Shown here: positions 1 to 32,357 of the stretch, piece by piece
How positions within the stretch are numbered: position 1 is the first letter of the stretch
Layout: every line of letters starts with the position of its first letter
Virus record (IMG/VR): IMGVR_UViG_2675903665_000002
DNA from: a virus
Taxonomy: Duplodnaviria > Heunggongvirae > Uroviricota > Caudoviricetes
Reading direction: 5' to 3' (one strand)
Length of the DNA: 32,357 nucleotides
Notes under the pieces: generated by a model
The model's input: the letters and a program-made list of their open reading frames with translations, nothing else
Databases searched by the model: none
What the model was told of the DNA's origin: nothing
Position numbers and translations under genes: made by a program

Positions 1-409
1 CTTCCTCTTCCTCTTCCTCTGGTAACTCCTTTTGTAACGCTGTTGGCGTTACTTTTTGCGTTACTCGTTTTCGATGCTCTGCCACTCTTCTATTCGTAAG
101 TGCACGTTTTTTCGATGATTCTCCATTGTGTCGCTCAAAGTTTGGAAGAATTAGTTTGCCGTCATGATAAGCAAGCCATCCGACGCTAATGAGGGCGTCA
201 GCAAATCCTGTAATAAAAGCGAGTCTATCAAGTACTCCTTTTGTAACGCTGCCAGCGTTACCGTCTATTGTTTGCTGGTCAGCCCATGCCCATATACGAA
301 CCAGCTTTCCAAGAACAGCATCTGGATCAATACCCAGAATTTCTGCTATCTGAAAAATTTCAGGTTTATCAGGAGTGATAACTTCAACCTTAATCCAGCT
401 GCTTGCCAT
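1..409 (-). CDS. Replication initiation protein, O-like, N-terminal part; gene wraps the window junction and continues at 31910..32357
   Basis: ATG at 409-407 preceded by GAGGGG SD. Hand translation MASSWIKVEVITPDKPEIFQIAEILGIDPDAVLG... runs into a poly-Glu linker at positions 2-19. Reading frame is continuous with ORF 31910..32302 through the duplicated 26 nt. Sits immediately upstream of the lambda P-like gene. Confidence 0.7.
   Translation of the reverse strand, partial: MASSWIKVEVITPDKPEIFQIAEILGIDPDAVLGKLVRIWAWADQQTIDGNAGSVTKGVLDRLAFITGFADALISVGWLAYHDGKLILPNFERHNGESSKKRALTNRRVAEHRKRVTQKVTPTALQKELPEEEEEE
27..66. repeat. Candidate origin iteron copy 1 (TCCTTTTGTAACGCTGttgGCGTTAC) plus tandem GCGTTACT x2
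   Basis: A 26-mer at 27-52 recurs at 237-262 with 3 mismatches. It contains inverted arms GTAACGC/GCGTTAC. The two copies lie in different protein contexts inside the O-like gene, so conservation is at DNA level. Confidence 0.45.
237..263. repeat. Candidate origin iteron copy 2 (perfect 19-bp palindrome GTAACGCTGcCAGCGTTAC)
   Basis: Second copy of the 26-mer, about 210 bp from copy 1 and inside the O-like coding region, analogous to lambda ori lying within gene O. Confidence 0.45.
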
Positions 410-602
410 AGGTTTCCCCTCTTGCACTCTTTAGTGCACAAGCAAATTCATTACGATGGCGGTTGGCGCTATTCATTGCACATTCAACACATGTTCCGTT
501 CAGAACATACCTTTCAGAGAGATGGCCGTGACGGCACCGCTTTCCTGTGAAATAGCGATTTAACCCGGCTTTTGCGGCCTCCATTCTGGTTACTATCTTC
601 AA
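390..602 (-). CDS. Small Cys/His-rich (zinc-finger-like) protein between the Cro-like gene and the replication genes
   Basis: 70-aa ORF with CRHGH...CVEC motif. TTG start at 602 with AGGGG SD about 8 nt upstream (alternative ATG at 584). Its end overlaps the O-like start. Confidence 0.45.
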   Translation of the reverse strand: MKIVTRMEAAKAGLNRYFTGKRCRHGHLSERYVLNGTCVECAMNSANRHRNEFACALKSARGETYGKQLD

Positions 603-750
603 TTTTTCCGCCCCTTTTTGTTATTGATATTGGCTATTTTGCACAATTGGAAAATTTGATCAACCAGATTTGGTTTTTTATTACCTTTGAGGTACGAATA
701 GATATGAAAAGACCGCCGGGTGGCGGTCTACAGAGGGGTGTGGCTGGATA

Positions 751-981
751 TCATGAGTAGAAGAAGTATGCCAGTTCTGCTTTTGAGCGCAGCCATTGTC
801 TTGTTTTACAGGCTTTAAAAAGCCCATTCATCAATACTTTACCTGGCATTTTGCGCTTACCTGTTAAGTGAGTCTGGATATAGTGACTCGTCGTTCCGGC
901 TTCCTGTGCGAAGGCTTCACGCTCATCCGGAGTAAGTGCAAGCCAGTGCTTTTTGAAATCGAAATGTCCGTTATCGCTCAT
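751..981 (-). CDS. Cro-like small HTH DNA-binding regulator
   Basis: 76 aa with a helix-turn-helix-like segment (EAFAQEAGTTSHYIQTHLTGKR). Divergent from the repressor-like gene across an operator cluster. Confidence 0.6.
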   Translation of the reverse strand: MSDNGHFDFKKHWLALTPDEREAFAQEAGTTSHYIQTHLTGKRKMPGKVLMNGLFKACKTRQWLRSKAELAYFFYS

Positions 982-1017
982 AGCTATTGCCTGATATTTA
1001 TTTCAGATAATAAATAT

Positions 1018-1080
1018 TCACCCATAAGGTAACAAAAATCAAGGATAGTTACCCATGAGGTGCATTTACCTGTTGGGTAA
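1018..1080. promoter_or_regulatory. Divergent immunity-region operator cluster: three sites matching TTACC-N5-GGTAA
   Basis: TCACCcataaGGTAA at 1018-1032 (9/10), TTACCcatgaGGTGC at 1049-1063 (8/10), TTACCtgttgGGTAA at 1066-1080 (10/10). Lies between divergent genes 751..981 (-) and 1136..1720 (+). Confidence 0.7.
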
Positions 1081-1135
1081 TATTGCTTTAAATTGAATCA
1101 TCTACTGATTCATATATGAGGCGATTTTCCAGAAA

Positions 1136-1720
1136 ATGAAAAGTATCCAGGACGTCCGCAGGCAAAATCTCAACGACTTGATCGACCGTGAATTCAATGG
1201 TGTTCAGACGCGGATGGCAGAAAAACTTGGAACTCAGGCAAATCTGGTAAACCGCTGGGCTCTTGGCAAGAAGGTTATCGGCGACCAGGTTGCGCGAAAA
1301 ATTGAAGCTGCCGCCAATAAACCACGTAACTGGCTTGATATCGATCGCTCGCTTTCTCAGGAAGGTTTTCAGCCTGTCGGCCCAAGCGACATTGGTCAGC
1401 TGGCGGCTCACAACCTGGAACGCTGGATGAGCGAAAGCCGCGACCTTTCAACTCAGGGAAAACTTCACCGCGCATCCGGCGTCGCCCAGGTGACAATCAG
1501 CCGCCTGTTAAACAATGAGGTCAGTGTTTCCATTTCCACCCTGGAGAATGTTGCATCAGCATTCGGGCGTCACGGCTATGAATTACTGATTCACCCGCAC
1601 GACCCTGCGACCATCAACTATGACCGCTCGCGCTACGCATTGTTACCCGAAACCGAGAAAGCAAAGATCGAAAGTTACATTGAATTTGTCATCAACCAGA
1701 ACGAAAAAAACAAACAATAA
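1136..1720 (+). CDS. Phage repressor-like protein with two tandem XRE-type HTH domains; no LexA-like S24 peptidase domain recognised
   Basis: 194 aa. HTH-like segments near residues 20-60 and 110-150. No obvious SD upstream of the ATG, so possibly leaderless like lambda cI. Followed by an intrinsic terminator. Confidence 0.65.
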   Translation: MKSIQDVRRQNLNDLIDREFNGVQTRMAEKLGTQANLVNRWALGKKVIGDQVARKIEAAANKPRNWLDIDRSLSQEGFQPVGPSDIGQLAAHNLERWMSESRDLSTQGKLHRASGVAQVTISRLLNNEVSVSISTLENVASAFGRHGYELLIHPHDPATINYDRSRYALLPETEKAKIESYIEFVINQNEKNKQ

Positions 1721-1740
1721 AATCATATTTTTCAGTAAGT

Positions 1741-1768
1741 AAGCCGCCTTCTGGCGGCTTTTTTATTG
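1741..1768 (+). terminator. Rho-independent terminator after the repressor-like gene
   Basis: Hairpin AAGCCGCC-ttct-GGCGGCTT followed by a T-run. Confidence 0.75.
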
Positions 1769-1777
1769 CCTATACTA

Positions 1778-1854
1778 TTACCTAATGGGTAATTTTTTTA
1801 ACTCATATCTATTGACATCAAACCAAATACGCATAATTATTACCTCAACGGTAA
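1778..1854 (+). promoter_or_regulatory. Early-left promoter (TTGACA 1812-1817, -10-like TAATTA/AATTAT about 1834-1840) flanked by two perfect operators
   Basis: TTACCtaatgGGTAA at 1778-1792 and TTACCtcaacGGTAA at 1840-1854; the second overlaps the -10/+1 region. Confidence 0.65.
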
Positions 1855-1873
1855 CAGACCGAGGTAACAAGTT

Positions 1874-2026
1874 ATGCAGTGGAAAATCATCAACGGTTGG
1901 TACTGCGTTACTGCATGCGGATTCATGAGCTGGAAGTTCCGCACCTTACAGGAAGGCATTAAGTGGGCTTTCGTCAGCAAAGAAGCTCGCGATGTGGCCA
2001 ACGATAACGAGATATGGGAGGGCTGA
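1874..2026 (+). CDS. Small hypothetical protein (50 aa), first ORF of the early-left operon
   Basis: ATG at 1874 with GAGGT SD 8 nt upstream. Below the size cutoff of the ORF track; found by hand translation. Confidence 0.3.
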   Translation: MQWKIINGWYCVTACGFMSWKFRTLQEGIKWAFVSKEARDVANDNEIWEG

Positions 2027-2028
2027 TA

Positions 2029-2328
2029 ATGAACGTTAATCAGCAGAAAAATCTTCAAAAAATCATGCTGGCATTCGACAAGGACTACCGCCTGTCAGAA
2101 CAGCTATATGACCGACAAGTTGAACTGATCGAGAGCATCCGGCTTCATCAACTGGCCTCAACTTTCGACGCTGTAACAGGTAAAGGCGTTCGCCAGGAAG
2201 TACTGGAGGCCGCTAAAGACAGTCCAGAGTTCGAAGAACTGATGGATTCCTACCGGCGAGAGGCAATGGCAATTATCGCCCGCTGGGATCTGGCGGATCA
2301 GCTTGATGGGCAGAGGGACGCGGCATGA
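2029..2328 (+). CDS. Hypothetical early protein
   Basis: ORF 2014..2328; likely start MNVNQQK at 2029 after GGGAGG. Its stop overlaps the next start (ATGA). Confidence 0.5.
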   Translation: MNVNQQKNLQKIMLAFDKDYRLSEQLYDRQVELIESIRLHQLASTFDAVTGKGVRQEVLEAAKDSPEFEELMDSYRREAMAIIARWDLADQLDGQRDAA

Positions 2329-3146
2329 AACCGGGAATTTATTTCGACATCAGCAACGAAGACTACCACGCCGGTGACGGCGTGAGTAAGTCGCAACTGG
2401 ACATGGTTGCCAAGAATCCGGCGCTTCTTAAATGGGTTCAGGCAGCACCAGAAGACGAAGAGAAAAAGTCTGCACTGGATATGGGAACCGCATTGCACTG
2501 TCTGCTTCTGGAGCCTGGAGAGTTCGACAAACGCTTCATTGTTTCACCGAAATTCGATCGTCGGACGAAACAAGGTAAAGCTGACGAAGAGGCATTTCTT
2601 CGTGATATTGCGGATATGGGGATTTCGGTACTTGATGCAGAGCAGTGGCGGAAACTGGAGCTGATGCGTGATAGCGCAATGGCTCACCCGGCGGCACGCT
2701 GGATGTTGGAAGCTCCTGGTTACTGCGAAGCATCAATGTACTGGAACGATGAAGAGACTGGTGAGTTGTGCCGCATTCGTCCAGACAAATGGCTGAACGA
2801 GCACAACGTGATCGTCGACGTGAAAAAGGTTGCAGATATGGACCGTTTTGCACGCCACATCGAGGAATTCCGCTACCACGTGCAGGACGCAATGTACCGC
2901 GAAGGCGCAATGAGGGTTACTGGTCAGCCGCATGGTTTTTTCTTTCTTGCCGTGAGCGAAAGCATTGATTGTGGTCGGTATCCGGTACGCGTGTTCGAGC
3001 TGGATGAGCCGGATGTCGATGCCGGGCACGCTCTGTTCCGCCGGGATCTGAATACCTATCACGAATGCCGCATCAACGATGAATGGGGCGGAGTGGAAAT
3101 TATTAAACGCCCTGACTGGGCACGTAAACAGGATATGTACGTATGA
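2325..3146 (+). CDS. RecE-like 5'-3' exonuclease, PD-(D/E)XK fold
   Basis: 273 aa with a D...(E/D)xK-like motif (RPDK...VIVDVKK). Translationally coupled to the downstream annealing protein, the typical exo/annealase pair. Confidence 0.6.
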   Translation: MKPGIYFDISNEDYHAGDGVSKSQLDMVAKNPALLKWVQAAPEDEEKKSALDMGTALHCLLLEPGEFDKRFIVSPKFDRRTKQGKADEEAFLRDIADMGISVLDAEQWRKLELMRDSAMAHPAARWMLEAPGYCEASMYWNDEETGELCRIRPDKWLNEHNVIVDVKKVADMDRFARHIEEFRYHVQDAMYREGAMRVTGQPHGFFFLAVSESIDCGRYPVRVFELDEPDVDAGHALFRRDLNTYHECRINDEWGGVEIIKRPDWARKQDMYV

Positions 3147-4024
3147 GCAATGATATCGCAATCACATCACAACCAGGCGCAACTGTAGGCACTGCTGCGG
3201 CAATCTTCAGCCCCGAGGGCATGAATCAACTGGTGCGTTTCGCGGAGTTGATGTCACAAAGCAAAGCGACTGTACCGAAACATCTTGAAGGCAAACCTGC
3301 CGATTGTCTGGCGGTGACCATGCAGGCGGCACAGTGGGGAATGAACCCTTTCGCCGTGGCGCAGAAAACGCATGTGGTAAACGGAACGTTAGGCTACGAA
3401 GCACAGTTGGTAAACGCGGTCGTATCCTCTTCCAGCCTGCTGGCGACACGCCTGAATTATCGCTGGAGCGGTGACTGGTCGAATGTTAACGGCAAAACAG
3501 ATAAATCACCGAATCTGACGGTAACTGTGTCAGCAGTTCTTAAAGGAGAAGCAGAACCCCGTGAGCTTACCATCAGTATGGCGCAAGCCGGAGTGCGTAA
3601 CTCTCCATTGTGGGAACAGGATCCGCGCCAGCAGCTTGCCTATCTTTGCACGAAACGATGGGCTCGCCTGCACGCTCCTGATGTGCTTCTCGGTGTTTAC
3701 ACCCCTGACGAATTACAGGAAACGGCACCGCGCGTTGAGCGAGACATTACTCCGCAAACAACTACTGCTGCGGGAATGAACAGTCTGATCAACGCTAAAC
3801 CAGTGAAAAAGCCTGATGAGCAAACTCGTAAAGCGGATAGCCGTGATCCAGAAGAAATGCTGATGGCCTTTACCAGCGCAGCGATGAATTACAGCACTGT
3901 CTCCGAACTGGATAAGGCTTACAAATACATTGCACAAAAACTTTCAGATGATGACGAACTGCTGGCAAAAGCCACCGACGTTTACAGCGTTCGTCGGGAA
4001 GAATTAAACGAAACATCTATGTAA
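3143..4024 (+). CDS. Single-strand annealing protein, RecT/Red-beta (Bet) family
   Basis: 293 aa. Segment ...WARLHAPDVLLGVYTPDE...ERDITP... resembles the lambda Bet region as remembered. Positioned next to the exonuclease. Confidence 0.75.
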   Translation: MSNDIAITSQPGATVGTAAAIFSPEGMNQLVRFAELMSQSKATVPKHLEGKPADCLAVTMQAAQWGMNPFAVAQKTHVVNGTLGYEAQLVNAVVSSSSLLATRLNYRWSGDWSNVNGKTDKSPNLTVTVSAVLKGEAEPRELTISMAQAGVRNSPLWEQDPRQQLAYLCTKRWARLHAPDVLLGVYTPDELQETAPRVERDITPQTTTAAGMNSLINAKPVKKPDEQTRKADSRDPEEMLMAFTSAAMNYSTVSELDKAYKYIAQKLSDDDELLAKATDVYSVRREELNETSM

Positions 4025-4073
4025 CCACCACCGCGGCGCCACGTGCGCCGCACTGCAACCAAGAGAGGTATTT

Positions 4074-4322
4074 ATGAAAGGTGCATTAGGTAAGAAGGAA
4101 CTCCTGGCGGTGGTGCCACTGTCATGGAGCACTATCGACCGTATGGAGCGCGCAGGTGAATTTCCTAAACGCTGGTATATCACTGACAAACGCTGCGCAT
4201 GGAACCGTGACGAAGTTGAGCGTTGGCTTGATGAACGTCAGGCAGCAAGCCCGGCAGAGTTCCAGGGTAAAAAACCTCCTGTTCAGCAACGTGTATATCG
4301 TCCCGTGAGCAACGCTGCATGA
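4074..4322 (+). CDS. AlpA-family phage transcriptional regulator / excisionase-like HTH protein
   Basis: 82 aa; motif LSWSTIDRMERAGEFPKRWYITDKRCAWNRDEVERWL is typical of AlpA/Xis-like proteins. Confidence 0.7.
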   Translation: MKGALGKKELLAVVPLSWSTIDRMERAGEFPKRWYITDKRCAWNRDEVERWLDERQAASPAEFQGKKPPVQQRVYRPVSNAA

Positions 4323-4431
4323 GTGCGCTGCTAAGGCACTGGATCAAATGGTCAGGATGGTACTTATTCCTGGCCTCTGTTTCAGCATGGCTTTATCTGC
4401 TGGCATTAATTTTCAGAGAGGGTTGGATTAA

Positions 4432-4731
4432 GTGAGAAAGTTAAGCCGACTTGAAAAATATCACATGAATAAGGTTTCAATGCGCAGTCCGTCAAAGATT
4501 GTCGCCGTTACTCCTGCGGCGATAGAGATCGAAAAACGCGCGATTGAAAGAGAGAAAAAAGGGCAGTTCCGCATTGCCGCTCACCTTTGGCTTCAGTGTA
4601 TGGATGTTGCTTCTGGTGATGTTGAGCGTGCAAGGATCGCGGTTCGCAGGGACCAATGTATCACAAAAGGTAACGGCCTTCGCCGTGGAGACTATAGCGG
4701 TATAGGATGTTGCGGGGTGGTTTATGACTAA
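4432..4731 (+). CDS. Hypothetical protein; overlaps the methyltransferase start
   Basis: 99-aa ORF with an 8-nt overlap with the downstream gene. Start uncertain (alternative ATG at 4462). Confidence 0.4.
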   Translation: MRKLSRLEKYHMNKVSMRSPSKIVAVTPAAIEIEKRAIEREKKGQFRIAAHLWLQCMDVASGDVERARIAVRRDQCITKGNGLRRGDYSGIGCCGVVYD

Positions 4732-5374
4732 GAAATACACACTAATCTATGCAGATCCACCCTGGGTATACCGGGACAAAGCCGCAGATGGTAATCGCGG
4801 TGCCAGTTTTAAATATCCGGTTATGAGTGTGATGGATATCTGCCGCCTTCCTGTGTGGGATTTGGCCGATGAAAACTGTCTGTTGGCCATGTGGTGGGTG
4901 CCAACACAACCACTCGAAGCGCTAAAAGTTGTTGAAGCCTGGGGATTCCGTCTGATGACCATGAAGGGCTTCACGTGGATAAAATGTGGTAGTCGACAAC
5001 CAGATAAACTGGTTATGGGTATGGGGCACATGACTCGCGCCAATAGTGAAGATTGCCTGTTTGCGGTAAAGGGAAAACTACCTACGCGCATTAATGCAGG
5101 GATCGTTCAGTCATTTACCGCACCGCGGCTTGAGCATTCAAGAAAACCAGATATCGTTCGTGAAAAACTTGTGCAATTGTTAGGCGATGTTTCTCGCATT
5201 GAACTGTTCGCCAGACAGACGTCTCATGGCTTCGATGTTTGGGGTAATCAGTGCGAAGACCCGGCAGTGCAACTACACCCTGGATACGCGTTGGATATTG
5301 CCGGATTAACAAATGCATTCAGCAATGCTCCGCTGTCACCAACAGACAACCAGGGGCGGGAGCGTGCAGCATGA
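4724..5374 (+). CDS. DNA N6-adenine methyltransferase, MT-A70-like
   Basis: 216 aa with the DPPW catalytic motif (IYADPPWVY) near the N-terminus. Confidence 0.8.
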   Translation: MTKKYTLIYADPPWVYRDKAADGNRGASFKYPVMSVMDICRLPVWDLADENCLLAMWWVPTQPLEALKVVEAWGFRLMTMKGFTWIKCGSRQPDKLVMGMGHMTRANSEDCLFAVKGKLPTRINAGIVQSFTAPRLEHSRKPDIVREKLVQLLGDVSRIELFARQTSHGFDVWGNQCEDPAVQLHPGYALDIAGLTNAFSNAPLSPTDNQGRERAA

Positions 5375-5619
5375 AGCAGATTATGGTTGCACACAACGGC
5401 GTCAGGTTTGAAGTCGTCATGGTTTTGACTAAGTACCGCAATGATGAGGTATTGCAGAGAAAAGAAACTGTAACTTACCGTTATAAACACCGAAGTTCAG
5501 CTGTTAGAAGATTACGGAAGATTACGGAAGAGCTAAAAAATGATCCTCATCGTGTTATTGAGGTAAAAGGCAACCCATATAAAATCACAACTTCAGTGGA
5601 GCTAAGACATATGCAATAA
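5371..5619 (+). CDS. Small hypothetical protein translationally coupled to the methyltransferase
   Basis: ATG overlaps the methyltransferase stop (ATGA). 82 aa. Contains a perfect tandem 10-nt duplication (ATTACGGAAG x2 at 5511-5530). Confidence 0.45.
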   Translation: MKQIMVAHNGVRFEVVMVLTKYRNDEVLQRKETVTYRYKHRSSAVRRLRKITEELKNDPHRVIEVKGNPYKITTSVELRHMQ

Positions 5620-5943
5620 AATCACGCCTGACGAATCGCGATTATCTCGCTATTGGTATTGCAGAGATTGCTGGACTCAGTGGCGCATGATTTGACAATG
5701 CCGCCAGAGCTATCGCATACTGACCGCACTAGAACTTCAAAGCGGTCACCCGCACCCGATAGCTTTGCGGCTTTTTTATGCCTGCAATTTGGCATAGTCA
5801 CATCCGTACAAAGGTCGGGTGGAGAGGCGTAATACAATACCCAAAAGGGGAATATGCCCGGAGCGTCTTTGAAGGCTCTAGTTGACACCCGATCACCAGC
5901 TACTAACTGGTGATTGCTAACTAAAACTTCAAAGGAGGTCATC

Positions 5944-6594
5944 ATGACCAGTCAACTCATCCCCGTATTCAACGGCACTATATCCAACGAAACCGCTCTT
6001 CTCGTTAATGCCCGTGATTTACACACTTTCCTCGATGTGGGTAAGCGATTTGCTTCGTGGATTGTCGAACGAATTGCTGAATATGGTTTCGTTGAAAATC
6101 AAGACTTTATGATTATTTCCCAAGTTCGGGAAAAAATAGGCAGAGGCCGTCCTGCAAAAGACTACCACCTAACCCTCGATACAGCCAAAGAGCTGGCGAT
6201 GGTCGAGCGTAACGAAAAAGGTCGTCAGGTACGACGCTACTTCATTGAATGCGAGAAACGTTTAAGACAACAAGAAACAAAAGTGGAGAAGGTCTTGTCA
6301 GGCTTCATGCCCGCCATTATGGAGGCGATCAAGCTGGAAGACAAAAAAGAATACAGCGCCCCACTGAAGCCCGGCTACCGCAGCCTGATTCACTCGCCGT
6401 CTGGTGTTCTTGGCCTGACGGAGAACTCACTGCTGATGAATCTGCTGAACCAGTTACAGGAAGACGGGCACGACGTATCGGGCGCGGCGGCGGAGCTGAC
6501 CACCATGTTCTGCTACATCGTTGGTGTGAGCAAATGCCTGCGTGATATCCAGACGCACGCGGAGTACATCAACGACAAGGCAGGGTTCTTCTGA
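5944..6594 (+). CDS. Phage antirepressor (Bro-N/AntA-like N-terminal domain)
   Basis: Perfect AGGAGG SD 7 nt upstream of ATG 5944. N-terminal region resembles the AntA/Bro-N antirepressor fold (...ARDLHTFLDVGKRFASWIVERIAEYGFVENQDF...). Confidence 0.7.
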   Translation: MTSQLIPVFNGTISNETALLVNARDLHTFLDVGKRFASWIVERIAEYGFVENQDFMIISQVREKIGRGRPAKDYHLTLDTAKELAMVERNEKGRQVRRYFIECEKRLRQQETKVEKVLSGFMPAIMEAIKLEDKKEYSAPLKPGYRSLIHSPSGVLGLTENSLLMNLLNQLQEDGHDVSGAAAELTTMFCYIVGVSKCLRDIQTHAEYINDKAGFF

Positions 6595-6640
6595 CAGAAC
6601 GGCGGCACAGGGATGTGCCTTTAAATAATTCTGTACAGAT

Positions 6641-6682
6641 TGCAGACTGTGGGTGAATAGCGTACTATTACCTTAAAGGTAA
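6641..6682 (+). promoter_or_regulatory. Promoter-like element with perfect operator upstream of the AT-rich two-gene operon
   Basis: TTGCAG at 6641-6646, 16-nt spacer, TACTAT at 6663-6668, then TTACCttaaaGGTAA at 6668-6682. Confidence 0.55.
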
Positions 6683-6724
6683 ACCTGTTTTTATTTTATA
6701 CCTGTAACTTACCGGAGATTAAAG

Positions 6725-7051
6725 ATGACAAAACTTGGATTCGTGATGAGAGGTCCGGTAAGAAGCGGAACTCATGCAAAGCGTAGCAAGAGTCGTATTT
6801 TTACTGGTAAGGTTGTAGCACGTAAATCAGCTATTGGCTCGTTCAATAGTGAAAATGCGGCATTGCGCCATATTTTTATCAGCACAAAGCCAAGAGCATC
6901 CGCTGATGTGCATACAATGTCTATTCCTATCACAAAGAATATAAAGCGGATAAAAAAGCTCTCATCTGCAGAATCAAAAGAGATATCTTTCCGCCAGCTT
7001 AACTCATTAGAAACGCATATGAAGGAAGAGGAATTCGATGTTTTTGAGTGA
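6725..7051 (+). CDS. Hypothetical small basic protein (108 aa), first gene of an AT-rich accessory pair
   Basis: GGAG SD 8 nt upstream of the ATG. AT-rich relative to flanking phage genes, with several AGA and ATA codons. Stop overlaps the start of the next gene. Confidence 0.6.
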   Translation: MTKLGFVMRGPVRSGTHAKRSKSRIFTGKVVARKSAIGSFNSENAALRHIFISTKPRASADVHTMSIPITKNIKRIKKLSSAESKEISFRQLNSLETHMKEEEFDVFE

Positions 7052-7550
7052 GTATAGCGGGAAGGTTATACCTACTGGTGAGTTTAAAACTGATGACTTT
7101 CTGATTTCGCTAAAAGATGCTTTTAAACAACACTGGCGTCATGGTCATCATCCTGATCTGGGAAAAGATACTCTTTTTGAAAGACCAGAGGAAGTATTAG
7201 GCTTCCATCTCAGAAAGGTTCATGTCAATATTGGTGAATATGCATCATATTCATACTCATGTACTGAACAGTGTTGGGATGAGTGGTCATATGGATTGAT
7301 TGATGAACAAGGAAATTACAGGCCAAAACCAACCAGTAACGCATATCTCATATATGCAGTCAATGAAATAAGAGATGCAGCCTTACTAGCTTATTGGGAC
7401 CCGCCCGCACACACCAAAGCTAACGCAAAAGTTTGGATGGATTCCGTATTGAATTTCACAAAATTATTTCATGAACGAACGAATACAGCTCCACTTAGTA
7501 GAAATGTTTATCCGTGGGATTATTCGTACAAATCCAAAAAGCCTGCATAG
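7038..7550 (+). CDS. Hypothetical protein (170 aa), second gene of the AT-rich accessory pair
   Basis: ATG 7038 with GAGG SD; overlaps the upstream gene by 14 nt. No family recognised. Confidence 0.6.
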   Translation: MFLSEYSGKVIPTGEFKTDDFLISLKDAFKQHWRHGHHPDLGKDTLFERPEEVLGFHLRKVHVNIGEYASYSYSCTEQCWDEWSYGLIDEQGNYRPKPTSNAYLIYAVNEIRDAALLAYWDPPAHTKANAKVWMDSVLNFTKLFHERTNTAPLSRNVYPWDYSYKSKKPA

Positions 7551-7631
7551 TAGTTTTTTATGGACGAAACAAAAGTCAGTGCTACACTCATTGACGCCAC
7601 ATTGAGGTGGTTTATAGATGGAAATTTCACA

Positions 7632-7793
7632 ATGAAAAAAGCATTTGCTGCACTGTTCGTTTTGTTGTCTCTGGTAGCTTCAACTCAGGCCTTTGCCGGT
7701 CGTTGTCAGCACGACAGCGACACTGCTGCTGACGGCTCCCGCTGCGGTGGGCGTTCTGCGGATTCCCGCCCGGGTGGCGGTGGCATTCGTTAA
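7632..7793 (+). CDS. Small secreted Gly-rich protein (53 aa) with N-terminal signal peptide
   Basis: MKKAFAALFVLLSLVASTQAFA signal-like N-terminus. ORF-track start at 7560 is probably too far upstream. Weak RBS. Confidence 0.4.
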   Translation: MKKAFAALFVLLSLVASTQAFAGRCQHDSDTAADGSRCGGRSADSRPGGGGIR

Positions 7794-7815
7794 AAACAAG
7801 GCCGCGAAAGCGGCC
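7791..7815 (-). terminator. Intrinsic terminator closing the long - strand structural operon
   Basis: GGCCGC-GAAA-GCGGCC hairpin; on the - strand it is followed by TTGTTTTTA. Confidence 0.65.
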
Positions 7816-7816
7816 T

Positions 7817-7832
7817 GTGACATGTCACACTA
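7817..7832. repeat. 16-mer GTGACATGTCACACTA, copy 1 (palindromic core TGTGACATGTCACA)
   Basis: Identical 16-mer recurs at 27852-27867. Both copies sit at a gene stop next to a - strand terminator, at the two boundaries of the structural operon. Confidence 0.6.
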
Positions 7833-8390
7833 CATTGATATATGATTCATAAAGTAGCTTAAAGATTTACTTCCCAGAAAAGAAATTTCTTTTCCTGGAT
7901 ATGTCGCAATAATTGAGCATGACTTATCCCCGTTAGAGGTAACAAATCCTGAATAACCTACTTGTTCTTTACCATTTTGTTGCTTGGCTAAAAAGTAGAG
8001 GTAGCTTATCTTTTTGCCCTCTGGGTAAAACTCTGCCAAACCAGTATCGGTGATTGAATATTTTATTCTCCCGCCTTGAGTAACGTTTTCCATCTCAAGT
8101 TTAGCTATGTCTTTTCTGTTGTATTCAGCATTGATTTTCCTTTCGAAATCAATGTTGTTTTCAAATGAGTAGGAAGCAACAGTCTGAATAGATGGGAACA
8201 CGTTTATCTGGATGCCTCCACAGTCGGCACAGGTATAAAGGTATGAATCAGATGGAATCCCCATAAAAGAAAACTGAGTTACCTTAAATTTATCGCTATC
8301 TCCAAAGTATTGAAGTTCGCATTTAACATTTTGCCCTGCAAAAGAAAATGCAGACATCAATATTGAAACAAAAAATATAATTGCCTTCAT
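7830..8390 (-). CDS. Secreted or lipoprotein-like accessory protein (186 aa), AT-rich
   Basis: N-terminal signal peptide MKAIIFFVSILMSAFSFAGQ. Last gene of the - strand operon. Composition differs from the neighbouring structural genes. Confidence 0.6.
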   Translation of the reverse strand: MKAIIFFVSILMSAFSFAGQNVKCELQYFGDSDKFKVTQFSFMGIPSDSYLYTCADCGGIQINVFPSIQTVASYSFENNIDFERKINAEYNRKDIAKLEMENVTQGGRIKYSITDTGLAEFYPEGKKISYLYFLAKQQNGKEQVGYSGFVTSNGDKSCSIIATYPGKEISFLGSKSLSYFMNHISM

Positions 8391-8392
8391 TA

Positions 8393-10945
8393 TTATTTAC
8401 CTAGCATGAACTGCGATGGTGGGATCAGAAAGTCGTTACCCTGCTCACGCTCAACACGGCGCTGATAACGCTCAAGAGAGCCTGGGTCAAGGGCATCTTG
8501 TATCCGGTTCAATATTAAACCATTCATCGCCGTACGAAGCCAGAACACGTTGAGGAATGGCGTATTGTCAAGTGCCGTGCGATACCAGTCACCCAAATCT
8601 GCATCCCCTCTCGTGGTCTGCTGGAGCAGCGTGATAATGCTGTCAGCGTTCGATGCTGCTGGCCCCATTAGCGACGTAACCGGCCCGGCCCCCATGCGGT
8701 TGACCTCGCCAAACATGAAGTCACCCAAGATGCCAAGACCGCCCCCCTGAGATGCGGCTGCGAGAAACGTCTTGGCATCTGCCGGGCGTGGTGTTTGCCC
8801 TTTCAGCATGAGTTTTGACTGCATGGAGATATAACCAAACATAGTCGCCCAGACAAAGAGGTTTGCAGCACCAAGGAAAGCCCCCTTCCCGTTACGTAGC
8901 AGCGCATTCGTCAGCGATCCGGTTTTCGACTCACCAAGCCCAGCAGGAATATAACCACGCCCGAATACTTCGCGTCCTAGTACGTTCTGCATGAAGCTTG
9001 CAGTGAACGATTTGTACTGACCAGCGAATCGTATTGCTTCCCCAGCCACCGTTCCTGGCACCGTGCCCATCTTCATAAACGCCTGCGTGCGATCGCCAGG
9101 CTCTGACATGGCGATATTCAGGCGGTCAAGGATGTAGCCGCGCAACTGCCCTTCCAATTGATCGCGTGCGTCAGCGATAGCGCGCTGCGTTGGTTTGATC
9201 CCCTTACTCTCTACATAACCGGCAATCACTTCGTCAGGCACGCCGCGGATGCCGCTGGTCGTCATGAACTTACGACCTTCGCTATCGGCCATGTCCATGT
9301 TGCGAAAAATTTCCCACTCACGTTCGCCAATACCGTGCAGATCCAGCACGCGTCGCAGGTCTTCCGGTAGCCGCGCATGAGACTGGTCAGCATTCTTTGC
9401 AAGCCAGTTGGTTATCATCATGGCGTTGCTGTTGCGACCGCTCTCGGTCCAGAAGTTCATGAGGTTGTACTTAAAGAAAAGCTGCTGCGCGCGACCAAGC
9501 TTTCCATTCAGCGTGTCATCACCAGATATGCGCCGGATGATTTCCTGCGTCATGGAGTCGGAATAAACTCCGATAGAGGAAAGGATCTCTTTCTGCTCCG
9601 CGCTGTTGTAACGCGTGAAGCGGCCTCTCATAGCACCAAGCAACGCCTGCATAAAATTCTGCCCTTGGTAGCGCATCTCGGTAGCGGCGATAGGCACGTC
9701 GTTAAACGATGAGATTACCGCGCCACCAAGTTGGCTCATACGCAACCAGCCGCGTACAGCCGCCGACGCATTGGCCCAGCCTACGCTGCCAGGAATATTT
9801 AGCGAGCCGTCAACCTGCGGCATTACGGTACGGTTAATGCGACGCACCTTCGTCATGTAGTCAGCCAACGCTGCCGGTCTTCCGGATTTGCTGATATCTT
9901 CAGCAATGGCGTCCGTCAGGTACTTAAACATGTTCTGTGGGTTAGTGCCCAGTACGCGCATCATGCCCGTTGTGCGGGCAGCGCTGTTTAAGCCACCAAA
10001 CAGCGCTTCTCGCAGGCTGCCGGTGCCGAATTGCTGGTTGTACTCGTGCCACGAGATACCATCTTTGAAGTGCAAAATTCGCTCTTGGCTGGCGCGTTTA
10101 GCTGCGTTCGCCGATCCCTTAAAGCCATTCATCCAATCGGGCTTTTCAGATGTAAGATGCACGCCGGAAGCCAGCCCGTTATAAATGTTACGCGTGAACT
10201 GCTCGCGGTCAGCCACGCCGTCAAAAGTGCGCTCATCAAGGCGCGGGAGAATAGCATTTCGCCATGCTTCATAACCTGCGGCGCGGATCTTCATGATGTC
10301 GTGTGACTGGCGCACTATATAGCCCGGCTCTTTGCGTATCCATGCCCCGGCGCGGTTCTCATCAATGCGCGCAGTTTCCTGCCATTTCATGATGATTTGT
10401 GCAGCGCTTACGGATTGCTTTGTCATACCGTCAGTTGACTGCCCGCGCCCTATGCGCCACATTGCATCGGCAATTTCCCGGTCATTGCTGCCGCTGGCGA
10501 TGAATTGCACCAGCCCGGCACGGTCAAAATCGTAGTTGATACCGGAATGATACTTGCCGCGCAGTTGCGCCACCTCCGAAGATACCGACCGGCGGGCGCC
10601 GGTACGCGCATCGTTGCGGCCAACCAGCATTGCTTCAAGCCCGATATCCGGGCGGTCTTTCCAGATAGTACGAAGCTCTCTAAGTCGTTGTGCGGCAATA
10701 CGGGCGTTGATTGCCTTATTGCGAGCCTCAATCTGTTTTGCCAGCATATCGGCATTGCTCAGTTCTTCCGCTGCGCGCATCGCGGCCTCTTCCAGAGACA
10801 GCGCCTCATTGGTCGCCAGAATTCGCCTAGTGGTGTCGTTCATGTCACGCACCAGCGACTCCATCTCATCGGAAGAAAGCTCGCGACCAGCGGCAGCATT
10901 TACACTGCGCTCGCACTGCGTCAAAAATTCGTTTGCTGCCATCAC
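8393..10945 (-). CDS. Large internal virion / DNA-ejection protein (850 aa)
   Basis: Position at the end of the internal-core protein block. Start overlaps the upstream stop (ATGA). Confidence 0.55.
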   Translation of the reverse strand: MMAANEFLTQCERSVNAAAGRELSSDEMESLVRDMNDTTRRILATNEALSLEEAAMRAAEELSNADMLAKQIEARNKAINARIAAQRLRELRTIWKDRPDIGLEAMLVGRNDARTGARRSVSSEVAQLRGKYHSGINYDFDRAGLVQFIASGSNDREIADAMWRIGRGQSTDGMTKQSVSAAQIIMKWQETARIDENRAGAWIRKEPGYIVRQSHDIMKIRAAGYEAWRNAILPRLDERTFDGVADREQFTRNIYNGLASGVHLTSEKPDWMNGFKGSANAAKRASQERILHFKDGISWHEYNQQFGTGSLREALFGGLNSAARTTGMMRVLGTNPQNMFKYLTDAIAEDISKSGRPAALADYMTKVRRINRTVMPQVDGSLNIPGSVGWANASAAVRGWLRMSQLGGAVISSFNDVPIAATEMRYQGQNFMQALLGAMRGRFTRYNSAEQKEILSSIGVYSDSMTQEIIRRISGDDTLNGKLGRAQQLFFKYNLMNFWTESGRNSNAMMITNWLAKNADQSHARLPEDLRRVLDLHGIGEREWEIFRNMDMADSEGRKFMTTSGIRGVPDEVIAGYVESKGIKPTQRAIADARDQLEGQLRGYILDRLNIAMSEPGDRTQAFMKMGTVPGTVAGEAIRFAGQYKSFTASFMQNVLGREVFGRGYIPAGLGESKTGSLTNALLRNGKGAFLGAANLFVWATMFGYISMQSKLMLKGQTPRPADAKTFLAAASQGGGLGILGDFMFGEVNRMGAGPVTSLMGPAASNADSIITLLQQTTRGDADLGDWYRTALDNTPFLNVFWLRTAMNGLILNRIQDALDPGSLERYQRRVEREQGNDFLIPPSQFMLGK

Positions 10946-12639
10946 ATCCCCCGGTTAATCATACAGGCGGCAAATGCCCGGAAAGCGTTGCTCATGCTAT
11001 TGTCGCTGGCGTCGGCACGAATATCATTGAGTTTCTGGCGCAACGTGGTCGCAAGATCAGGGTTATCGACAGCGATATCGTCAAGCAGGGCGTTACTCAG
11101 GTTGAGCTCGTTATCAAGGTCTGCAGCGGCAGCGGTAATTTCATGATCTGCCTTTTGCGTTTCTTGATAAACCCGATCGGCTGTTTCGCTTGCTGGGCGA
11201 GCCGTTTCATCAACCTGCCGTGCCGGGTTCTGTATGCGATGGATGGCGCGTTCACGCAGTGCCGGTTTGTGCAGTTCATAGAAGGGCTCAACATCTGGGC
11301 TACGTCCTTCCATCATGTGTGCCAGCGCAGCGCGATACGCCTGCTGGTTCACGTTCCAGTCAGCATCCCTGATGGCGCTTGCGGCAGTGCGAACTGCGCC
11401 AGCGACCGGCGACATCTGCATGCCGTCCAGGATCTGCTGCGCACGCTCGGAAATGGTGACTTTCAGGTCGTCTGGGATCTCACCGCGGGAAATCTGAGAC
11501 TGGCGCCAGCGCGCCTGCTCTGCTGTCGCGTTCTGCTCCAGCGATGTGTTGATCTCCTGATTGCGTGCAGCGATGGCGTCTTTCTCGGCCTGAATCTCTT
11601 TCAGTGCCCTAGAGCGCGCATCCTTAAACTTCATCCGCTGCCCCTGATACTTTTTGGTGCGCTGCTGCAGCGTCGCATCAAGCGAGTCAGCATGACGTTG
11701 ATTAGCCGCAAGCTCGGCACGCAGGTCGGCAACGTTACCGATCTGACCGCTCTGTAATTCCTGCTGGCGCGCCATATAGTCAGGAACCACGTCGTCATAA
11801 GCCCGGCTGTATGCGTAGCTCTCCGCTTCACTGGAAATGGCCGCCGCCAGATCTGCGTTAGCGCCAACCTCAGGGATATTCACGCCCGCCGGAATGTTGT
11901 CAGGCGTTATCACCGGGGTTGGCTGCGCATCGCCAGAAAACGCCGGGGACTCTCCCGTTGCAGCATCGGGAACGCGACGCGGTCGCACGATATCGGCGAT
12001 AAGGCCGCCGCCGGCATGCATTAGACCGCCAGCCATCGTGTTAAAGAAAGTACTTTCCAACGCGTTGCTATAGGTGAAGTCGTCACCTTCCGCCGCCGCT
12101 GCCAGCCCGGTAAGCGGCACGGTCACCACCGCCTGCGCTGCCCCCATGCGTGCACCAGCAACAAATCGCTCGCCAAATCGGCCAAGCACAGAAGCCGCCT
12201 TTGCTTCTCCAGCGAACGGAACCAGCGCCAGCGCCACGTTACCAGGATCTGCCATTGAACCAGCTAGGCTGGCTGCGAAATTAAGCGGCGTGGCTACCCA
12301 TCCGCTCGGTGCCGACATCGCGATCTGCTGGCGTGCCAGAGAATCTTTGCGTTCGGCAATAACATGATCGAGAAAAGCCTGCGTAACGCCAGAATCTGGC
12401 ACGTTTATGCTCTTTACGCCGTACTGCTTCAGGAGCTCATCCGCTTCCTGCTTACTGATAACTGTAGAGTTTGGGTCATTCGCCAGCGAGTCGGCCTGCG
12501 CAAAGCGGTAGCCGGACATGACCGGCCCCTCTTCAAATCCCTGCTTAAGGGAAGAAAGCAGCGATTCGCCAAGCCCTGCTGGCGCGTTGCCAATTGGCTG
12601 GTTAATTCCCTGTCCCGGATCATCTGTGTAAATTGGCAT
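10942..12639 (-). CDS. Internal virion protein (565 aa), Ala-rich with coiled-coil-like regions
   Basis: Synteny within the core-protein block; low-complexity Ala-rich composition. Confidence 0.5.
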   Translation of the reverse strand: MPIYTDDPGQGINQPIGNAPAGLGESLLSSLKQGFEEGPVMSGYRFAQADSLANDPNSTVISKQEADELLKQYGVKSINVPDSGVTQAFLDHVIAERKDSLARQQIAMSAPSGWVATPLNFAASLAGSMADPGNVALALVPFAGEAKAASVLGRFGERFVAGARMGAAQAVVTVPLTGLAAAAEGDDFTYSNALESTFFNTMAGGLMHAGGGLIADIVRPRRVPDAATGESPAFSGDAQPTPVITPDNIPAGVNIPEVGANADLAAAISSEAESYAYSRAYDDVVPDYMARQQELQSGQIGNVADLRAELAANQRHADSLDATLQQRTKKYQGQRMKFKDARSRALKEIQAEKDAIAARNQEINTSLEQNATAEQARWRQSQISRGEIPDDLKVTISERAQQILDGMQMSPVAGAVRTAASAIRDADWNVNQQAYRAALAHMMEGRSPDVEPFYELHKPALRERAIHRIQNPARQVDETARPASETADRVYQETQKADHEITAAAADLDNELNLSNALLDDIAVDNPDLATTLRQKLNDIRADASDNSMSNAFRAFAACMINRGM

Positions 12640-12640
12640 G

Positions 12641-15262
12641 TTATCGTCCTGATTGCTGGCCGTTCTGGAAAATGTTAATCAGGTTGTCGCGCTGACTTTC
12701 TGCGCTGTATTCCTTAGACTGTCCGGGAGTATATTTCACCGGAGTATCAATGAACTTGGTAATGCTGTTCCATACTGATCGGTTGGTTGTTCCCAGTTTC
12801 GCCAGATCGTTGAACGGCACCGTAATCGGGTTGCCGTCGGCACCGTTGACGATCAGCCCGTTGAGCATCAGGGTAAGTCCTGTTTCGTCGCTGTTGGTAA
12901 CCCACTGCGCATTATCACGAATGCGGGAGATACTCTGCTCACGGTTGACCTCATCAGGTAGCCTTGGGTCACCAATAAGCGGCATAATCTGATCTGCTGA
13001 CAGGTTTTTCAGATACGCATTGGCACCATCGTTAACGTCACGAATATCTATCCCTGCACGATTAGGTAGCCGCCAAGTGCCATTGGTCTGGTACTGCTCG
13101 CCGAGGATGTCCTGATACGCCTGTTTTGCTGCATCAGACGCCGACATTCCGCGCTGCATGTTGATGTAAGTAAGTCGTTTTCCCTGCTCGTTGAAGTTAT
13201 TCCACACGGCAGTGCCACCAGGCTGAACAACCATCGTGCCAGCAAAATCTTTCGATTGGTCATTCCATGACGAGTCGGCGCTATCCGCGTCGGTTTTCTC
13301 AAGACTGCCGCGTAAGTCAGCAGTTTTAACGCTACGGTTTTGCCAGAGCGCATTTGCCGCGCGCGGGTTCTCGGTAGCCATGACAACCTGCAACGCAGGA
13401 TAAGCGCTCTTCTGAACCTGCTGCATCACCTGATCCGAGTATTTGCCGAACGACTGCGCCACCGACTGAATGGCCTTAACGCTAGATTCCTGCGTGTTGT
13501 CAATACGCTGCAGTACATCATTGACCATGGACTCCGGTAAAACTTTTTTGCTCATTATCCCCAGGCGGTCTTTTTCAGACTGTATGCGGGAAACTAGGTA
13601 TTCACCAGATGAAGGGTCATTCAGGTACTGCTGGAATGCAGCCTGCACAACCGGAGAGTTTTGTTGCAGCCATGCCCCCGGATCCGCTTCCCGCGCCTTC
13701 AGTACCTGCCCAAGCTTGACCTTTGCCGATGCATAAAGCTCTGCTTTGTATTTAAAGTCAGGGTCGTTTTCCTGCGGTGCCATTGCCTGCACGGCGGCGG
13801 TACCCTGCTGGACGTTGCCCTGCATAATGGTCTGATAAACAGGTTGTAGCGTCATTGCCTGCTGGTATTGCTGGAAGGTTTTTTCCATCTGCAGGCGCTC
13901 GGCAGGCGCTGCCTGAAGCGGCATAACGGCGGCCCATTCGTGCGCTGAAATAGGCGTCACCTGCTTACCGGCCTCAATTTTGGATAGGTCGTCCTGCATT
14001 CGACTCTGTAGCGCAACGCGACCGGCTGAAGCCTGCATGTCGTACATGCCAGCAACCTTGCTCATCATCTGCGACTTTTTGTCCGGACTCATGGCGTTCC
14101 AGAATGGCTGTGCGATGAGGTTTTCCATCGTCGCAGATCCAGGAATAGCTCCAGCACTGCCAGTTACTTTTGCCACATAATTGCGCGTCTCGTCGTATGG
14201 GATAGCTGCGGCAAACTGGGCGTTACTGACTTCGCCTGTGCGCGGATCGCCAATCTGTTTAATCCAGCCGTCAACCTTTCCTGGGCCAGCGTTATAGGCA
14301 GCTACTGCCAGAACCGGGTTATTGTCGTATTTCTTCATCTGCGCGCCGAAATAAGCTTGCCCCAAGCGGGCATTATAGCGCGGGTCATTCAACCATTTAT
14401 CGCGGTCCCACGGCACGCCAGCAAGGCGGGCAGCTTCGGGGCCAGTATCTTCCGTCACCTGCGCTACGCCAACAGCGCCTTTTGGCGACACCAGAGGTGT
14501 TCCGTCCTTTCCGTACTGATTTCCGCCACTCTCCTGCCAGATTATTGCAGAGAATAACTGCGCCTCACTCGGTGTATCGGTTACCTCAATCTTGCCGTTC
14601 GGACCCATCATCTGTTGATACATCGGCACATACCACGCCTCCGCCGCACCGTTCGCGGCATTCTCGCGCCACGAAACCCAGTTCTGTTCGATCTCTTCCT
14701 GACTCTGGCCGTGGGCTTCGCCGTAAGCGATGATGCTATGATATGCCTTCAATCCTGCCTGGTTTGCCATTGTCGGGTTACGGAACTGCATCGATAGGTT
14801 TTTTAGTGTCGCATCCTGCATATCCGCCTCATACTGGCGAACCTGTCCTATTTCGTACCTCCCGGCCTGCGTAGTGAACTGAATGCGCTGCTGCTGCGCC
14901 TGCTGCATGAAAGCATTACGAGCCTGTTCATCCGGCAGCGACATAGCCAGTTGTTCGACCTGAGCATCAAACTGCTGCGTATACTCCTGACCTTTTCCAA
15001 TAGCATTTTTCCCTTTCAGGTTAAGCAATCCTGTTTCAGGATTATTCAGCAGATCACTGCTTATCTGACTGAGGTTAAGAGATGCCTCCTGAGCCAGAGC
15101 GATATTGGCACGCTGTTTTGCCTGACCAAAAACATCAATTGCCTCTGTCCCTGCCCGAACAAAAGCATCACCAATACCTGGCTGAGAAAACGTCTGCAAG
15201 CCTGCTGACTGAACTCCACGGCTCTGAACCTGACGGCCGGATACTGTTGGTACGACTGGCAT
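12641..15262 (-). CDS. Internal virion protein with lytic transglycosylase (SLT) domain
   Basis: Motif SAIIWQESGGNQ...AYNAGPGKV typical of soluble lytic transglycosylases. Start adjusted to ATG at 15262 (GGAGG SD, MPVVPTV...) rather than the ORF-track start at 15337. Confidence 0.7.
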   Translation of the reverse strand: MPVVPTVSGRQVQSRGVQSAGLQTFSQPGIGDAFVRAGTEAIDVFGQAKQRANIALAQEASLNLSQISSDLLNNPETGLLNLKGKNAIGKGQEYTQQFDAQVEQLAMSLPDEQARNAFMQQAQQQRIQFTTQAGRYEIGQVRQYEADMQDATLKNLSMQFRNPTMANQAGLKAYHSIIAYGEAHGQSQEEIEQNWVSWRENAANGAAEAWYVPMYQQMMGPNGKIEVTDTPSEAQLFSAIIWQESGGNQYGKDGTPLVSPKGAVGVAQVTEDTGPEAARLAGVPWDRDKWLNDPRYNARLGQAYFGAQMKKYDNNPVLAVAAYNAGPGKVDGWIKQIGDPRTGEVSNAQFAAAIPYDETRNYVAKVTGSAGAIPGSATMENLIAQPFWNAMSPDKKSQMMSKVAGMYDMQASAGRVALQSRMQDDLSKIEAGKQVTPISAHEWAAVMPLQAAPAERLQMEKTFQQYQQAMTLQPVYQTIMQGNVQQGTAAVQAMAPQENDPDFKYKAELYASAKVKLGQVLKAREADPGAWLQQNSPVVQAAFQQYLNDPSSGEYLVSRIQSEKDRLGIMSKKVLPESMVNDVLQRIDNTQESSVKAIQSVAQSFGKYSDQVMQQVQKSAYPALQVVMATENPRAANALWQNRSVKTADLRGSLEKTDADSADSSWNDQSKDFAGTMVVQPGGTAVWNNFNEQGKRLTYINMQRGMSASDAAKQAYQDILGEQYQTNGTWRLPNRAGIDIRDVNDGANAYLKNLSADQIMPLIGDPRLPDEVNREQSISRIRDNAQWVTNSDETGLTLMLNGLIVNGADGNPITVPFNDLAKLGTTNRSVWNSITKFIDTPVKYTPGQSKEYSAESQRDNLINIFQNGQQSGR

Positions 15263-15807
15263 TATAATCCTCCGGGTAATCTGGTTCCTGCTGCTGCCCC
15301 GATTGGCGCAGGGGTGCTTTGAGTAAACGGACTCCACGTCCCACCAAACATCTGGTACGCACCGTATGCCTTCAGAGGCGCAGTGAGCAATGTTGTTGCT
15401 GCTCCCACATTCCCCTGTTTACGGGCTGAACTGGCTTCTGCTTTATAGTTGGCAGCCTGAACCTGATAACCGTAAGCCTCGCGTTGCGCGTTATTCACCG
15501 TCGTCAGAGAATCAAGAGCGCCAAACTGGGCAGTGTCGCCAAATATATCCAGCGCGTTACCTGTAGATAAATCAGCGCCGGTAGCCCCCATTGTCGCCGC
15601 CTGTGTACCAAGCCGCTGTCGGGTCTCTCTGCGCCGTTGCTCAGCTTCAGCGTTACCTCTGTTTATTGCATCATTTGCCTGAGCTGTGGCTATATCTGCG
15701 TTCGCTTCTGCAACCTTCGAGGCATACTTTCCCTGTTGGTACTGGGTGTATGCCTGAATGCCACTCATGGCGAGCATTGCGCCACCAGCAATAACCGGAT
15801 CGCACAT
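15262..15807 (-). CDS. Small internal virion protein (181 aa), hydrophobic N-terminus
   Basis: Position between the tail-tubular-like genes and the large core proteins, analogous to T7 gp14-type proteins. Confidence 0.45.
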   Translation of the reverse strand: MCDPVIAGGAMLAMSGIQAYTQYQQGKYASKVAEANADIATAQANDAINRGNAEAEQRRRETRQRLGTQAATMGATGADLSTGNALDIFGDTAQFGALDSLTTVNNAQREAYGYQVQAANYKAEASSARKQGNVGAATTLLTAPLKAYGAYQMFGGTWSPFTQSTPAPIGAAAGTRLPGGL

Positions 15808-16271
15808 TATTTTCTCTCCATGTGAAATCTGTGGAAATTAAGACCAAGAGCACCATAAGGCGCGGCTTCTTCAAGCCTGAATCCAAGCCAGTGCAGCCAT
15901 GCTTTGGCAACATGGTTTCGCTCGTCGACGTAGTTTTCCAGGCGCGGATAAACTGCCAGCATCTGCTGCAATACAGGTCGGCAGTGGCGAAGAAATGTCT
16001 TCTGATATTTTTCAATACGGCTGGTTCCGACCAGCCAGGGTGTACCATTGCCACCGATCATTGACGCCGGAGATACACCAAACATGGTTACCAGTTCTCC
16101 GTTCGCGAACCCTGACCAGGCCATAGTCGCAGTGCGAAGACCAACACGCAGCGCATCTTCGGTAGTCATCAGCGATACCGCATACAGTTCGTCAATATCA
16201 GCCTGACGAACATCCGGCAAAATCATCTGAAGATGCTCTTCGGTGGCGGGAATAACTCGAACATCGATCAT
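15807..16271 (-). CDS. Hypothetical virion-associated protein (154 aa)
   Basis: Synteny only, at a gp13-like position. Confidence 0.4.
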   Translation of the reverse strand: MIDVRVIPATEEHLQMILPDVRQADIDELYAVSLMTTEDALRVGLRTATMAWSGFANGELVTMFGVSPASMIGGNGTPWLVGTSRIEKYQKTFLRHCRPVLQQMLAVYPRLENYVDERNHVAKAWLHWLGFRLEEAAPYGALGLNFHRFHMERK

Positions 16272-18742
16272 CAGAATCCCCCAACAGTAAGACGAGGAAT
16301 AACGGCAAGAACAGACAGCGGCAACGGATCAAGCTGACGGATTTTTACACGTCCGTTTTTGCCCCAGTTACTGTCCAGTTTCACTTCTACTTTTCCGGTA
16401 GCATCATCAACAGGATCATCGTAGAACTCGAATTCACGCTGTGGATATTCGTACCATTTACCGCCGGGCGTAGTCGCCCAGATGCCGCGACTGGCATTCA
16501 CAACCAGAGTAACGGAGGGGATCACCTGTTTTTTGTCCAGCAGCGTTTCCTGTCCGTTAATGTTGATATCCAGTGTTTCGAATTCAGCAGTTATTGGCAG
16601 GCCGATGTGCACAACAGCCCCCGGAGATTCCAGCGTGACGGCACCTCCGGAAACAACTTTCTGTGGTTCCACGTTCGCATCAGAGAGAATGTTTACGGTC
16701 TGGCCTTCAAGATGAGACAGGCCTCCAAATGTCCGGCGCGCCATCTGCCAGTTCGTGGTGGCCACATTCCTGAGGGGTGGCGGGACGTTCCTGTTAGCAC
16801 GAACCACTACAGCGGTATTGCTGGTTACAGAAATGATGTCGCAACGTAATTCTTTTGACACTTCATCGCCAGTATCATGATCAATTCCGGTATAAGGGAA
16901 CTGTAGTTGGGCACCGATATCACTACTGGTGAAGTACGCACCACCAGAAACACTGATTGTATATTCCTCGCGGTAATCCCATTCGCCAGAACCACCAGTG
17001 ATGATCATCGTTCTGTCAGACGTATTTCTTCCATCATAGCTAAGGCCAGAATCAACAAAGAAAGCATCTTCATCGCTGGTAAATAAACGGCTGGACAGTC
17101 GCTCGATGTATCTCACTGTTTGCCCGTTAACGGTTCGGTTAACGACGAAATACACCGCATCTTCATTTCCTTCGCTGATACTGCATGTGCTTTCATATTT
17201 TCCGGTACTGGATTGTGGTGCCCATGCAAAAACCTGCTGATCACGCAAATAGGTCATCACCAGTAATTTACCGTCATCACGAATGCAGAAGGCGCTGGAG
17301 TAAGGGACAATAGAGAAGCACCAGTCAACAATGCTGTGCTTCTGAAAAAGATGATTGGCAAGGATGGTCAGGTCGTTCCCCTGATAGCCGTCAACATCAA
17401 ATGAGTAGGCCAGATCACGGACAACGCTGCCTTTCTCCTGGACGAACAGAGCAATATTCGCCACGGCAATTGGCGGGACGTTGCTTGAGCCATTTGATCC
17501 CTGAGAGCTGAATGCAAATGATGATGGGGTTAACACTTTGTTCTGGTCGCCGGTGATGACGTACTCACCTCCGGAAGTCAGCGCCACCAGAGAACCAACA
17601 TCAATCAGGTGGCGGATCTCATTAACCTGACGCCCGGCATAGGTGTAGATAATTCTGTCGTCATCCTGCGTAGGATTGCTTTTGCCAAAATCCTTATAAT
17701 CCCCGGTACGGCTGGCCCAGATAGTCTGAGGGAACGCAGTCGATGCGGCGAAGTAAAGACGTTGTTGATAATAAACAACAGTGCCAGGATAACCATTAAC
17801 ACTGTTCCAGGCATATTTAGCCCATTTATAGCTGGCATTATCCTCGCCAACTACCTGCGAAGGGATATAGGAAATCACCTCGGCAGTTGCAGTAGTTCCA
17901 TTTGCAGCAGAGATACGGGCAATGCCAAAACCACTGTGCAGATACTCCCACTCAATGCCGGTATCATCATCACCGGATCCGCCCCAGCCATCCCATGATG
18001 TGCCTTCTGTATGCGAAGGGCGCAAAGTGCCTGTTTTGCCTACTGTAACGGCGCGATAGTAGTTACTGTCTGCACGGCGAATATCGCCAATTGACGTACT
18101 CTTACTGGTTTCCCATACCGGCACAGAATCCACTGCAGGCTGTTCCAGATAGAACAATTTGCCTACCTGCTCCGCGCCAAAAATAGAGGCGCTTGCCGTT
18201 AACGTAATTGTCCCGGTGCTGGCGCTGGCATAAACCGTCACTGACTCGTCAATATTGATATCTTCAAATGGCCCGTTCTTCGTTACCACATCAACCAGTT
18301 GCCAGTTGTCATGCGCATAGCGACGCAACTCTTTCGGCGGGTATGCCGGATGAACAAGCGTAAGCACGTCGGCGCTTTGCGTGAATTTAATTCGGAACAG
18401 ATCGGCTTCAGTATATGGCGTGGAAATTTCATAAATAACATTGCTGCTGTTCAGCACCAACGCACCATCTTTGATAACGCGCATGTACTGGTGTCCGAAC
18501 TCCAGAGCATAAGTCTGAACCGTCGAGAACTGGAACGGGATCAGGCGGCATTTCCGATTTGGGTATTTGGCGGCACCGACAAAACGCGTACCAGGTCGAT
18601 TCTCAACTCCGCCATACTGCCGCACGATAAAGTTATCGCACTTGCGCAATGCCACCTGGTACTTCGCCATGTCAATACGACCGTACAACGACGGTCCAAT
18701 CTCACCACCGGCAAAGCTGGGCTGGATCCAACTGATAGCCAT
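16271..18742 (-). CDS. Tail tubular protein B-like (nozzle), 823 aa
   Basis: Size and position immediately after a roughly 200-aa tail-tubular-A-like gene, as in T7-like gp11/gp12 modules. Direct similarity not verified. Confidence 0.55.
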   Translation of the reverse strand: MAISWIQPSFAGGEIGPSLYGRIDMAKYQVALRKCDNFIVRQYGGVENRPGTRFVGAAKYPNRKCRLIPFQFSTVQTYALEFGHQYMRVIKDGALVLNSSNVIYEISTPYTEADLFRIKFTQSADVLTLVHPAYPPKELRRYAHDNWQLVDVVTKNGPFEDINIDESVTVYASASTGTITLTASASIFGAEQVGKLFYLEQPAVDSVPVWETSKSTSIGDIRRADSNYYRAVTVGKTGTLRPSHTEGTSWDGWGGSGDDDTGIEWEYLHSGFGIARISAANGTTATAEVISYIPSQVVGEDNASYKWAKYAWNSVNGYPGTVVYYQQRLYFAASTAFPQTIWASRTGDYKDFGKSNPTQDDDRIIYTYAGRQVNEIRHLIDVGSLVALTSGGEYVITGDQNKVLTPSSFAFSSQGSNGSSNVPPIAVANIALFVQEKGSVVRDLAYSFDVDGYQGNDLTILANHLFQKHSIVDWCFSIVPYSSAFCIRDDGKLLVMTYLRDQQVFAWAPQSSTGKYESTCSISEGNEDAVYFVVNRTVNGQTVRYIERLSSRLFTSDEDAFFVDSGLSYDGRNTSDRTMIITGGSGEWDYREEYTISVSGGAYFTSSDIGAQLQFPYTGIDHDTGDEVSKELRCDIISVTSNTAVVVRANRNVPPPLRNVATTNWQMARRTFGGLSHLEGQTVNILSDANVEPQKVVSGGAVTLESPGAVVHIGLPITAEFETLDININGQETLLDKKQVIPSVTLVVNASRGIWATTPGGKWYEYPQREFEFYDDPVDDATGKVEVKLDSNWGKNGRVKIRQLDPLPLSVLAVIPRLTVGGF

Positions 18743-19347
18743 CAGGACAACCTCGCAATGGTAAACTCGTCAACCGGTGGCAGTGGTTCCTGTGATTCAT
18801 TCTGGCTATGCGAGCCAGCACTAAGAATCACGCGATTGTACATATTGAGGGCAAACGTACCGAGGTCTGCATTCCCAGTCAGCGCCATGTTAATAGCTGC
18901 CGCAAGACGCCAGGCCAACGCCTCCATAAAAATGGCATCAAACATGTTCACATCTGTAACGCGAGATACATACTTGAGCCATGCCTGCGGCTGGTCTGTG
19001 TAGATCAACTTTCCTGTTCCGTTGGTGTCTGCACCAACTTCGTACTGAACGCGCATTGCTGCTGTTGGATTGCGTACACCAGGAAGCATAATTTCAGTAA
19101 TGCGCAGACAATCGGACGGGTACTGGTACGCATATTCCCAGTCAGGCGGTGGATTGTTCGTATCTGCAAGCGCCACGCGTTTGGTAGCAAAGTTCCAGTC
19201 AAAATCAGAAAGCACAGCATCACGGCAGGCCTCAAAGTGCAGCGAACATTCCCCCGCTTCCTTGCTGGCTTCCGTCAGGCTGTTAATACTGCGGCTGTTG
19301 CCAATATTGGACAGCGCACGATTGCAGATCTCTACTACAGAGGCCAT
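18742..19347 (-). CDS. Tail tubular protein A-like (adaptor), 201 aa
   Basis: Size and position between the capsid block and the large nozzle-like protein. Confidence 0.5.
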   Translation of the reverse strand: MASVVEICNRALSNIGNSRSINSLTEASKEAGECSLHFEACRDAVLSDFDWNFATKRVALADTNNPPPDWEYAYQYPSDCLRITEIMLPGVRNPTAAMRVQYEVGADTNGTGKLIYTDQPQAWLKYVSRVTDVNMFDAIFMEALAWRLAAAINMALTGNADLGTFALNMYNRVILSAGSHSQNESQEPLPPVDEFTIARLS

Positions 19348-19368
19348 AAGTTTCTATACTCCTGCAAT

Positions 19369-19388
19369 AAAGGGGCCGAAGCCCCTTG
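19369..19388 (-). terminator. UUCG-tetraloop hairpin (GGGGC-TTCG-GCCCC) followed by TTTATT on the - strand; probable attenuator after the capsid block
   Basis: Perfect 5-bp GC stem with a TTCG loop in the intergenic gap between 19404..19748 and 18742..19347. Confidence 0.5.
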
Positions 19389-19403
19389 TCTCATCCGCGA
19401 GGC

Positions 19404-19748
19404 TTACACGCCCAGTTCTTTACGCTTATCTGCGATCTTCTCGCGGAGCGTTTCTGCTTTGGCGTTATGGTGTGGCTTCTCGTTAAAGAGCAATTCGTAC
19501 TCTTCACGGAGCTTATCCAGTTCACCATCATCTGACACATCGTTGATGATTTTGGTGCTGGTTGCTGCCATAGACACCTTTCCTGCTACCTTTGCTTTTG
19601 CCTGTCTGGCTGCATCGTTAACAGGTTCCAGTGCGCTACCAGGCTCACCTTCGTATTCGATTTCTGCCCCCTCCGGCCACAGAGTGTTATGGATATGAGA
19701 GAGGCGCAGAACGCGGTATCTTGGTTTCTCACCTGACATCAATATCAC
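19404..19748 (-). CDS. Hypothetical virion protein (114 aa)
   Basis: Position in the head module after the capsid gene; tightly packed. Confidence 0.45.
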   Translation of the reverse strand: MILMSGEKPRYRVLRLSHIHNTLWPEGAEIEYEGEPGSALEPVNDAARQAKAKVAGKVSMAATSTKIINDVSDDGELDKLREEYELLFNEKPHHNAKAETLREKIADKRKELGV

Positions 19749-19749
19749 C

Positions 19750-20187
19750 TTAACCAGTTACTTTTGAGCGGATCGGATACGGCGTATTGGCATCAACATC
19801 AAGATTGATACCCGCAGTGAATTTGCCGGCCGTTAGTGGGCCAGTTGCGACGGAGTAGTTAACACGCAGATATCGCTGAACACCGGCAGGCACCTTTGCA
19901 GAAACAACTCGTTTACCTGCTGTCAGGGTAGCCTTTGCCAGTGCGCCACTATCATAAATAGTGGACCATGAGCTGTTATTCTCACTCGTCTGCAACTGGA
20001 TGTTTACAGTTGCCTCACCACTTGCCGTGGCGGCTTCGTTAACCAGCACCCAAAACTCAAGCGGATAACCCACGCCGATATCGCGACGGTTTCCATCAAT
20101 TGGACCGAGATCGATTACGTCAGTAGAAGCCGCGGTATTCGTAACCGCCTGAGCTTCGGAGAACATCAACAGTTTGTCGGTGATCAT
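19750..20187 (-). CDS. Hypothetical head-associated protein (145 aa), possible decoration or minor capsid protein
   Basis: GGAG SD upstream; immediately downstream of the major capsid gene. Confidence 0.45.
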   Translation of the reverse strand: MITDKLLMFSEAQAVTNTAASTDVIDLGPIDGNRRDIGVGYPLEFWVLVNEAATASGEATVNIQLQTSENNSSWSTIYDSGALAKATLTAGKRVVSAKVPAGVQRYLRVNYSVATGPLTAGKFTAGINLDVDANTPYPIRSKVTG

Positions 20188-20238
20188 CTTCTTTCTCCAT
20201 TAGTGGGTCTGTTACGACCCACAGGTTAATAACAGGCG

Positions 20239-21231
20239 TTACACCACGCGGGCTTCTGTTTCCAGAAGCGCATCAGTTTCACGGATTGGTACACCACGGA
20301 ATGAAGTCCACCACTCGCCTTCTGTCTCTTTTACGCTGATCGCCAGAGATGTTTTCTCCAGAGATTGCAGATCAAGAGCCTGGCCTACAGTGCGGTTCAT
20401 GTAGAACACCGGGCGACCCATGCCACGATTTGGAATGCGATGCAGTGCTTTAACCATCAACTTCGCAATATTTGCGGCAGAGGAAGGTTCTGAAAGATTG
20501 CTGACATCGATGTTTGCAATGCGAACAACATAACGCCAGTCACGCAGAGCAAGTCCGTTGTCCCATTTGTAATGGGTACGGTAGCCTTCGTACTTGCCGC
20601 CATTAGCATCTTCCAGTGTCACCTGGCCTTTATCTTCCATCTGAATGCCAGCCTTCTGCCCTTTCGGGAAGATGCCATGCACTGTGTTTTCGCCCCACAC
20701 CACTAACCAGATTGAAGTGTTATCTGTACCCGTGCCACCAGCATCAATGATGTTCTGAGCATTACCCGCAGACAGGCTGGAATAGCGGGAGGACAGTCCC
20801 ATAAACTGCTGAGGGTTAACGCTGGAATCACCGTAAAACAGCGTCTGCGCCATCGCCTGATTCATCGCTTCAATAAATGCTCGGTCTTCAGACAGGCGGA
20901 ATTCGGCAGTATTACCGTTCAGATCAGCCAGAGACTTATCGACTTCAGCATAGGTTTCCAGCATGCCAATGGAATCAGTGACCTGCACCGTTGTTGATTT
21001 GCTCGGTTGTACGCCATAGTTCAGCAAACGCCAGGTAGCGGAAGGCAAACCAGAACGAATGGTGGTTCGGTGTCCGGTAGGAAGGTTTCCTTCAACAAAA
21101 GGCATATCCTGAAGGATTGGGTTGGTTTGACTGAGAAGCTCGATAATCTTATCGACTTTCCCGTTTGGATCGACGCGCTTACCCCAGTCAGCCAGCGTTA
21201 GCGCAGTTAAGCCTTTAACAGCCATTGTCAT
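20239..21231 (-). CDS. Major capsid protein
   Basis: 330 aa, directly downstream of an acidic scaffold-like gene and the portal gene; typical size for an HK97-fold coat protein. Confidence 0.75.
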   Translation of the reverse strand: MTMAVKGLTALTLADWGKRVDPNGKVDKIIELLSQTNPILQDMPFVEGNLPTGHRTTIRSGLPSATWRLLNYGVQPSKSTTVQVTDSIGMLETYAEVDKSLADLNGNTAEFRLSEDRAFIEAMNQAMAQTLFYGDSSVNPQQFMGLSSRYSSLSAGNAQNIIDAGGTGTDNTSIWLVVWGENTVHGIFPKGQKAGIQMEDKGQVTLEDANGGKYEGYRTHYKWDNGLALRDWRYVVRIANIDVSNLSEPSSAANIAKLMVKALHRIPNRGMGRPVFYMNRTVGQALDLQSLEKTSLAISVKETEGEWWTSFRGVPIRETDALLETEARVV

Positions 21232-21239
21232 TTCCTCTC

Positions 21240-21941
21240 TTATTTGCCATAGAGCACTTCGGCCGCACTACGCTGGCCTTCATTACCACCGGTGACCATG
21301 CCATCTTCAGACATCGCCTTTCCGATTTTCACGAACGTTTTGACCAGATCAGGGTGATTACCCAGCCCGGTGGTGTTCAGATATTCTTTGAGTTCAGGTG
21401 TCCCGAACTGGTCGAGCGCACGCTGTGCGGCGCTAAGGTTAGAAATCAACTTGTCGCCACCGATTTCTTTGTCAGCTTTTACATCCGCAGCCCACTGCTC
21501 GGTTGTTTTCTGCCAGGCTTCTGCCTGGCGCTGCTGAACACCTGCCAGAATCTTCGGATAAGCATCAACCAGCTTTTGCGCTTGCTCGTTGGTCAGGTTA
21601 AGTTCTCGCGCCACCGGCTCGAATTCCTTCAACGCTTCTGTATCCAGCTCTACGCCTTCGGCAGCCTGAAACTCGTACTTCTCCGGCGCACCATCCGGTT
21701 TATCGCCGTCCTTTTTTTCACCCTGCTTATCGCTTTCAGGCTTTTTGTCATCAGCAGGTTTATCGCCATCAGCAACAGGTTGCGGCTTATCACCTTCTTG
21801 TTGTGATGGATCACCAACTGGAGCAGGGTTATCACCTGCAGGCGCTGACGGTTCTGACGCAGCCGGAGCTGCTCCACCATCGACTGGTTGCTCATTGCAA
21901 AGACGGCGATACAGCAAACGCTCAAATAAATTCATGATCAC
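21240..21941 (-). CDS. Scaffolding protein
   Basis: 233 aa, highly acidic with a Pro/Asp/Lys-rich low-complexity N-terminal half; located between portal and capsid. Confidence 0.7.
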   Translation of the reverse strand: MIMNLFERLLYRRLCNEQPVDGGAAPAASEPSAPAGDNPAPVGDPSQQEGDKPQPVADGDKPADDKKPESDKQGEKKDGDKPDGAPEKYEFQAAEGVELDTEALKEFEPVARELNLTNEQAQKLVDAYPKILAGVQQRQAEAWQKTTEQWAADVKADKEIGGDKLISNLSAAQRALDQFGTPELKEYLNTTGLGNHPDLVKTFVKIGKAMSEDGMVTGGNEGQRSAAEVLYGK

Positions 21942-22234
21942 TCCTGTTCACTGGCCTCTTTGGCCATCTTCAAATACTGTTCAGGGCAATGCGCCATAAC
22001 GCGCTGAAACAGTTCCAGCGCCAGATTGCGTTGCCCCTCATTAAATGCCATTGCCATAGCGTCCATCGGTGAGATAGCGGAAAACACACGGCCTTTCTCC
22101 AGCACCGACCAGACAACGCGACGCCCCTGTTCACTGCTCATGACAAAGCGAATGTCATCAATTTCACGCTGTGCCATGTCACGTTGCTTACGGGCGTTTT
22201 CTTCTTTCAGTTGATCATCTTCGTAATCTGTCAT
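21938..22234 (-). CDS. Hypothetical small head-module protein (98 aa)
   Basis: Overlapping start/stop with both the portal and scaffold genes. Confidence 0.45.
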   Translation of the reverse strand: MTDYEDDQLKEENARKQRDMAQREIDDIRFVMSSEQGRRVVWSVLEKGRVFSAISPMDAMAMAFNEGQRNLALELFQRVMAHCPEQYLKMAKEASEQE

Positions 22235-23910
22235 TGTGATTGCCCACCCTGACCACTAACTGCATTCGCCATAGCTGACAAAACACTCGGATCCGAAGTT
22301 TTAGCTTCGCTTAGCGTCTTGGCACCCTGTGCCGCCGCCATCCCCATCGCCATCATTTGTTGCTGCTGTTGTTGCTGTGCCCGTTGCTGGCGAGCCTGCT
22401 CAACCTGTTCCTGCGGAACAATGACGGTTGGAGACACTCCGGACATATCAGCGAATGCATCGATCGCCTGATCAACGTTGAGTTTGTCGAGAGCTTCTGG
22501 TTTCGCTTGCGCAAGTTGACCAATGAAGTTAACCGTGGACGCCAGACTGGACAGGCCGATAGACTTCTGCGCCTGAGCCATGACGGAAATGTATTCGACC
22601 TTCAGGGGCATGCCTTCCATCGCGTCAGGCGGTGGCGGCAGCATGTTTTTGCGCACCATCATCGAGAAAGCGCGGTCAATGAGAGGATTAAGACATTCGT
22701 CGTTCAGACGCTCCAGAACCGGCCCCAACATCAGAAGTTTTTCTTCTTTCATTTCGATCACCGCTTCAACAGGCATCGAGCGGGTATTGATGTTCTGCAA
22801 CATCATGAACAGATCGACAAAGTAGGCGCTGTTAATGATTTGACGAGTGTCCTGAATGTCTGCCACCAAATCTGCTGTACTGGGGTTAACCAGATAAGCA
22901 GGCCTGAAGCCATCCTGACCAGTAATCTGATCGATATACGTGATGTCGCCAGGAAGAAGGGAGGCGCGCTGATTCTTGAGGGAAGTCGGAGCAACCATCG
23001 GCGGATTGGTGGCTTTATCAATCAACTGCGACTTGCGCTTCTGGAGAAGCTGCAATGCCTTAACAGGTCCAAGCGCCAGCATACCCGGGCATGATGATCC
23101 ATAAACATCTTCGCCGTTAACTTCCCAGCGCGGAGCCATAATTGGAAACTCATCGAATCCGGACTCACGCAACAACTTGTCGTTATCGCCACCAACCTCG
23201 TAATAAACCGATTTGAATGGCTTGTTCTTGCTATCCAGCTTCGATGTATCGCGGTCAATGTTCGGGTAAACCGAATGCATCACTTCGATCCACTTCTCGT
23301 AGGTGCCGCTTTCCCACATGCTTTTTACGGATTCGCTGACGTTATTTAGCCCGAACTCCTGAACAAGCTGACGAACAGTCATAGAGAACTTGCGAAAACA
23401 GGTGTCAACACTGCCACGAGGTGAGTTAGCCAGGTAGTAACTGCCTATCGGGAATGGCATTGTGCGAATGATGTCCTCGTCATCCTCCAGCACTGCCATT
23501 GCACCAGTGCTGTATGTGCCGAGGCTTCCGTATAACTGCGGAAGAGACTGGTAGAGATTCGACTTATTGAACATATCGTTCATGCGGTTCTGAACTGCCT
23601 CAAGCCACAACTTAACAGGGCCATAATCCATCATTTCAGGATCTGGCGTAGCCAGGCGAAACCACGGACGCGCGGGGCTTGTGATGCCTGACATCATGCC
23701 GCTGGCGAGAGTGCGCGCCGCCATAGTCCCGGTCGAATCAATAATGCGTGTATTGCGCCGATCGTTACGGTTGGCCTCAGAAGTCAGAAAGCGGGAACCA
23801 CGCGGGTTGATGTAATCACTCAACTCGCGCCAGTGCGGCTCGAACGACTGACGCTCGCTTTCAAGTTGTGCGAACTGTTTGTTCAATCGCTCTTTAGTTG
23901 TTTCCGCCAT
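22231..23910 (-). CDS. Portal (head-to-tail connector) protein
   Basis: 559 aa. N-terminal region resembles the podovirus head-to-tail connector family. Gln-rich C-terminal tail. Sits upstream of scaffold and capsid. Confidence 0.8.
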   Translation of the reverse strand: MAETTKERLNKQFAQLESERQSFEPHWRELSDYINPRGSRFLTSEANRNDRRNTRIIDSTGTMAARTLASGMMSGITSPARPWFRLATPDPEMMDYGPVKLWLEAVQNRMNDMFNKSNLYQSLPQLYGSLGTYSTGAMAVLEDDEDIIRTMPFPIGSYYLANSPRGSVDTCFRKFSMTVRQLVQEFGLNNVSESVKSMWESGTYEKWIEVMHSVYPNIDRDTSKLDSKNKPFKSVYYEVGGDNDKLLRESGFDEFPIMAPRWEVNGEDVYGSSCPGMLALGPVKALQLLQKRKSQLIDKATNPPMVAPTSLKNQRASLLPGDITYIDQITGQDGFRPAYLVNPSTADLVADIQDTRQIINSAYFVDLFMMLQNINTRSMPVEAVIEMKEEKLLMLGPVLERLNDECLNPLIDRAFSMMVRKNMLPPPPDAMEGMPLKVEYISVMAQAQKSIGLSSLASTVNFIGQLAQAKPEALDKLNVDQAIDAFADMSGVSPTVIVPQEQVEQARQQRAQQQQQQQMMAMGMAAAQGAKTLSEAKTSDPSVLSAMANAVSGQGGQSQ

Positions 23911-23924
23911 TTCAATGACTCCGG

Positions 23925-24131
23925 TTACTGACCAAGCAGCGTTTTACCGCTGGTATTAGCGGTTGATGTGTCGCCCTGAGAACCGGTAAGCAGCGTAGAA
24001 CTACGACCAGCAGCAGCGCGACGGCGACGTGTTTCTTCGTCGCGGGCATCAACAACGGCGGCATCCTGCTCCTGTGGTGCTGCCTGAACTTCTGGTGTTG
24101 CAGGCACTGATGGTGAGCTACCCATGCACAT
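23925..24131 (-). CDS. Small hypothetical protein (68 aa) upstream of the portal gene
   Basis: ATG at 24131 with GGAG SD 8 nt upstream. The alternative overlapping frame 23912..24151 looks less protein-like. Confidence 0.35.
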   Translation of the reverse strand: MCMGSSPSVPATPEVQAAPQEQDAAVVDARDEETRRRRAAAGRSSTLLTGSQGDTSTANTSGKTLLGQ

Positions 24132-24199
24132 ATCAATGACTCCGTACGCAATTAAATTATTACCAATTTAACCACATATGATTTATTTATCGTAGAAGG

Positions 24200-24236
24200 T
24201 TGACATTTAACGCGTGAATTATTACCTTTCGGGTAA
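24200..24236 (+). promoter_or_regulatory. Promoter (TTGACA at 24200-24205) with perfect operator for the tRNA transcription unit
   Basis: TTACCtttcgGGTAA at 24222-24236 positioned where a -10 element would be expected. Confidence 0.55.
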
Positions 24237-24558
24237 CCAAAGAGCTCATTCCGGTTACTAACCTGACTGGCTTGTCGTTAAATTAAACAGGTGGAGTGAG
24301 CTTTTATTTTGAGCAGTACGGCGTATGGCACATGCGCCGATAGCGGTCTGGATACGTTTAAGGGGCACCCTCCCTTGCTCGGGCAAACGAACCAGGTAGC
24401 CGGAATGTGCAAGTCGAGCGGTTTTATTCCGCGCACGGGGATTCACCATCCCGGCGATTCGGTGTGACGCCTCGGAAGAGACGAGGGTACAACGATGAGA
24501 GCATTTATGGAGCCGCGACAAAGTGTGGCGCCTTAACAGGCTAAGTGCTCTCAGCGTT

Positions 24559-24635
24559 GTGGCATTAGCTCAGTTGGACAGAGCAACCGCCTTCTAAGCG
24601 GTTGGTCGCAGGTTCGAATCCTGCATGCCACGCCA
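24559..24635 (+). tRNA. argU: tRNA-Arg (anticodon UCU), argU-like
   Basis: 77 nt. 7-bp acceptor stem GTGGCAT/ATGCCAC, D-arm GCTCAGTTGGACAGAGC, anticodon arm ACCGC-CTTCTAA-GCGGT (anticodon TCT), T-arm GCAGG-TTCGAAT-CCTGC, discriminator G plus CCA. Near-identical in arrangement to E. coli argU. Confidence 0.95.
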
Positions 24636-24678
24636 GAATCACGCCTAAGGACCGTGATGCCAGAAGTTCCAGGTGCTT

Positions 24679-24721
24679 GGCGGTGATGGTTTCCCTTGAA
24701 GGACTATCACCGCCCTTTTTA
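24679..24721 (+). terminator. Intrinsic terminator downstream of the tRNA
   Basis: GGCGGTGAT...ATCACCGCC stem followed by CTTTTTA. Confidence 0.65.
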
Positions 24722-24798
24722 CAGCAGGACGCCATTGCGATGACTTCATGCTGTAAACCCGTACAGCCACGGAAGGCATAACTCATTGCTTCCAGTTC

Positions 24799-24822
24799 GC
24801 CCGGTTCGCCGGGCATTTTTTT
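24799..24822 (+). terminator. Intrinsic terminator (GCCCGG-TTCG-CCGGGC plus T8)
   Basis: 6-bp GC stem with TTCG tetraloop followed by ATTTTTTT. Confidence 0.8.
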
Positions 24823-24838
24823 GCTTGATGACCGCAAA

Positions 24839-24857
24839 TTACCTTAAAGGTATAATC
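24839..24857 (+). promoter_or_regulatory. Near-consensus operator (TTACCttaaaGGTAT, 9/10) fused to TATAAT, directly upstream of the membrane-protein gene
   Basis: Same TTAAA spacer as the 6668 site. TATAAT at 24851-24856. Confidence 0.5.
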
Positions 24858-25676
24858 ATGAAAAACTTCAAGGTAATTAGCATGTTTGAATCGTTTAAAG
24901 AGCTGTTTTTATCTACTGCCAATACTGCCGTGAATCGAGCCAAAAACCCTGTGCTTGGTGCTTTTGTTATGTCCTGGTGCGCCTTCAACTGGAAATCAAT
25001 TCTTTATCTATTTTTTAGCAAATCAAACATAATAGATAAAATTTCATATATCTCAGATAACAGCACATGGAAAACTGTTATGTTTTATCCATGCTTATCT
25101 GTAATTGCTATCTGCTGCCTATTACCATGGGTAAACAATATCATTAACGTATGGCAAGCAAAGCCTCTTGATAATAATGACTCAATCGAAAATCACCTGA
25201 AGGCAAGAAAAATCCAGCGTGAAACCAGACTGCAGAGGTTATTGGCTAAAAAAGATGTTACATACGACAAAGTTAAGACTGGCGCGGAAAAAGACATCCA
25301 AGAGATGAAAGAAGAGATTATTCGATCAAAGAATAGTATGGGGGAATTGACTGCTGAGTTGAAAGCTAAAGATGACGAATTGAGATCCGCCAGTGCTCAG
25401 TTAGCAGCTCTAAATCATTCATTAAAAGAGATATCGGAAACTCTTGGAAGAATGAATGAGGCATATAAGACCCTCCAAAATGATTTCGACGAATACAAAC
25501 TCAAATACCCTGAAAAATCTCAAATAAAAAGTCTTGCACTTGGCAACGGCCAAACAATTAGCAACTTTTTGGAGCAACACAACTTATCCGGATTAAAATC
25601 TGGTAAGCCAGACGTTTTTAATAACTTTGGTGTTCTATCTGGATTATCAGGTTTCGAGGATAAAAATAAAGACTAA
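24858..25676 (+). CDS. Accessory membrane protein: two predicted TM helices followed by a long coiled-coil; AT-rich
   Basis: Hydrophobic segments VLGAFVMSWCAFNWKSILYLFF and VMFYPCLSVIAICCLLPWV, then a charged heptad-like region. Opposite strand to the structural genes. Start may be ATG 24882 if TATAAT is the -10. Confidence 0.6.
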   Translation: MKNFKVISMFESFKELFLSTANTAVNRAKNPVLGAFVMSWCAFNWKSILYLFFSKSNIIDKISYISDNSTWKTVMFYPCLSVIAICCLLPWVNNIINVWQAKPLDNNDSIENHLKARKIQRETRLQRLLAKKDVTYDKVKTGAEKDIQEMKEEIIRSKNSMGELTAELKAKDDELRSASAQLAALNHSLKEISETLGRMNEAYKTLQNDFDEYKLKYPEKSQIKSLALGNGQTISNFLEQHNLSGLKSGKPDVFNNFGVLSGLSGFEDKNKD

Positions 25677-27148
25677 GCATATGGATCGTACTCGGTAAGC
25701 GCCTTGCCTTGCTGGTTCTGCTGCCCGGGAAGTCGCAGGCGCTTCGACACCGGGAAAGCAAACGTCAGCAGCAGCGCATCGCCTTTACCCGGCGAACGCC
25801 CAAGTCGCTCTTTGATATCTTCCTTCGGTTCGATAACGATTTTACCGTCCACTCGAACTTTGTACTCTGCCGCCGACAGGTCGTCTGCAGTTTCCTGGTC
25901 ATCCAGCATGCCGCCCAGCCTCAGCCATGTCTTACATGAGTTGAACATCTCCCCACGCTTGTTGAGCATCTGCGGGTCAGTAGACGCGCCACCGAACGGA
26001 ACAAGTTGCCATGTACGACCCCAGCCGTCACCGATTGACTTCAGACCAGTTCCGTAACCGAAGTCGATGAACACTGCGTCAGCCTGGTACTGGTCTTCAA
26101 AGTCAGCGATACGCTTCGCCATAATCAGATCGTCAGTGGTCTTGTTGCCAGTCCACAGCACCTTACTGTGCAGCCCCTGCCGCAGGTATATCACAGCGTC
26201 ATCAACGCCTGAGTATGCCGGGTCAACGCCGATTATCACCGGAGCATGTGCAACCTGCGCAGCGGTGACCACCCGTTTCATTGCCTCGTCAGTAAGTCCG
26301 GTAGGGATAAACTGCAATTCAGATGCATCCGGGAATATGCCGCGCACACGGATTTTAACGAAGTCGCTGTCTTCCCCGTAGTCATCAACCCATTTCTGCA
26401 ACTGCTGTTTGTTGGTGCCTTCCACCGTCCGGCTGTCAATCTGCGCAGTTTTCCAGCGGTGTTTATATTTGCGGAAACATTCGCGGAAACGTCCGGTATT
26501 ACGCGTCGGGTTTCCGAACGCCACCCAGATAATCTCAGTGTCTTCGTCCGTTAGCGCACCCTCGGCAACTTCCCACACCAGATCCGCAATGTTCGACGCT
26601 TCATCGAATACCACGATGATGCGTTTGCGCTCGTTGTGTAGTCCGGCGAATGCCTCAGTGTTGTGCTCAGACCAGGGTATTGCGTCAGCTCGCCACCGCT
26701 TGTCGTGTCCAGGATCATTGCTGTACATCGCGGTAGCGGTACAGGTAAACCAGTCTTTCGTGATAGCAAGGTTCGACCACTTGATAATTTCCGGCCAGGT
26801 CTTCGTTCGTAGCTGGTTGTCGGTGTTGGCGGTCACCACAACCTTACAATCCTCGCAAGTGGACATGCCCCAGTTGATCAGCATTGAGATGAATGCGGAT
26901 TTACCAATACCGTGACCCGAAGCGCGTGCCAGCATAAGCGGCTGATAGCGCGTCTCTGGATTCTGCAGGTGATCACGTATCTCTCGGAACGCATCAGCCT
27001 GCCACTGACGTGGACCGGTGGCATGTGCCAGTTCAGTCCCATCTTCCCCCCACGGGAACGCATAGAGGGCATAGCCAAGCGGATCGTGAGTGAACCCTGC
27101 AATATCCTCGATTAACTGCTCTTCAGGAGATAACGCTGTATCTGTCAC
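25673..27148 (-). CDS. Terminase large subunit
   Basis: 491 aa. Walker A-like SGHGIGKS in the N-terminal ATPase region and an acidic nuclease-type C-terminal region. Start overlaps the terS stop. Confidence 0.85.
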   Translation of the reverse strand: MTDTALSPEEQLIEDIAGFTHDPLGYALYAFPWGEDGTELAHATGPRQWQADAFREIRDHLQNPETRYQPLMLARASGHGIGKSAFISMLINWGMSTCEDCKVVVTANTDNQLRTKTWPEIIKWSNLAITKDWFTCTATAMYSNDPGHDKRWRADAIPWSEHNTEAFAGLHNERKRIIVVFDEASNIADLVWEVAEGALTDEDTEIIWVAFGNPTRNTGRFRECFRKYKHRWKTAQIDSRTVEGTNKQQLQKWVDDYGEDSDFVKIRVRGIFPDASELQFIPTGLTDEAMKRVVTAAQVAHAPVIIGVDPAYSGVDDAVIYLRQGLHSKVLWTGNKTTDDLIMAKRIADFEDQYQADAVFIDFGYGTGLKSIGDGWGRTWQLVPFGGASTDPQMLNKRGEMFNSCKTWLRLGGMLDDQETADDLSAAEYKVRVDGKIVIEPKEDIKERLGRSPGKGDALLLTFAFPVSKRLRLPGQQNQQGKALTEYDPYA

Positions 27149-27741
27149 TGATTACCATCCTGACGTTCTTTGAGTCGCTTCCTGGCTGCTGCTATGCGAT
27201 CAGCAATTGTCACATTCACATTAACATCCAGACGTTCTTTGAATGCGTTGACATCAACATGCTTACCAATCAGCTCAAGGTTCTTCACCTTGTCAGGCCA
27301 TTTAATTTTTTTGAGGATTGTCTCTATTGAATCCTCGTTCATGTTCATGATGGTCGATGACAGATCAAAGCCACTAAGCGTAGTGCGCCAGATTTTCGGC
27401 CACTCACGGATTGGTTTAAGGCTCCCATCGTCGTTGAGGATGTCGATCACGTCCATCTGGTCGATCTCCACCAGGCGCATGAGAACGTAATCAGCACTGA
27501 CACGCATTCGTTTGTTGCGCTCCTCCATCAACTCGGCAATCCGTTTCTGAATGCGTTCATCGCGCATCATGACACTGGCTTTAACTGCCGCTGTATTTGG
27601 GGAGAATCCTGCGTTAATCGCAGCCTGAGTCTGGTTTTCAGGCGTTTTGATGTATGACTGGCAATAAGCCTCCTGCATTGCTGTGAGCGGCTTAAATTGC
27701 GTTGATTTGCGTTTATAGGTTTTAGGTTCAGCAGGCATCAT
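27145..27741 (-). CDS. Terminase small subunit
   Basis: N-terminal LTAMQEAYCQSYIKTPENQTQAAINAGFSPNTAAVKA... resembles the Terminase_2-type small subunit. Start set at ATG 27741 (MMPAEP..., GGTGG SD) rather than the TTG at 27819. Confidence 0.75.
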   Translation of the reverse strand: MMPAEPKTYKRKSTQFKPLTAMQEAYCQSYIKTPENQTQAAINAGFSPNTAAVKASVMMRDERIQKRIAELMEERNKRMRVSADYVLMRLVEIDQMDVIDILNDDGSLKPIREWPKIWRTTLSGFDLSSTIMNMNEDSIETILKKIKWPDKVKNLELIGKHVDVNAFKERLDVNVNVTIADRIAAARKRLKERQDGNQ

Positions 27742-27758
27742 AACCACCGTGGTAATTG

Positions 27759-27781
27759 TTACCGTTGTGGTAATAATACCA
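27759..27781 (-). promoter_or_regulatory. Candidate late promoter: extended -10 (TGgTATTAT on the - strand) overlapped by a perfect operator
   Basis: TTACCgttgtGGTAA at 27759-27773. The - strand reads catgGTATTATTACC, so the operator covers the predicted start site 18 nt upstream of terS. Confidence 0.5.
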
Positions 27782-27783
27782 TG

Positions 27784-27810
27784 CAAAATAAAGCCGCCAT
27801 AGTTGGCGGC
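27784..27810 (-). terminator. Intrinsic terminator on the - strand immediately upstream of the terS promoter region
   Basis: GCCGCC-atagtt-GGCGGC hairpin followed on the - strand by TTTATTTTG. Confidence 0.6.
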
Positions 27811-27851
27811 AGTATTCAAAATCCATCAAATTCATCATGCATAATCTACTC

Positions 27852-27867
27852 GTGACATGTCACACTA
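27852..27867. repeat. 16-mer GTGACATGTCACACTA, copy 2 (palindromic core GTGACATGTCAC)
   Basis: Identical to 7817-7832. Overlaps the stop codon of gene 27860..28201 in a different frame context from copy 1, so conservation is at DNA level. Confidence 0.6.
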
Positions 27868-28201
27868 TTAATTTCGTTTCATGCCAGCCTTTAGTCACCC
27901 AGCATTGCGAGTCACCATTACACGGGCATGAATTCACAGGAACTCTCTCGCCGCACTTACCGCAACGTTTTCTGCTGATCGATTTTATACGCCCGCGCAC
28001 GCGTGCATCATCCTGGCGGATCAGTAACGCTATATACTCACCAAATTCGTAAGGCGCACGCCCGGGGCGACGCGTGGCACAGTTACGCTCCAGCATTTCA
28101 ATTTCCTGAGCATCAAGCACAATCTCCAGCTTACGTACACCGGATTCAGCTTGTCTGGCTCTCTGAGCGGCTTTGCGCTCTGCTGCTGATTTAGCCATCA
28201 A
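27860..28201 (-). CDS. Hypothetical Cys-rich (zinc-binding) protein immediately upstream of the late operon; possible late-gene regulator
   Basis: 113 aa with a basic N-terminus and a C-terminal CGKCGER...CPCNGDSQC cluster. Position is analogous to late activator or antiterminator genes. Confidence 0.4.
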   Translation of the reverse strand: MMAKSAAERKAAQRARQAESGVRKLEIVLDAQEIEMLERNCATRRPGRAPYEFGEYIALLIRQDDARVRGRIKSISRKRCGKCGERVPVNSCPCNGDSQCWVTKGWHETKLIV

Positions 28202-28225
28202 TATTCACCTTTATTGCGAACATAC

Positions 28226-28447
28226 TTAGCTGTGTGTTGCCGATGTGCGGAGATTCTCTTCTATCAATTCCACGCATTCTGACCGACGAACAAATAATTC
28301 GTCTCCGTTATGAATTACGACATAGCCGTAAGCGGTTTTACGCATCACATCGAACTCATCCCATACGGAAATACCGCACTCTGCTAACGAGCAATCCAAA
28401 TAATCTTCCGGATGCTTGTCGGTGTTATTAATGATGCGAATCCTCAA
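28226..28447 (-). CDS. Hypothetical protein (73 aa)
   Basis: ORF in the nin-like region; no family recognised. Confidence 0.35.
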   Translation of the reverse strand: MRIRIINNTDKHPEDYLDCSLAECGISVWDEFDVMRKTAYGYVVIHNGDELFVRRSECVELIEENLRTSATHS

Positions 28448-28477
28448 ATCTTTTCACCTTTAAGGATAAGTTGCATG

Positions 28478-29398
28478 TTAGCCACGGTTAACCTCCTGCG
28501 GCGGTTCTGGTAGCGGCATCCAGTGGGTTACTCCATGCCATATACCAGTTAAGATTTCAAACCTTGGCTCTCTGCCTTTCTGTGTCTTGGCATATTCATT
28601 TCTTGTATATACGCATTGTCTAACTGCATATCCATTCCATCCAATAACTGTTTGTCTGATTTCAGGCATTCGCTCACTACAGCTTATCCAACCATCCGGA
28701 GTTACCGGAACTTGCGGAATGGCTGTCTGCTCTCGAACGTCATTAGGCGCTATCGGTTCTGCTGCCAACTGACTGGCATATTTGTTAATGGTAACGATAA
28801 GCTCTTGCTCAGCCTCATCCAGACAATCACCGATACCTCGCCTGTCACCGTCAAAATCATCGAAATCGGCACGAATCCTGGCAACCTTCAGGATTGCGGA
28901 CAACACCTCACTAGGAATTGCCGGATAGTTGGTTGACGTTTCCGAGATTTCCCGAAAATTATTGGTTGACGAATTCTTGTTTTCCCGAAAGTTTCCGGAC
29001 TGAAGCATGGCGGCGCGGCAGGCGTTCCATATTTCGGCAGCAATATCGCGCTCGCTATCGGTTAATTTGTACGTTGAAACATAGCCAGAGAGCATTTCTA
29101 CGTTTTCCGGAGTTGCTTCTTCAGGCACTACCGGTGCTGGAGGGGCGGCGTAAATGCCCTCTATCACTAAATGTTTGCGCTCAAAATCATCTGGCTCTCG
29201 ATGATATACGTAACTCCAATCACCAAGGTTATCATTGCGCCTGCAACGGAAACCTATCGGCTCTGCTTCCAGCGATGCCAGCGCAATCCGTGCCAGTTCT
29301 TCCGCTTCTTCTGCTGGCAGTACAACGTTGCTACCAGGTCCGTATGTTTCGCGCCACTGCTTGATTGTCAGTAGTCGCTCTTTGGTTATAGTGGTCAT
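28478..29398 (-). CDS. Phage protein with C-terminal DUF551-like domain
   Basis: C-terminal ...ILTGIWHGVTHWMPLPEPP resembles the DUF551 proteins common in enterobacterial prophages. Confidence 0.55.
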   Translation of the reverse strand: MTTITKERLLTIKQWRETYGPGSNVVLPAEEAEELARIALASLEAEPIGFRCRRNDNLGDWSYVYHREPDDFERKHLVIEGIYAAPPAPVVPEEATPENVEMLSGYVSTYKLTDSERDIAAEIWNACRAAMLQSGNFRENKNSSTNNFREISETSTNYPAIPSEVLSAILKVARIRADFDDFDGDRRGIGDCLDEAEQELIVTINKYASQLAAEPIAPNDVREQTAIPQVPVTPDGWISCSERMPEIRQTVIGWNGYAVRQCVYTRNEYAKTQKGREPRFEILTGIWHGVTHWMPLPEPPQEVNRG

Positions 29399-29408
29399 TT
29401 GTTATGCC

Positions 29409-29606
29409 TCAATACACGAAATCTGTTTTAAATTCATGGTTACATTCTGGACAGCATGTTTCGTAACCTTTTATTTCTTCACATGCCTGTTTAGCTCCAG
29501 AAAACTCCCAGAAATCAGCATCACAAAGCAGATCGAAATTGTGACCGCATTTTGGGCATTCGGTATCAAGTGACAGATTCCAGTAAGCAGTGGTGTTTTT
29601 ATCCAT
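29409..29606 (-). CDS. Small zinc-ribbon protein (65 aa)
   Basis: CPKCG...CCPECNH four-Cys arrangement. Confidence 0.45.
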   Translation of the reverse strand: MDKNTTAYWNLSLDTECPKCGHNFDLLCDADFWEFSGAKQACEEIKGYETCCPECNHEFKTDFVY

Positions 29607-29607
29607 A

Positions 29608-30210
29608 TCACTCTCCTTTGATGCGAATGTCAGCGACGCGTAATGCGTGTTCTAGGTCAATCAGGTAAAGCCAACTGCCATTTTCTTTAGGTATCATGAC
29701 TTGTCGCTCATCTGCATTTATCGGGTGTCCATATCGAAGGTCGTAGCGAGTCGGTAATTGAACTTCCCGCGCTTCCAGTTCAGCAATACGCTTGCACCCA
29801 TCAGAGATAACTCCCTCGTAATACTCGCGCTGCTCGTTGAGTTTTGATTTTGCTGCTTCAAGCTCAACGCGCAGCTTCCCTACCGTTAACGCAATATCCT
29901 CGTTCTCCTTGTCGCGGGATTTGATGTATTGCTGGTTTCTTTCCCGTTCATCCAGCAGTGCCAGCACGGTAGCTGGATTGGCTGCGGCGATGAATTCAGC
30001 ATTGGCCTGCTGCTCCATTTGGAAATCTTCATAGAAACGGCTTTCTGGATGCGCTCCTTCAATTCTGCAAATGGGAATATATCCAGCAACTTCACGATGA
30101 ATTAGTGCATCATCACCATCAAATCGGCCATCTCCATATTCGAGCGACCACTCGCCACACGTTGCTTTCTCTGCCGCCTCACGCAGTGCCTGATAGTCAA
30201 TCTTGCTCAC
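29608..30210 (-). CDS. Ead/Ea22-like early protein
   Basis: Segment AEFIAAANPATVLALLDERE is characteristic of the Ea22-like family of lambdoid prophages. Confidence 0.6.
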   Translation of the reverse strand: MSKIDYQALREAAEKATCGEWSLEYGDGRFDGDDALIHREVAGYIPICRIEGAHPESRFYEDFQMEQQANAEFIAAANPATVLALLDERERNQQYIKSRDKENEDIALTVGKLRVELEAAKSKLNEQREYYEGVISDGCKRIAELEAREVQLPTRYDLRYGHPINADERQVMIPKENGSWLYLIDLEHALRVADIRIKGE

Positions 30211-30638
30211 TGGATGACTCCTTTACGAAGCTGTTCAGCAATACTTACGCATATCTCTGCGCCTCTAATCAGCCCCGGAACGTTCTTGTTTGGCCCAACT
30301 TCACCATCAACAAAATCAATCATCGCGTTACGAGCCATATCCACGCCCTGCGCCCGCACTTCAGCCAGGAAAGCGTCGGTGGCTGGGGTTTCCGTGAAGT
30401 TGTCCTCCCAACCGTAGTACTCCTGACGACAGAAGTTATTAAATTCCTTCTCCGACTGTTTAAGCCCCGCATTCTCCGCCGCCAGCGCATTAGCACGCAC
30501 CAGTTGCACTTCCAGTTGCGTTGCCAAATCGCTGATCAGCTTTGCCACACTGCGCATATCAACGGCACCACATTCTGCTTTCAGTTCCGAAGCCATCTCA
30601 TGCCCGGCGGCAACTAACCCTTTGATATTACTTTCCAT
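30207..30638 (-). CDS. Hypothetical protein (143 aa)
   Basis: ORF with start/stop coupling to its neighbours. Confidence 0.45.
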   Translation of the reverse strand: MESNIKGLVAAGHEMASELKAECGAVDMRSVAKLISDLATQLEVQLVRANALAAENAGLKQSEKEFNNFCRQEYYGWEDNFTETPATDAFLAEVRAQGVDMARNAMIDFVDGEVGPNKNVPGLIRGAEICVSIAEQLRKGVIQ

Positions 30639-30699
30639 CTTTACCCTCGCTTATCCACATAACTTATTGATTACACTGATAACTAAAAAGATCGTCGAT

Positions 30700-31044
30700 T
30701 CAGAACTCTTCGATGTTCCAGCCACCACCTGCTTTCTTTGGTTTAACCGTTACCCCGATGATTCGGAACGGATACTGATCTGCGGCGACTTTGGTTTTCA
30801 CCCTGGCGTCGTCGGTCCAGAAACCTTTCACTTCGTGCAGTTCCATCTCGCCGGTGGCGAGCATCACAGCAAAATCGGGCGTATAGAACGTGTTGTCAGC
30901 TAACCGCAGCTTGATACCCTCAAATCGATACCAGACGATTTCTCCTGCACGTTTACGCAGCTCAAGGTGCTGGCAATACGCAGATTCTGTTTTGTTCATC
31001 TGTCCTGTTTTGAGTCGACCAAGAGCCTGTATCTGTTTTCTCAT
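30700..31044 (-). CDS. Putative PD-(D/E)XK-type nuclease (114 aa), NinG/RusA-like position
   Basis: D...E-x-K arrangement (TPDFAV...ELHEVKG). Start codon lies 4 nt from an operator that embeds the SD. Confidence 0.4.
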   Translation of the reverse strand: MRKQIQALGRLKTGQMNKTESAYCQHLELRKRAGEIVWYRFEGIKLRLADNTFYTPDFAVMLATGEMELHEVKGFWTDDARVKTKVAADQYPFRIIGVTVKPKKAGGGWNIEEF

Positions 31045-31047
31045 GAT

Positions 31048-31124
31048 TTACCCCTGAGGTAATTAAAAACCACATAAGACACGAAATCAATAGATTTTAG
31101 AATATTTTATTACCTAACGGGTAA
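31048..31124. promoter_or_regulatory. Two perfect operators between the P-like gene and the downstream nuclease-like gene
   Basis: TTACCcctgaGGTAA at 31048-31062 and TTACCtaacgGGTAA at 31110-31124. Confidence 0.65.
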
Positions 31125-31161
31125 TTATCGAAACGTAAAAAAATGCGCTATCGCGCTGGTA

Positions 31162-31938
31162 TTACTTGATAAATCCTGCCGCCTTTCCTCGCCTGTATTC
31201 CTCCATCAGCCACTGCGCCGGTGTTATTCCCCCAAGGGTGGCGGCGTTAGGCATGCACCCGAAACTTCGCCCTGGTGGATGGTAAACGTCTCTCCCTGTG
31301 TCCGGAGGCGTACTCATGGGTTCTGGCTTTGCCTGTATGCTGATCACCGGATCGGGTATCTGCTGTCCGGAAGCCACCTTTTTCGCCCAATCATCGAGCA
31401 GCCTGCGCGCGTGTTTCTCAACCTCTATCTCGCTAAGCTGGCGCTGATACATTGCACGGCGGGTATCACATACGACCCAGTACATAACCGGATGCCGCCA
31501 CGGGAATCTTTCGGGACCACCAGGATATAAACTTTTTTCCTTGCTGTACCGGTGAAACTCCGTCATCACATCGTCAATGGTAACGCCAAGAACCATCTTG
31601 CTGTCTTTACACCACTTGATGAATTGCCCTGGCGACGGCCAGAACGGAGATTCACTGGCGCGGGCGTGGCGCATACCAGCGTTAACCTGTTCCATTGTAG
31701 TGATCCCATTCTCCAGAAACGCAAGCATCCATTGCTTACGGAATTCATTAAGTTTGTTCTGCTCCCTTATGGTCGAAACGCTTGCAGGAAATGCAGCCTG
31801 TAACTGGACAAATAGTTCATTGAAAATTCTAGCAACCTGCTCCTTTTTGCCATTGCTGTCACGCCGCTCTTCATGCACAGCAACACCATGCTCACGTAAG
31901 CGATCGTACTCATTGAGAAGTTCTGGAGTTGATTTCAT
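31162..31938 (-). CDS. P: Replication protein P-like (helicase loader)
   Basis: Segment ...FPASVSTIREQNKLNEFRKQWMLAFLENGITTMEQVNAGMRHARASESPFWPSPGQFIKWC closely resembles the lambda P sequence as remembered. Confidence 0.85.
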   Translation of the reverse strand: MKSTPELLNEYDRLREHGVAVHEERRDSNGKKEQVARIFNELFVQLQAAFPASVSTIREQNKLNEFRKQWMLAFLENGITTMEQVNAGMRHARASESPFWPSPGQFIKWCKDSKMVLGVTIDDVMTEFHRYSKEKSLYPGGPERFPWRHPVMYWVVCDTRRAMYQRQLSEIEVEKHARRLLDDWAKKVASGQQIPDPVISIQAKPEPMSTPPDTGRDVYHPPGRSFGCMPNAATLGGITPAQWLMEEYRRGKAAGFIK

Positions 31939-32357
31939 CCCACACCCCTTCTATCCAGTCAGTGTTATTCCAGTCAAGCTCATCGCTTTTCCCGGCATTT
32001 TTTGATTTTCCCCTGATATGATTTACGTGCCTGGCGAATTTTTGTTCCCACTGAACCTGCGTGAACACTTTGCCCTCAGCCATCCAGTAATCCCGGAATG
32101 CAGCAAGTTCAGCAGGTGTAAATTCCGGTTCCGGCAGGGCCGTTCCCCACAGCGCAGCACGCCGCCGAAAATCTGGCGACGGTAGCCAGCCATCTGTCAT
32201 CGGAAATTTCCCGATGGGTTCACTCAGGCCATCCAGAAATTCAGGTTCTGCCACCTGCAACGGCGTACTGTTCGCTTCACTGGTCGGAGCACCCTCGCGC
32301 ACGTGCGCTATGTGTGGGGTTTTATATATATCTTCCTCTTCCTCTTCCTCTGGTAAC
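31910..32357 (-). CDS. Replication initiation protein, O-like, C-terminal part; continues from 1..409 across the junction
   Basis: ORF 31910..32302 has no credible start of its own (GTG) and stays open upstream through the poly-Glu codons. Frame matches the 1..409 segment. Confidence 0.7.
   Translation of the reverse strand, partial: LPEEEEEEDIYKTPHIAHVREGAPTSEANSTPLQVAEPEFLDGLSEPIGKFPMTDGWLPSPDFRRRAALWGTALPEPEFTPAELAAFRDYWMAEGKVFTQVQWEQKFARHVNHIRGKSKNAGKSDELDWNNTDWIEGVWDEINSRTSQ

Follow-up and report, generated by a model that had tools for sequence, protein, structure and literature searches.

An iteron origin placed inside the initiator gene is the classical arrangement of replication modules of the O/P type. 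In phage λ, four 18-bp dyad iterons are read as amino acids 117-145 of the 299-residue O protein. In phage SPP1, whose oriL lies in gene 38, and in iteron plasmids, the origin-binding protein binds repeated boxes in its own gene next to an A/T-rich region; the proteins and repeats of these systems are unrelated to those considered here. In DopC/DopE and their phage relatives, the gene of an O-like protein with a DnaT motif at its C-terminus directly precedes that of a λ-P-like protein (Brezellec et al. 2017, PMC5509034). No iteron-like repeats were found at the dopC locus, and the DopC N-terminus is of the HTH_36 type and related to λ O (PMC5509034). The Rac prophage of Escherichia coli has been reported to have an active origin, oriJ (PMC3945230).

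The present analysis concerns a stretch of 32,357 nucleotides from a tailed phage (IMG/VR record IMGVR_UViG_2675903665_000002), hereafter the window, in which an earlier note had proposed candidate origin iterons inside an O-like gene, in the manner of λ. The presence of an initiator with a P-like loader, conservation at the DNA level, covariation and a position matching that of λ all argue for this proposal. We consider it probable, at roughly three chances in four, that the repeated heptamers of this gene are iterons bound by the initiator it encodes and that, together with an adjoining purine and A+T tract, they would constitute the phage origin, resembling λ ori. The kind of element is ordinary, and the novelty resides in its occurrence in a family from which it was previously unreported: the searchable literature yielded neither an account of an origin in Uetakevirus phages (TL-2011b, ZX5, HEMP4) nor a paper tying the GTAACGC motif to an origin or an iteron.

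As in λ, a P-type loader gene comes directly after the initiator gene, which itself lies downstream of a cro-like gene and a terminator, repeated dyad-symmetric sites some 18-19 bp long (arms of 7 nt, spacer of 4-5 nt) fall in the inter-domain linker of the initiator, where the array encodes amino acids 116-130 of 276, and a purine-rich, A/T-rich stretch is found on the promoter-distal side. Unlike λ O, the protein has an N-terminal domain without detectable sequence similarity to it and falls outside the Phage_rep_O family (PF04492). The DNA also differs from λ ori, being organized in 7-nt direct and inverted half-sites at 12-nt phase rather than in four 18-bp iterons, with a second cluster about 209 bp upstream; moreover, the C-terminal domain is DnaT-like, and the A/T run measures only 12 nt and comes after a (GAGGAA)n tract. 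The pairing of an O-like, DnaT-tailed initiator with a P-like loader is shared with DopC/DopE, but the N-terminal domain belongs here to another family and clear repeats are present. With E. coli DnaT the initiator has in common the C-terminal three-helix ssDNA-binding domain (PF17948), whereas the N-terminal part is unrelated and the role of DnaT is PriA-dependent restart, not site-specific initiation. In a Rac-type prophage of E. coli 442/2 (MN652886), YdaU carries the same N-terminal domain along with the same GTAACGC arrays. The YdaU of E. coli K-12, the oriJ strain, differs in having a DUF1376 N-terminus, to which the N-terminal domain studied here gave no homology signal, in lacking GTAACGC sites and in possessing linker repeats of its own (ATGTTCAAACA). 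Rac oriJ was therefore set aside as direct support, although the K-12 linker repeats fit the general rule.

The circular contig and its replication module

The initiator gene runs across the two ends of the window, and the features concerned are the following:

1-409, minus strand: 'O-like' replication-initiator gene, 5' part, codons 1-136; ATG at 407-409, GAGGGG ribosome-binding site upstream
31910-32331, minus strand: initiator gene, 3' part, codons 137-276 and stop; DnaT-like ssDNA-binding domain and C-terminal NTDWIxGV tail
31162-31938, minus strand: λ-P-like helicase loader gene, overlapping the end of the initiator gene; PF06992 (Phage_lambda_P) 1.6e-55, PHROG 109 4e-89
32332-32357, strand not applicable: contig-end overlap of a circular assembly, copy of window 1-26; junction collinear with phage ZX5

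The window ends with an exact copy of its first 26 nt and hence represents a circular contig with 32,331 unique bases. The genome of ZX5, which was sequenced independently, aligns with window 30469-32357 (ZX5 16764-14876) and with window 1-5375 (ZX5 14901-9527), these two window segments overlapping by exactly 26 nt, and the initiator gene read across the junction measures 831 nt in both phages. The earlier note had located the window boundary within a (CTTCCT)n repeat encoding a poly-Glu linker and had suspected the copy number of being collapsed by assembly or variable between isolates. The ends do fall in this repeat, but the tract is present twice in the window and is not split; once circularised, three hexamers encode six Glu. 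A collapse finds no support, the join being collinear with ZX5 and the gene equally long there. Variation in copy number is indeed observed: in 80 close relatives the purine tract measures between 14 and 34 nt, the lengths differing chiefly by increments of 6 nt. The 26-mer in which the two contig ends join is the best conserved one in the family.

The IMG/VR comparison matched the window to record IMGVR_UViG_2690316323_000002. The window phage is a relative of the epsilon15/phiV10-like podoviruses (Uetakevirus); over positions 1-1100 its identity amounts to 99.5% with phages ZX5 and HEMP4 and to 99.4% with TL-2011b. Upstream of the initiator gene are found a small ORF, a terminator-like hairpin (710-729) and the cro-like gene; opposite to these stands a repressor-like gene with two HTH, as in the lambdoid early-right layout. 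Among relatives, the gene next to the initiator always encodes a loader or a helicase (P-like, DnaC/IstB-like, DnaB-like or AAA_25).

Translated across the circular junction, the initiator is a protein of 276 aa matching PHROG 2509, 'replication initiation protein' (9e-130). The C-terminal region corresponds to Pfam DnaT PF17948 (aa 179-249, 1.6e-18) and the DnaT chains 6aep, 4ou6 and 2ru8 of the PDB match aa 175-251 at 1e-17 to 1e-20; the full-length DnaT equivalog model NF002770 gave 92 bits against a cut-off of 201, with a match limited to aa 171-252. The C-terminal end, NTDWIEGV, resembles the λ O tail NTDWIYGV (E=0.003, pairwise). For the N-terminal 115 aa or so, a search with 20 members returned no Pfam family and only noise even at E<=10, and the comparison of this domain with λ O gave no PF04492 match and an hhalign probability of 0.2%. 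An AF2 model built on 20 homologues (pLDDT 69.5) predicts a helical N-terminal domain (helices at aa 16-25, 29-48, 57-64 and 69-75), a beta-hairpin wing (80-87) and a long basic helix (96-119), the last encoded as follows:

53-124, minus strand: basic helix, codons 96-119 (GESSKKRALTNRRVAEHRKRVTQK); helix in the AF2 model, varying along with the half-site; candidate recognition element

The family is large, with 8,695 clusters at 50% identity for E<=0.001 and 1,660 for E<=1e-30. Among relatives, the N-terminal domain and the sites are joined to at least four different and unrelated C-terminal sequences; together they behave as a cassette, and the type of the downstream partner varies too, in keeping with recognition of the origin and recruitment of the helicase being separate tasks. 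Only two plasmid records with the N-terminal domain were found. One of them, a circular and phage-like plasmid of 41 kb from the betaproteobacterium Pusillimonas (55% identity), has the same sites, and all five heptamers in 5.2 kb fall in these two; this is suggestive, though not proof, of the cassette being the replicon of that plasmid.

Half-sites and the adjoining purine tract

A repeat search identified a 28-nt repeat in two copies (25-52 and 234-261), identical at 25 of 28 positions and separated by 209 nt from start to start. The earlier note had reported a pair of 26-mers at 27-52 and 237-262; the first position is right, while the second copy lies one base away, at 236-261. Its description of inverted GTAACGC/GCGTTAC arms some 210 bp apart agrees with the 19-bp dyad found in each copy at a spacing of 209. 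These dyads, named site B and site A, and the elements around them are the following:

34-52, strand not applicable: site B dyad GTAACGC-TGTTG-GCGTTAC (GTAACGCTGTTGGCGTTAC); encodes VTPTAL in the inter-domain linker; kept in all group-1 relatives
243-261, strand not applicable: site A dyad GTAACGC-TGCCA-GCGTTAC (GTAACGCTGCCAGCGTTAC); encodes GNAGSVT, aa 50-56
58-64, strand not applicable: extra direct half-site of site B, 12 nt from half-site 46-52
22-28, GTAACTC on the plus strand, GAGTTAC on the coding strand: degenerate fourth half-site of site B; one mismatch, 12-nt phase, abuts the purine tract
1-20, minus strand: purine tract (AGAGGAAGAGGAAGAGGAAG on the coding strand), read as a poly-Glu linker; candidate part of an unwinding element
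32320-32331, strand not applicable: A/T-only run of 12 nt (ATATATATAAAA on the coding strand), adjoining the purine tract; candidate unwinding element

The site A dyad is a perfect 9+1+9 palindrome. In 32 kb, the 19-mer dyad pattern has only these two matches, for 0.19 expected from shuffles, and exact heptamers (GTAACGC or GCGTTAC) at 34, 46, 58, 243 and 255 bring five copies together within 228 nt. A tandem GCGTTACT pair, also noticed previously, is present at 46-53 and 58-65. The half-sites 22-28, 34-40, 46-52 and 58-64 make up the main array, which on the coding strand reads F-F-R-R' and runs directly into the purine tract and the A/T run; positions 22-28 are an exact GCGTTAC ('ALP' codons GCG TTA CC) in loci L002, L005 and most relatives. 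As the earlier note had pointed out, the amino-acid contexts of the two copies differ (VTPTALQKE and GNAGSVTKG), and so do the reading frames: site B is read GTA ACG CCA ACA GCG TTA C and site A GGT AAC GCT GGC AGC GTT ACA. In the AF2 model, site A encodes a loop between two helices and site B the linker directly past the basic helix. That the sites lie in coding DNA would account for their placement in a surface loop and an inter-domain linker, where the peptide is free to follow the DNA.

Elsewhere in the genome, GTAACGC occurs 13 times, for 3.35 copies expected from dinucleotide shuffles and 13.5 from a 5th-order model; these scattered copies have no extended consensus and, their number being explained by sub-words, were rejected as sites. 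Within 500 nt of the junction, neither a DnaA box (<=1 mismatch) nor an IHF consensus was found. The GC skew and cumulative skew have their minimum near the window ends, but the skew follows gene orientation and is thus non-discriminating.

The moderately AT-rich stretch that had been claimed within 1-409 turned out to be unremarkable (lowest GC 0.325, at 321-380). The element of truly low stability spans the junction, at the other end of the window, and combines the run 32320-32331 with the tract 1-20, a pyrimidine tract on the plus strand. No other 30-bp duplex of the gene is as unstable as the one starting at 32320 (-32.8 kcal/mol, 99th percentile over the genome); several intergenic regions, some of them promoter regions, are less stable, with A/T-rich examples at 991-1020, 1771-1800 and 31083-31112.

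Synonymous positions of the purine tract are near-invariant, and third positions are 89% conserved over the QKALPEEEEEE block (p=7e-5). In all groups of relatives the array ends with a half-site followed by CAGAG(AAGAG)n, or CAGAG(GAAGAG)n in the enterobacterial clade, with A/T-rich DNA next, and the enrichment in A/T- and purine-rich DNA past the array is likewise found in relatives. The tract is (GAGGAA)n here, giving poly-Glu, and (GAGAA)n, read EKRREE, at the same place in distant relatives. Since the peptides encoded by the tract differ (EEEEEE, EKRREEKRR, REEKRREEKNKEEK), the conserved entity is the purine DNA and not the peptide. H-DNA was rejected as a general explanation of the tract, (GAGAA)n being by inspection a mirror repeat and (GAGGAA)n not.

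Conservation and covariation among relatives

Over one hundred related loci carry heptamers at the same two places and at a phase of about 12 nt, while spacers, copy number and reading frame vary. A first comparison comprised four phage records (BUCT554, Klebsiella ST11-OXA245phi3.2, the Rac-type prophage of E. coli 442/2 and TL-2011b) and 19 prophage loci, almost all from genera of the Enterobacterales, with one, L022, from a MAG labelled Akkermansia. A set of 22 non-identical homologues shows no variation in the heptamers, together with freely varying N5 spacers and a copy number that changes in units of 12 nt. The arrays take the form (F)1-2 R at site A and (F)1-3 R (...R) at site B, where one to three direct half-sites are encountered among relatives in 12-nt steps. 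At site A, the length of the loop shifts by 4-aa 'xNAx' units, each adding one half-site. The reading frame of site B is 0 in the clade of the window and 1 in all others. In a codon-aware alignment, third-codon positions are 96% conserved in the heptamers vs 60% at 87 other degenerate codons (Mann-Whitney p=3e-6).

A relative is encoded by 546 IMG/VR contigs, and the 80 close relatives examined have the same architecture with the occasional loss of a single half-site. GTAACG(C) is found at both places in the distant metagenomic contigs L106-L108 and L117 (42-64% identity); the ORF of L106 comes to its end inside site B, and nevertheless four further half-sites and the purine tract follow. Site A is absent in some relatives. 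The distance between sites A and B amounts to 207, 209, 219 or 231 bp, values that are not in phase, and helical phasing between the two sites was rejected. The earlier note had reasoned that repeats missing in close relatives that keep the protein would speak against its proposal; the N-terminal domain proved to be always accompanied by repeats.

A search seeded with the most divergent locus, L022, yielded 66 further relatives, for seven of which DNA was obtained. The loci could be sorted into four groups according to the sequence of the basic helix and of the half-site:

Group 1 (window, L001-L021, L106-L108, L110, L117): helix ..TNRRVAxHR; half-site GTAACG(C)
Group 2 (L022, L112, L113, L114): helix RAESARRM(A/T)K(S/T)R, except in L114, RAESNRRMVKSR, containing ESNRRMVKSR; half-site GTTGCG / CGCAAC; array (GTTGCGgaaat)2-3 ... 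CGCAAC n6 CGCAAC in L112-L114, one direct copy in L022
Group 3 (L115, L116): helix (N/T)(R/E)RQAKWR; half-site GTAGAC / GTCTAC; 3-4 direct copies at site A, F(F)R(R) at site B
Group 4 (L118): helix SERKRLSR; half-site GTGACA / TGTCAC; four copies (weak)

At each locus, most or all copies of the motif lie inside the initiator gene, in most loci at the places of sites A and B; L114 has three further copies elsewhere in the gene. Outside group 1, the covariation rests on few DNA sequences, namely four, two and one. Peptide proxies from 215 family proteins agree with it: all eight 'NVAE' linkers occur with an xRM helix (8 of the 13 xRM members) and all four 'VDGxVD' linkers with an RRQ helix. The helix segment and both DNA clusters thus change in concert, as expected if the protein reads these sites.

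Proposed origin function and competing explanations

The repeats are real, are kept at the DNA level and covary with the protein, which makes it very probable that they are the initiator's own sites. We propose that dimers of the N-terminal domain would recognise the 19-bp dyads GTAACGC-N5-GCGTTAC and that further protomers would fill the flanking half-sites at 12-nt phase, so that an oligomeric assembly would form on site B (22-64) and might be bridged to an accessory site A (243-261) some 209 bp away. This initiator complex would then destabilise the adjacent purine tract and A/T run (1-20 and 32320-32331). Judging from domain identities, the DnaT-like domain may bind the exposed single strand, or the λ-O-like tail may recruit the P-like loader and the host DnaB, or both. 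By analogy with λ, rightward early transcription through the gene would activate the origin.

Several other explanations can be confronted with these data. The sites could bind the initiator for autoregulation or copy control, by roadblock, repression of its own transcription or handcuffing, with the true origin elsewhere, for instance in A/T-rich intergenic DNA. Initiator sites within their own transcription unit could indeed block elongation, two separated clusters are typical of looping regulators, and the intergenic regions at 991-1020, 1771-1800 and 31083-31112 are less stable than the tract. We nevertheless hold this explanation to be unlikely: an origin elsewhere would have to do without full sites, no other 19-mer dyad existing in the window although isolated heptamers do occur; the array is always joined to the purine/A+T tract conserved in DNA; and the cassette travels with the N-terminal domain only, no intergenic region moving along with it. 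Autoregulation could in any case coexist with a function as origin. We give appreciably less credit to the idea that the last half-site and the purine tract are a recombination 'linker', kept alike by repeated module exchange. The conserved 26-mer GTTACCAGAGGAAGAGGAAGAGGAAG does lie exactly where different C-terminal domains join the same N-terminal domain, and the contig itself breaks there. This scenario leaves unexplained site A, which is inside the N-terminal domain, as well as the invariant heptamers with free spacers and the half-site changes that track the helix, and recent exchange is implausible for a tract that persists at 42-55% identity, in Betaproteobacteria and in uncultured, unassigned metagenome contigs.

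The palindromes might also act in RNA, either by forming hairpins in the mRNA or by ending an antisense transcript as intrinsic terminators, since a pattern scan qualifies both dyads as terminator-like on the plus strand, that at 34-52 being followed by TTTTT, and the predicted hairpins reach -9 to -15 kcal/mol (z -1.6 to -3.9). The stems, however, undergo no compensatory change, as no arm varies inside a specificity group; many arrays contain direct repeats alone and are unable to pair, such as the four direct GTAGAC of site A in L115; the T-tail is missing at site A and is not conserved; and no antisense promoter-like site was found upstream. A role in RNA is on these grounds hardly plausible. 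The least credible explanation of all, to which we attach next to no weight, is that the repeats arose by chance or as by-products of a repeated peptide motif. It could invoke the frequency of GTAACGC in the genome, where the 13 further copies are matched by the 5th-order expectation, but the full 19-mer, with an expectation of 0.19, is found only at the two sites, the two copies are in different frames, synonymous sites are conserved and the comparative data contradict it. Iterons bound by the initiator encoded by the same gene therefore remain our preferred reading.

A wider joint reading is offered tentatively, at slightly less than even odds. The purine tract would be a family-wide cis element serving first strand opening or helicase delivery, and the charged linker (poly-Glu or EKRREE) its mere translation; changes in one basic helix would switch the half-site that is recognised (GTAACG, GTTGCG, GTAGAC, GTGACA); and a portable 'initiator head plus origin' cassette, recombining with different helicase-recruiting tails, would occur in thousands of phages and prophages belonging to several phyla.

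The locus is mildly unusual in its half-site arrays distributed in two clusters and in its conserved purine tract translated as a linker. It offers a clear example of DNA signals shaping a protein: 4-residue loop insertions add half-sites, and the 'poly-Glu linker' is a translated purine tract. On the practical side, the boundary 26-mer may break short-read assemblies where a genome carries two members of the family. For the epsilon15/phiV10-like phages (Uetakevirus), the analysis provides a concrete and testable candidate origin. The correspondence between helix variants and half-site variants constitutes a ready-made specificity code, which could predict replicon incompatibility between prophages and could help to engineer orthogonal phage replicons.

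Repeated motifs beyond the initiator gene

Outside the two clusters of GTAACGC heptamers in the initiator gene (site A, 243-261; site B, 22-64), this heptamer occurs 13 times in the window versus 3.35 expected from dinucleotide shuffles of the whole sequence. A fifth-order Markov model expects 13.5 copies and accounts for the total in the window, and no shared flanks were found among the 13 outlying copies over its whole length. On these two grounds they were rejected as sites and attributed to composition.

The inverted repeat TTACC-N5-GGTAA, with at most one mismatch, is likewise present in 13 copies throughout the window, for an expectation of 0.41.

Copies of TTACC-N5-GGTAA in the window
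681-695, 1018-1032, 1066-1080, 1778-1792, 1840-1854: first five
6668-6682, 8014-8028, 24222-24236, 24839-24853: next four
27741-27755, 27759-27773, 31048-31062, 31110-31124: last four

At least those inspected in sequence, near 680-1080, 1780-1850 and 31050-31120, lie in A/T-rich DNA between open reading frames. The set looks like genome-wide operators for a phage regulator, separate from the GTAACGC sites. The cro-like gene (751-981) and the small ORF that precedes the initiator are separated by a strong terminator-like hairpin, which is in a tR1-like position:

710-729, minus strand: AGACCGCCACCCGGCGGTCT then TTTCAT

Gene content of the circle

The 32.3-kb circle lacks the integrase, lysis cassette and tail-fibre gene carried by the related 39.6-kb phage ZX5, the comparison covering positions 5376-7830 of the window and 1350-9527 of ZX5. 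The genes at this place in the window are, in order:

4724-5374: methyltransferase gene, directly preceding the antirepressor
5914-6594: AntA-type antirepressor; small ORFs come next, and a single one of these weakly matches the YafO toxin

The missing genes point either to an element that is defective or has suffered a deletion, or to a shortcut in the assembly.

Initiator variants and possible replicons elsewhere

In several database entries the initiator is cut short or shifts frame within, or just after, site B and the purine tract (locus L106, 163-700; proteins P0004 and P0006; other short proteins). The L106 initiator frame meets its stop codon within site B, and the genes of loci L013 and L015 measure 633 nt. 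Repeat slippage, sequencing error or genuine two-piece variants could each have produced these shortened forms.

The Rac prophage protein YdaU of Escherichia coli K-12 begins with a DUF1376 domain, different from the initiator head of the window. Its gene carries, in the equivalent linker region, four direct ATGTTCAAACA-type repeats, including a loose match, plus a single inverted copy, with A/T-rich DNA after them:

3472-3578 of the MG1655 locus: ATGTTCAAACA-type repeats within ydaU

These repeats are possibly the iterons of oriJ, the reported Rac origin.

The initiator head and GTAACGC sites of the window are shared by the Pusillimonas sp. T7-7 plasmid (NC_015459), a circular, phage-like molecule of 41,205 bp from a betaproteobacterial host. 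Its purine/A-rich tract spans 60 nt and an ATP-binding (DnaC-like) gene adjoins the initiator cassette. This plasmid is a candidate natural replicon that would be driven by the initiator head and GTAACGC cassette.

Follow-up and report, generated by a model that had tools for sequence, protein, structure and literature searches.

A genome-wide set of palindromic operators in an epsilon15/phiV10-like podophage, probably bound by its repressor Rep

What are the TTACC-N5-GGTAA palindromes scattered over this phage genome, and which protein reads them? An earlier note on the sequence had listed eight perfect sites and had proposed that a single DNA-binding dimer acts directly at all of them. We scanned the window, that is the whole 32,357-nt stretch, and the exact scan reproduced all eight sites (Table 1); the analytic expectation is 32357/4^10 = 0.03 perfect sites, which agrees with the chance figure given previously. 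The shuffled-genome control points the same way, with no perfect site in 100 dinucleotide-preserving shuffles versus eight in the window, and neither phage lambda (48.5 kb) nor an E. coli K-12 segment (50 kb) contained one. With up to one mismatch we found 13 sites versus 0.41 expected, and with up to two mismatches 35 versus 8.3. The palindrome is real and lies well above chance expectation. The three variants that had also been listed exist as well, with one (1018), two (1049) and one (24839) mismatches. Two further intergenic one-mismatch sites, at 681 and 27741, were absent from the earlier note, and a one-mismatch match at 8014 falls within a gene and is probably due to chance. Relative to a curated gene list spanning 90% of the window (non-coding: ∼10%), 8/8 perfect sites and 4/5 one-mismatch sites are non-coding.

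Table 1. Operators and regulatory genes of the window. Strand is given as a dot for the symmetric sites.
Feature	Position	Strand	Basis or context
Cro-like HTH protein, 76 aa, divergent from rep	751..981	-	phrog_35, conservation
Rep, prophage repressor, 194 aa	1136..1720	+	homology, Pfam
Rep N-terminus: HTH DNA-binding domain			role from PMC9986798
Rep middle: HTH-fold dimerisation domain			role from PMC9986798
Rep C-terminus: tetramerisation/Ant-binding domain			role from PMC9986798
Antirepressor (probable), AntA/AntB N-terminal and SPC32H Ant-related C-terminal domain	5944..6594	+	Pfam, tblastn
One-mismatch site TTACCTTTGAGGTAC	681..695	.	just past cro terminator (729->710), ahead of replication genes
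OR site nearest cro, TCACCCATAAGGTAA, 1 mismatch	1018..1032	.	in spacer/-35 of cro promoter
OR middle site, TTACCCATGAGGTGC, 2 mismatches	1049..1063	.	motif scan
OR site nearest rep, perfect	1066..1080	.	overlaps genus-invariant TAATAT (1078-1083)
Early-left distal operator, perfect	1778..1792	.	just past rep terminator (1741-1760)
Early-left proximal operator, perfect	1840..1854	.	first T is last T of -10
Accessory-operon operator, perfect	6668..6682	.	at promoter of two-gene operon 6725..7550
Head-operon operator, perfect	24222..24236	.	90 nt upstream of gp3 homolog 23925..24131 (minus strand)
One-mismatch operator	24839..24853	.	in spacer/-10 of promoter ATGACC-17-TATAAT (24828-24856)
One-mismatch site	27741..27755	.	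18 bp from 27759
Terminase (late) promoter operator, perfect	27759..27773	.	shared-T register, minus-strand reading
Nin proximal operator, perfect	31048..31062	.	-10 register shared, minus-strand reading
Nin distal operator, perfect	31110..31124	.	just past terminator ending replication genes

By sequence comparison the window is a Uetakevirus, an epsilon15/phiV10-like podophage and an E. coli-clade relative. It shares 97-98% nucleotide identity with phages ZX5 and HEMP4, and the same holds over most of the window for the set ZX5, HEMP4, TL-2011b and phiV10; the structural genes of epsilon15 are 76% identical. The same motif occupies orthologous positions in epsilon15, SPC32H, phiV10, ZX5, HEMP4 and Tyrion, and also in a Serratia prophage with a Rep of 54% identity. 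A symmetrised logo of 65 perfect sites from seven genomes reads a-TTACC-nnWnn-GGTAA-t: the central base was A or T in 126/130 counts, the flanking A/T was found in 67%, and the loop varies freely between constant half-sites. The half-site is identical in all Rep-bearing loci examined, as far as 41% Rep identity, a constancy of which we found no description in the records and literature searched. Spacings of 62, 48 and 18 bp recur among the seven genomes compared. At least 120 IMG/VR stretches carry the 62-bp pair, and together they hold 626 perfect sites in 1.25 Mb versus 1.2 by chance.

An existing record bears on the identity of the sites. GenBank AY150271.2 (epsilon15) lists seven features "protein_bind: repressor" (lysogeny), all of which are perfect motif matches, although they may themselves be computational predictions. 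Epsilon15 12-27 is the orthologue of 27759, 2931-2947 that of 24222 and 35906-35922 that of 31110, and the pair 1778/1840 also has annotated counterparts. As the sites are already marked there, the operator set is a correct rediscovery of the known Uetakevirus Rep operators and no new or unrecognised system. The two phages share the identical 15-mer core, the distances between operators (62, 18 and about 48 bp) and the sites upstream of the small terminase and gp3 genes, past the replication genes and, as a cluster, past rep. The differences are that Rep is 43% identical to the epsilon15 repressor and that the window has extra accessory-cassette sites (6668, 24839); having neither the tailspike nor the lysis-cassette region of epsilon15, it also lacks the sites found there. 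The epsilon15 record leaves the rep/cro intergenic sites and the second site of the nin pair unmarked.

Rep is 100% identical to phiV10p40 and to the ZX5 repressor (ORF21), 43% identical to both the epsilon15 repressor and SPC32H Rep, and 43-100% identical across the genus. Its gene is divergent from a small Cro-like gene. SPC32H Rep (PDB 5D50) matches it over the full length (E 4e-42), and 5D50 and 5D4Z are solved structures of this family. Pfam places an HTH_3 match at residues 106-147 and returned HTH families only, with no peptidase S24 domain. According to papers citing the SPC32H work, its Rep binds palindromic sites as a tetramer in which different dimers supply the pairs of DNA-binding domains, and Ant disables this tetramer. 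On these descriptions of a homologous Rep the simple dimer proposed earlier would not hold. Taken together, sequence comparison makes it very probable that the sites are operators of Rep.

How the sites sit on their promoters suggests how such a repressor would work. The early-left promoter (TTGACA 1812-1817, 17 bp, AATTAT 1835-1840) has its distal operator 20 bp upstream of the -35, and this architecture is kept in 56 distinct sequences. The nin promoter on the minus strand (TTGATT 31090->31085, 17 bp, TTTAAT 31067->31062) is kept in 70; the start codon of 30700..31044 lies 3 nt beyond its proximal operator. In both cases the two operators are exactly 62 bp apart, as in all seven genomes, and flank a conserved promoter of sigma-70 type: its -35 and -10 lie between them, the distal site being the one upstream of the -35. 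At four promoters, namely early-left, nin, accessory operon and terminase, one T is shared, ending the -10 and opening the operator (1840, 31062, 6668 and 27773). The records and literature searched contained no description of either the bracketing 62-bp spacing or the shared-T register. The AT-rich flanks of the operator resemble a -10 in any case, so the register is weaker evidence where no -35 accompanies it (1778, 31110, 24222). It had been claimed that every site overlaps a -10 or start region; this is only partly the case, as 1778 and 31110 lie upstream of the -35.

We infer that Rep binds these sites and represses by occlusion. The genome is split into short transcription units, typically with a terminator first and then a promoter of sigma-70 type in which one or two copies of the 17-bp operator aTTACC-nnWnn-GGTAAt are placed. 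From centre to centre the half-sites are 10 bp or one helical turn apart, as expected if two HTH domains bind side by side on the same face of the DNA. Given the shared T, bound Rep would mask the last part of the -10 together with the transcription start, and at early-left and nin the second operator 62 bp away would let a cooperatively bound Rep, presumably a tetramer, bracket -35 and -10. In the lysogen Rep would silence all lytic units together: cro and replication, the early-left recombination genes, nin, terminase, head and the two accessory cassettes. That one phage regulator shuts many separate units, early, late and accessory, is essentially right and already known; the comparative data and the epsilon15 annotation agree with it.

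The remaining late and accessory sites show variations on this arrangement. On the minus strand the terminase region reads terminator (27810->27793), extended -10 TGgTATTAT (27781->27773) and operator, and TGnTACTAT/TATTAT plus operator is kept in six genomes. The small terminase gene has its start codon at 27738 on the minus strand, and the adjoining site 27741 covers its ribosome-binding region. The 18-bp spacing of this site from 27759 occurs in 6/7 genomes, the second site of SPC32H having two mismatches, and the conserved GGTGG could equally be a Shine-Dalgarno sequence. Site 24222 had been assigned to a tRNA unit. On the opposite strand it does face tRNA-Arg (24559..24635), but in all genomes compared it lies 90 nt upstream of the head operon; across six genomes both this spacing and the 90-nt leader hardly change, and epsilon15 has the equivalent site, also 90 nt off the head operon, with no tRNA annotated. 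The tRNA label therefore describes half of this site at best. We found no convincing promoter overlapping 24222 in the head-gene direction. The accessory promoter (TTGCAG 6640-6645, 17 bp, TACTAT 6663-6668) precedes two genes, one matching phrog_5933 and the other phrog_1651; Pfam gives the second a weak YafO-like match. Site 24839 precedes an inserted accessory gene with a probable start at 24882 and its end at 25676 (the phrog_4780 alignment begins at residue 9 of the ORF starting at 24858), whose product has one hydrophobic segment. Homology with the relatives breaks at 6683 and at 24822, the latter close to site 24839. The phage also encodes an MT-A70 adenine methylase.

Three sites span the two divergent promoters between rep and cro. 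The cro promoter, on the minus strand, is TTGTTA-17-TATTAT (1035->1007); alternatively it uses TTGATT at 1042->1037, which is invariant in the genus. TAATAT at 1078-1083 may be the -10 of the rep promoter. Site 1018 carries a one-mismatch TCACC half-site in every genome, but the half affected in the E. coli clade is the opposite of that in the Salmonella clade, and the middle position is a perfect site in epsilon15 and SPC32H. The 48-bp span of the region is present in 7/7 genomes, the interval that separates the two 62-bp pairs holds one or more perfect sites in 55/55 distinct loci, and the site at 681 is kept in ZX5, Tyrion, phiV10 and HEMP4.

This region raises the question of whether the Cro-like protein is the main binder, as a lytic repressor or general regulator, with Rep acting on a subset or on other sequences. 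The protein matches phrog_35 'transcriptional repressor' (E 5.6e-13), contains the invariant HTH-like stretch AGTTSHYIQTHLT and is 76-100% identical across the genus versus 43-100% for Rep. Like Rep it accompanies the motif in 55/55 loci, so this co-occurrence does not separate the two candidates by sequence; with a motif that never varies and both proteins always present, no covariation points to Rep alone. Moreover, in lambda-type switches Cro and CI use the same operators. However, the epsilon15 record credits the sites to the repressor, and it would be counter-productive for a small Cro-type protein to silence the promoters of late, head and accessory units while the phage grows lytically. 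We therefore regard the Cro-like protein as an improbable main binder. It is a possible second binder of the same operators, and sharing the OR sites with Rep would fit the Rep reading rather than compete with it.

Two other readings are more improbable still. Phages of Escherichia, Salmonella, Enterobacter and Serratia all carry one and the same motif, which a conserved Enterobacterales transcription factor tying the phage promoters to a host signal could explain. Such a factor would have to account for three sites at the classic place of an immunity operator, between divergent rep and cro, and for the lack of perfect sites in the 50-kb E. coli K-12 segment and in lambda; nor did we find a LexA-consensus match in the window. 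Known host sites have the forms CTGT-N8-ACAG (LexA), TGTGA-N6-TCACA (CRP) and 7-2-7 with different spacing (NarL), and to our knowledge the motif resembles no host regulator site. A host factor is thus very unlikely, and we give equally little credit to the palindromes being RNA hairpins, parts of terminators, recombination or module-boundary sequences or methylase targets. Several sites do lie directly 3' of a terminator, the two homology breaks fall at or next to sites and a methylase is encoded. But a hairpin with an A/U-rich stem of 5 bp and a 5-nt loop is not strong enough for a terminator, and the actual terminators, which are G+C-rich, are found upstream of the sites. If a methylase recognised the motif, it would not be limited to the non-coding 10%. 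A free loop between invariant half-sites is a signature of protein recognition, and the constant placement relative to the -10 and -35 hexamers points to transcription control.

If Rep holds the lysogen silent, induction would proceed as in SPC32H: an antirepressor would disassemble the Rep tetramer, with no RecA-dependent cleavage. The candidate is 5944..6594, in which Pfam detects AntA (E 8.8e-28) and tblastn with SPC32H Ant finds 40% identity over 75 aa at 6343-6567 (E 4e-14), so that the Ant homology lies in the C-terminal part. Besides this Ant-like domain, the window shares with SPC32H a full-length Rep homolog that by Pfam is without the S24 autocleavage domain, and the same motif at the same places; it differs in that an AntA/AntB domain precedes the Ant-like domain in one fused protein. 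SPC32H ant is reportedly controlled by LexA (a 2013 study by Kim and Ryu is said to show this), whereas we found no LexA box of the CTGT-N8-ACAG type within 300 bp upstream of 5944. The promoter of 5944..6594 is instead overlapped by the inverted repeat ATCACCAG-N7-CTGGTGAT.

In comparison with lambda, the window likewise has a tripartite operator where the repressor gene and a cro-like gene diverge, another cluster of operators at the early-left promoter and 17-bp two-fold symmetric sites. It differs in having at least six further operator loci (late, head, nin, accessory), which brings the operators to at least eight loci, in a Rep without a detected S24 cleavage domain, in the half-site and spacing (lambda: CACC-N3-GGTG) and in that no Q- or N-type antitermination logic is evident; it does not belong with the lambda-type CI/Cro systems. 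The scattered operators had also been likened to those of plasmid prophages. In P1 (C1) and L5 (gp71) one repressor silences many units directly from many sites genome-wide. Their operators are asymmetric, and the L5 stoperators lie in one orientation within transcribed regions. The likeness to these phages is functional only, dispersed operators under one repressor, whereas the window sites are two-fold symmetric, intergenic and at promoters. Multiple operators are also described for mycobacteriophage repressors (PMC1934351). The only family matches of Rep, from Pfam and PDB, are to HTH_3-type domains and SPC32H Rep rather than to the C1 or gp71 repressor families.

An exact scan recovered all eight perfect copies of the palindrome TTACC-N5-GGTAA claimed in the earlier note (first bases at 1066, 1778, 1840, 6668, 24222, 27759, 31048 and 31110), compared to none in 100 dinucleotide-preserving shuffles. 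With up to one mismatch we counted 13 sites in the window against 0.41 expected, and with up to two mismatches 35 against 8.3. The variants reported at 1018, 1049 and 24839 were confirmed, and two one-mismatch intergenic sites at 681 and 27741 had been overlooked in the first reading; a further one-mismatch match at 8014 lies within a gene and is probably due to chance. The curated gene list spans 90% of the window, and none of the eight perfect sites falls within it. The symmetrised logo reads a-TTACC-nnWnn-GGTAA-t, with 10 bp between the half-site centres. A similar density in unrelated genomes, which would have spoken against a regulon, was not observed: neither phage lambda nor a 50-kb segment of E. 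coli K-12 contains a perfect site in our scan.

Over most of the window the identity to the Escherichia phages HEMP4, vB_EcoP_ZX5, TL-2011b and phiV10 is 97–98%, and its structural genes are ∼76% identical to those of Salmonella phage epsilon15. The phage and these relatives are members of Uetakevirus, a genus of temperate podophages that resemble epsilon15. The motif set is a correct and statistically overwhelming rediscovery of a regulon for which the type phage of this genus already carries annotated sites. The GenBank record of epsilon15 contains seven features described as "protein_bind, repressor, lysogeny" (see table), and a perfect TTACC-N5-GGTAA coincides with every one of them. They are located 5' of the small terminase gene, of gp3 and of the tailspike gene and 3' of the repressor gene and of the replication genes. 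All except the tailspike feature match sites of the window (27759, 24222, 1778/1840 and 31110); the tailspike feature is unmatched because that region is missing here. Scanning SPC32H, ZX5, Tyrion, phiV10 and HEMP4 we found 8–11 perfect sites per genome in equivalent places. The operators carry no annotation in the records of phiV10, ZX5, TL-2011b and Tyrion, to which the epsilon15 annotation is directly transferable. Four promoters were predicted in the ZX5 paper, which does not define an operator, and full-text literature searches for the motif or the epsilon15 operators returned nothing useful.

Annotated repressor-binding features of epsilon15 and further motif matches in other viral stretches
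Feature	Record	Position	Context
Repressor-binding feature	AY150271.2	12-27	
Repressor-binding feature	AY150271.2	2931-2947	
Repressor-binding feature	AY150271.2	19895-19911	
Repressor-binding feature	AY150271.2	32479-32494	
Repressor-binding feature	AY150271.2	32554-32570	
Repressor-binding feature	AY150271.2	32616-32632	
Repressor-binding feature	AY150271.2	35906-35922	
Int-proximal one-mismatch site TTACCYTAAAGGTAT	L003	8026-8040	upstream of integrase gene
Int-proximal one-mismatch site TTACCYTAAAGGTAT	L002	26882-26896	upstream of integrase gene
Int-proximal one-mismatch site TTACCYTAAAGGTAT	L004	26960-26974	upstream of integrase gene
Cluster of 4-5 TTACC-N5-GGTAA copies	L013	3793-4142	immunity region
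Cluster of 4-5 TTACC-N5-GGTAA copies	L079	323-675	immunity region
Cluster of 4-5 TTACC-N5-GGTAA copies	L128	6316-6663	immunity region

To search IMG/VR we used two motif sites 62 bp apart as the pattern, which leaves the region between rep (the repressor gene) and the divergent cro-like gene outside it. The pattern was found in at least 120 stretches, and those listed contain 626 perfect sites in 1.25 Mb compared to 1.2 expected. Among the matches listed, all 55 distinct loci with both pairs have at least one additional perfect site in between, in the rep/cro region. A Serratia prophage whose repressor is 54% identical shows the same operator layout. The int-proximal site of the relatives was not counted, as it forms part of an extended inverted repeat (GACGGTAT...ATACCGTC) close to attP and may not be a repressor operator; at this repeat the epsilon15 record marks integrase and RNase III sites. 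The palindrome clusters in the last three rows of the table come from low-GC, Firmicute-like viral contigs in which XRE-type repressors adjoin the cluster; no homolog of the repressor or of the Cro-like protein was detected in these three contigs.

The arrangement of the sites is conserved as well. The early-left sites (1778/1840) and likewise the nin sites (31048/31110) are spaced by 62 bp in all seven genomes compared, the rep/cro operators span 47–48 bp in 7/7 and the terminase operators (27759/27741) are 18 bp apart in six of them. In 56 distinct early-left and 70 distinct nin sequences, the 47 bp between the paired sites retain a -35 (TTGACA or TTGATT) and, after a gap of 17 bp, a -10 (AATTAT or TTTAAT) whose last T is also the first T of the proximal site. 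The same register recurs at 6668, with the promoter TTGCAG-17-TACTAT, and at the terminase, where a terminator precedes an extended -10, TGnTA(C/T)TAT, which is conserved together with the operator in six genomes. Site 24839 occupies the spacer and the first bases of the -10 in ATGACC-17-TATAAT, site 1018 lies within the cro promoter spacer adjoining an invariant TTGATT, and site 1066 overlaps an invariant TAATAT oriented toward rep. The claim that every site overlaps a -10 or start region fails for the distal sites 1778 and 31110, both of which are upstream of the -35. As the AT-rich operator flanks resemble a -10 in the logo, promoter calls that lack a -35 are weakened. Several transcription units start immediately 3' of a terminator, so that the genome reads as a chain of units that are insulated from one another and gated by operators; in this common E. 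coli/Salmonella prophage group the operators flag the start of nearly every unit. The cro-like gene also has a palindrome in its leader, CTGATATTTATTTCAG (991–1006), which is kept in the E. coli/Enterobacter clade, is not kept in epsilon15 or SPC32H and resembles a LexA box in its CTG...CAG ends only.

Site 24222 had been assigned to the tRNA unit. It lies upstream of the head operon at a fixed distance of 90 nt, also in epsilon15, which has no annotated tRNA there. The leader that separates the operator from the first head gene (24132–24221) hardly varies among six genomes whose identity elsewhere is 75–80%; it contains TTGGTAATAATTTAATTG and an invariant TGTCAA, which may be the -35 of a tRNA-facing promoter and would then give the site a divergent role.

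Judged from its sequence, the 194-aa repressor Rep (1136..1720) is the candidate binder of these operators. It is 100% identical to phiV10p40 and the ZX5 repressor, 43% identical to the repressors of epsilon15 and SPC32H, and is a full-length match to SPC32H Rep (PDB 5D50; E 4e-42); Pfam detected no S24 cleavage domain in it. Structures of this family have been solved already, and our data leave the established picture of this kind of system as it was. In citing papers, SPC32H Rep is described as binding DNA as a tetramer, with pairs of DNA-binding domains formed across dimers. Dimerisation is ascribed there to its middle domain and tetramerisation to its C-terminal domain, the latter bound by the antirepressor Ant, and one of these papers says that repression by this type of Rep "has not been extensively characterized" (PMC9986798). 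The earlier note had proposed a DNA-binding dimer; by analogy with this homolog the binder is probably a tetramer instead.

It is unlikely that a host transcription factor binds the motif, as the operator cluster in the immunity region and the motif-free controls speak against it. For LexA we found four loose CTG-N10-CAG matches only (one at 991, in the cro leader) and no consensus match within three mismatches, and LexA was rejected; the NarL 7-2-7 and CRP/FNR-type sites differ from the motif in spacing or half-site. Reading the palindromes as hairpins, boundary sequences or methylase targets leaves the invariant half-sites, the free centre and the fixed promoter register unexplained. The 76-aa Cro-like protein (751..981), a conserved neighbour divergent from rep, may share the sites with Rep: each of the two co-occurs with the motif in 55/55 loci. 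We therefore searched for Rep relatives with a differing operator. The related-locus search returned Reps that are all 100% identical and the protein search reached down to 52% identity at most. No altered motif was found in any Rep relative examined, and it is unchanged in relatives whose Rep is 41–54% identical. Since the motif does not vary among relatives, covariation cannot separate Rep from the Cro-like protein.

In the best reading Rep would be the binder and would directly repress all lytic units simultaneously; one tetramer may bridge both operators of a 62-bp pair, and Ant would drive induction. In the records and papers available we did not find a description of the invariant 62-bp promoter bracket, of the -10/operator register or of a specificity that stays constant, in all loci with Rep that were examined, down to 41% Rep identity. 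The invariant bracket at two promoters and the fixed register offer a concrete and cheap hypothesis for the action of the tetramer. Rep specificity may be frozen because eight or more promoters that are not linked all have to retain one operator. That tetramers clamp the 62-bp pairs, specificity is frozen, the phages form one immunity group and accessory genes are recruited via operators is, taken jointly, a tentative picture which we consider possible rather than probable. If true, a single tetramer would trap the entire early-left or nin promoter between two operators, the epsilon15-like phages of Escherichia, Salmonella, Enterobacter and Serratia would all form one immunity group despite Rep identities as low as 41%, and new accessory genes would enter the regulon merely by bringing an operator-bearing promoter.

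The window itself departs from its relatives. Its 26-bp direct terminal repeat (1–26 and 32332–32357) and a junction that is contiguous in HEMP4 indicate a circular contig of ∼32.3 kb, compared to 39–40 kb for the relatives' genomes, and tblastn across the whole window detected none of the following: integrase, tailspike, holin, endolysin and a membrane protein like gp23. The element either derives from a larger phage by deletion, or is defective or mis-assembled. Between ∼6620 and 14843 the window has no similarity to HEMP4 or ZX5 at the nucleotide level. Within this stretch the putative internal-virion proteins (8393–12639) are unlike those of the relatives: one of 850 aa is just 24% identical to phiV10 gp20 and for one of 565 aa no similarity to phiV10 gp19 could be detected. 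An operator-controlled two-gene operon at 6725–7550 encodes phrog_5933 and phrog_1651 products; the latter has a weak YafO-toxin Pfam match (E 7e-4, below the cut-off), and the operon may be a toxin-like accessory pair.

The probable antirepressor gene 5944..6594 encodes an AntA/AntB N-terminal domain fused to an Ant-like C-terminal domain, the latter 40% identical over 75 aa to SPC32H Ant, a protein of 86 aa. Its upstream region (5813–5914) contains neither a LexA box nor a Rep operator. Apart from tRNA, the only Rfam match in the window is sRNA-Xcc1 (RF02221; 5813–5902, plus strand, 62.9 bits), directly 5' of the antirepressor gene. A TTGACA promoter at 5883 is overlapped by an inverted repeat with perfect arms, ATCACCAG-N7-CTGGTGAT at ∼5892–5914.

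Follow-up and report, generated by a model that had tools for sequence, protein, structure and literature searches.

Within the 32,357-nucleotide stretch of viral DNA analysed here (the window) is the lysogeny switch of a podovirus of the epsilon15/phiV10 type (genus Uetakevirus). In this switch the antirepressor gene, ant, appears from its sequence to be gated by a small structured RNA that would pair with its ribosome-binding site (RBS), instead of by a LexA site. The idea of antirepression is not itself new, as a pair consisting of a non-cleavable repressor (Rep) and an antirepressor (Ant) has already been solved in Salmonella phage SPC32H (Kim and Ryu 2013, J Virol 87:11775; PDB 5D4Z and 5D50). 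We consider it probable that the window encodes a Rep/Ant switch of this type with ant as a self-contained, RNA-gated cassette.

The 194 amino acid Rep protein (1136–1720, plus strand) was originally predicted to be a repressor with two HTH domains and no S24 domain, and Pfam bears this out, identifying a C-terminal HTH_3-like domain (residues 106–147, E = 1.2e-9), a weak YdaS-type HTH towards the N-terminus (residues 21–61) and no Peptidase_S24. Residues 1–190 align end to end with crystallised SPC32H Rep (PDB 5D50_A, E = 4e-42; 41.8% identity), and there is therefore no space for a hidden S24 fold. Rep is 100% identical to phiV10 gp40 and to ORF21 of Escherichia phage vB_EcoP_ZX5 (ZX5), the repressor whose overexpression stopped lytic growth (PMC9782041). 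By homology with SPC32H Rep, the protein, which has no autocleavage domain, would bind 15-bp palindromic operators as a tetramer.

Candidate operators are strongly enriched: the consensus TTACC-N5-GGTAA, also found in the OR, OL and ant promoter of SPC32H, occurs with at most one mismatch at 13 sites in the whole window against 0.41 expected. An OR-like cluster recognised by motif scan (1018–1080, no strand assigned) shares its motif with SPC32H OR and OL and comprises TCACCCATAAGGTAA (1018–1032), the weaker TTACCCATGAGGTGC with two mismatches (1050–1064) and TTACCTGTTGGGTAA (1066–1080). A small Cro-like regulator (751–981, minus strand; phrog_35 transcriptional repressor, E = 5.6e-13), the equivalent of phiV10 gp41, is divergent from rep and opens a rightward-type (replication) operon. 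Downstream of rep lie an intrinsic terminator (1741–1760, plus strand; an 8-bp stem with six GC pairs and a T run), for which the phiV10 annotation has a counterpart in this position, and an OL/PL-like region (1778–1854, plus strand), where operators at 1778–1792 and 1840–1854 stand on both sides of a PL-like promoter, TTGACA-17-AATTAT, at 1812–1840. A further perfect operator, TTACCTTAAAGGTAA (6668–6682, again from the motif scan and unstranded), is found upstream of a gene pair (6725–7550) encoding a 108 amino acid protein and a YafO-like protein. In all, the operators are situated at OR, OL and several further promoters.

The early-left operon (1874–5374, plus strand), delimited by Pfam matches, terminator scanning and synteny with phiV10 and ZX5, contains small ORFs and genes for a PD-(D/E)XK exonuclease, RecT, AlpA-like and PerC-like proteins and an MT-A70 methyltransferase, and the scan predicts no plus-strand terminator from 1841 up to 5750. 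Directly 5′ of the ant cassette is an 82 amino acid ORF (5371–5619, plus strand; phrog_9805, E = 6e-58) with no Pfam match.

The ant gene itself (5944–6594, plus strand; 216 amino acids) lies 4.2 kb downstream of rep, close to the 4 kb first proposed. Its listed ORF opens at a TTG (5914) but the real start is the ATG at 5944, preceded by AAAGGAGG, with the Shine–Dalgarno sequence GGAGG at 5934–5938 and a 5-nt spacer. An antirepressor of Bro-N/AntA type with a perfect Shine–Dalgarno sequence had been proposed; the GGAGG and the AntA assignment stand (Pfam PF08346, residues 21–90, nt 6004–6213, E = 8.8e-28), whilst Bro-N identity is ruled out by Pfam. The protein also matches phrog_377, ‘anti-repressor Ant’ (E = 3.7e-66). 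Residues 135–211 (nt 6346–6576) are homologous to the Ant chain that accompanies Rep in the SPC32H co-crystal (PDB 5D50_E, E = 5.4e-14), at only 40% identity, and are predicted to form an SPC32H-Ant-like Rep-binding domain, fused C-terminally to the AntA domain. The last 80 residues are identical in the ZX5 anti-repressor ORF4, overexpression of which cut lysogeny about 1000-fold in favour of lytic growth (PMC9782041). Inactivation of Rep would be possible only via a protein with such a domain, and ant is the sole gene of this kind in the window; we infer that Rep and Ant bind one another in the present phage.

The relationship with SPC32H is close but incomplete. The two phages belong to the same genus, have equal gene order around rep, and share a full-length Rep homologue without S24, the operator consensus and a homologous Ant domain, but the two proteins are only about 40% identical and SPC32H Ant is a free 86 amino acid protein. 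There ant adjoins the tailspike gene; here it ends the early-left operon, behind an RNA switch and a promoter with neither LexA box nor Rep operator. ZX5 ORF4 differs in its N-terminal domain, which is Bro-N rather than AntA, in its location, in a locus with a LexA box and a short ant, and in its leader, where isrK is combined with C4 and the ORF4 promoter has a Rep operator.

The gap of some 300 bp with a TTGACA element that had been noted before ant is real, measuring 324 bp (5620–5943) and containing two TTGACA hexamers. The first belongs to a promoter, P_ant (5692–5721, plus strand), with TTGACA at 5692–5697, an 18-nt spacer and CATACT at 5716–5721 (10 of 12 consensus positions), whose −35 and −10 positions are kept across the subgroups of homologous leaders. 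The second (5882–5887) sits within the closing stem region of the structured RNA; in other leader subgroups the base pairing there is kept and the hexamer is not. A minus-strand ORF overlapping the leader (5622–5945) is probably not a gene. The suggested search of this region for a LexA box or phage operator was negative on both counts: in 5380–5960 there is no CTGT-N8-ACAG with one mismatch or fewer (one site with two mismatches, against 2.2 expected by chance) and no TTACC-N5-GGTAA with one mismatch or fewer. A switch thrown by antirepression, and not by RecA-stimulated cleavage, is predicted by homology (Rep, the Ant domain and the ZX5 phenotypes); the LexA or operator control of ant that the proposal implied is not supported.

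The leader instead encodes an RNA of the sRNA-Xcc1 family, a C4/CI-like antisense RNA (5813–5902, plus strand; Rfam RF02221, 62.9 bits against a gathering score of 53, E = 2.8e-9), the stems of which covary among leaders. Immediately 3′ of its closing stem is an ACCA (5895–5898), the CC of which is invariant in 20 leaders. The antisense loop of the RNA, CTTTGAAG (5867–5874), is complementary to the eight nucleotides CTTCAAAG at 5927–5934, the last of which is the first G of the ant Shine–Dalgarno sequence; this target and the GGAGG together occupy 5927–5938 (plus strand). Among 25 distinct leaders, 22 show perfect complementarity of 7–9 nt between loop and target, although the loop occurs in 16 different sequences, and in the resulting loop–RBS pseudoknot helix (helix 5) seven of the eight pairs have changed on both sides. 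A second copy of CTTCAAAG, at 5735–5742 (plus strand), begins some 7 nt into the predicted transcript and, from comparison of leaders, resembles the a1/seqA/IsrK decoys. Of the 25 distinct leaders, 21 have such a copy matching their own loop, compared with 27 of 572 non-cognate pairings. Between this copy and the RNA lies a terminator of the short 5′ RNA (5750–5779, plus strand), CCGCA...TGCGG followed by CTTTTTTAT; its stem shows compensated changes and its T run is kept in both Xcc1-type and C4-type leaders, and its identification rests on this comparison because the single-sequence fold gives another pairing.

A stem-loop 3′ of the RNA (5890–5916, plus strand; −19.4 kcal/mol, z = −3.7) has as its core a perfect palindrome, ATCACCAG-N7-CTGGTGAT (5892–5914), that occurs once in the window. 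We considered this as a protein operator and rejected it: three of five counted pairs of the stem (helix 6) have changed on both sides, marking it as an RNA hairpin.

The arrangement extends well beyond the present phage. Either sRNA-Xcc1 or isrK plus C4 is found directly 5′ of all 19 sampled ant homologues and of both HEMP4 long ant genes, and a motif scan run independently of these yielded 69 Xcc1 elements with 48 distinct loops; 65 of the elements pair with the downstream RBS. Proteins encoded downstream of these elements are of antirepressor type in 61 of 68 cases. Precedents are provided by IsrK, for the mechanism of a leader switch (PMC4825925), and by the equivalence of IsrK–C4 with P4 seqA–CI (PMC3632133). 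Like P1/P7 immI c4, P4 seqA–CI–seqC and Gifsy-1 IsrK–STnc1160–anrP, the leader runs from promoter through target copy, terminator and structured RNA to a final target at the RBS of a gene controlling antirepressor synthesis, with RCCA after a closing stem that resembles an acceptor stem and a specificity loop that covaries with its targets; within the present Ant family C4 plus isrK and Xcc1 are interchangeable at the same position. The RNA here is nonetheless RF02221, outside the C4 clan, and the Rfam C4 and isrK models find no match in the window, so the link to c4 is one of architecture and covariation, not sequence homology. There is, furthermore, a single variable loop, where P1 c4 has two (a2 and b2), and neither an icd nor an orf45 leader ORF is present, the target adjoining the RBS of ant itself.

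Could Ant act as a lock rather than a trigger? If most ant transcripts started at the PL-like promoter under Rep control and read through the operon, Ant would be made only after some derepression and would commit the phage irreversibly to lytic growth, a role suggested for Ant of the Stx phage Phi24B. Such a feed-forward role is unlikely. As the last gene of the early-left operon, in the same orientation and with no intervening predicted terminator up to 5750, ant could be reached by such transcripts, and the promoter, RNA leader and AntA domain (5686–6259) share 87% DNA identity with the cassette of Stx phages (Ant/AntB of Phi24B and Stx2-converting phage 86), which has an equal, distal position in the operon near int and a methyltransferase gene. 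Moreover, deletion of Phi24B ant left late-promoter activity after norfloxacin at about 30–56% of wild type, not zero (PMC3064807). The homology begins exactly at the conserved P_ant, however (at 5686, excluding the 82 amino acid ORF), and read-through transcripts would themselves bear the inhibitory RNA and have to cross the 5750–5779 terminator; the lock is in any case compatible with the RNA-gated cassette. The Stx-phage proteins also differ in their C-terminal domain, which in Phi24B is P22-Ant-like (Fogg et al.) and matches a lambdoid CI repressor, not an SPC32H-type Rep. A role mainly in superinfection or against the repressors of co-resident prophages, on the model of immI in P1 and P22 and of the antirepressors that work in trans in Gifsy and Fels-2, seems improbable. 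Here the loop would set immunity specificity, and in intact relatives the response to SOS would fall to the short ant, a separate 86 amino acid gene behind a perfect LexA box in SPC32H, HEMP4, ZX5 and phiv142-3 (Orf7). The many loop specificities fit this, as does the recurrence of loop CTTTGAAG unchanged in other ant cassettes (L057, L093), and antirepressor cross-talk is documented (PMC3121763), but the C-terminal domain of Ant fits the known partner of the cognate Rep rather than a foreign repressor, and ant deletion had no effect on superinfection in Phi24B (PMC3064807).

Classical SOS coupling of the 186 Tum, Gifsy or SPC32H type, with LexA or Rep repressing ant at 5620–5943, is disfavoured and very improbable. 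Reviews describe the homologous SPC32H system as working in this way, and the LexA box of the short ant in relatives agrees with it, but both types of site are missing here and the second TTGACA and the palindrome belong to covarying RNA helices. With the SOS-linked short ant being a separate gene, absent from the window, the present ant is unlikely to be the SOS trigger. We likewise disfavour, as extremely improbable, an unrelated trans-acting sRNA against host genes lying incidentally 5′ of ant; the founding member of the Rfam family is a Xanthomonas sRNA that the literature on that genus describes as trans-acting, but the fixed spacing to the start codon, the loop–RBS covariation over 48 distinct loops and the antirepressor-type downstream genes all speak against it.

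The circular contig contains no integrase, lysis or tailspike genes, and it is therefore doubtful what ‘induction’ means for this exact molecule. These genes were probably lost via a shortcut across a duplicated ant. A breakpoint lies at 6619–6620 (no strand assigned), where an ‘ant after methyltransferase’ context gives way to an ‘ant locus beside structural genes’ context, a junction spanned in none of 5,426 complete E. coli genomes.

For the RNA-gated cassette that we favour, both the sign of regulation and the physiological signal are things we infer. Wired to neither LexA nor Rep, ant would be transcribed from its own sigma-70-type promoter (5692–5721), yielding a short 5′ RNA with the decoy that would end at the terminator (about 5728–5779) and read-through transcripts containing the Xcc1-type RNA (5813–5902). 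By pairing with the eight nucleotides adjoining the RBS, this RNA would block ant translation, either in cis or in trans after RNase-P-type processing, and the 5′ decoy RNA would lift the block, as in P1 c4, P4 seqA–CI–seqC and Gifsy-1 IsrK. In the minimum-energy fold of the full leader the decoy pairs with the loop and the RBS is left free, and it may therefore be that the switch is ON by default and not OFF.

The repressor gene rep (1136-1720, +), which is divergent from a cro-like gene and ends at a terminator, encodes a 194 amino acid protein, Rep, residues 1-190 of which align with residues 2-197 of 5D50_A, the repressor of the Salmonella phage SPC32H (phmmer against PDB, E 4e-42; identity to SPC32H Rep 41.8%). 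The C-terminal domain alone of the SPC32H repressor is found in PDB 5D4Z. Pfam identifies an HTH_3 domain at residues 106-147 of Rep (E 1.2e-9) and a weak YdaS-type HTH at residues 21-61, with no Peptidase_S24 match at E values up to 0.01, and Rep likewise has no S24 C-terminal domain of the LexA/lambda-CI type with a Ser-Lys dyad and an Ala-Gly cleavage site. As the solved two-domain homologue accounts for all 194 amino acids, Rep has no S24/LexA-like autocleavage domain, in agreement with the original prediction of a repressor with two HTH domains and no S24. The PNAS 2016 study of SPC32H reportedly assigned DNA binding to the N-terminal domain of Rep and both oligomerisation and contact with Ant to the HTH-like C-terminal domain; if this is correct, the phrase 'two HTH domains' describes the sequence of Rep but not its function.

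The antirepressor gene ant (5944-6594, +) encodes a 216 amino acid protein, Ant. Its true start is the ATG at 5944, preceded by AAAGGAGG, the ORF having been listed from a TTG at 5914. Ant possesses an AntA domain (Pfam PF08346, E 8.8e-28) and matches phrog_377 ('anti-repressor Ant'), so that of the earlier description 'Bro-N/AntA-type' only the AntA half applies. Residues 135-211 align with residues 3-79 of 5D50_E, the 86 amino acid SPC32H anti-repressor present in the same co-crystal as the repressor (E 5.4e-14), and SPC32H Ant used as a query has a sole match in the window, at 6343-6567 inside the long ant. This SPC32H-Ant-like domain (AntC) is part of a larger protein in the window, whereas in SPC32H it is a free 86 amino acid anti-repressor.

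According to papers citing the SPC32H work, production of SPC32H Ant follows the self-cleavage of LexA, and the protein inhibits the repressor through protein-protein contact: Rep on DNA is a tetramer, and tetrameric Ant takes two Rep dimers, breaking the Rep tetramer. Rep is 100% identical to ORF21 of the related Uetakevirus ZX5 and to phiV10 gp40, and the last 80 residues of ZX5 ORF4, a Bro-N protein, are identical to those of Ant. Overexpression of ORF21 in ZX5 yields no free phage and reduces endolysin and holin transcripts by more than 99.9%, and overexpression of the anti-repressor ORF4 takes the prophage titre from 10^9 to 10^6 (PMC9782041). Given that these experiments involve an identical Rep and AntC domain, Ant is predicted to bind Rep and to free it from DNA. 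Taken together, the ZX5 overexpression results, the identities and the homology to SPC32H lend good support to the idea of a non-cleavable repressor that is removed by an antirepressor rather than by RecA-mediated cleavage. This logic is already published for the Uetakevirus lineage (SPC32H, ZX5) and nothing new is added to it here.

Similarity between the window and the ant cassettes of Stx phages is limited to 5686-6259, comprising the promoter, the RNAs discussed below and the AntA domain, and the C-terminal third of Ant is the Uetakevirus-specific, SPC32H-Ant-like domain. HEMP4, another Uetakevirus, has three genes with an AntC domain: an AntA-AntC gene after the methyltransferase gene that is gated by an Xcc1 RNA, a LexA-controlled short ant and a Bro-N-AntC gene behind isrK and C4 RNAs. 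A Rep operator overlaps the promoter of the ZX5 Bro-N-AntC gene (ORF4). From this modularity across Stx phages, HEMP4 and ZX5, the N-terminal domain of Ant looks generic and the C-terminal domain looks to be the part matched to the resident repressor.

The palindrome TTACC-N5-GGTAA is present at 13 sites in the window at no more than one mismatch (0.41 expected; 100 shuffles gave nothing near this number), and is found in the spacers at the operator clusters OR (1018-1080, at the divergent rep and cro-like promoters) and OL (1778-1854, at a PL-like promoter at 1812-1840). The same motif fills OR and OL of SPC32H, which is also a Uetakevirus and shares the layout around rep, and it occurs upstream of SPC32H ant as well. 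The window thus shares with the SPC32H-type system a full-length Rep homologue without S24, these operators and an Ant homologue, and we infer that Rep binds the TTACC-N5-GGTAA sites. Further sites are located after the terminator of the cro-like gene (681-695), before a gene pair encoding a 108 amino acid and a YafO-like protein (6668-6682), around a tRNA-Arg (24222-24236 and 24839-24853), in tandem directly before the small terminase gene (27741-27773, sites at 27741 and 27759) and on either side of the promoter before a DUF1064 gene (31048-31124, sites at 31048 and 31110). Judged by operator position, Rep appears to control many promoters beyond OR and OL, and the operators at the terminase and DUF1064 promoters suggest direct repression of late and replication promoters.

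Two of these operators lie beside features of separate interest. Behind the operator at 6668, the 108 amino acid ORF (6725-7051, +; phrog_5933) overlaps by 14 nt the gene for a 170 amino acid protein (7038-7550, +) that has a weak, sub-threshold match to YafO toxin (E 7e-4) and a TL-2011b relative annotated as a YafO family toxin; the two may form a toxin-antitoxin-like pair. Between a Rep-operator promoter (TTGACA at 24200, operator at 24222) and tRNA-Arg(TCT) (24559-24635) there is a noncoding stretch of ~320 nt (24240-24560, +) whose predicted fold is better than those of shuffled sequences (z -2.8) and for which Rfam gives no match at E values up to 1. It may represent the leader of a tRNA precursor or an RNA of unknown kind.

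The region between 5620 and 5943, upstream of ant, had been described as regulatory, with a TTGACA promoter-like element, and a search there for a LexA box or the phage operator had been suggested. The spacer is indeed there, 324 bp long and with two TTGACA hexamers, but neither kind of site was found in it at up to one mismatch, and the same holds for CTGT-N8-ACAG and for the Rep operator throughout 5380-5960. A single CTGT-N8-ACAG site with two mismatches is present in that interval, against 2.2 expected by chance, and the whole window has 11 sites at up to one mismatch against 11.2 expected. Exact cores at 20209 and 24751 have a GC-rich centre and are distant from ant. The latter, CTGTAAACCCGTACAG (24751-24766), lies 150 bp from a one-mismatch site (24903-24918), the two flanking the Rep-operator promoter of a gene that starts near 24859-24883 (phrog_4780); its GC-rich centre makes it doubtful as a LexA box.

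In SPC32H, by contrast, ant is preceded by the LexA box TACTGTATGTTTATACAGT, which couples it to the SOS response, and by a Rep operator, and in HEMP4 and ZX5 an equivalent LexA box precedes the 86 amino acid short ant. No such short LexA-controlled ant is present in the window, where the search with SPC32H Ant reaches the long gene only. The standard Uetakevirus ant locus (HEMP4 33803-35085; ZX5 1078-2545; phiv142-3 2930-4161) is two-tiered: the first tier comprises the LexA box, Rep operator and 86 amino acid ant, and the second a promoter with a Rep operator, followed by isrK-like and C4 RNAs and by a long antirepressor of Bro-N or AntA type that has the same C-terminal domain. The ant gene of the window has no visible tie to LexA or Rep. 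The proposed interpretation is upheld in part: antirepression-based induction is supported by the homology of Rep and Ant to SPC32H and by overexpression in ZX5, but not by any visible link from ant to either regulator.

What is new is the probable identity of the 'regulatory region': an RNA switch in the manner of c4, CI and IsrK that uses the sRNA-Xcc1 fold. Rfam places sRNA-Xcc1 (RF02221) at 5813-5902 with 62.9 bits (gathering score 53; E 2.8e-9), ending 42 nt before the ant ATG. Its last hairpin carries a loop, CTTTGAAG (5867-5874), that is exactly complementary to CTTCAAAG at 5927-5934, and this target runs into the Shine-Dalgarno sequence GGAGG. An upstream copy of CTTCAAAG is located at 5735-5742, ~7 nt past the start predicted from the promoter TTGACA-18-CATACT (5692-5721).

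From IMG/VR, 80 Ant-homologue loci were gathered, and Rfam was run on 19 diverse ones together with HEMP4. Either Xcc1 or isrK plus C4 is found directly upstream of ant in every one of these, with Xcc1 at 14 loci, isrK plus C4 at five and one of each in HEMP4. The 25 distinct leaders have 16 different loop strings among them, and in 22 a perfect 7-9 nt complement of the loop ends 7-11 nt before the ATG; non-cognate loop-target pairings are mostly 4-5 nt. The target string is repeated ~190-217 nt upstream in 21/25 leaders, compared with 27/572 non-cognate combinations. In a MAFFT alignment of 20 leaders, seven of eight loop-target pairs are changed on both sides and the leader stems covary too. 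Of the cells, 80% are paired, and sliding the partners lowers this to 32-54%. Leaders of both the Xcc1 and the C4 type keep the -35 and -10 hexamers and, 3' of the upstream copy, a terminator with compensatory stem changes and TTTTTTAT. The CC of an ACCA directly past the closing stem is invariant across the compared leaders, a sequence hint that the Xcc1-type RNA may be processed by RNase P, in the way expected of substrates such as c4 or CI.

Other readings of the same stretch were considered. The palindrome ATCACCAG-N7-CTGGTGAT (5892-5914) is perfect and lies close to the second TTGACA (5882-5887), which would fit a protein operator over a second promoter, but the covariation of the palindrome is that of an RNA hairpin, and this TTGACA lacks conservation; the reading was therefore rejected, and both sequences belong to RNA helices instead of forming a promoter and its operator. 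The P22 immI region, with its Mnt/Arc-controlled ant and sar RNA, differs from the window in having flanking Arc/Mnt-type ribbon-helix-helix regulators: the sole small ORF flanking ant in the window (5371-5619) has no Pfam match, and the palindrome acts as an RNA hairpin. A 107 amino acid ORF on the opposite strand (5622-5945, -) was likewise rejected as a gene because it overlaps the conserved promoter and RNA leader, and is probably a false gene call. Its counterpart in Stx2-converting phage 86 is annotated as 'orf43' (locus coordinates 2667-3260, -).

The order of promoter, target copy, terminator, structured RNA and RBS target is that of P4 seqA-CI-seqC and P1/P7 c4, components of which bear the Rfam names 'IsrK' and 'C4' (PMC3632133; PMC2864571). 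With these modules the leader shares a structured RNA immediately 5' of the antirepressor gene, an RBS-complementary loop that covaries between phages and a second, upstream target copy followed by a terminator. Unlike them, its RNA is not a member of Rfam C4 or isrK by sequence or structure: neither family was reported in 5600-6000 at E values up to 1, where sRNA-Xcc1 was the sole family, making the element either an analogue or a very distant relative outside the C4 clan. In Gifsy-1, IsrK is a short terminated RNA whose level goes up both in stationary phase and when Mg2+ is low. It targets in trans the read-through transcript isrK-orf45-anrP, which turns on translation of the AnrP antirepressor and leads to prophage induction (PMC4825925). 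By analogy, the Xcc1-type RNA would mask the ant RBS and the short 5' RNA (~5728-5779) would relieve this by titrating the Xcc1-type RNA. In the minimum-energy fold of the full leader, however, the 5' copy pairs with the loop region and the RBS is open, so the resting state of the switch could be either.

Bases 1-26 of the window recur at 32332-32357, indicating a circular contig of 32,331 bp, which is IMG/VR UViG_2690316323_000002, and 1-5380 is 96-98% identical to the early region of the Uetakeviruses phiV10, TL-2011b, vB_EcoP_ZX5 and HEMP4. Gene order agrees with phiV10 and ZX5: the cro-like gene (751-981, -) is the first gene of the replication operon, and the PL-like promoter drives small ORFs, a PD-(D/E)XK exonuclease, RecT, AlpA-like and PerC-like regulators and an MT-A70 methyltransferase (Pfam). 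The window carries no tailspike, integrase, lysis cassette or short ant, in contrast to SPC32H, HEMP4 and ZX5. The small ORF between the methyltransferase gene and the ant cassette (5371-5619, +; 82 amino acids, phrog_9805) is present in HEMP4-type phages and the DETEC-S566 prophage, and lies outside the cassette common to Stx phages.

The match of the window to the 'methyltransferase to ant' context of HEMP4 and six IMG/VR contigs ends at 6617-6619, and 5940-7830 is contiguous in four other contigs, but behind a C4-type leader; among the contigs compared, the two contexts are joined in the window alone. A query spanning the 6619/6620 junction matches 875 of 5,426 complete Escherichia coli genomes, the best matches ending at 6619, and none of the 5,426 spans the junction. 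In strain DETEC-S566, ant is followed by a convergent integrase gene and guaA. With the context breaking at 6619 and the junction unique to it, the window looks like the product of a crossover between two ant paralogues of ~680 bp. The junction is either a real 7.5-kb deletion or an assembly shortcut, the shortcut being more likely given that a 26-bp end overlap is typical of a k=27 graph. The arrangement of methyltransferase, 82 amino acid ORF, leader and ant is real.

Beyond the window, scanning IMG/VR with the core motif conserved in the first Xcc1 hairpin yielded 69 elements with a downstream ORF, the start codon in nearly all cases ~95-137 nt past the motif. Loop-RBS complementarity of at least 6 nt is seen in 65/69, with 48 different loops, and 61 of the 68 distinct downstream proteins have an antirepressor-type N-terminal domain (P22_AR_N 15, Bro-N 13, KilA-N 12, AntA 9, Rha 8, ORF6N 4). 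sRNA-Xcc1 has so far been described as a trans-acting sRNA of Xanthomonas and integrons, and most publications found regard it as an sRNA of Xanthomonas or Xylella; the exception in the searchable literature is one passing remark, which in APSE phages puts an sRNA-Xcc1 before an ORF6N protein. There is in our estimation an even chance that sRNA-Xcc1 adds a third structural class to the phage immunity RNAs of the c4/CI kind, as a programmable antisense leader in which a single variable loop pairs with the RBS of an antirepressor-type gene, a 5' decoy releases it and dozens of loops define RNA-level immunity groups across unrelated prophages such as Stx phages and Uetakeviruses, providing a route to SOS-independent induction and cross-talk.

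An orphan Rfam family that recurs before antirepressor-type genes across IMG/VR phage contigs thereby gains a concrete, testable function. Within one lineage, the same Rep-binding domain is found in up to three differently wired genes, one LexA-gated, one gated by Rep plus C4 and one gated by Xcc1, and Stx-converting phages bear the same ant cassette. Should the RNA gate answer cues besides DNA damage, in the manner of IsrK in Gifsy-1, it would provide an SOS-independent route to induction.

Follow-up and report, generated by a model that had tools for sequence, protein, structure and literature searches.

Directly behind the antirepressor gene (ant) of this phage lies a short block of two overlapping genes, and the question it raises is what the pair encodes and what controls it. 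The block is part of a 32,357-nucleotide stretch of caudovirus DNA, here called the window, which belongs to a phiV10-like E. coli prophage, and its features are listed in Table 1. The initial annotation had described it as an AT-rich accessory operon whose architecture and cargo position beside the antirepressor would suit a toxin-antitoxin type of system. Our analysis supports that reading of architecture and position, and it assigns a family to one of the two proteins.

Table 1. Features of the cassette and of the phage repressor gene (coordinates of the window)
Feature	Position	Strand	Details
Phage repressor gene	1136..1720	+	194 aa, HTH_3 E 1.2e-9; homologue of phiV10 gp40 and ZX5 ORF21
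Intrinsic terminator of the upstream antirepressor gene (ant)	6604..6630	+	GGCACA-GGGA-TGTGCC, then T/A-rich tail
Putative sigma-70 promoter	6640..6668	+	-35 TTGCAG (6640-6645), 17-nt spacer, -10 TACTAT (6663-6668)
Candidate operator	6668-6682	.	TTACCTTAAAGGTAA, exact match; perfect 7+1+7 (15-bp) palindrome
Shine-Dalgarno sequence of small gene	6714-6718	+	GGAGA, 6 nt ahead of ATG at 6725
Small partner gene (putative antitoxin)	6725..7051	+	108 aa, pI 10.6; from the ORF list
Shine-Dalgarno sequence of toxin gene	7028-7032	+	GAGGA, within 3' end of small gene, 5 nt ahead of ATG at 7038
Long-form YafO-family toxin gene	7038..7550	+	170 aa, pI 6.4; putative mRNA endoribonuclease
Degenerate terminator behind toxin gene	7536..7559	+	GCCTGCATAGTAG-TTTTTT, weak hairpin in E. 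coli allele

The two open reading frames share 14 nt (7038-7051) and each is preceded by a Shine-Dalgarno sequence, as had been described. Judged by this overlap and the internal GAGGA, the toxin gene is translationally coupled to the small gene. Comparison of alleles showed that the leader ACCGGAGAT.A.AG-ATG, which contains GGAGA, is kept in all of them, and that the small frame is open in every allele despite a middle that cannot be aligned (shuffle chance, 0.022 per allele). This is the gene layout of a type II toxin-antitoxin module, with co-directional small genes in one operon, an overlapping junction and an antitoxin-position gene upstream. The earlier description of the composition held as well. 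GC content is 0.40 in the small gene and 0.39 in the toxin gene versus 0.49-0.58 in neighbouring phage genes, and the sliding GC profile dips to 0.38-0.40 across 6600-7600. AGA accounts for 7 of the 16 arginine codons of the pair versus 12/333 in eleven backbone genes, and ATA for 6 of the 15 isoleucine codons versus 28/280. An Rfam scan returned no RNA family inside the cassette. The inverted repeats within it come down to a single weak pair (7246-7293, 73% complementary), which we take as chance.

The hairpin at 6604-6619 is strong: the fold of 6590-6640 reached -17.2 kcal/mol (z -4.08), with 0/200 shuffles as stable, and the terminator sequence is kept in TL-2011b and phiv142-3. Since this hairpin ends the ant gene, the cassette would form its own transcription unit. 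At the other end, the terminator of other alleles reads GCCCGC-ATAG-CGGGC and leads into a run of T, its loop containing the TAG stop codon. The terminator present here folds at -8.3 kcal/mol (z -1.8), versus a clean 7-bp GC stem in locus L005, and with so weak a hairpin transcription of the E. coli allele probably runs on into the following gene.

The initial annotation had recognised no family for either protein, and for the larger one this did not stand. The 170-aa protein matched PF13957 over profile positions 7-100 of 101 (E 7e-4), with a score of 20.1 bits that is under the Pfam gathering threshold of 25 bits. Its close relatives matched the same model at E<0.01 in 17/17 cases; some of them pass the threshold, and P0008 carries a precomputed PF13957 assignment. 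Among 1.84 billion cluster representatives searched, 55 related toxin clusters were found, and PF13957 was matched by 20 of the 41 full-length representatives that were aligned (best E 6.8e-23). When this 41-sequence family was compared with E. coli YafO using hhalign, the two were aligned at 95.4% probability (E 1.8e-8, residues 20-145 versus 13-128). E. coli YafO and the 170-aa protein also share phrog_1651 (E 1.8e-19 and 1.3e-52, respectively), and RefSeq names an identical 170-aa protein YafO family toxin. The 41-sequence profile was required to reach YafO. A direct BLASTP comparison of toxin and YafO did not reach significance (E 0.55), a shallow profile of 17 sequences came to just 8.5% probability, and search patterns derived from the 17-sequence alignment reach close relatives only.

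Residues F29, G42, H62 and H125 are invariant in the toxin family, and G36, D44, P50, W80, S100 and Y106 are nearly so. All four invariant residues, together with G36, D44, S100 and Y106, align to the F, G(RD), H(IH), H, T-N-D and LVY of YafO, and in the hhalign comparison the G-K/R-D, R..H, (S/T)-(N/D), Y and H positions line up. Both toxins have a near-neutral pI. Compared with the 132 residues of YafO, the phage protein is lengthened by an insertion of ~25 aa (residues ~64-94) and extended at its C-terminus. PDB sequence searches with profiles of both protein families found nothing, and NCBIfam and PADLOC scans of both cassette proteins gave nothing meaningful. Taken together, these comparisons place the 170-aa protein with the YafO-family toxins as a divergent, long-form homologue that has a putative RelE/HigB-like fold. 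By homology, it should arrest translation via mRNA cleavage. In the accounts of Zhang 2009 given in PMC7180214 and PMC8546651, prototype YafO arrests growth by mRNA cleavage and associates with the 50S ribosomal subunit. Culviner et al. cast doubt on its ribosome dependence (PMC8546651), which leaves it uncertain how exactly even the prototype cleaves (further YafO background in PMC7180214, PMC8546651 and PMC3141249).

In contrast, the 108-aa partner has no known family, as the initial annotation had stated. It showed no significant match to Pfam (best E 0.051, below the cut-off) and none to NCBIfam, PADLOC or PDB; it falls into phrog_5933, of unknown function (E 1.8e-73). Pfam, NCBIfam and PDB searches and the AF2 model revealed neither a DNA-binding family nor a DNA-binding fold, and no match to PF02604 (Phd/YefM) was obtained in a test in which YafN scores 31.5 bits. 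Two ends of the protein are conserved, namely the N-terminus (MTKLGFVMRG..KR.K.R), whose first 24 residues are the best-conserved part and very basic, and the C-terminus (E(I/L)SFR.L(N/S)SLE...KEE.FD.FE). Residues ~25-80 are hypervariable. In the AF2 model, a C-terminal helix (89-107) is the sole confident element and the rest is predicted to be disordered. Between alleles, identity is 32-49% for the partner versus 64-82% for the toxin. The charges are reversed relative to the textbook pattern, with a basic partner (pI 10.6) and a near-neutral toxin; E. coli YafO itself has a pI of 7.0.

A faint resemblance to YafN was seen at the C-terminus. Using hhalign, the last ~30 residues were matched C-terminus to C-terminus (E 0.06), with weakly alike tails (..MKEEEFDVFE in the partner, ..MTDDDFNDFKE in YafN); shuffle p values were 0.03-0.11 in three alleles and the fourth allele was not significant. 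The best local match to the L039-type partner, whose toxin is 44% identical, was likewise C-terminus to C-terminus and weak. The tails of the TL-2011b 59-aa and L042-type 73-aa partners showed no significant similarity to the small protein. A ribbon-helix-helix domain at the N-terminus of the L039-type partner was considered and dropped, the Pfam RHH_8 match (E 0.03) falling on a different region. At 12 loci in Salmonella, Serratia and Enterobacter, representing three kinds of prophage context, a gene of 104-109 aa directly precedes the toxin gene, with the 14-nt overlap in 12/12. Gene arrangement, strict co-occurrence, mode of evolution and predicted structure together suggest that the 108-aa protein is most likely the cognate antitoxin.

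The cassette, comprising promoter, operator, two genes and terminator, occupies a slot between ant and a small secreted-protein gene in phiV10-like prophages, which occur in ~8% of complete E. coli genomes. It is also found at the moron site between Q and the lysis genes in lambdoid prophages. The lambdoid copy shares ~60 nt upstream of the palindrome with a phiV10-type copy, and other relocated copies retain a remnant of the 3' end of ant. These shared upstream nucleotides and ant remnants suggest that the palindrome hitch-hikes with the cassette. The cassette has been copied into other prophage contexts and is a mobile unit. When 50,697 GenBank phage records were searched by tblastn, the toxin matched only TL-2011b and EC.W1-9, and the small protein had no match.

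The promoter and perfect operator that had been noted directly upstream are present, in that the 15-bp palindrome abuts the promoter; the promoter is weak (7/12 consensus positions matched) and a consensus promoter scan did not call it. The -35/-10-like pair, with its -10 abutting the palindrome, is kept in all cassette alleles, and an equivalent geometry occurs in phages bearing other cassettes. The palindrome overlaps the -10 and +1 in all cassette alleles. It belongs to the family TTACC-N5-GGTAA, which is represented in the window by 8 exact and 5 one-mismatch sites (13 versus 0.41 expected) and is also found at early promoters and in the immunity region. Eight exact sites occur in phiV10, which has no cassette, and TL-2011b and phiv142-3 lack this small protein yet have the operators. 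Because the same operators occur in phages without the cassette and without the small protein, the 6668-6682 palindrome is a member of a phage-wide family of candidate operators and no private autoregulation site, and the earlier notion of operator control, if taken to mean control reserved for the cassette, is not supported. The epsilon15 genome paper of Kropinski (2007) reportedly gives an operator consensus like ATTACC...GGTAAT.

Three operator-like sites (1018, 1049 and 1066) lie in the divergent region adjoining the repressor gene, which is ~5 kb from the cassette. A Cro-like protein of 76 aa is encoded at 751-981 on the - strand. The phiV10 p40 protein is annotated as repressor-like with two HTH motifs, and overexpression of ZX5 ORF21 blocked the lytic cycle (PMC9782041). 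With this in mind, we infer that the TTACC-N5-GGTAA sites, including the one at 6668, are probably bound by the gp40-type phage repressor.

Our preferred explanation, to which we give a probability of about 0.65, is that the pair is a mobile, prophage-borne cassette of the type II toxin-antitoxin kind, in which a YafO-type toxin and a putative antitoxin are placed under outside (phage-operator) control. The small protein would be translated first, and translation of the toxin would be coupled to it through the 14-nt overlap. The mostly disordered partner would neutralise the toxin via its conserved acidic/aromatic C-terminal helix; the toxin would stop translation by cleaving mRNA. Transcription would be set from outside the pair, by the phage operator over the -10 and start site with the gp40-type prophage repressor as its binder, and expression would be tied to the lysogeny/lytic switch instead of antitoxin autoregulation. 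A labile antitoxin under a fully shut promoter would be self-defeating in lysogens, which suggests either leaky repression or a non-classical toxin-antitoxin logic.

What such a pair does for its carrier is a further matter. It could defend the lysogen as an abortive-infection or superinfection-exclusion module based on the toxin and antitoxin, with basal expression in the lysogen and, as the trigger, an incoming phage that halts host transcription or degrades the partner. This proposal concerns role and is compatible with a toxin-antitoxin mechanism. The company that the cassette keeps is consistent with it. Variability of the locus among related phages had been named as a point to check, and the slot is indeed variable: this AT-rich cargo is one occupant, and E. 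coli carries at least seven alternative cassettes there, three of them other YafO-like pairs and one with a DUF4760 protein. The lambdoid location is a classical moron site, a distant member of the toxin family adjoins rexA and relE genes, and the hypervariable middle of the partner would fit an arms race. Nevertheless, PADLOC-DB 2.0 has no model for either protein or for canonical YafO, and gave no match for the related toxins or the alternative cargo, with the exception of the L039-type partner (weak match to the SduA model, E 6.5e-4). Further, a phage-repressor operator over the start site predicts low expression in the lysogen, when defence is needed. We therefore consider defence possible, at clearly less than even odds. 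The 146-aa protein of the phiv142-3 cassette was considered as a further YafO-like toxin, with only a weak hhalign match (E 0.042, 1.2% probability).

The same operator could be read the other way, with the cassette as an early lytic effector that escapes repression once the prophage is induced or the phage infects. Its YafO-like RNase would break down the mRNA of the host, or of a competitor, to the benefit of the phage, and the basic, disordered partner would act as a modulator, chaperone or RNA/ribosome-binding cofactor instead of a plain antidote. The sharing of the operator with early promoters and the immunity region, and the position behind an antirepressor gene that is itself necessarily silent in lysogens, are in line with this, as are the strongly basic character of the partner and its KRRK.R patch, antitoxins being acidic as a rule. 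However, the gene order, invariant overlap and fast-evolving upstream partner are the standard signature of type II toxin-antitoxin systems. The cassette is also dispensable, being absent from phiV10 and ZX5-like phages and present in 69/448 E. coli genomes that bear the flanks. The upstream proteins that accompany the toxin in other subfamilies are of quite different kinds, which is what antitoxin swapping would produce (PMC3141249). An effector of this kind thus seems unlikely.

More doubtful still is a classical autoregulated toxin-antitoxin system, in which the N-terminus of the small protein (MTKLGFVMRG..KRRK.R) would bind 6668-6682 and repress its own operon, the likeness to phage operators reflecting shared ancestry or hitch-hiking. 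The palindrome does accompany the cassette everywhere, including lambdoid prophages in which it is the sole copy within 8.5 kb, and the N-terminal 24 residues are the ones most conserved and very basic. Against this, the palindrome also precedes unrelated cassettes at the same spot in TL-2011b, phiv142-3 and L039, and it occurs at 7-8 other promoters in phages that do not encode the small protein, for which a DNA-binding fold was neither predicted nor detected. The lambdoid upstream sequence and the ant remnants also point to hitch-hiking. Phage-encoded antitoxin mimics are known, and a pair carried as cargo under early-type control could be an anti-defence system in which the small protein, as such a mimic, would counter toxin-antitoxin or abortive-infection systems of the host during infection and the larger protein would play an accessory part, but this is very improbable, as the larger gene is itself a toxin homologue always retained with the small one, and Pfam, NCBIfam, PHROG and PADLOC searches revealed no similarity to known anti-defence proteins.

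Comparison with known systems places the preferred toxin-antitoxin reading in context. The paaR2-paaA2-parE2 system of E. coli O157 prophage CP-933P has a small disordered antitoxin without a DNA-binding domain and a separate CI/Cro-type repressor, and its logic would be analogous to that of the cassette. The toxin there is ParE and here a YafO homologue, and the regulator lies inside the operon there, whereas here it is presumed to be the phage immunity repressor ~5 kb away, with sites genome-wide. The ribosome-dependent mRNA endonuclease toxins RelE, HigB, YoeB and YafQ (RelE/ParE superfamily) are also among the closest known systems. E. coli yafN-yafO, in the dinB operon, has a homologous toxin and likewise an antitoxin-position gene directly upstream of it in one operon. 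However, YafN is a Phd/YefM protein and the 108-aa partner, basic, mostly disordered and with a hypervariable middle, is not; the cassette promoter carries a phage operator, whereas yafN-yafO is under SOS or antitoxin control. The cassette sits in a prophage cargo slot, in contrast to the survey of Leplae et al. 2011, in which neither phages nor plasmids carried a YafO (PMC3141249). Pairs in TL-2011b (gp45/gp44) and of the EC.W1-9 and L039 type occupy the same slot after ant, with the same promoter/operator and the same kind of terminator. Their YafO-like toxins are 33% and 44-47% identical to the 170-aa toxin, respectively, but the small genes in front of them encode partners of unrelated sequence and other length (59 aa and basic; 139-152 aa), with overlaps of 26 nt and 11 nt. 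To call the locus an undescribed system was too strong; the parts that lack an earlier description are the partner protein and the regulatory wiring.

In conclusion, this analysis turns a pair of unknown genes into a testable hypothesis, centred on residues K43/D44, R59, H62 and H125 and on the C-terminal helix region (85-108) of the partner. In 2011 the YafO family counted 25 members across 2,181 genomes and was thought to be absent from phages (PMC3141249). This small family is now extended by a long-form, phage-borne subfamily of 55 clusters with several unclassified partners. Control by an immunity operator is unusual for toxin-antitoxin modules and, if confirmed, would link toxin expression to the lysis-lysogeny switch. 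A fuller scheme, which we offer as tentative and rather unlikely to hold in all its parts, would have a YafO-type RNase and a new hypervariable, disordered antitoxin, free of autoregulation, wired to the immunity repressor, silent or leaky in lysogens and turned on by de-repression or infection, with the slot as an exchange site for such cassettes in Uetakevirus. If true, the cassette would be a switch-coupled device that may, for example, enforce lytic commitment, kill cells that abort induction or exclude co-infecting phages. The compact cargo-exchange slot of phiV10-like prophages could be mined for more small toxin or defence cassettes.

The window represents the genome of an E. coli phage like phiV10 and epsilon15 (Uetakevirus-type); most of it aligns at ~97-98% identity with HEMP4, vB_EcoP_ZX5, phiv142-3, TL-2011b and phiV10. 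The best-supported reading of its AT-rich gene pair is a type II toxin-antitoxin-like module, in which a YafO-type endoribonuclease toxin would be translationally coupled to a disordered antitoxin and transcription would be under the phage repressor's operator rather than the antitoxin. The overlapping reading frames and their Shine-Dalgarno sequences are real as initially annotated, and the unusual composition was borne out: GC is 0.40 (small gene) and 0.39 (toxin gene) against 0.49-0.58 in backbone genes, AGA makes up 7/16 Arg codons against 12/333, and ATA 6/15 Ile codons against 28/280. A tRNA-Arg gene (anticodon UCU, for AGA codons) is located between two of the operator sites and is also found in phiV10; it may serve the phage's AGA-enriched, AT-rich cargo genes.

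Features of the gene pair, its control sites and its surroundings
Feature	Position in window	Strand	Details
Small partner ORF	6725..7051	+	108 aa
Toxin ORF	7038..7550	+	170 aa; 14-nt overlap with small ORF
Shine-Dalgarno GGAGA, small gene	6714-6718	+	
Shine-Dalgarno GAGGA, toxin gene	7028-7032	+	
ant, antirepressor gene	5914..6594		AntA/Bro-N; upstream of cassette
Sigma-70-like promoter TTGCAG-17-TACTAT	between ant terminator and palindrome		weak
Perfect 15-bp palindrome	6668-6682		TTACCTTAAAGGTAA
TTACC-N5-GGTAA family sites	681, 1018, 1049, 1066, 1778, 1840, 6668, 24222, 24839, 27741, 27759, 31048, 31110		1049 has two mismatches, identified by sequence context
HTH repressor gene	1136..1720		homologue of phiV10 gp40
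Cargo-exchange slot	6595-7635		ant to small secreted-protein gene; loci L001-L003, L039, L049-L053
Right-flank small gene	7560-7793	+	probable start ATG 7635; ~53 aa, Gly/Arg/Asp-rich, secreted or membrane-anchored
Second AT-rich cargo gene	7830-8390	-	186 aa
sRNA-Xcc1 match	5813-5902	+	RF02221
tRNA-Arg (UCU)	24559-24635	+	between sites 24222 and 24839

Our analyses have shown that the larger protein, for which no family had been recognised initially, is by homology a YafO-family toxin. Its match to Pfam YafO_toxin (PF13957; 20.1 bits, E 7e-4, profile positions 7-100/101) falls under the 25-bit threshold, and the same profile is matched by 17/17 of its close relatives. The family is small, since an exhaustive profile search returned only 55 related clusters among 1.84 billion cluster representatives. 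Of 41 aligned full-length representatives, 20 match PF13957 (best E 6.8e-23), and the 41-sequence profile aligns with E. coli K-12 YafO at 95.4% probability (E 1.8e-8, residues 20-145 against 13-128). The invariant or nearly invariant residues F29, G36, G42-K43-D44, R59..H62, S100, Y106 and H125 align with the YafO motifs FGRD, RVAHIH, TND, LVY and PH. Further, phrog_1651 is common to E. coli YafO (E 1.8e-19) and the window protein (E 1.3e-52). The window toxin is longer than YafO, with an insertion at ~64-94 and a C-terminal tail, and the PDB holds no solved structure for any relative. Based on this homology, we predict endoribonuclease activity. An identical protein, RefSeq WP_001555163.1, is already titled "type II toxin-antitoxin system YafO family toxin".

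The small protein matches only phrog_5933, a PHROG of unknown function, in agreement with the initial annotation; no significant match was found in Pfam, NCBIfam, PADLOC or the PDB, and PADLOC returned none for the toxin either. Although without a known family, it behaves like a cognate partner. A 104-109-aa gene lies directly upstream of the homologous toxin, with the same 14-nt overlap, at 12/12 loci in Salmonella, Serratia and Enterobacter. The frame is open in every allele (chance 0.022 per allele, from shuffles) and is therefore coding. Its N-terminus (MTKLGFVMRG..KRRK.R) and C-terminus (ELSFRMLNSLEDRMKEEEFDAFE) are conserved between alleles with synonymous variation, residues ~25-80 cannot be aligned, and pairwise identity, 64-82% for the toxin, is only 32-49%. 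With a pI of 10.2-10.8 the partner is strongly basic; the toxin is near neutral, as is E. coli YafO (pI 7.0). An AF2 model is disordered except for a C-terminal helix (89-107). The best local hhalign alignments, to E. coli YafN (E 0.06) and to the partner (152 aa) at the related locus L039, whose toxin is 44% identical (E 0.05), are weak and run C-terminus to C-terminus, with shuffle p values of 0.015-0.11 that are not significant for some alleles. YafN has a Phd/YefM domain, whereas the small protein has none. Taken together, we infer that this small disordered protein is the antitoxin of the module and that it binds the toxin via the C-terminal helix.

The proposal of operator control stands in part. 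A perfect palindrome does cover the expected start site of the promoter. The promoter itself is weak (7/12 consensus positions) and was missed by a promoter consensus scan, and the palindrome is not private to the pair. The operator is the phage's: the window has TTACC-N5-GGTAA at 8 sites without mismatch and at 5 with one, where 0.41 would be expected, and phiV10 has 8 exact sites with the cassette absent. Nearly all sites are intergenic, just 3' of -10-like elements; a similar consensus is reportedly described in the epsilon15 genome paper. Sites 1018, 1049 and 1066 lie in the divergent region adjoining the HTH repressor gene, two stand ahead of the early recombination operon and others ahead of further operons. 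This promoter and palindrome also precede the cassettes found at the same position in TL-2011b, phiv142-3 and L039, which differ from the window's. The -10 element abuts the palindrome in every cassette allele, a position in which a bound protein would prevent initiation. When overexpressed, the ZX5 repressor, whose sequence is reported to be the same as phiV10 gp40, blocked the lytic cycle in a study that defines no operators (PMC9782041). Site distribution and geometry suggest that the phage repressor binds these operators and, rather than the antitoxin, governs cassette transcription. Complete repression in lysogens together with a labile antitoxin would be a problem at lysogeny establishment; thus, repression would be leaky, or the module would act during de-repression. 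Addiction, defence or a lytic effector function may be its role.

A functional tie between palindrome and small protein could be read from lambdoid prophages, where cassette, promoter and palindrome sit between the Q antiterminator and lysis genes and the palindrome is the only one within 8.5 kb. However, ~60 nt of flank are common to the lambdoid copy and a phiV10-type copy, and an ant 3'-end remnant precedes other relocated copies, for example near an integrase/AlpA region, which argues for hitch-hiking. Relocated copies in Enterobacter (L013-L015) and Salmonella (L006-L007) lie at the Q/lysis site or near an integrase/AlpA region. This distribution shows recombinational spread from phiV10-like phages.

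Variability of the locus among related phages, raised as a check initially, was evident. At least part of the flanks occurs in 448 of 5,426 complete E. coli genomes and the window's cassette in 69. In a spread sample of E. coli prophages, the shared promoter and operator of the slot were followed by one of at least seven alternative inserts, three of them YafO-like pairs. Inserts other than the window's cassette were a phiv142-3 type (55 aa + 146 aa), a TL-2011b type (59 aa + a YafO-like toxin of 181 aa, 33% identical to the window toxin), a further YafO-annotated type, one 210-aa protein on its own, a pair of 62 and 110 aa and a DUF4760 protein; the phiV10 slot is nearly empty. The terminator hairpin at the end of ant is strong (z -4.1). 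Cassette ends share a terminator, GCCCGC-ATAG-CGGGC followed by T's, with the stop codon in the loop; the hairpin has decayed in the E. coli allele, so transcription of the toxin gene may extend into the conserved right-flank gene (phrog_14503, 'membrane associated protein', moron category). The second AT-rich cargo gene (GC 0.35; Arg codons 3/3 AGA/AGG) encodes a protein with an N-terminal signal-peptide-like segment, matching phrog_11983 (unknown function) and no Pfam family; E. coli PF9285 carries a different gene (Bro-N) there.

Compared with phiV10, the segment ~20230-28371 (p24, tail fibre, O-acetyltransferase, holin/endolysin/spanins, integrase) is missing, and the two ends of the window lie ~750 nt from each other on the phiV10 replication region. 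The window therefore looks like a circularly permuted ~32-kb genome without integration, lysis and tail-fibre genes, which may have arisen by deletion or may be an artefact of assembly. At 5375-5940, a methylase gene is joined to ant via ~560 nt of unrelated sequence; the Rfam sRNA-Xcc1 match (62.9 bits, gathering score 53; E 2.8e-9) sits in this novel junction, directly upstream of the ant start.

Distant members of the toxin family come with different partners again; in one arrangement a 73-aa gene lies upstream, across a 72-nt gap, and a 330-aa gene is divergent. In one long-form branch (L042-L048; 27-34% identity) the 73-aa gene is conserved, the 330-aa gene has no known function and some contigs adjoin rexA-like or relE/HTH genes; this branch may lie in a defence or toxin-antitoxin island. 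Such varied partners fit the survey of Leplae et al. 2011 (PMC3141249), in which YafO toxins were paired with Phd or unclassified "guilt-by-association" antitoxins and none was seen on phages. In conclusion, the initial toxin-antitoxin interpretation is upheld in part: a YafO homologue has a cognate-like partner, but "undescribed system" is too strong a term for the pair, the toxin family being already known and annotated in public databases. What is new is the partner family, the long-form toxin subfamily, the phage location and the proposed outsourced regulation.

Follow-up and report, generated by a model that had tools for sequence, protein, structure and literature searches.

We propose, tentatively and with somewhat less than an even chance of being right, that the late-operon terminator of this E. 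coli prophage is flanked by two independent exported accessory genes of the 'moron' type: one for a 186-aa protein that would act as an exclusion factor, the other for a 53-aa product that would act alone on the envelope. Judged from their patterns of sequence change, both are real genes under purifying selection, and it is plausible that both products are cell-envelope 'conversion' or exclusion factors. For the 186-aa protein our best guess is a periplasmic binder that would exclude superinfecting phage by a logic resembling that of T4 Spackle and P22 SieA.

Prophage context and the late-operon terminator

Both genes reside in an epsilon15/phiV10-like (Uetakevirus) prophage of E. coli with a late/ejection-protein operon; the window is the whole 32,357-nt stretch of DNA that was analysed (Table 1). 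The preliminary description placed here a Gly-rich 53-aa peptide and an AT-rich 186-aa protein, each with a signal peptide, encoded on opposite strands and converging on a terminator and a 16-mer, and all of this was borne out. The two reading frames are exact in position and strand and are annotated as CDSs in RefSeq from identical prophages (WP_000708858 and WP_000643933). Gly accounts for 8 of the 31 mature residues of the peptide, and the GC content of the 186-aa gene is 0.355 against 0.53-0.58 in the three genes upstream. A heuristic for signal peptides (N-terminal K/R, a hydrophobic core with a 10-residue Kyte-Doolittle value ≥2.5, small residues at -3/-1) recognizes a Sec-type n/h/c pattern in 20/20 members of the 186-aa family and a signal peptide in 25/25 members of the 53-aa family. 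Export and signal-peptide cleavage of both products, like the disulfides in them, are predicted from sequence.

Table 1. Coordinates of features in the window
Feature	Position (nt)	Strand	Basis or remark
275-bp mobile module: upstream leader, 53-aa gene, late-operon terminator, palindrome	7554..7828	+	common to several Uetakeviruses
53-aa ORF	7632-7793	+	ORF list
Predicted signal peptide of 53-aa precursor, residues 1-22	7632-7697	+	
Predicted mature 31-aa peptide, GRCQHDSDTAADGSRCGGRSADSRPGGGGIR	7698-7790	+	
Intrinsic terminator hairpin of late operon, AGGCCGC-TTTC-GCGGCCT then TGTTTTTAAC	7799..7816	-	terminator scan, RNA fold
16-mer GTGACATGTCACACTA	7817..7832	.	overlaps stop codon of 186-aa gene
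186-aa ORF, ATG start	7830-8390	-	ORF list
Predicted signal peptide of 186-aa protein, residues 1-18	8337-8390	-	sequence features
850-aa virion structural / internal (ejection-type) protein gene	8393..10945	-	phrog_684 'virion structural protein', E 9e-272
Second exact copy of the 16-mer	27852..27867	.	gap just upstream of small-terminase gene (late-operon start)

Genes for a T7 gp14-family protein and an SLT-domain protein lie upstream of the 850-aa gene; the SLT lytic-transglycosylase domain occupies residues ~282-395 of an 898-aa ejection protein. Only 2 nt separate the 850-aa gene from the 186-aa gene downstream of it, and translation of the latter is probably coupled to that of the former. 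The placement of both genes at the distal end of the structural operon, as first described, is right for the 186-aa gene, with which the late operon ends, and wrong for the 53-aa gene, which is on the opposite strand and is a self-contained, autonomous cassette. In canonical relatives the tailspike and lysis genes come after the region that matches this distal end.

The terminator has a 7-bp GC stem, and the identical sequence is annotated as a terminator in phiV10. Its U-tract is on the - strand only, which indicates that the hairpin terminates the late operon. All but one base of a perfect 14-bp palindrome (7816-7829) fall within the 16-mer. The palindrome is kept beside the terminator in phiV10, TL-2011b, and phiv142-3; the 16-mer occurs in two exact copies in the window, versus no match in any of 100 shuffles.

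A consensus scan detected no sigma-70-like promoter within ~1.9 kb upstream of the 186-aa gene and none upstream of the 53-aa gene, where a candidate (TTGACG-16-TATAGA, 7591-7618) does not pass the scan's rule and four contexts have some of the upstream sequence in common. Because of the 2-nt gap and because no promoter was found, we infer from the sequence that late lytic expression of the 186-aa gene is at least as likely as expression in a lysogen. PADLOC models had 0 matches to either protein or to an adjacent YafO-like pair, and PHROGs gave only families without informative function for both proteins.

The 186-aa protein and the slot behind the ejection genes

Across the 186-aa family the predicted cleavage region reads SFA/G, AFA/E, or AYA/D (the slash marks the cut), leaving in our protein a mature domain of ~168 aa; Cys24, Cys54, Cys57, and Cys158 are invariant. 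The N-terminal hydrophobic segment is the only one, with no polytopic membrane topology, and there is no lipobox ([LVI][ASTVI][GAS]C, with Cys at +1), as the site reads SFA/GQ and the first Cys is residue 24. An AlphaFold model built on 14 close homologues reached a pLDDT of 44, which rose to 86.9 when members at 27-44% identity were added to the alignment. In this model the N-terminal helix is a separate low-confidence segment and the remainder adopts a PsbP/Mog1-like fold, an antiparallel beta-sheet sandwiched by helices that can be superposed on PsbP or Mog1. The best viral structural matches are phage lipoproteins, one of them named 'host cell surface-exposed lipoprotein'. The predicted fold resembles that of the PsbP / Mog1 / DUF1795 (DcrB, Eag/SciW) superfamily, which includes the T6SS immunity proteins Tsi3, TplEi, and PA3488, but sequence identity is just 5-12%, and the 186-aa protein has its own four-Cys pattern, a strict phage-slot context, and a signal peptide where DcrB has a lipoprotein anchor. 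Pfam families of this clan (PsbP, DcrB/DUF1795, Tli4_C, and others) matched none of the 20 members at E<=10. As modelled, the PsbP-like fold is a generic binding scaffold that specifies no target.

The family is small and confined to one kind of place. An exhaustive search of 1.84 billion proteins recovered 8 representatives, the gene is present in 56 of 5426 complete E. coli genomes, tblastn found no match in 50,697 deposited phage records, and 0 relatives turned up when 185,579 species genomes were scanned with a pattern; Pfam and NCBIfam have no match to the protein. In 21/21 loci the homologue sits directly downstream of a homologue of the ~850-aa gene, even at 29-36% identity, and homologues are AT-rich wherever checked. 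The gene has a dN/dS of ~0.10-0.13, and at this ratio of ~0.1 there is no signal of positive selection across the whole gene and no gene-wide arms-race signature.

The gene is exchanged independently of its neighbour, as the two give discordant distances: dS is 0.26-0.30 for the 186-aa gene and 1.2-1.3 for the neighbour at loci L030-L032, the 186-aa protein is 70% identical at L013 where the last ejection protein beside it is 28% identical, and at L012 and L035 the 186-aa protein is 66-67% identical versus 89-90% for the neighbour. The gene is missing from the majority of prophages whose ejection genes are near-identical (56 genomes, against 422-531 with the neighbouring module) and is dispensable for this type of phage.

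In related short-tailed phages this position is one for accessory genes directed at the envelope, which partly supports the reading in the preliminary description of secreted cargo here as typical of lysogenic-conversion or superinfection-exclusion factors. Seven other genes for membrane proteins, lipoproteins, or secreted proteins lie in or beside the slot in phiV10, phiv142-3, TL-2011b, a Klebsiella relative, and metagenomic relatives, and among the relatives examined the slot holds envelope proteins only. They are phiV10p21 (46 aa, 2-TM), a 98-aa 3-TM protein (118 aa as annotated in phiv142-3), a 104-aa membrane protein, a 187-aa TM-anchored protein, a 137-aa lipoprotein, and, in the Klebsiella relative, a secreted 134-aa protein and a member of the Rap1a immunity family (PF18602) that has a signal peptide and scores 48.2 bits where the cut-off is 27.7. 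On the map of P22, sieA is likewise directly 3' of ejection gene 16.

We hypothesize that the last cistron of the late operon is translated and its product leaves the cytoplasm via Sec, that the signal peptide is cut after SFA18, and that once in the periplasm the protein adopts a PsbP/Mog1-like alpha-beta-alpha fold, stabilised by disulfides, that would serve as a protein-binding scaffold. There the protein would bind and neutralise some portion of the DNA-delivery apparatus that incoming related podophages expose to the periplasm. Its target would be one of two: the tube proteins that cross the envelope, or the SLT domain of the 898-aa ejection protein. A cell containing the protein, whether infected or lysogenic, would then refuse a second phage, by the same logic as inhibition of the tail lysozyme by T4 Spackle and blockage of the ejection-protein conduit by P22 SieA.

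Spackle is a periplasmic inhibitor of the gp5 tail lysozyme that brings about superinfection exclusion (PMC7677548), and of the known systems it is the closest model of how the 186-aa protein might act. It too is a small soluble phage protein that reaches the periplasm by a cleavable signal peptide, as predicted for the 186-aa protein, and, as in our proposal, what it binds is exposed to the periplasm and belongs to the machinery with which the incoming virion penetrates the cell (PMC7677548). The two differ in that they have no sequence similarity (in the PDB only a spurious Llp chain reaches E<0.5 for the 186-aa family), in the PsbP-like fold, with no Spackle or gp5 chain among the structural matches listed, and in that Spackle is encoded by an early gene of a lytic myovirus whereas the 186-aa gene is the last late-operon gene of a temperate podovirus.

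SieA blocks DNA delivery by targeting the ejection proteins gp16 and gp20 (PMC10883804). Its gene comes directly after the last ejection-protein gene, beside an Ant/Arc immunity-I-like region, and several unrelated sequence types occur at that position, as they do in the 186-aa slot. However, SieA is a three-helix inner-membrane protein without a signal sequence (PMC10883804) while the 186-aa protein is predicted to be soluble, and sieA is convergent with the operon, on the opposite strand, with its own promoter, while the 186-aa gene is co-oriented. A sequence relationship between the two proteins was considered and rejected (E 34).

Several observations weigh against exclusion as proposed. 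The predicted fold points to no particular target, dN/dS carries no sign of an arms race across the gene, and PADLOC defence models match neither protein. The last ejection protein encoded beside the 186-aa gene can differ greatly between loci (28% identity at L013), which argues against tight co-adaptation of the two, and since no promoter was found before the gene, lysogen expression, which classical prophage exclusion needs, is without support. For epsilon15/phiV10-type phages, the only superinfection exclusion described to our knowledge operates at the level of the O-antigen, an example being the O-acetyltransferase of phiV10.

An alternative that we consider unlikely is that the 186-aa protein is an orphan periplasmic immunity protein that protects against the wall- or membrane-degrading toxins of competitors (T6SS effectors, bacteriocins), a case of inter-bacterial lysogenic conversion. 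The Rap1a-family protein in the Klebsiella slot argues for it. However, every one of the 21 homologue contexts is the phage slot, none being beside a T6SS effector or in a T6SS cluster, the family is too scarce among sequenced proteins to fit this idea well, the immunity families of Pfam match 0 of its 20 members, and expression in a lysogen would call for a promoter where the scan found none.

We regard it as very unlikely that the protein instead blocks an outer-membrane receptor in the manner of T5 Llp or phi80 Cor, preventing re-adsorption and shielding progeny from debris ('lytic conversion'). Expression from the late operon would suit such a role, Llp is likewise an exported phage protein of lytic growth, and the best PDB match of the family profile is Llp in its complex with FhuA (8a60_B, E 0.037 with the signal peptide included; E 1e-4 in pairwise BLASTP of the 186-aa protein), the two having in common a short motif after the signal peptide, K-x-[IV]-K-C-E-x-x-Y-x-x-D-x-x-K-[FY]-K. 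We rejected homology because with the signal peptides removed the match falls to 4.8 bits, rank 35 of 5001 (the rest being shuffles), which is not significant by the standard of a database search. The 186-aa protein also differs from Llp in having no lipobox or lipidated Cys, in being three times larger, and in its predicted fold, and while llp is divergent from the receptor-binding protein gene oad (pb5) and has annotated promoters, the 186-aa gene follows an internal virion protein gene. Uetakeviruses use the O-antigen via tailspikes, and we know of no protein receptor for them.

The DUF1795 chaperones of the Eag/SciW type are encoded beside their T6SS effectors, and the 186-aa protein could by comparison be a cytoplasmic chaperone or assembly factor for the adjoining ejection proteins, its N-terminus not being a signal peptide. 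The invariable adjacency to the 850-aa gene, with the narrow gap and probable coupling, is in keeping with this idea, but we judge it highly improbable in view of the canonical signal peptides with AxA sites in 20/20 members and the four invariant Cys, the lack of the gene in most prophages with near-identical ejection genes, and an 850-aa protein that offers no strongly hydrophobic segment to shield. The suggestion of the preliminary description that the protein is an unconventional receptor-binding protein or lysis accessory is supported only by where its gene lies, last in the virion operon, and has next to no chance of being correct, as Sec export is incompatible with cytoplasmic virion assembly, the four invariant Cys do not fit, the PsbP-like predicted fold is neither tail-fibre-like nor spanin-like, and relatives, most of which lack the gene, have a tailspike of their own and a full lysis cassette (holin, GH19 endolysin, DUF2514 spanin).

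The 53-aa gene as an independent cassette

The preliminary description had treated the two genes as a pair, a view that does not survive comparison of loci. The 53-aa gene is missing from 8 of the 21 loci with a 186-aa homologue, and two more hold just a 55-58% match. We rejected a functional link between the genes because of this incomplete co-occurrence and because the 53-aa gene is found in many unrelated elements. Only the 275-bp module is common, at 97-100% identity, to the Uetakevirus phages TL-2011b, phiv142-3, HEMP4, and EC.W1-9, where the genes on both sides differ, and of 5426 complete E. coli genomes 422-531 (~8-10%) carry the module with the 53-aa gene. The gene is also carried by plasmids, including small ones, and by lambdoid and sipho-type prophages; in a lambdoid prophage it lies downstream of Q, a known moron position.

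The ATG at 7632 and an SD-like purine run are kept in 7/7 different genomic contexts; a 77-aa extended ORF (7560-7793, phrog_3117) was rejected because this ATG is the only conserved start. Differences in the core number 10-19 at third codon positions and 2-7 at first and second positions, a pattern that indicates purifying selection on the protein, and between genera there are 0-4 amino-acid changes per 25 codons. The mature core is nearly invariant and has two invariant Cys while the signal peptide is variable, and the family motif, C-x5-D-[RT]-A-[AS]-D-G-S-R-C-G-x-R-[AS]-x3-R-P-G-G, which is DxDxDG-like, is a predicted disulfide loop of ~25 residues. Judged from sequence, this extreme conservation would imply a specific, conserved target. 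No relative of the peptide was found in Pfam, NCBIfam, or the PDB, no conserved partner (RiPP enzyme, receptor, immunity gene) across 57 loci, and nothing relevant in the literature on the peptide motif, on 'transmembrane anchored protein', or on Rap1a in prophages.

Relatives of the peptide also exist in Rhizobiales and cyanobacteria, in contexts that look neither phage- nor plasmid-like, which suggests that its function is not specific to phage exclusion. We propose that the precursor is cleaved at AFA22/G and that the resulting periplasmic peptide of 31 residues forms a single disulfide loop between Cys25 and Cys38. That this peptide would act alone on a conserved component of the envelope is suggested by its near-invariant core, its carriage as single cargo on phages and plasmids, and its relatives in other diderm phyla.

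The product might instead stay anchored in the membrane and act there in the manner of MgrB-type regulators or Hok-type toxins, which we consider quite improbable. The protein has a single hydrophobic segment (residues 3-21), NCBI and the TL-2011b annotation call it 'transmembrane anchored protein', and the matching phrog_14503 (E 2e-40) is called 'membrane associated protein'. However, all 25 members have A, S, or V at position -3 and 24 of them A or S at -1, the hydrophobic segment varies freely while the hydrophilic tail is the conserved part, and some cyanobacterial relatives swap in a lipoprotein signal (a few have a lipobox) or carry the motif at the C-terminus of larger exported proteins.

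Among small exported precursors, the arbitrium peptide AimP of Bacillus phages and the colicin lysis / entericidin lipoproteins are similar in their ~50-aa size, in carriage by phages or small plasmids, and in combining a signal peptide with a short hydrophilic product. The 53-aa peptide is not a lipoprotein of the lysis or entericidin type, because it lacks a lipobox (AFA/GRC, with R or N at -1 of Cys). It differs from AimP in having no AimR/AimX-like partner or other conserved neighbour, in that the whole disulfide-loop core is conserved and not a C-terminal hexapeptide, and in its diderm hosts.

Presence and absence among close relatives, with boundaries at gene junctions, is seen for both the 186-aa gene and the 275-bp module. 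As with classical morons (the HK97 and lambda lom/bor type), both genes come and go among near-identical prophages, the 186-aa gene has a deviant base composition, and the 53-aa gene moves as a unit with its own leader. The differences are that a consensus promoter was detected for neither gene, that the U-tract of the terminator beside the 53-aa gene lies on the opposite strand, and that the 186-aa gene is embedded in the late operon and not insulated.

Implications for podophage exclusion

A bolder joint reading, which we find distinctly unlikely, is that the 53-aa gene represents the enterobacterial phage/plasmid branch of an undescribed, multi-phylum family of Sec-exported mini-proteins and that the 186-aa protein is the first soluble periplasmic neutraliser of the podophage ejection apparatus. 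The mini-proteins would act on a component common to diderm envelopes, or as a diffusible signal, and mobile elements would have captured them to reprogram or shield their hosts. The 186-aa slot would then belong to a phage 'immunity island' into which genes for T6SS immunity are drawn as well.

The 53-aa peptide is encoded in roughly one in ten complete E. coli genomes, yet we found no Pfam family, structure, or literature for it. The proteins encoded in the slot after the ejection genes are ready candidates for blocking DNA delivery by podophages, and possibly T6SS toxins as well. A list of them would help in studies of the host range of phages of E. coli, Salmonella, and Klebsiella and in the design of phage therapy. 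If our proposal is true, the 186-aa protein adds a new fold to the known exclusion proteins.

The 186-aa gene and its slot in the late operon

The window is a 32,357-bp E. coli prophage contig of the epsilon15/phiV10 type, genus Uetakevirus, and its 7000-9000 region is 99.3-99.7% identical to chromosomal prophages in seven complete E. coli genomes; a short block of that region is common to the window and phages TL-2011b, phiv142-3, HEMP4, EC.W1-9 and phiV10. The late operon covers ~20 kb of the minus strand and encodes the small and large terminase, portal, capsid, an 823-aa tail protein and a T7-gp14-family core protein, as well as an SLT-domain protein of 898 aa, a protein of 565 aa and a 'virion structural protein' of 850 aa. 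That podophages, epsilon15 among them, keep their ejection-protein genes clustered has been described in a review (PMC8954989). The start of the 186-aa gene is 2 nt past the 850-aa stop codon and is preceded by a Shine-Dalgarno-like AGGT; the gene ends at the 16-mer and terminator. The preliminary description was right that two ORFs converge here, at the coordinates it gave, that the 186-aa protein is encoded by AT-rich DNA (GC 0.355 vs 0.53-0.58 in the preceding genes) and that its gene closes the structural operon; the 53-aa gene, which it had placed there too, lies outside the operon and converges on it from the plus strand. RefSeq annotates both ORFs in identical prophages, and neither gene is an artefact.

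Features in and around the late-operon end
Feature	Position	Strand	Remarks
sRNA-Xcc1 (Rfam match)	5813-5902	+	62.9 bits (gathering score 53); directly upstream of Ant antirepressor gene
Overlapping AT-rich pair, 108 aa + 170 aa	6725-7550	+	GC 0.39-0.40; adjoins 53-aa gene
275-bp module	7554-7828		carries 53-aa gene
53-aa gene	7632-7793	+
Terminator hairpin	7799-7816	-	followed by T-run
16-mer GTGACATGTCACACTA	7817-7832		holds 13/14 bases of a perfect 14-bp palindrome; overlaps 186-aa gene stop codon
16-mer GTGACATGTCACACTA, exact second copy	27852-27867		in gap just upstream of small terminase gene
Promoter-like site	7817-7846	+	GTGACA-18-TATGAT, 10/12 matches (consensus match only); overlaps palindrome
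186-aa gene	7830-8390	-
850-aa gene	8393-10945	-
tRNA gene, then AT-rich 296-aa ORF	24559-24632 (tRNA); region to 25676	ORF opposite to late operon
Rap1a-family gene, K. pneumoniae Uetakevirus-like prophage (L015)	6711-7094 of L015	-	signal-peptide protein in the slot

The 186-aa family is very small. It comprises 17-21 clusters among 5.8 billion proteins, and an HMM run exhaustively against 1.84 billion gave eight representatives. The gene occurs in 56 of 5426 complete E. coli genomes; tblastn found the protein in none of 50,697 deposited phage genomes, and a pattern scan of 185,579 species-representative genomes did not find the family pattern. Its members come from Escherichia, Salmonella, Citrobacter, Cronobacter, Enterobacter, Klebsiella, Hafnia and metagenomes. 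Every one has an N-terminal K/R, a hydrophobic core and an AxA-type site, and four cysteines are invariant throughout. The dN/dS of ~0.10-0.13 indicates purifying selection on the protein.

At all 21 loci the homologue lies directly downstream of the 850-aa gene homologue on the same strand, even for members at only 29-36% identity, and wherever checked it is AT-rich relative to its neighbours. Even so, the 186-aa gene is exchanged independently of this neighbour. In L030-L032, three contig loci, dS is 0.26-0.30 for the 186-aa gene vs 1.2-1.3 for its 850-aa neighbour, and in L013 the homologue is 70% identical whereas the C-terminal 300 residues of the neighbour are 28% identical; L012 and L035 show the opposite pattern (66-67% vs 89-90%). 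Fixed position together with exchange independent of the neighbour marks the 186-aa gene as a cassette confined to one slot, right after the last ejection-protein gene.

Other relatives fill this slot differently: phiV10 with a two-TM-helix protein of 46 aa, phiv142-3 and E. coli 19KM1803 with a 98-aa three-TM protein (118 aa in the phiv142-3 annotation), another E. coli prophage with a 104-aa membrane protein, and TL-2011b with an AT-rich 187-aa TM-anchored protein beside the ejection gene. The Klebsiella relative carries a gene of the Rap1a T6SS-immunity family (PF18602, 48.2 bits against a cut-off of 27.7, E 1.6e-12) and after it one for an AT-rich secreted 134-aa protein, to which a 137-aa lipoprotein added after the 186-aa homologue in metagenomic relatives is weakly related (E 2e-7). 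All slot occupants seen are envelope-directed. The P22 gene sieA occupies an equivalent place, right after ejection gene 16 and next to mnt/arc/ant, but on the opposite strand with its own promoter.

Predicted fold and possible function of the 186-aa protein

No Pfam model matches any of 20 family members. AlphaFold returned a pLDDT of 44 from 14 close homologues, and a pLDDT of 86.9 and pTM of 0.81 from 20 sequences including divergent members; the five models are mutually consistent, with low confidence in the signal-peptide region only. Structural matches to the model were led by cyanobacterial PsbP (score 11.7; 138 residues aligned at 5% identity), followed by plant PsbP (10.0), SciW (9.6), Mog1 and PA0094 (9.5 each), BT_1490 (9.3), LpqN (8.9), Tsi3 (7.8), DcrB (7.7), TplEi (7.6) and PA3488 (6.4). 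Foldseek agrees weakly, and the best matches among predicted viral structures are two phage lipoproteins (E 9e-5 and 3e-4), one named 'host cell surface-exposed lipoprotein'. The absence of any Pfam match makes the family an orphan in sequence, with a predicted fold like that of PsbP/Mog1. Bacteria use this fold repeatedly in periplasmic proteins with binding and neutralising roles, and DcrB is a host factor required for DNA injection by phage C1.

We hypothesize that the 186-aa protein would be exported, oxidised in the periplasm, and there attach to a periplasm-exposed part of the machinery with which an incoming related phage ejects its DNA, the putative target being the tube-forming proteins or the SLT transglycosylase domain of the 898-aa protein (residues ~282-395). 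There are precedents in T4 Spackle, a periplasmic inhibitor of the gp5 lysozyme (PMC7677548), and in P22 SieA, for which escape mutations map to ejection proteins gp16 and gp20 (PMC10883804). Such an ejection block has weak points, however: a consensus scan found no promoter for lysogenic expression, the gene is paired with divergent ejection-protein alleles, and its low dN/dS carries no arms-race signature. Position, fold and slot content lend partial support to the proposal in the preliminary description that secreted cargo at this position acts in exclusion or conversion, a reasonable but unproven reading.

The main rival reading, in which the protein would be an orphan immunity factor that guards against T6SS or bacteriocin toxins, is suggested by its fold relatives and by the Rap1a gene in the Klebsiella slot; the context of the 186-aa gene is exclusively phage, however, and we consider this reading rather unlikely. 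An Eag/SciW-like chaperone is less likely, as is an Llp-like protein, homology to T5 Llp having failed its test (4.8 bits, rank 35 of 5001, with the Llp sequence verified). Less likely too are a receptor-binding protein and a lysis factor, the roles offered as alternatives in the preliminary description.

The terminator, the 16-mer and the surrounding prophage

Terminator scan and RNA folding identify the hairpin and its minus-strand T-run as the canonical intrinsic terminator of the late operon, identical in sequence to one annotated as such in phiV10. The plus strand is without a U-tract here, yet its RNA folds unusually well (z -4.0). Lying after the last gene and again before the small terminase gene, the 16-mer brackets the ~20-kb late operon; none of 100 window shuffles gave any 16-mer match, and the palindrome is kept beside the terminator in phiV10, TL-2011b and phiv142-3. 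The motif may serve as a binding site for a regulator or mark a boundary at which modules are exchanged. The promoter-like site is directed antisense, toward the 3' end of the 186-aa gene and into it, and the block conserved in other phages does not include its -10 element.

Converging on the operon end from the plus strand are the Ant antirepressor gene, the overlapping 108-aa/170-aa pair and the 53-aa gene. The RefSeq name of the 170-aa protein is YafO-family type II toxin, although its score of 20.1 is below the Pfam gathering threshold of 25 bits; YafO-like genes recur at the same place in relatives, and the pair is a candidate toxin-antitoxin module. The 296-aa ORF forms an insertion that separates the portal gene from the large terminase gene. 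It matches phrog_4780, a family of unknown function, and, weakly, DndD, LmuB and JetC-type proteins in PADLOC (E 4e-5 and weaker), which makes it a possible defence moron.

The whole window lacks tailspike, lysis and integrase genes. Early regions of other E. coli prophages match its left 6.6 kb (repressor-like gene, RecE-like nuclease, RecT, MT-A70 methylase, Ant) up to ~6619, where the match stops. These features point to a mosaic joint or to a prophage prediction that is truncated.

The 53-aa peptide and its family

The 53-aa precursor consists of MKKAFAALFVLLSLVASTQAFA and, after the predicted cleavage site, GRCQHDSDTAADGSRCGGRSADSRPGGGGIR. Among Enterobacterales homologues the signal peptide varies freely and the core, C-x12-C...RPGG, is almost invariant. 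Between-genus differences are overwhelmingly synonymous, one pair showing 17 third-position differences vs 5 others and a single amino-acid change in 25 codons. Seven different contexts keep both the ATG at 7632 and a purine-rich SD-like run, but not the extended 77-aa form of the ORF.

The gene travels as the 275-bp module, present in 422-531 of 5426 E. coli genomes, while its neighbours vary. A Rahnella megaplasmid has it in a lambdoid prophage, downstream of the Q antiterminator, and a sipho-type Pectobacterium prophage has it behind the tail genes. In Salmonella it neighbours a MobA relaxase. It is also found on an IncFII plasmid, and on a 3.36-kb mobilisable Klebsiella plasmid as the sole annotated gene besides two mobilisation genes, in a gene table that may be incomplete. 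It is missing from 8 of the 21 loci with a 186-aa homologue, and two more have only a 55-58% match; this incomplete co-occurrence indicates that the two genes form no functional pair, and they should be treated separately.

A scan of species-representative genomes found the peptide pattern at 57 loci, reaching Rhizobiales (Mesorhizobium, L055; Agrobacterium, L075), cyanobacteria (Anabaena, L076), Rhodoferax, Vibrio, Bacteriovorax (L088) and Polyangiaceae, all hosts being diderm bacteria. In the consensus, a signal peptide precedes C-x5-D-[RT]-A-[AS]-D-G-S-R-C-G-x-R-[AS]-x3-R-P-G-G-x-end, with an invariant core of C...DGSRCG.R...GG; occasionally the motif sits within a lipoprotein or forms the C-terminal tail of a larger exported protein. 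We found no Pfam match, PDB relative or literature for the peptide, and no conserved neighbouring gene among the 57 loci. The D-x-A-x-D-G-x-x-C segment is reminiscent of calcium-binding DxDxDG loops, Excalibur being one example. Since cleavage is predicted from the conserved AxA site, 'transmembrane anchored protein', the name given in databases, is probably a misnomer.

No characterised family explains either product. The 186-aa protein represents a new sequence family whose predicted fold is a known one, in a genomic niche of a known kind. The more unexpected of the two, the 53-aa peptide, belongs to a widespread, undescribed mini-protein family, and we infer that it would act by itself, in the periplasm or after secretion, on some conserved component of the envelope.

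Follow-up and report, generated by a model that had tools for sequence, protein, structure and literature searches.

Why should one short palindrome stand at both ends of a phage late operon, and which protein might recognise it? The stretch of DNA analysed here (the window, 32,357 nt) is an epsilon15/phiV10-like (Uetakevirus) genome in which the packaging and morphogenesis genes form a minus-strand block collinear with TL-2011b gp21-gp38 and epsilon15 gp1-gp18 (Table 1). An earlier note on this DNA had singled out two identical 16-mers flanking the block, each overlapping a stop codon and followed by a terminator, and had proposed a binding site for a late regulator (with a neighbouring Cys-rich protein as the candidate), an antitermination element or a module-exchange boundary.

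A 12-bp palindrome at both ends of the late operon

The repeat itself is borne out: GTGACATGTCACACTA occurs exactly twice on the plus strand of the window, at 7817-7832 and 27852-27867, that is, at both ends of the minus-strand late operon, where 0.2 matches with up to three mismatches were expected and none of 100 dinucleotide shuffles equalled the observed count. The stop codons are also placed as described, the TAG (7830-7832) of the last late gene forming the last three bases of the site 1 16-mer, with the core 1 nt past it, and the TGA (27860-27862) of the Cys-rich gene lying inside the site 2 core, at palindrome positions 2-4 on the minus strand. A minus-strand intrinsic terminator follows each copy, at 7816..7799 and 27810..27793; at site 2 the order on this strand is palindrome, 41 nt, terminator, then terS (27738..27145). 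As a unit, however, the 16-mer does not hold, since only its 12-bp core, GTGACATGTCAC, is conserved, the extra ACTA being replaced by different bases in epsilon15 and phiV10. Identity outside the core is therefore incidental, and comparison with relatives indicates that the functional unit is the 12-bp palindrome rather than the 16-mer.

Table 1. Late operon of the window, its two flanking sites and neighbouring elements.
Feature	Position	Strand	Remarks
Intrinsic terminator AGGCCGC-TTTC-GCGGCCT then TGTTTTT	7799..7816	-	abuts site 1 (0-nt gap); ends late operon
Site 1, palindrome GTGACATGTCAC	7817..7828	no strand	distal end of minus-strand late operon
Site 1, extended symmetry, 14-bp TGTGACATGTCACA	7816-7829		as in the window sequence
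Late block (packaging and morphogenesis)	7830..27738	-	between both sites
186-aa ORF	7830..8390	-	last gene of late block; TAG stop at site 1
850-aa virion protein	8393..10945	-	late block
portal	22231..23910	-	late block
terL	25673..27148	-	late block
terS	27145..27738	-	late block
Operator-like TTACCACAACGGTAA	27759-27773	-	matches epsilon15 'repressor' binding site annotated at 12-27 (a prediction by the depositors)
Extended -10-like TGGTATTAT	27773-27781	-	overlaps operator-like TTACCACAACGGTAA; just upstream of terS ATG (27738)
Intrinsic terminator GCCGCCA-ACTA-TGGCGGC then TTTATTTT	27793..27810	-	between regulator gene and terS
8-codon mini-ORF (M-H-DEFDGF-stop)	27816..27842	-	between site 2 and terminator
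Site 2, palindrome GTGACATGTCAC	27852..27863	no strand	~110 nt upstream of terS
Regulator gene, Cys-rich, phrog_536	27860..28201 (ATG at 28198)	-	112 aa

Site 1 is the point at which the late operon converges with oppositely transcribed accessory genes. Its adjoining hairpin lacks a U-tract on the plus strand, and a terminator is annotated at the equivalent position in the phiV10 record. Site 2 separates the last early-right gene from a region that comprises the terminator, the promoter and terS. The terminator there is conserved in epsilon15-type spacers and annotated in epsilon15, and we infer a promoter around TGGTATTAT (27759..27781). The mini-ORF, whose stop codon falls 3-5 nt ahead of the terminator stem, is absent from the epsilon15-type spacer and is conserved in prophages of Superficieibacter and Scandinavium, where it reads MTDEFDGF and MRDEFDGF and shows synonymous changes; together with the terminator it may form a leader-peptide or attenuator arrangement. 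Numbering of the phiV10 record begins midway through site 2 only because its depositors counted from after the p55 stop codon; a genome end or cos site was considered and rejected, and phiV10 has a 1-bp variant of the motif there.

Conservation among epsilon15-like phages

Inspection of equivalent positions in related phages, the check that the earlier note had called for, finds the 12-mer perfectly conserved at both ends of the operon in epsilon15, PAT1, SPN9TCW and TL-2011b, with site 1 at 19517, 3438, 19663 and 32282, respectively, and also present in phiV10. Epsilon15 has three perfect copies, at 39612 (the gp49 stop), 2142 (after terL) and 19517 (the end of gp18, abutting the terminator). 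The post-terL copy is found in most relatives, about 60 of 79 in IMG/VR, and has been lost from the window. Site 1 is present in 70 of 80 IMG/VR relatives and wholly missing in nine, and site 2 is intact in 75 of 79 close relatives. Individual sites are thus dispensable, given the nine relatives without site 1 and the missing third copy of the window. All three sites are kept in SPN9TCW despite its N-terminally altered regulator gene, and we found no Uetakevirus genome without this gene. Adjacency to a terminator is a property of the epsilon15-like lineage only.

The motif follows a gene family into unrelated phages

GTGAC-N2-GTCAC co-occurs with homologues of the Cys-rich 112-aa protein in ZF40, N15, Vibrio K303 and an Aeromonas phage, and the motif tracks the regulator gene into phages with unrelated structural modules. 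ZF40, a myovirus with its own Q, has three perfect copies, one of them 2 nt past the stop codon of the homologue; N15 has three copies of GTGAC-(TG/CA)-GTCAC, one on the gene 46 stop and another in repA; K303 has three; and the Aeromonas phage carries three identical copies of GTGACCGGACAC, one 25 nt upstream of the homologue. When every 5-mer inverted repeat with three or more occurrences per genome is tallied without bias, GTGAC with a gap of 2 emerges in epsilon15, ZF40, N15 and K303. A set of 27 prophage loci, each from a different species and 490 kb in total, contains 38 copies where 0.47 would be expected; the runner-up 5-mer inverted repeat reaches six, and in 20 of the 27 the motif sits on the regulator gene's TGA in one register, which N15 shares. 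Spacing is equally strict: over 877 kb, 61 copies have a spacer of 2, while spacers of 0, 1 and 3-7 give 0-1 copies each. The half-sites are invariant, the central dinucleotide is AT, GC, AG, CA, AC or CC, and the flanks symmetrically prefer Y...R; the predicted family site is Y-GTGAC-N2-GTCAC-R. Two unrelated CDSs of ZF40-like phages contain the 12-mer with 100% conservation, against only about 60-70% identity in its flanks. TGTGACATGTCACA occurs in at least 120 IMG/VR fragments; among the matches listed, 27% encode a family member in the same ~9-kb fragment, and for 88 of the 120 listed the family gene is not on the fragment itself (~9 kb covered). Lambda was found to have neither the gene nor the motif.

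Sites number only 1-3 per phage genome, or per roughly 40 kb, and one nearly always falls on the stop codon of the gene that encodes the protein. The remainder are placed where a transcription unit or module ends. Nothing points clearly to classical repression or activation, because the sites are rarely at recognisable promoters and some are within CDSs. The suggestion of a late regulator acting on the structural operon fares no better: ZF40 and N15 have the gene and the motif alongside their own Q-like antiterminators (gp25 and gp40, respectively), with copies of the motif placed in early or immunity regions as well as within CDSs. The element is not specific to late operons. Several other identities were discarded. 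The annotated epsilon15 operators are ATTACC-N4-5-GGTAAT, a motif different from the palindrome, and a prophage repressor operator was rejected. CRP sites read TGTGA-N6-TCACA, LexA boxes CTGT-N8-ACAG and P2 Ogr sites TGT-N12-ACA; all three were rejected by inspection on spacing. Genuine LexA boxes occur downstream of the motif in other prophages, as separate elements. A constant looping distance was also dismissed, a separation of ~2.2-2.5 kb being seen in epsilon15-like and ZF40-like phages and not in N15, K303 or the Aeromonas phage.

A candidate binder with a ribbon-helix-helix core

The phrog_536 family, which includes epsilon15 gp49, phiV10 p55 and N15 gp46, comprises 212 clusters at 50% identity and is found in podo-, sipho- and myoviruses, P2-like phages and N15-like phage-plasmids. 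Its members share a basic N-terminal helix, a ribbon-helix-helix (RHH) core, a Cys4 zinc ribbon (CxxC...CxC...C) and a short C-terminal helix. The core is identified as an RHH DNA-binding fold by profile comparison and modelling: hhalign of the 60-sequence family alignment against the PF01402-bearing YbfE family gives a probability of 94.4% (E 8.6e-8, 57 columns), and an AF2 monomer model (pLDDT 94.3) has an extended segment at 21-30 and helices at 31-43 and 53-75. Other searches were uninformative: the phage protein matches no Pfam or NCBIfam model at threshold, PRK11675 reaches only E 0.004-0.07, far short of its cut-off, a sequence search of the PDB found nothing, a model from a shallow alignment (pLDDT 67) matches no fold, and the only BFVD match is a fragment from this same family. 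A point against the protein as binder is that its RHH strand residues vary across the family while the half-site stays constant; specificity would then have to reside in the basic helix conserved at the N-terminus (R9, R14). The proposal that the Cys-rich protein is the binder gains strong comparative backing, the motif following the gene family and usually overlapping its stop codon, and the dyad form of the site fits an RHH dimer.

Competing explanations

As a description, the module-exchange boundary of the earlier note finds support at two of the sites, homology breaking off within 0-8 nt of the palindrome both at site 1 and after terL. Among the 80 relatives compared at site 1, the membrane-protein gene and terminator block is joined to at least seven unrelated sequences 0-3 nt past the palindrome, homology stops at its inner edge in nine, and GenBank phage matches end at window position 7828, the last base of the core; at the post-terL site at least seven different reverse-strand cassettes start 4-8 nt past it; and phage Chlobot shares the regulator gene alone, with homology from 27867. 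A stop codon followed by the palindrome is, moreover, the ending of many different genes. The palindrome could then be chiefly a recombination site, a short shared linker at the 3' ends of cassettes, to which the protein is irrelevant or lends help in synapsis. We consider this unlikely: in ZF40-like immunity regions homology neither begins nor ends at the palindromes, identity running unchanged across them, other copies lie within CDSs and in N15 repA, a length of 12 bp offers very little for homologous exchange, and no dedicated recombinase accompanies the motif. Mosaic junctions would form secondarily at any conserved island between variable genes, whereas protein recognition better explains the perfect dyad, the invariant half-sites, the free centre and the linkage to a DNA-binding protein.

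Three further readings place recognition elsewhere. The palindrome might act in RNA, as a hairpin (GUGA-loop-UCAC) bound in N/nut fashion by the Arg-rich N-terminus to give terminator read-through; every copy in epsilon15-like phages does lie 0-45 nt upstream of an intrinsic terminator on a transcribed strand, the N-terminal helix carries a conserved Arg-rich AERKxxQRxR, and the tailspike gene of epsilon15 would be reached by the late transcript only if the gp18 terminator were read through. The antitermination element of the earlier note is nevertheless very unlikely, as the palindrome does not give the stable, orientation-dependent, covarying stem-loop of an N/nut system: the hairpin has 4 bp and an MFE of -1.2 kcal/mol, the Aeromonas variant is unfolded, only single substitutions and no compensatory changes are seen, the stem has an invariant sequence from Vibrio to E. 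coli phages, and the Aeromonas 12-mer, which is asymmetric, is found in either orientation among genes that all run the same way. At the post-terL site, in addition, the palindrome comes after and not before the hairpin on the late strand, the core of the protein is an RHH DNA-binding fold by prediction, and Q-like antiterminators are already present in ZF40 and N15. The sites could instead be bound by a host factor, MatP being the most obvious candidate, with the phage recruiting or titrating the Ter-organising system and its own protein no longer the binder. The matS site, GTGACRNYGTCAC, is a 13-bp GTGAC-RNY-GTCAC with the same half-sites (PMC6907758, PMC3603311), and all hosts of the motif-bearing phages found here (Enterobacterales, Vibrio, Aeromonas) fall within the group in which MatP has been studied (PMC11564523). 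This is very improbable in our view, since the 3-bp spacing of matS is at chance level (one copy against 0.84 expected in 877 kb) where that of the palindrome is strictly 2 bp, prophages are reported to avoid matS altogether (PMC3603311), and a host site would leave unexplained why the motif should keep to the stop codon of a single phage gene while protein identity ranges over 30-99%. Least credible is a promoter, with GTGACA as the -35 element of a constitutive late-leader promoter laid out like lambda Q-PR'-tR'. A promoter scan does return GTGACA-18-CATGAT on the minus strand of site 2 (9/12 positions) and GTGACA-18-TATGAT on the plus strand of site 1 (10/12), the gene order of regulator, terminator and terS recalls the lambda late control region, and a conserved mini-ORF precedes the terminator. 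Such matches are, however, at or below shuffle expectation in number, the -10 partner is not conserved in other lineages, the site 1 promoter would be directed antisense into the operon, and the phage protein has no similarity to Q proteins, nor did we find a match to any Q-like family. Nor can the copies inside CDSs and in phages with unrelated layouts serve as -35 elements.

A probable cognate site, proposed to mark boundaries

The explanation that best accommodates the comparative evidence is that the palindrome is probably the cognate site of the phrog_536 RHH and zinc-ribbon protein, marking the boundaries of transcription units or modules. From the two-fold symmetry of the site and the RHH fold, we infer that a dimer would bind at each copy; what the bound protein does is more of a guess. 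We favour an architectural or boundary element that delimits transcription units or modules, which might roadblock or insulate transcription where an intrinsic terminator is one-directional, or else bridge sites, as proposed for MatP in vitro. In the window, two such elements would bracket the late operon. A site kept while its neighbours are swapped would also end up as a sharp mosaic junction.

A bolder version, which we think unlikely, is that temperate phages of MatP/MukBEF bacteria carry a private, orthogonal mini-MatP/matS system bridging or marking two to three genome positions. Its matS-like sites of 12 bp, bound by the small RHH and zinc-ribbon protein and one base shorter than those of the host, would be insulated from host MatP; the phage chromosome could be looped or insulated into packaging, morphogenesis and immunity modules; the host SMC (MukBEF) might be interfered with on phage DNA; and synapsis of identical sites on co-infecting genomes could lead to precise modular exchange.

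If the pairing of protein and site is real, it would be a previously undescribed, widely distributed protein-DNA pair whose recognition sequence is predictable genome-wide from sequence alone; in the searchable literature, to which the epsilon15 genome paper (Kropinski 2007) did not belong, we found neither the 12-mer nor a phage matS- or MatP-like system. It would give a function to epsilon15 gp49, phiV10 p55 and N15 gp46, now annotated as hypothetical or generic regulators, and may explain why invariant intergenic 12-mers persist amid swapped surroundings, offering a testable handle on the sharp mosaic junctions of temperate phages. A near-copy of matS one base shorter also raises the question of whether phages use, mimic or avoid the host Ter-organising system.

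Comparison with known systems

Among known systems, the lambda Q/PR'-tR' module resembles the locus in having a regulator gene directly ahead of a terminator, with the packaging genes beyond it; it differs in that the phage protein lacks a Q-like fold, that the operon here has another site at its far end, and that ZF40 and N15 possess true Q-like genes in addition to this gene and its site. In the modular theory of Susskind and Botstein, boundary or linker sequences reportedly mark the mosaic junctions of lambdoid phages, and at site 1 and after terL the palindrome is like them a short conserved sequence exactly where the homology of related phages starts or stops; unlike them it is a perfect dyad with a co-inherited candidate binder and is conserved also where there is no junction. 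With RHH regulators of the CopG/Arc/MetJ type, of which the YbfE 'LexA regulated protein' family (PF01402) is nearest by sequence, the protein shares the succession of basic arm, strand, helix and helix and a short dyad-symmetric DNA site. The differences are considerable: (i), an additional C-terminal zinc ribbon; (ii), single 12-bp dyads kilobases apart in place of arrays at its own promoter; (iii), strand residues that vary where the site does not, the predicted read-out through R9 and R14 departing from the classical one, in which an intertwined dimer places a two-stranded sheet in the major groove of a dyad site. The closest parallel in DNA is MatP/matS, with identical 5-bp inverted half-sites, an RHH domain after a basic helix in the candidate binder, sparse and dispersed sites that are not promoter-placed, and a phage host range that coincides with MatP-bearing bacteria. 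Unlike E. coli MatP, which matches both PF06303 and PF17414, the phage protein matches neither, and hhalign of its family against MatP gives a probability of 0.25%; it has no N-terminal four-helix bundle, and a Cys4 zinc ribbon with a short helix replaces the C-terminal coiled coil through which MatP, a partner of MukBEF and ZapB, forms tetramers. The site, too, is set apart by its 12 bp and strict 2-bp spacer (61 copies against one with spacer 3 in 877 kb), and it is the phage that carries the system, at a density of 1-3 sites in roughly 40 kb, one of which falls on the stop codon of the gene itself.

Results

Exactly two copies of the 16-mer GTGACATGTCACACTA are present in the window, one at 7817-7832 and the other at 27852-27867. 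When up to three mismatches are allowed, the search adds nothing except the self-overlap of the palindrome. Dinucleotide-shuffled sequence is expected to give 0.2 matches, and the observed number was not attained in any of 100 shuffles. The core, GTGACATGTCAC, is a perfect 12-bp palindrome (7817-7828, site 1; 27852-27863, site 2) whose symmetry reaches 14 bp at the first of them. Relatives do not keep the final ACTA of the 16-mer, so the meaningful unit is 12-14 bp long; of the identical 16-mer described in an earlier note made from the sequence alone, the repeat stands but the unit is shorter. The context described there, an overlap with a stop codon and a minus-strand terminator at both ends, is borne out by the ORF list and terminator scans (see table). 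At site 1, the late operon meets oppositely transcribed accessory genes in a convergent arrangement, and only on the late strand is the shared hairpin followed by a U-tract. Site 2 lies at the end of the early-right operon; terminator, extended -10-like element and repressor-operator-like sequence then follow before terS. A copy of the palindrome with a single mismatch, GTGCCATGTCAC, is present at 22171-22182 within the small ORF 21938..22234, and this variant is also found in TL-2011b at 16873.

Features of the window at and around the two palindrome sites
Feature	Coordinates	Strand	Remarks	Source
Site 1 stop codon	ORF 7830..8390	minus	TAG, last three bases of the 16-mer	ORF list
Site 1 terminator	7816..7799	minus	adjoins the core	terminator scan
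Site 2 stop codon	Cys-rich ORF 27860..28198/28201	minus	TGA, within the core	ORF list
Site 2 terminator	27810..27793	minus	41 nt downstream, before terS	terminator scan
Mini-ORF M-H-DEFDGF-stop	27816-27842	minus	8 codons, conserved; downstream of site 2, ahead of the terS-proximal terminator
Extended -10-like TGGTATTAT overlapping dyad TTACCACAACGGTAA	27759-27781	minus	just upstream of terS
Packaging/morphogenesis genes	terS 27738..27145 to 186-aa ORF ending 7830	minus	via 850-aa virion protein
Reverse-strand ORF, phrog_4780	24786..25676	+	264-296 aa, unknown function; overlaps terL stop
Membrane protein	7560..7793		first in accessory/early-left order
YafO-like toxin	7038..7550		after membrane protein
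Ant/Bro	5914..6594		after YafO-like toxin
DNA methyltransferase, RecT, RecE			in that order after Ant/Bro
CI-like repressor	1136..1720		last in order

Megablast and PHROG scans place the window among the epsilon15/phiV10-like podoviruses (genus Uetakevirus). The early-right operon ends with the Cys-rich ORF, the counterpart of epsilon15 gp49 and phiV10 p55 (phrog_536, 'transcriptional regulator'). Set against the TL-2011b map, positions 1-7793 run straight from the late-operon end into convergent accessory and then early-left genes. The tailspike, lysis and integrase genes of TL-2011b and epsilon15 are missing from the window, and the 32-kb element looks like a deleted or defective phage, or a permuted partial assembly. 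The mini-ORF downstream of site 2 reads MTDEFDGF or MRDEFDGF in prophages of other genera, with synonymous or neutral changes, its stop codon lies 3-5 nt ahead of the terminator stem, and it is absent from the epsilon15-type spacer; together with the terminator it looks like a leader-peptide attenuator before the packaging genes. The dyad TTACCACAACGGTAA matches the predicted 'repressor' sites ATTACC-N4-5-GGTAAT of the epsilon15 record, before terS, gp3 and gp20 (the counterpart of the window's element being epsilon15 12-27), which suggests that the prophage repressor directly represses late units.

The palindrome persists at the same positions in related phages, where the earlier note had proposed to search for it. 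In the Salmonella phage epsilon15, whose terS/terL DNA shares only ~80-85% identity with the window over the matching stretches, there are three perfect copies, at 39612 (gp49 stop), 2142 (27 nt past terL) and 19517 (gp18 end, abutting a terminator). PAT1, where the post-terL copy reads GTGACAGGTCAC, and SPN9TCW carry all three, TL-2011b two of the three, and phiV10 an intact site 1 and, at site 2, a variant differing by 1 bp. Site 2 is perfect in 75 of 79 close IMG/VR relatives, and ~60 have a copy just past terL. The window has lost this third copy: the phrog_4780 cassette stands in place of the relatives' post-terL hairpin and palindrome. Across the epsilon15-like lineage the order never varies: a stop codon, the palindrome, 0-45 nt and an intrinsic terminator. 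The post-terL version has this order on the reverse strand and closes a variable moron gene.

The motif, generalised as GTGAC-N2-GTCAC, follows one gene. Searches with the Cys-rich protein (tblastn) recovered homologues (30-67% identical) from phages whose virion modules are unrelated, and every homologue-bearing phage genome examined carries the motif: three perfect copies in the Pectobacterium myovirus ZF40, one of them 2 nt past the homologue's stop; three in the phage-plasmid N15, one on the gene 46 stop codon; three in the Vibrio siphophage K303; one perfect and one near-perfect copy in a P2-like Yersinia phage; and three identical copies of the one-base variant GTGACCGGACAC in an Aeromonas phage, one 25 nt upstream of the homologue. 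Lambda has neither gene nor motif. When all 5-mer inverted repeats (gap 0-4, at least three per genome) were scanned without bias, GTGAC with gap 2 emerged in epsilon15, ZF40, N15 and K303. In 490 kb of prophage sequence, 27 loci each from a different bacterial species, the motif occurs 38 times against 0.47 expected, the runner-up repeat occurring 6 times; it sits on the TGA stop of the homologue gene in a single register in 20 of these loci and starts 3 nt past the stop in 2 more. In 877 kb of homologue-bearing genomes, spacer 2 accounts for 61 copies, while spacers 0, 1 and 3-7 have 0-1 each. The half-sites are invariant, the central dinucleotide is free and the flanks symmetrically prefer Y...R. 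Conversely, a family member is encoded in 27% of 120 IMG/VR fragments bearing TGTGACATGTCACA (~9 kb each, among the matches listed). In ZF40-like phages two palindromes flank the cI-cro immunity region, 2.1-2.5 kb apart (5125 and 7622 in ZF40), both inside genes for unrelated proteins, an early-left 97-117-aa ORF and a cII-like gene. The same 12 nt encode C-D-M-S in both, amid flanks that are only ~60-70% identical, which indicates selection on the DNA itself.

Two further arrangements were observed. In six prophages (of Citrobacter, Pseudocitrobacter, Erwinia, Kluyvera and Rosenbergiella), the regulator gene and palindrome are followed by a sigma70 promoter bearing a perfect LexA box (TACTGT-N8-ACAGTA), with a umuD-like gene next in some; in three of them 6-7 bp separate the end of the palindrome from the downstream -35 hexamer. 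In N15 the unbiased scan also picked up four copies (33481, 35932, 41126, 45563) of another dispersed inverted repeat, GCGACC-N2-GGTCGC, presumably the known dispersed partition (centromere) sites of N15.

The Cys-rich protein has no significant match in Pfam, NCBIfam or PDB sequences. Its family is small and mostly 105-130 aa long: clustering at 50% identity gives 212 clusters out of 1.84 billion representatives. An alignment of 60 sequences starts with a basic, conserved N-terminal helix (AERKxxQRxR), continues through a strand-like segment and two helices and closes with a CxxC...CxC...C module. Profile-profile comparison matches arm, strand, helix and helix to the YbfE family (PF01402 RHH_1; 94.4% probability, E 8.6e-8), and AlphaFold with a deep alignment reaches a pLDDT of 94.3. 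The hosts seen for the family are all Enterobacterales, Vibrio and Aeromonas, bar one alphaproteobacterial match on a Limoniibacter endophyticus contig (NZ_BMZO01000013.1, 52 kb, 50.7% GC, N15-like). This contig encodes an N15-gp46-like protein with the motif on its stop codon and is probably an N15-like phage-plasmid contaminant, not a genuine Limoniibacter element.

Discussion

The palindrome is a conserved dyad site with strict spacing, tightly linked to one RHH-zinc-ribbon gene and placed at unit ends in the epsilon15-like lineage. Shuffles, the 27-locus enrichment and the prevalence of spacer 2 exclude a repeat by chance; the observation in the earlier note is correct. Of the readings offered there, a module-exchange boundary fits the Uetakeviruses as a description. 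Just past site 1 (0-3 nt beyond the palindrome), 70 of 80 relatives turn to one or other of at least seven unrelated sequences; in nine relatives homology stops at the inner edge of the palindrome, and GenBank matches end at window position 7828. Past terL, at least seven different reverse-strand cassettes begin 4-8 nt beyond the palindrome. ZF40-like phages have no homology break there, and junctions of this kind would also arise secondarily around a conserved island flanked by variable genes. An RNA or nut-like antitermination element is disfavoured: the hairpin is weak (-1.2 kcal/mol), covariation is absent and an asymmetric variant occurs in both orientations. A promoter with GTGACA as its -35 hexamer rests on scan hits, but shuffled sequence yields at least as many, and the hits lack conservation. 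Binding by the host protein MatP is likewise disfavoured, because the spacing is wrong for its matS sites and the motif is linked to a phage gene.

The palindrome is best explained as the site of its Cys-rich neighbour, a candidate already named in the earlier note: since the motif follows this gene into unrelated phages, we consider it likely, on comparative sequence grounds, that the two are cognate. The idea of a device of the late operon does not hold, given the unrelated virion modules of these phages and the immunity-region copies of ZF40-like phages. A dimer would bind each site. What binding would do is less certain: few sites coincide with recognisable promoters and some are intragenic, so a boundary, roadblock or architectural role is favoured over that of a classical repressor or activator. 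Protein bound at sites 1 and 2 could stop or insulate transcription; alternatively, it could bridge sites, as MatP does in vitro (PMC8053113). Any such specific boundary or bridging function is tentative and, in our estimation, less likely than not.

The site resembles E. coli matS (GTGACRNYGTCAC), the target of the RHH protein MatP (PMC6907758, PMC3603311). The half-sites are the same but the spacer is 3 bp in matS and 2 bp in the phage motif, which amounts to matS minus one base; the 3-bp spacing is at chance level in homologue-bearing phages, and prophages are reported to avoid matS (PMC3603311). The phage protein lacks the MatP N-terminal domain and MatP_C signature, ends in a zinc ribbon where MatP has a coiled coil, and scores 0.25% probability against MatP in hhalign; membership of the MatP family is ruled out by the missing domains and this score. 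Its host groups coincide with MatP-bearing bacteria, which may reflect database bias. A literature search that did not cover the epsilon15 genome paper found no phage matS-like site or MatP-like phage protein, and the palindrome and its protein are one case of a widespread, apparently undescribed phage protein-site pair. The pair is nevertheless of a known type, an RHH protein with its dyad operator, similar to MatP and matS.

Follow-up and report, generated by a model that had tools for sequence, protein, structure and literature searches.

A widespread structured RNA core precedes a tRNA-Arg(UCU) gene in a repressor-controlled phage transcription unit

The locus studied here raises the question of what a leader of several hundred nucleotides is for when it stands in front of a phage tRNA-Arg(UCU) gene. 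It occupies positions 24200-24822 of a 32,357-nt stretch of DNA from a Caudoviricetes record (IMGVR_UViG_2675903665_000002), referred to below as the window; features are on the plus strand unless stated otherwise.

The repressor-controlled unit and its tRNA-Arg gene

An early-type promoter was read from the letters at 24200-24228, with a -35 TTGACA (24200-24205), a 17-nt spacer and a weak -10 TACCTT (24223-24228). It was not called by a consensus scan because the -10 matches at only three of six positions. At the same distance from the conserved RNA core described below, homologous copies carry TTGACA-17-GATATT (SPN1S) and TTGACC-17-GATACT (the lambdoid copy L017). The -10 is overlapped by a repressor operator, TTACCTTTCGGGTAA (24222-24236), which is a perfect TTACC-N5-GGTAA palindrome. 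Both elements had already been proposed in a reading made from the sequence only, and both were found in place. With up to one mismatch allowed, the palindrome occurred 13 times in the window versus 0.41 times expected, and none of 100 shuffles reached 13; we therefore regard the matches as a real operator network. In the epsilon15 record a repressor site is annotated in the homologous spacer.

Two intrinsic terminators had also been proposed, and a terminator scan found both. T1 (24679-24722) consists of a 14-bp stem (24679-24714) followed by a U-run, and its 5' stem, UUGGCGGU, is conserved throughout the family. T2 (24799-24822) is formed by GCCCGG-UUCG-CCGGGC (24799-24814) and U7. With a GC-rich hairpin followed by a U-run, T1 and T2 are predicted to be rho-independent. 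Of 109 copies, 76 had a T1-type terminator no more than 800 nt away. The stretch 24200-24822 is a repressor-controlled transcription unit, and its RNA carries, in this order, a 5' hairpin, the core, a helix termed P6, a tRNA slot, and a 3' hairpin with the terminator(s).

The tRNA itself was called by ARAGORN as tRNA-Arg(tct) at 24559-24635, plus strand, and matched the Rfam tRNA model RF00005 with 73.3 bits (E 2e-14; gathering score 29), in agreement with the earlier call. It is about 82% identical to K-12 argU (b0536) and has the same D-arm, anticodon loop and T-arm. When four sequences were aligned, 61 of 77 columns were invariant, and the differences, which are paired, fell in the acceptor and anticodon stems. 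The 3' CCA is encoded. Judged from its sequence this is a real, ordinary, argU-like gene that looks functional. This part of the locus is already known from relatives: an argU-like tRNA-Arg(UCU) is annotated at the same locus, in a region 98% identical, in the O157 typing phages 9/10, SPC32H and Klebsiella ST512-KPC3phi13.3.

Enrichment of AGA codons in the AT-rich accessory genes was borne out by a codon-usage comparison. ORFs with a GC fraction of at most 0.41 contained 16.2 AGA per 1000 codons versus 3.9 in the rest (Fisher p = 6e-5), and AGA made up 41% of their arginine codons versus 6% (p = 3e-8). Adjacent to the unit lies downstream cargo (24828-25676) with a promoter-like ATGACC-17-TATAAT (24828-24856), an operator, TTACCTTAAAGGTAT (24839-24853), and an AT-rich ORF (24858-25676) for 272 aa with a membrane N-terminus and a coiled coil. 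Searches of Pfam and PADLOC for the identity of this ORF gave weak coiled-coil matches only. Its 11 arginine codons include four AGA and one AGG. That the phage tRNA aids AGA-rich accessory genes is plausible and fits these codon counts.

Fold of the leader RNA and its flanking modules

From a predicted start near 24235 to 24558 the leader measures about 324 nt, and it folded better than shuffled sequence (z = -3.98). It contains short ORFs only, with TTG or GTG starts, and these are not kept open in relatives. The sequence-only reading had seen no convincing ORF here and had suggested a structured RNA; on both points it agrees with the ORF analysis, the folding score and the covariation of the helices reported below. 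The Rfam/Infernal search that it proposed recovered the tRNA but placed the leader in no family: the Rfam 15 scan of 24236-24558 returned nothing at the gathering threshold and nothing at E up to 10, with C4, YrlA, riboswitches and ribozymes included. A tmRNA was not found by ARAGORN.

Within the leader, the conserved core (24316-24496, about 170 nt) was described with a covariance model, R1, which comprises helices P1 to P5 and two pseudoknots, and the window copy scored 147.4 bits (E 3e-47). P1 pairs 24319-24325 with 24333-24339, and P2 pairs 24347-24351 with 24392-24396 round a variable hairpin. The junction, GGUAGCCGGAAUGUGCAAG (24395-24413), consists of 19 invariant bases, and it is invariant from phages of E. 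coli to a phage listed for Stenotrophomonas. The first pseudoknot, PK1, joins 24328-24332 to 24406-24410. P3 (about 24413-24436) is variable, P4 pairs 24438-24441 with 24449-24452, and the second pseudoknot, PK2, joins 24444-24447 to 24461-24464. P5 (24470-24474 with 24482-24486) is a 5-bp hairpin with a GAAGAGA loop, and it is swapped for a different hairpin in about 12 of 119 copies.

In 36 diverse copies, 97.9% of the cells were paired and 12 pairs showed compensatory change, a result that none of 500 shuffles reached. PK1, being invariant, offers no covariation, and in PK2 three sequences carry a compensatory change of a single type, from C-G to A-U. The G-U pairs of the core are consistent with the plus strand only. 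By the model, the core is a member of the family that R1 defines, with the order P1-P2-junction-P3-P4/PK2-P5 and covariation.

The plus-strand pairing bears on an annotation found in some relatives. An opposite-strand CDS is annotated in mEp460 (mEp460_037) and in Ayreon, and in the window the corresponding minus-strand ORF spans 24258-24521 (87 aa, TTG start), so that a small protein might be encoded where we describe an RNA. This ORF is stop-free over the core in about two thirds of the copies, although in a GC-rich stretch of 170 nt such a test does not discriminate. Against it, the ORF is interrupted in about one third of the copies, length differences in the variable hairpins are not multiples of three, the helix substitutions are compensatory with G-U pairs on the plus strand only, and most annotators call nothing at the core. 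On the interruptions and the covariation we rejected the ORF, and we give the protein practically no credence.

Modules lie on both sides of the core. The 5' hairpin (24239-24305, containing the GUCGUUAAAU region) has a basal stem of about 12 bp formed by the inverted repeat 24240-24252/24293-24305, with compensatory change in two of 12 pairs. Uetakevirus relatives keep this hairpin, and lambdoid copies, L017 for example, also have it 3' of the terminator; the epsilon15 record (NC_004775) labels its counterpart there as an RNase III site. On the other side, P6 (24489-24560) pairs 24489-24507 with 24542-24560, an inverted repeat of 19 nt with 89% complementarity, and encloses a variable insert. 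Compensatory changes preserve the P6 helix across 21 distinct pairs of strands, and its final two nucleotides are the first two of the tRNA. The tRNA slot (24559-24635) is filled by tRNA-Arg(UCU) in the window, and a comparison of slots found it elsewhere to hold a tRNA-like structure or to be empty. A 3' hairpin, AUCACG-N9-CGUGAU (24638-24658), follows the slot, whether tRNA or tRNA-like, in many copies, tRNA-less ones included.

The leader had been framed as an appendage of the tRNA, and the contents of the slot in 120 IMG/VR copies contradict this. A tRNA-Arg follows the core in 23 of them, and a tRNA-Ile(CAU) gene precedes it in 16. Among the remaining 81, there were 73 with a tRNA-like structure or no recognisable slot, seven cut by a contig end and one unclassified; the tRNA-like slot was present in 41 of the 120. 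The distribution of the core, with at least 73 of 120 copies lacking a tRNA gene, also largely refutes the suggestion of a processed leader. A leader that is simply the 5' precursor of the tRNA, a scaffold for processing and otherwise functionless, would agree with its co-transcription with the tRNA and with P6 abutting the RNase P site. We nevertheless consider it very improbable, given those same copies without an adjacent tRNA gene and a core that is far more conserved than its flanks, with an invariant junction and covarying helices. The leader is an independent, very widespread RNA element, and the tRNA is better viewed as cargo in one of its slots.

Spread and genomic position of the RNA family

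An exact 17-mer of the core was found in more than 120 IMG/VR phage contigs, and at least three of the four other conserved blocks were present in all 119 copies that could be assessed. Among complete E. coli genomes the core was found in 1064 of 5426 (about one in five), and it was never annotated there. Carriers include lambdoid, P1-like, epsilon15-like and Lastavirus phages and 2H10. A 15-mer pattern run over 596 Gb of genome contigs gave at least 120 matches, mostly due to chance, and among the matches listed at least eight species representatives, all Enterobacteriaceae, were confirmed with R1; the taxonomic range is under-sampled by this search. A full-text literature search with conserved core sequence strings returned no paper, and keyword searches on P1 transcriptomes and on lambdoid prophage RNAs, antiterminators or structured, returned nothing relevant. 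From these sequence searches, the core family is a large, unannotated one in temperate enterobacterial phages.

In lambdoid prophages the core lies directly after cI and the PL operators, the place of the nutL/N site in lambda and of putL in HK022. The operators and promoter are 35-50 nt 5' of the core, and in mEp460 the core begins about 40 nt past a promoter with two operators of the same kind as the cI-cro operator. Among 46 distinct same-strand upstream proteins, 39 were S24/HTH cI-type repressors, which are 11-21% identical to the first. The conserved terminator is situated between the core and the first early-left gene, and no other operator-bearing promoter was visible between the two. 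Among the first and second ORFs downstream, 56 distinct ones were compared with Pfam and PHROGs and none matched an N-type antiterminator, and the first gene product of mEp460 is acidic and not N-like. Internal terminators were not clearly over-represented in the operons that follow the core in mEp460 and L017, as judged by a simple scan that is blind to T1 (loop of more than 8 nt).

Other copies are placed differently. In the window the unit belongs to an epsilon15-like phage and lies between the terminase and portal genes, not in a PL operon. That location prompted us to consider a packaging RNA of the phi29 pRNA kind, which was rejected: lambdoid and P1 copies lie elsewhere, and epsilon15 has lost the element. 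In P1 the core is located 2.3 kb inside the ban operon, without P6 and without a terminator after it. Epsilon15 retains a decayed remnant that scores only 42 bits with R1, and the core is dispensable in this phage group because nothing more than this remnant was kept.

Possible modes of action

By positional analogy we tentatively favour, at somewhat less than an even chance, a core that is a cis-acting read-through RNA of the put kind, punctuated by RNase P and the tRNA, with the released tRNA-Arg decoding AGA. The core would act in cis on the transcribing RNA polymerase as a processivity or antitermination RNA, either independently of protein or with a host factor, and would be a functional analogue of HK022 putL or of lambda nutL with N. 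After starting at the early promoter, polymerase would read past T1 and T2 and transcribe what lies beyond. In the window this would be the accessory gene(s), in P1 it would be ban, and in lambdoid prophages the early-left genes. The tRNA or tRNA-like structure would be excised by RNase P and 3' processing, which would set the 3' end of the core and P6, and the freed tRNA-Arg would decode AGA, which E. coli uses rarely and in which the AT-rich accessory genes are enriched. The 19 invariant unpaired junction bases fit binding to a conserved host machine.

Several observations at individual loci speak against such a role. In the window the unit is closed by T1 and T2, and the next gene is preceded by a promoter-like site and an operator of its own; polymerase reading through would run antisense into terminase genes on the other strand. 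More generally, the epsilon15 group dispenses with the element, the P1 core has neither P6 nor a later terminator, and the flanking tRNA, tRNA-like and RNase III-type modules would suit a discrete trans-acting RNA equally well.

Such an RNA is the main rival to the read-through reading. The core and P6 would be cut out by RNase III (in P1, by tRNA processing) and RNase P as a stable early-lytic RNA that binds or sequesters a host nuclease, a defence system or an RNA-binding protein, and the terminator would merely end the gene. In favour of this, the element is a mobile module found in unrelated phage types (lambdoid, P1-like, epsilon15-like and Lastavirus) and is dispensable in epsilon15; in the window it stands alone with its own promoter and two terminators. 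Its flanks are of a processing type, with a tRNA 3' of it here, the tRNA-like slot in the 41 copies mentioned above, the RNase III-type hairpin, and tRNA-Ile(CAU) immediately 5' in P1-type copies, where the neighbours in P1 are accessory RNAs and tRNAs. A trans-acting RNA would, however, leave unexplained the consistent first place of the core in PL transcripts of dozens of immunity types, and also how PL transcription passes a conserved terminator without an N-type gene. Furthermore, no partner or target sequence could be proposed for it. We hold it possible but doubtful.

A third reading takes the core as a sensor, a riboswitch-like or factor-binding attenuator that governs stopping at T1 and so makes expression of the early operon respond to a metabolite or to host state. 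A compact pseudoknotted fold with many invariant unpaired bases, as in aptamers, and a conserved terminator downstream would suit this. The gap between core and T1, however, measures 150-400 nt and is made up of variable modules (the P6 insert, the tRNA or tRNA-like slot, the hairpin). By eye, neither a conserved alternative pairing between the core and T1 nor a complement to the T1 5' stem was found, P1-type copies are without a terminator after the core, and no Rfam riboswitch model matches. This makes a sensor improbable.

The read-through reading draws on a likeness to known systems. The put RNAs (putL and putR) of HK022 and HK639 are cis-acting antiterminators that bind the beta' zinc-binding domain of RNA polymerase (PMC9378689). 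The core shares their place in N-less lambdoid phages, directly 3' of PL and after a cI-type repressor, and HK639 has an annotated putL-like RNA at the place matching that of the core. Each is a structured RNA whose unpaired bases are very conserved, and each has a terminator downstream. Short collinear likenesses are seen as well: in both, ACGGCG...CAUGCGUCG forms a CGGCG/CGUCG helix, and GGAAGAG is found in HK639. Read-through caused by put is blocked by rpoC mutations in the zinc-binding domain. They differ in that put is about 70 nt (126 nt as annotated in HK639) with two stem-loops, whereas the core has about 170 nt, five helices and two pseudoknots, to which P6 and the tRNA slot are added. 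Unlike put, the core family is also present outside lambdoid PL leaders, in P1 and epsilon15-like phages. R1 gave no match to HK022 putL or to the annotated HK639 putL-like RNA with filters at default or off, and therefore the resemblance to put comes down to a few short motifs seen by eye. The invariant 17-mer is not in HK022 or HK639. Homology to put was rejected after BLAST against the HK022 immunity region gave a chance 14-mer inside nun and R1 gave no match. By model search, then, the core is not a put family member. A 2025 paper (PMC12315714) points out that phage LLS lacks an N homolog and might rely on a put-like RNA; it names 2H10, in which we found the core, only for having the closest relative of the LLS late Q protein.

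As with nutL in lambda, the core is the first element transcribed from PL. Its P5 loop starts with GAAGA, in the manner of boxB of lambda nutL, and in some copies the 3' strand of P6 contains UGCUCUUU, which resembles boxA and is followed by a GU-rich stretch. In contrast to lambda nut/N and the rrn boxB-boxA-boxC, the boxA-like bases are buried in P6 and the core is far larger than a nut site. A further difference from lambda is that no N-type gene lies downstream of the core and that P5 differs in about 10% of the copies.

In its widest form, which we regard as unlikely, the read-through reading would make the core a second, protein-free class of termination-resistance RNA for E. coli-type RNA polymerase, one that replaces N/nut at PL in many lambdoid prophages and is far commoner than put, and whose tRNA-like/RNase P slot captured tRNA-Arg in epsilon15-like phages. 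If the core is an antiterminator, it would account for early-left expression in a large group of lambdoid phages that lack N, among them Stx2c and some Stx2a converting phages, and RNA polymerase would have a second natural RNA able to reprogram it. If it is instead a trans-acting early RNA, it would be a candidate for a host-takeover or anti-defence RNA. Under either reading a very common, conserved prophage RNA of E. coli, Salmonella, Klebsiella and relatives has so far been unannotated, or in places wrongly entered as a hypothetical protein of the opposite strand, and the family merits an Rfam entry.

Phage RNAs matured by RNase P include C4 of P1/P7 and CI of P4, and tRNA-punctuated RNAs include the species 1/2 RNAs of the T4 tRNA cluster and the eukaryotic MALAT1-mascRNA. 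The element resembles these in that a non-coding RNA adjoins a tRNA or tRNA-like structure, where RNase P could set an end. The core is likewise phage-encoded and repressor-controlled, with P1 among its carriers. It has no similarity to them by sequence or model; the Rfam C4 model did not hit the leader even with E allowed up to 10. The P1 copy has further accessory RNAs and tRNAs as neighbours, a dicF-like region included. In the window a real tRNA, the tRNA-Arg, would have been taken up into a tRNA-shaped slot at which a phage RNA is processed.

Setting and control elements of the tRNA-Arg unit

The tRNA-Arg(UCU) unit (24200-24822) lies on the plus strand and is flanked by minus-strand genes, the terminase genes (25673-27819) on one side and a small head gene and the portal gene (22231-24151) on the other. 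It is therefore an insert of opposite orientation within the structural gene block. The region 24150-24850 was 98% identical to Escherichia phage phiV10, the O157 typing phages 9 and 10 and other epsilon15-like podophages (Uetakevirus), and many E. coli chromosomes carry prophage copies that are 100% identical. The sequence-only reading had proposed an argU-like tRNA behind a TTGACA promoter with a perfect operator and followed by two intrinsic terminators, and all of these elements were recovered. Both ARAGORN and Rfam called the tRNA at 24559-24635, with about 82% identity to argU of K-12, identical loops and T-arm, compensated stem changes and an encoded CCA. The perfect -35 box TTGACA (24200-24205) is followed after 17 nt by a weak -10 box, TACCTT, which is why the promoter was missing from a consensus scan list. 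The palindrome TTACCTTTCGGGTAA (24222-24236) overlaps this -10 box. The window holds 13 palindromes of the type TTACC-N5-GGTAA (681, 1018, 1066, 1778, 1840, 6668, 8014, 24222, 24839, 27741, 27759, 31048 and 31110), where 0.41 would be expected, and this excess marks the one at 24222 as the operator of the phage repressor. Four sets are paired (1018/1066, 1778/1840, 27741/27759 and 31048/31110), and together the thirteen sites look like the marks of a genome-wide repressor regulon. The epsilon15 record has a repressor site annotated in the homologous spacer. Two terminator-like hairpins with U-runs, T1 (24679-24714) and T2 (24799-24814), follow the tRNA. The tRNA and its control elements are thus ordinary and already annotated in relatives. 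Between T1 and T2 an 18-nt inverted repeat (UUUACAGCAGGACGCCAU / AUGACUUCAUGCUGUAAA; 24718-24757, plus strand) was seen, which starts inside the T1 U-run and is kept in relatives sharing T1.

A conserved RNA fold in the leader

The part of the leader at 24316-24496, here called the core, has counterparts of about 82% identity immediately after cI in lambdoid phages (mEp460, cdtI, 2H10, Ayreon, Stx2c phages and some Stx2a phages). In phages P1, P7 and relatives the matching sequence (about 80% identity) is unannotated and lies between a tRNA-Ile gene and ban. Phages of Klebsiella, Salmonella and Enterobacter gave weaker matches, as did one phage listed for Stenotrophomonas. Alignment of twelve core sequences gave invariant blocks with hairpins of variable length and sequence between them, a pattern characteristic of an RNA rather than a protein. 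The most conserved block, the 17-mer GTAGCCGGAATGTGCAA (24396-24412), occurs exactly in at least 120 IMG/VR contigs, and at least three of the four other conserved blocks were present in 119 of 119 assessable copies among the matches listed.

A structure was derived on 36 diverse copies. It consists of hairpin P1 with the invariant loop UGGCACA, helix P2 around a variable hairpin, the invariant junction GGUAGCCGGAAUGUGCAAG, the variable hairpin P3, hairpin P4, with a loop that forms pseudoknot PK2 with a GGUG further downstream, and hairpin P5 with the loop GAAGAGA. Standard pairs made up 97.9% of cells and compensatory changes were found in 12 pairs; none of 500 shuffles reached the observed values, and the signal was lost when the partners were slid. 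Three sequences with a C-G to A-U exchange support PK2. The P1 loop possibly forms a second pseudoknot (PK1) with the junction; PK1 is invariant and hence shows no covariation. With R1, the covariance model of the core, the window copy scored 147 bits (24316-24496), and there was one copy per locus. The existence and fold of the RNA family are close to certain. The G-U pairs are consistent with the plus strand only, and a protein encoded on the minus strand is scarcely credible. Two phage records have a hypothetical protein annotated on the wrong strand of the element.

The Rfam 15 search of the leader gave no family matches at E up to 10, the full-text literature search did not find the conserved sequences of the core, and no RefSeq annotation lies over it among the matches listed (1064 E. 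coli genomes). The leader is a member of a widespread, apparently undescribed family of structured phage RNAs. Elsewhere in the window, 5813-5902 (plus strand) matched sRNA-Xcc1 (RF02221; 62.9 bits, gathering score 53), unrelated to the leader RNA. Coding sequences for a 'hypothetical protein' overlap the element in mEp460 (mEp460_037; L002 3943-4311, minus, on the opposite strand) and Tyrion (gp54; L006 2711-2872), and one lies under the core match in Ayreon; these are probably mis-annotations.

Modular surroundings and genomic position

Downstream of P5 follows the long helix P6 (24489-24507 with 24542-24560), the last two bases of which are the first two of the tRNA. P6 was kept across 21 different strand pairs with compensatory changes, and the copies diverge directly after it (…GUUGU/GG). 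Among the 120 IMG/VR copies classified from the matches listed, the slot after P6 held tRNA-Arg(UCU) in 23 and a tRNA-shaped structure that is not a tRNA in 41, while 32 had no recognisable slot. Another 16 were of the phage P1 type, in which P6 is missing and a tRNA-Ile(CAU) gene stops about 15 nt short of the core; seven were cut by the contig end and one was unclassified. In the tRNA-shaped structure an acceptor-like GUGGUGA…UCACCAC leads into A-rich bases and CCA, hairpins take the D-arm and T-arm positions, and the centre is variable. Because slot contents differ, the tRNA is better described as cargo in a modular RNA element: the suggestion of a structured RNA held, whereas that of a leader belonging to a tRNA did not. 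That the leader is a mere tRNA precursor segment is accordingly very unlikely. In some copies the variable insert of P6 contains T-arm-like hairpins, such as GCGGTTCGATTCCGC and CTGGTTCAATTCCAG (SPN1S, L008 ~2680-2770; also L103, L107 and L080), which suggest tRNA-derived fragments or further tRNA-like modules.

The slot is followed by a conserved 3' hairpin, AUCACG…CGUGAU (24638-24658), and then by T1, a terminator with the conserved 5' stem UUGGCGGU; T1 was present in 76 of 109 copies. A separate conserved 5' hairpin (24239-24305), whose equivalent the epsilon15 record labels an RNase III site, precedes the core. Epsilon15-like phages have this module (GUCGUUAAAU region) ahead of the core and some lambdoid copies have it beyond T1 (L017 ~9258-9345), so that the leaders resemble mosaics in which RNA modules have been shuffled. 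Epsilon15 itself has only a truncated, decayed core remnant (L004 2548-2640; 42 bits with R1), despite which it keeps the 5' hairpin, a terminator and an accessory gene downstream.

The element was found in Enterobacteriaceae prophages of Escherichia, Salmonella, Klebsiella, Enterobacter, Citrobacter, Kosakonia, Phytobacter, Kluyvera and Superficieibacter. Just upstream of the core, 39 of 46 distinct same-strand proteins were S24-peptidase/HTH repressors of the cI type. Apart from a handful of close relatives these were mostly only 11-21% identical to the first, and many different immunity types are therefore represented. In mEp460 the cI stop codon is followed by the cI terminator, two operators of the same kind as that between cI and cro, a promoter and, about 40 nt on, the core; then come P6, a tRNA-like slot, T1 and the first early-left gene, whose product is acidic and not N-like. 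In the lambdoid copy L017, TTGACC-17-GATACT precedes the core. The first and second ORFs downstream of the core, 56 distinct ones in all, were compared with Pfam and PHROGs, and no N-type antiterminator was matched. The lambdoid copies thus occupy the place of nutL and N in lambda, and of the annotated putL-like RNA in HK639. In phage P1 (NC_005856 71023-71191) the core occupies the interval from trnI to ban, which carries no feature in this otherwise well-annotated record. The ban operon is C1-controlled and also includes a dicF-like region and two further tRNAs.

Possible function in early transcription

The family may be a kind of early-leader regulatory RNAs of temperate phages. The put RNAs of HK022 and HK639 make the transcribing polymerase read through terminators (PMC9378689), and the core could likewise act in cis on the polymerase so that T1, and T2 in the window, are passed. 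RNase P and 3' processing would excise the tRNA or tRNA-like slot, as in established tRNA processing, and also trim the core and P6 RNA. Read-through is proposed because the core is consistently the first RNA made from PL, a conserved terminator stands before the early genes, N is lacking and unpaired bases are extremely conserved. This scheme, including slot excision and AGA decoding, is the likeliest reading, and we hold it only tentatively for four reasons. The unit in the window is seemingly self-contained, since it has a promoter and operator of its own and two terminators, and the next gene also has a promoter-like site and operator; read-through there would oppose the terminase genes as antisense transcription; the element has been lost from epsilon15; and its place in phage P1 is far within the ban operon. 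The main rival, in which the RNA is processed and acts in trans early on, fits each of these four points at least as well, and we consider it somewhat doubtful overall. A ligand- or factor-sensing attenuator ahead of T1 is unlikely.

At best the element works like put or nut, and it is a member of neither family. R1 did not match the put sites in HK022 and HK639, even with filters off, the invariant 17-mer is absent from both phages, and put differs from the core in size and architecture. The putL helix C10-G14/C30-G34 nevertheless has the same sequence as the CGGCG/CGUCG helix of P1, followed by CAUG, and GGAAGAG occurs in HK639; this short collinear resemblance could stem from a remote shared ancestor, from convergence or from chance. 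The P5 loop (GAAGA…) recalls boxB of lambda and UGCUCUUU in the 3' strand of P6 recalls boxA, but no N gene was found and the boxA-like bases are buried in P6.

The released tRNA-Arg may help to decode AGA in the accessory genes. The enrichment of AGA in AT-rich accessory genes, noted by eye in the sequence-only reading, was borne out by codon usage, which differed between the ORF groups: low-GC ORFs had 16.2 AGA per 1000 codons vs 3.9 (p = 6e-5), and AGA made up 41% vs 6% of their Arg codons (p = 3e-8). The adjacent ORF 24858-25676 counts among the enriched ORFs. Further AT-rich (GC 0.35-0.40), AGA-rich accessory ORFs were seen at 6725-7051 (plus), 7038-7550 (plus) and 7830-8390 (minus); for that at 7038-7550, Pfam gave a weak match to the YafO toxin (E 7e-4) whose 20 bits fall short of the cut-off of 25.
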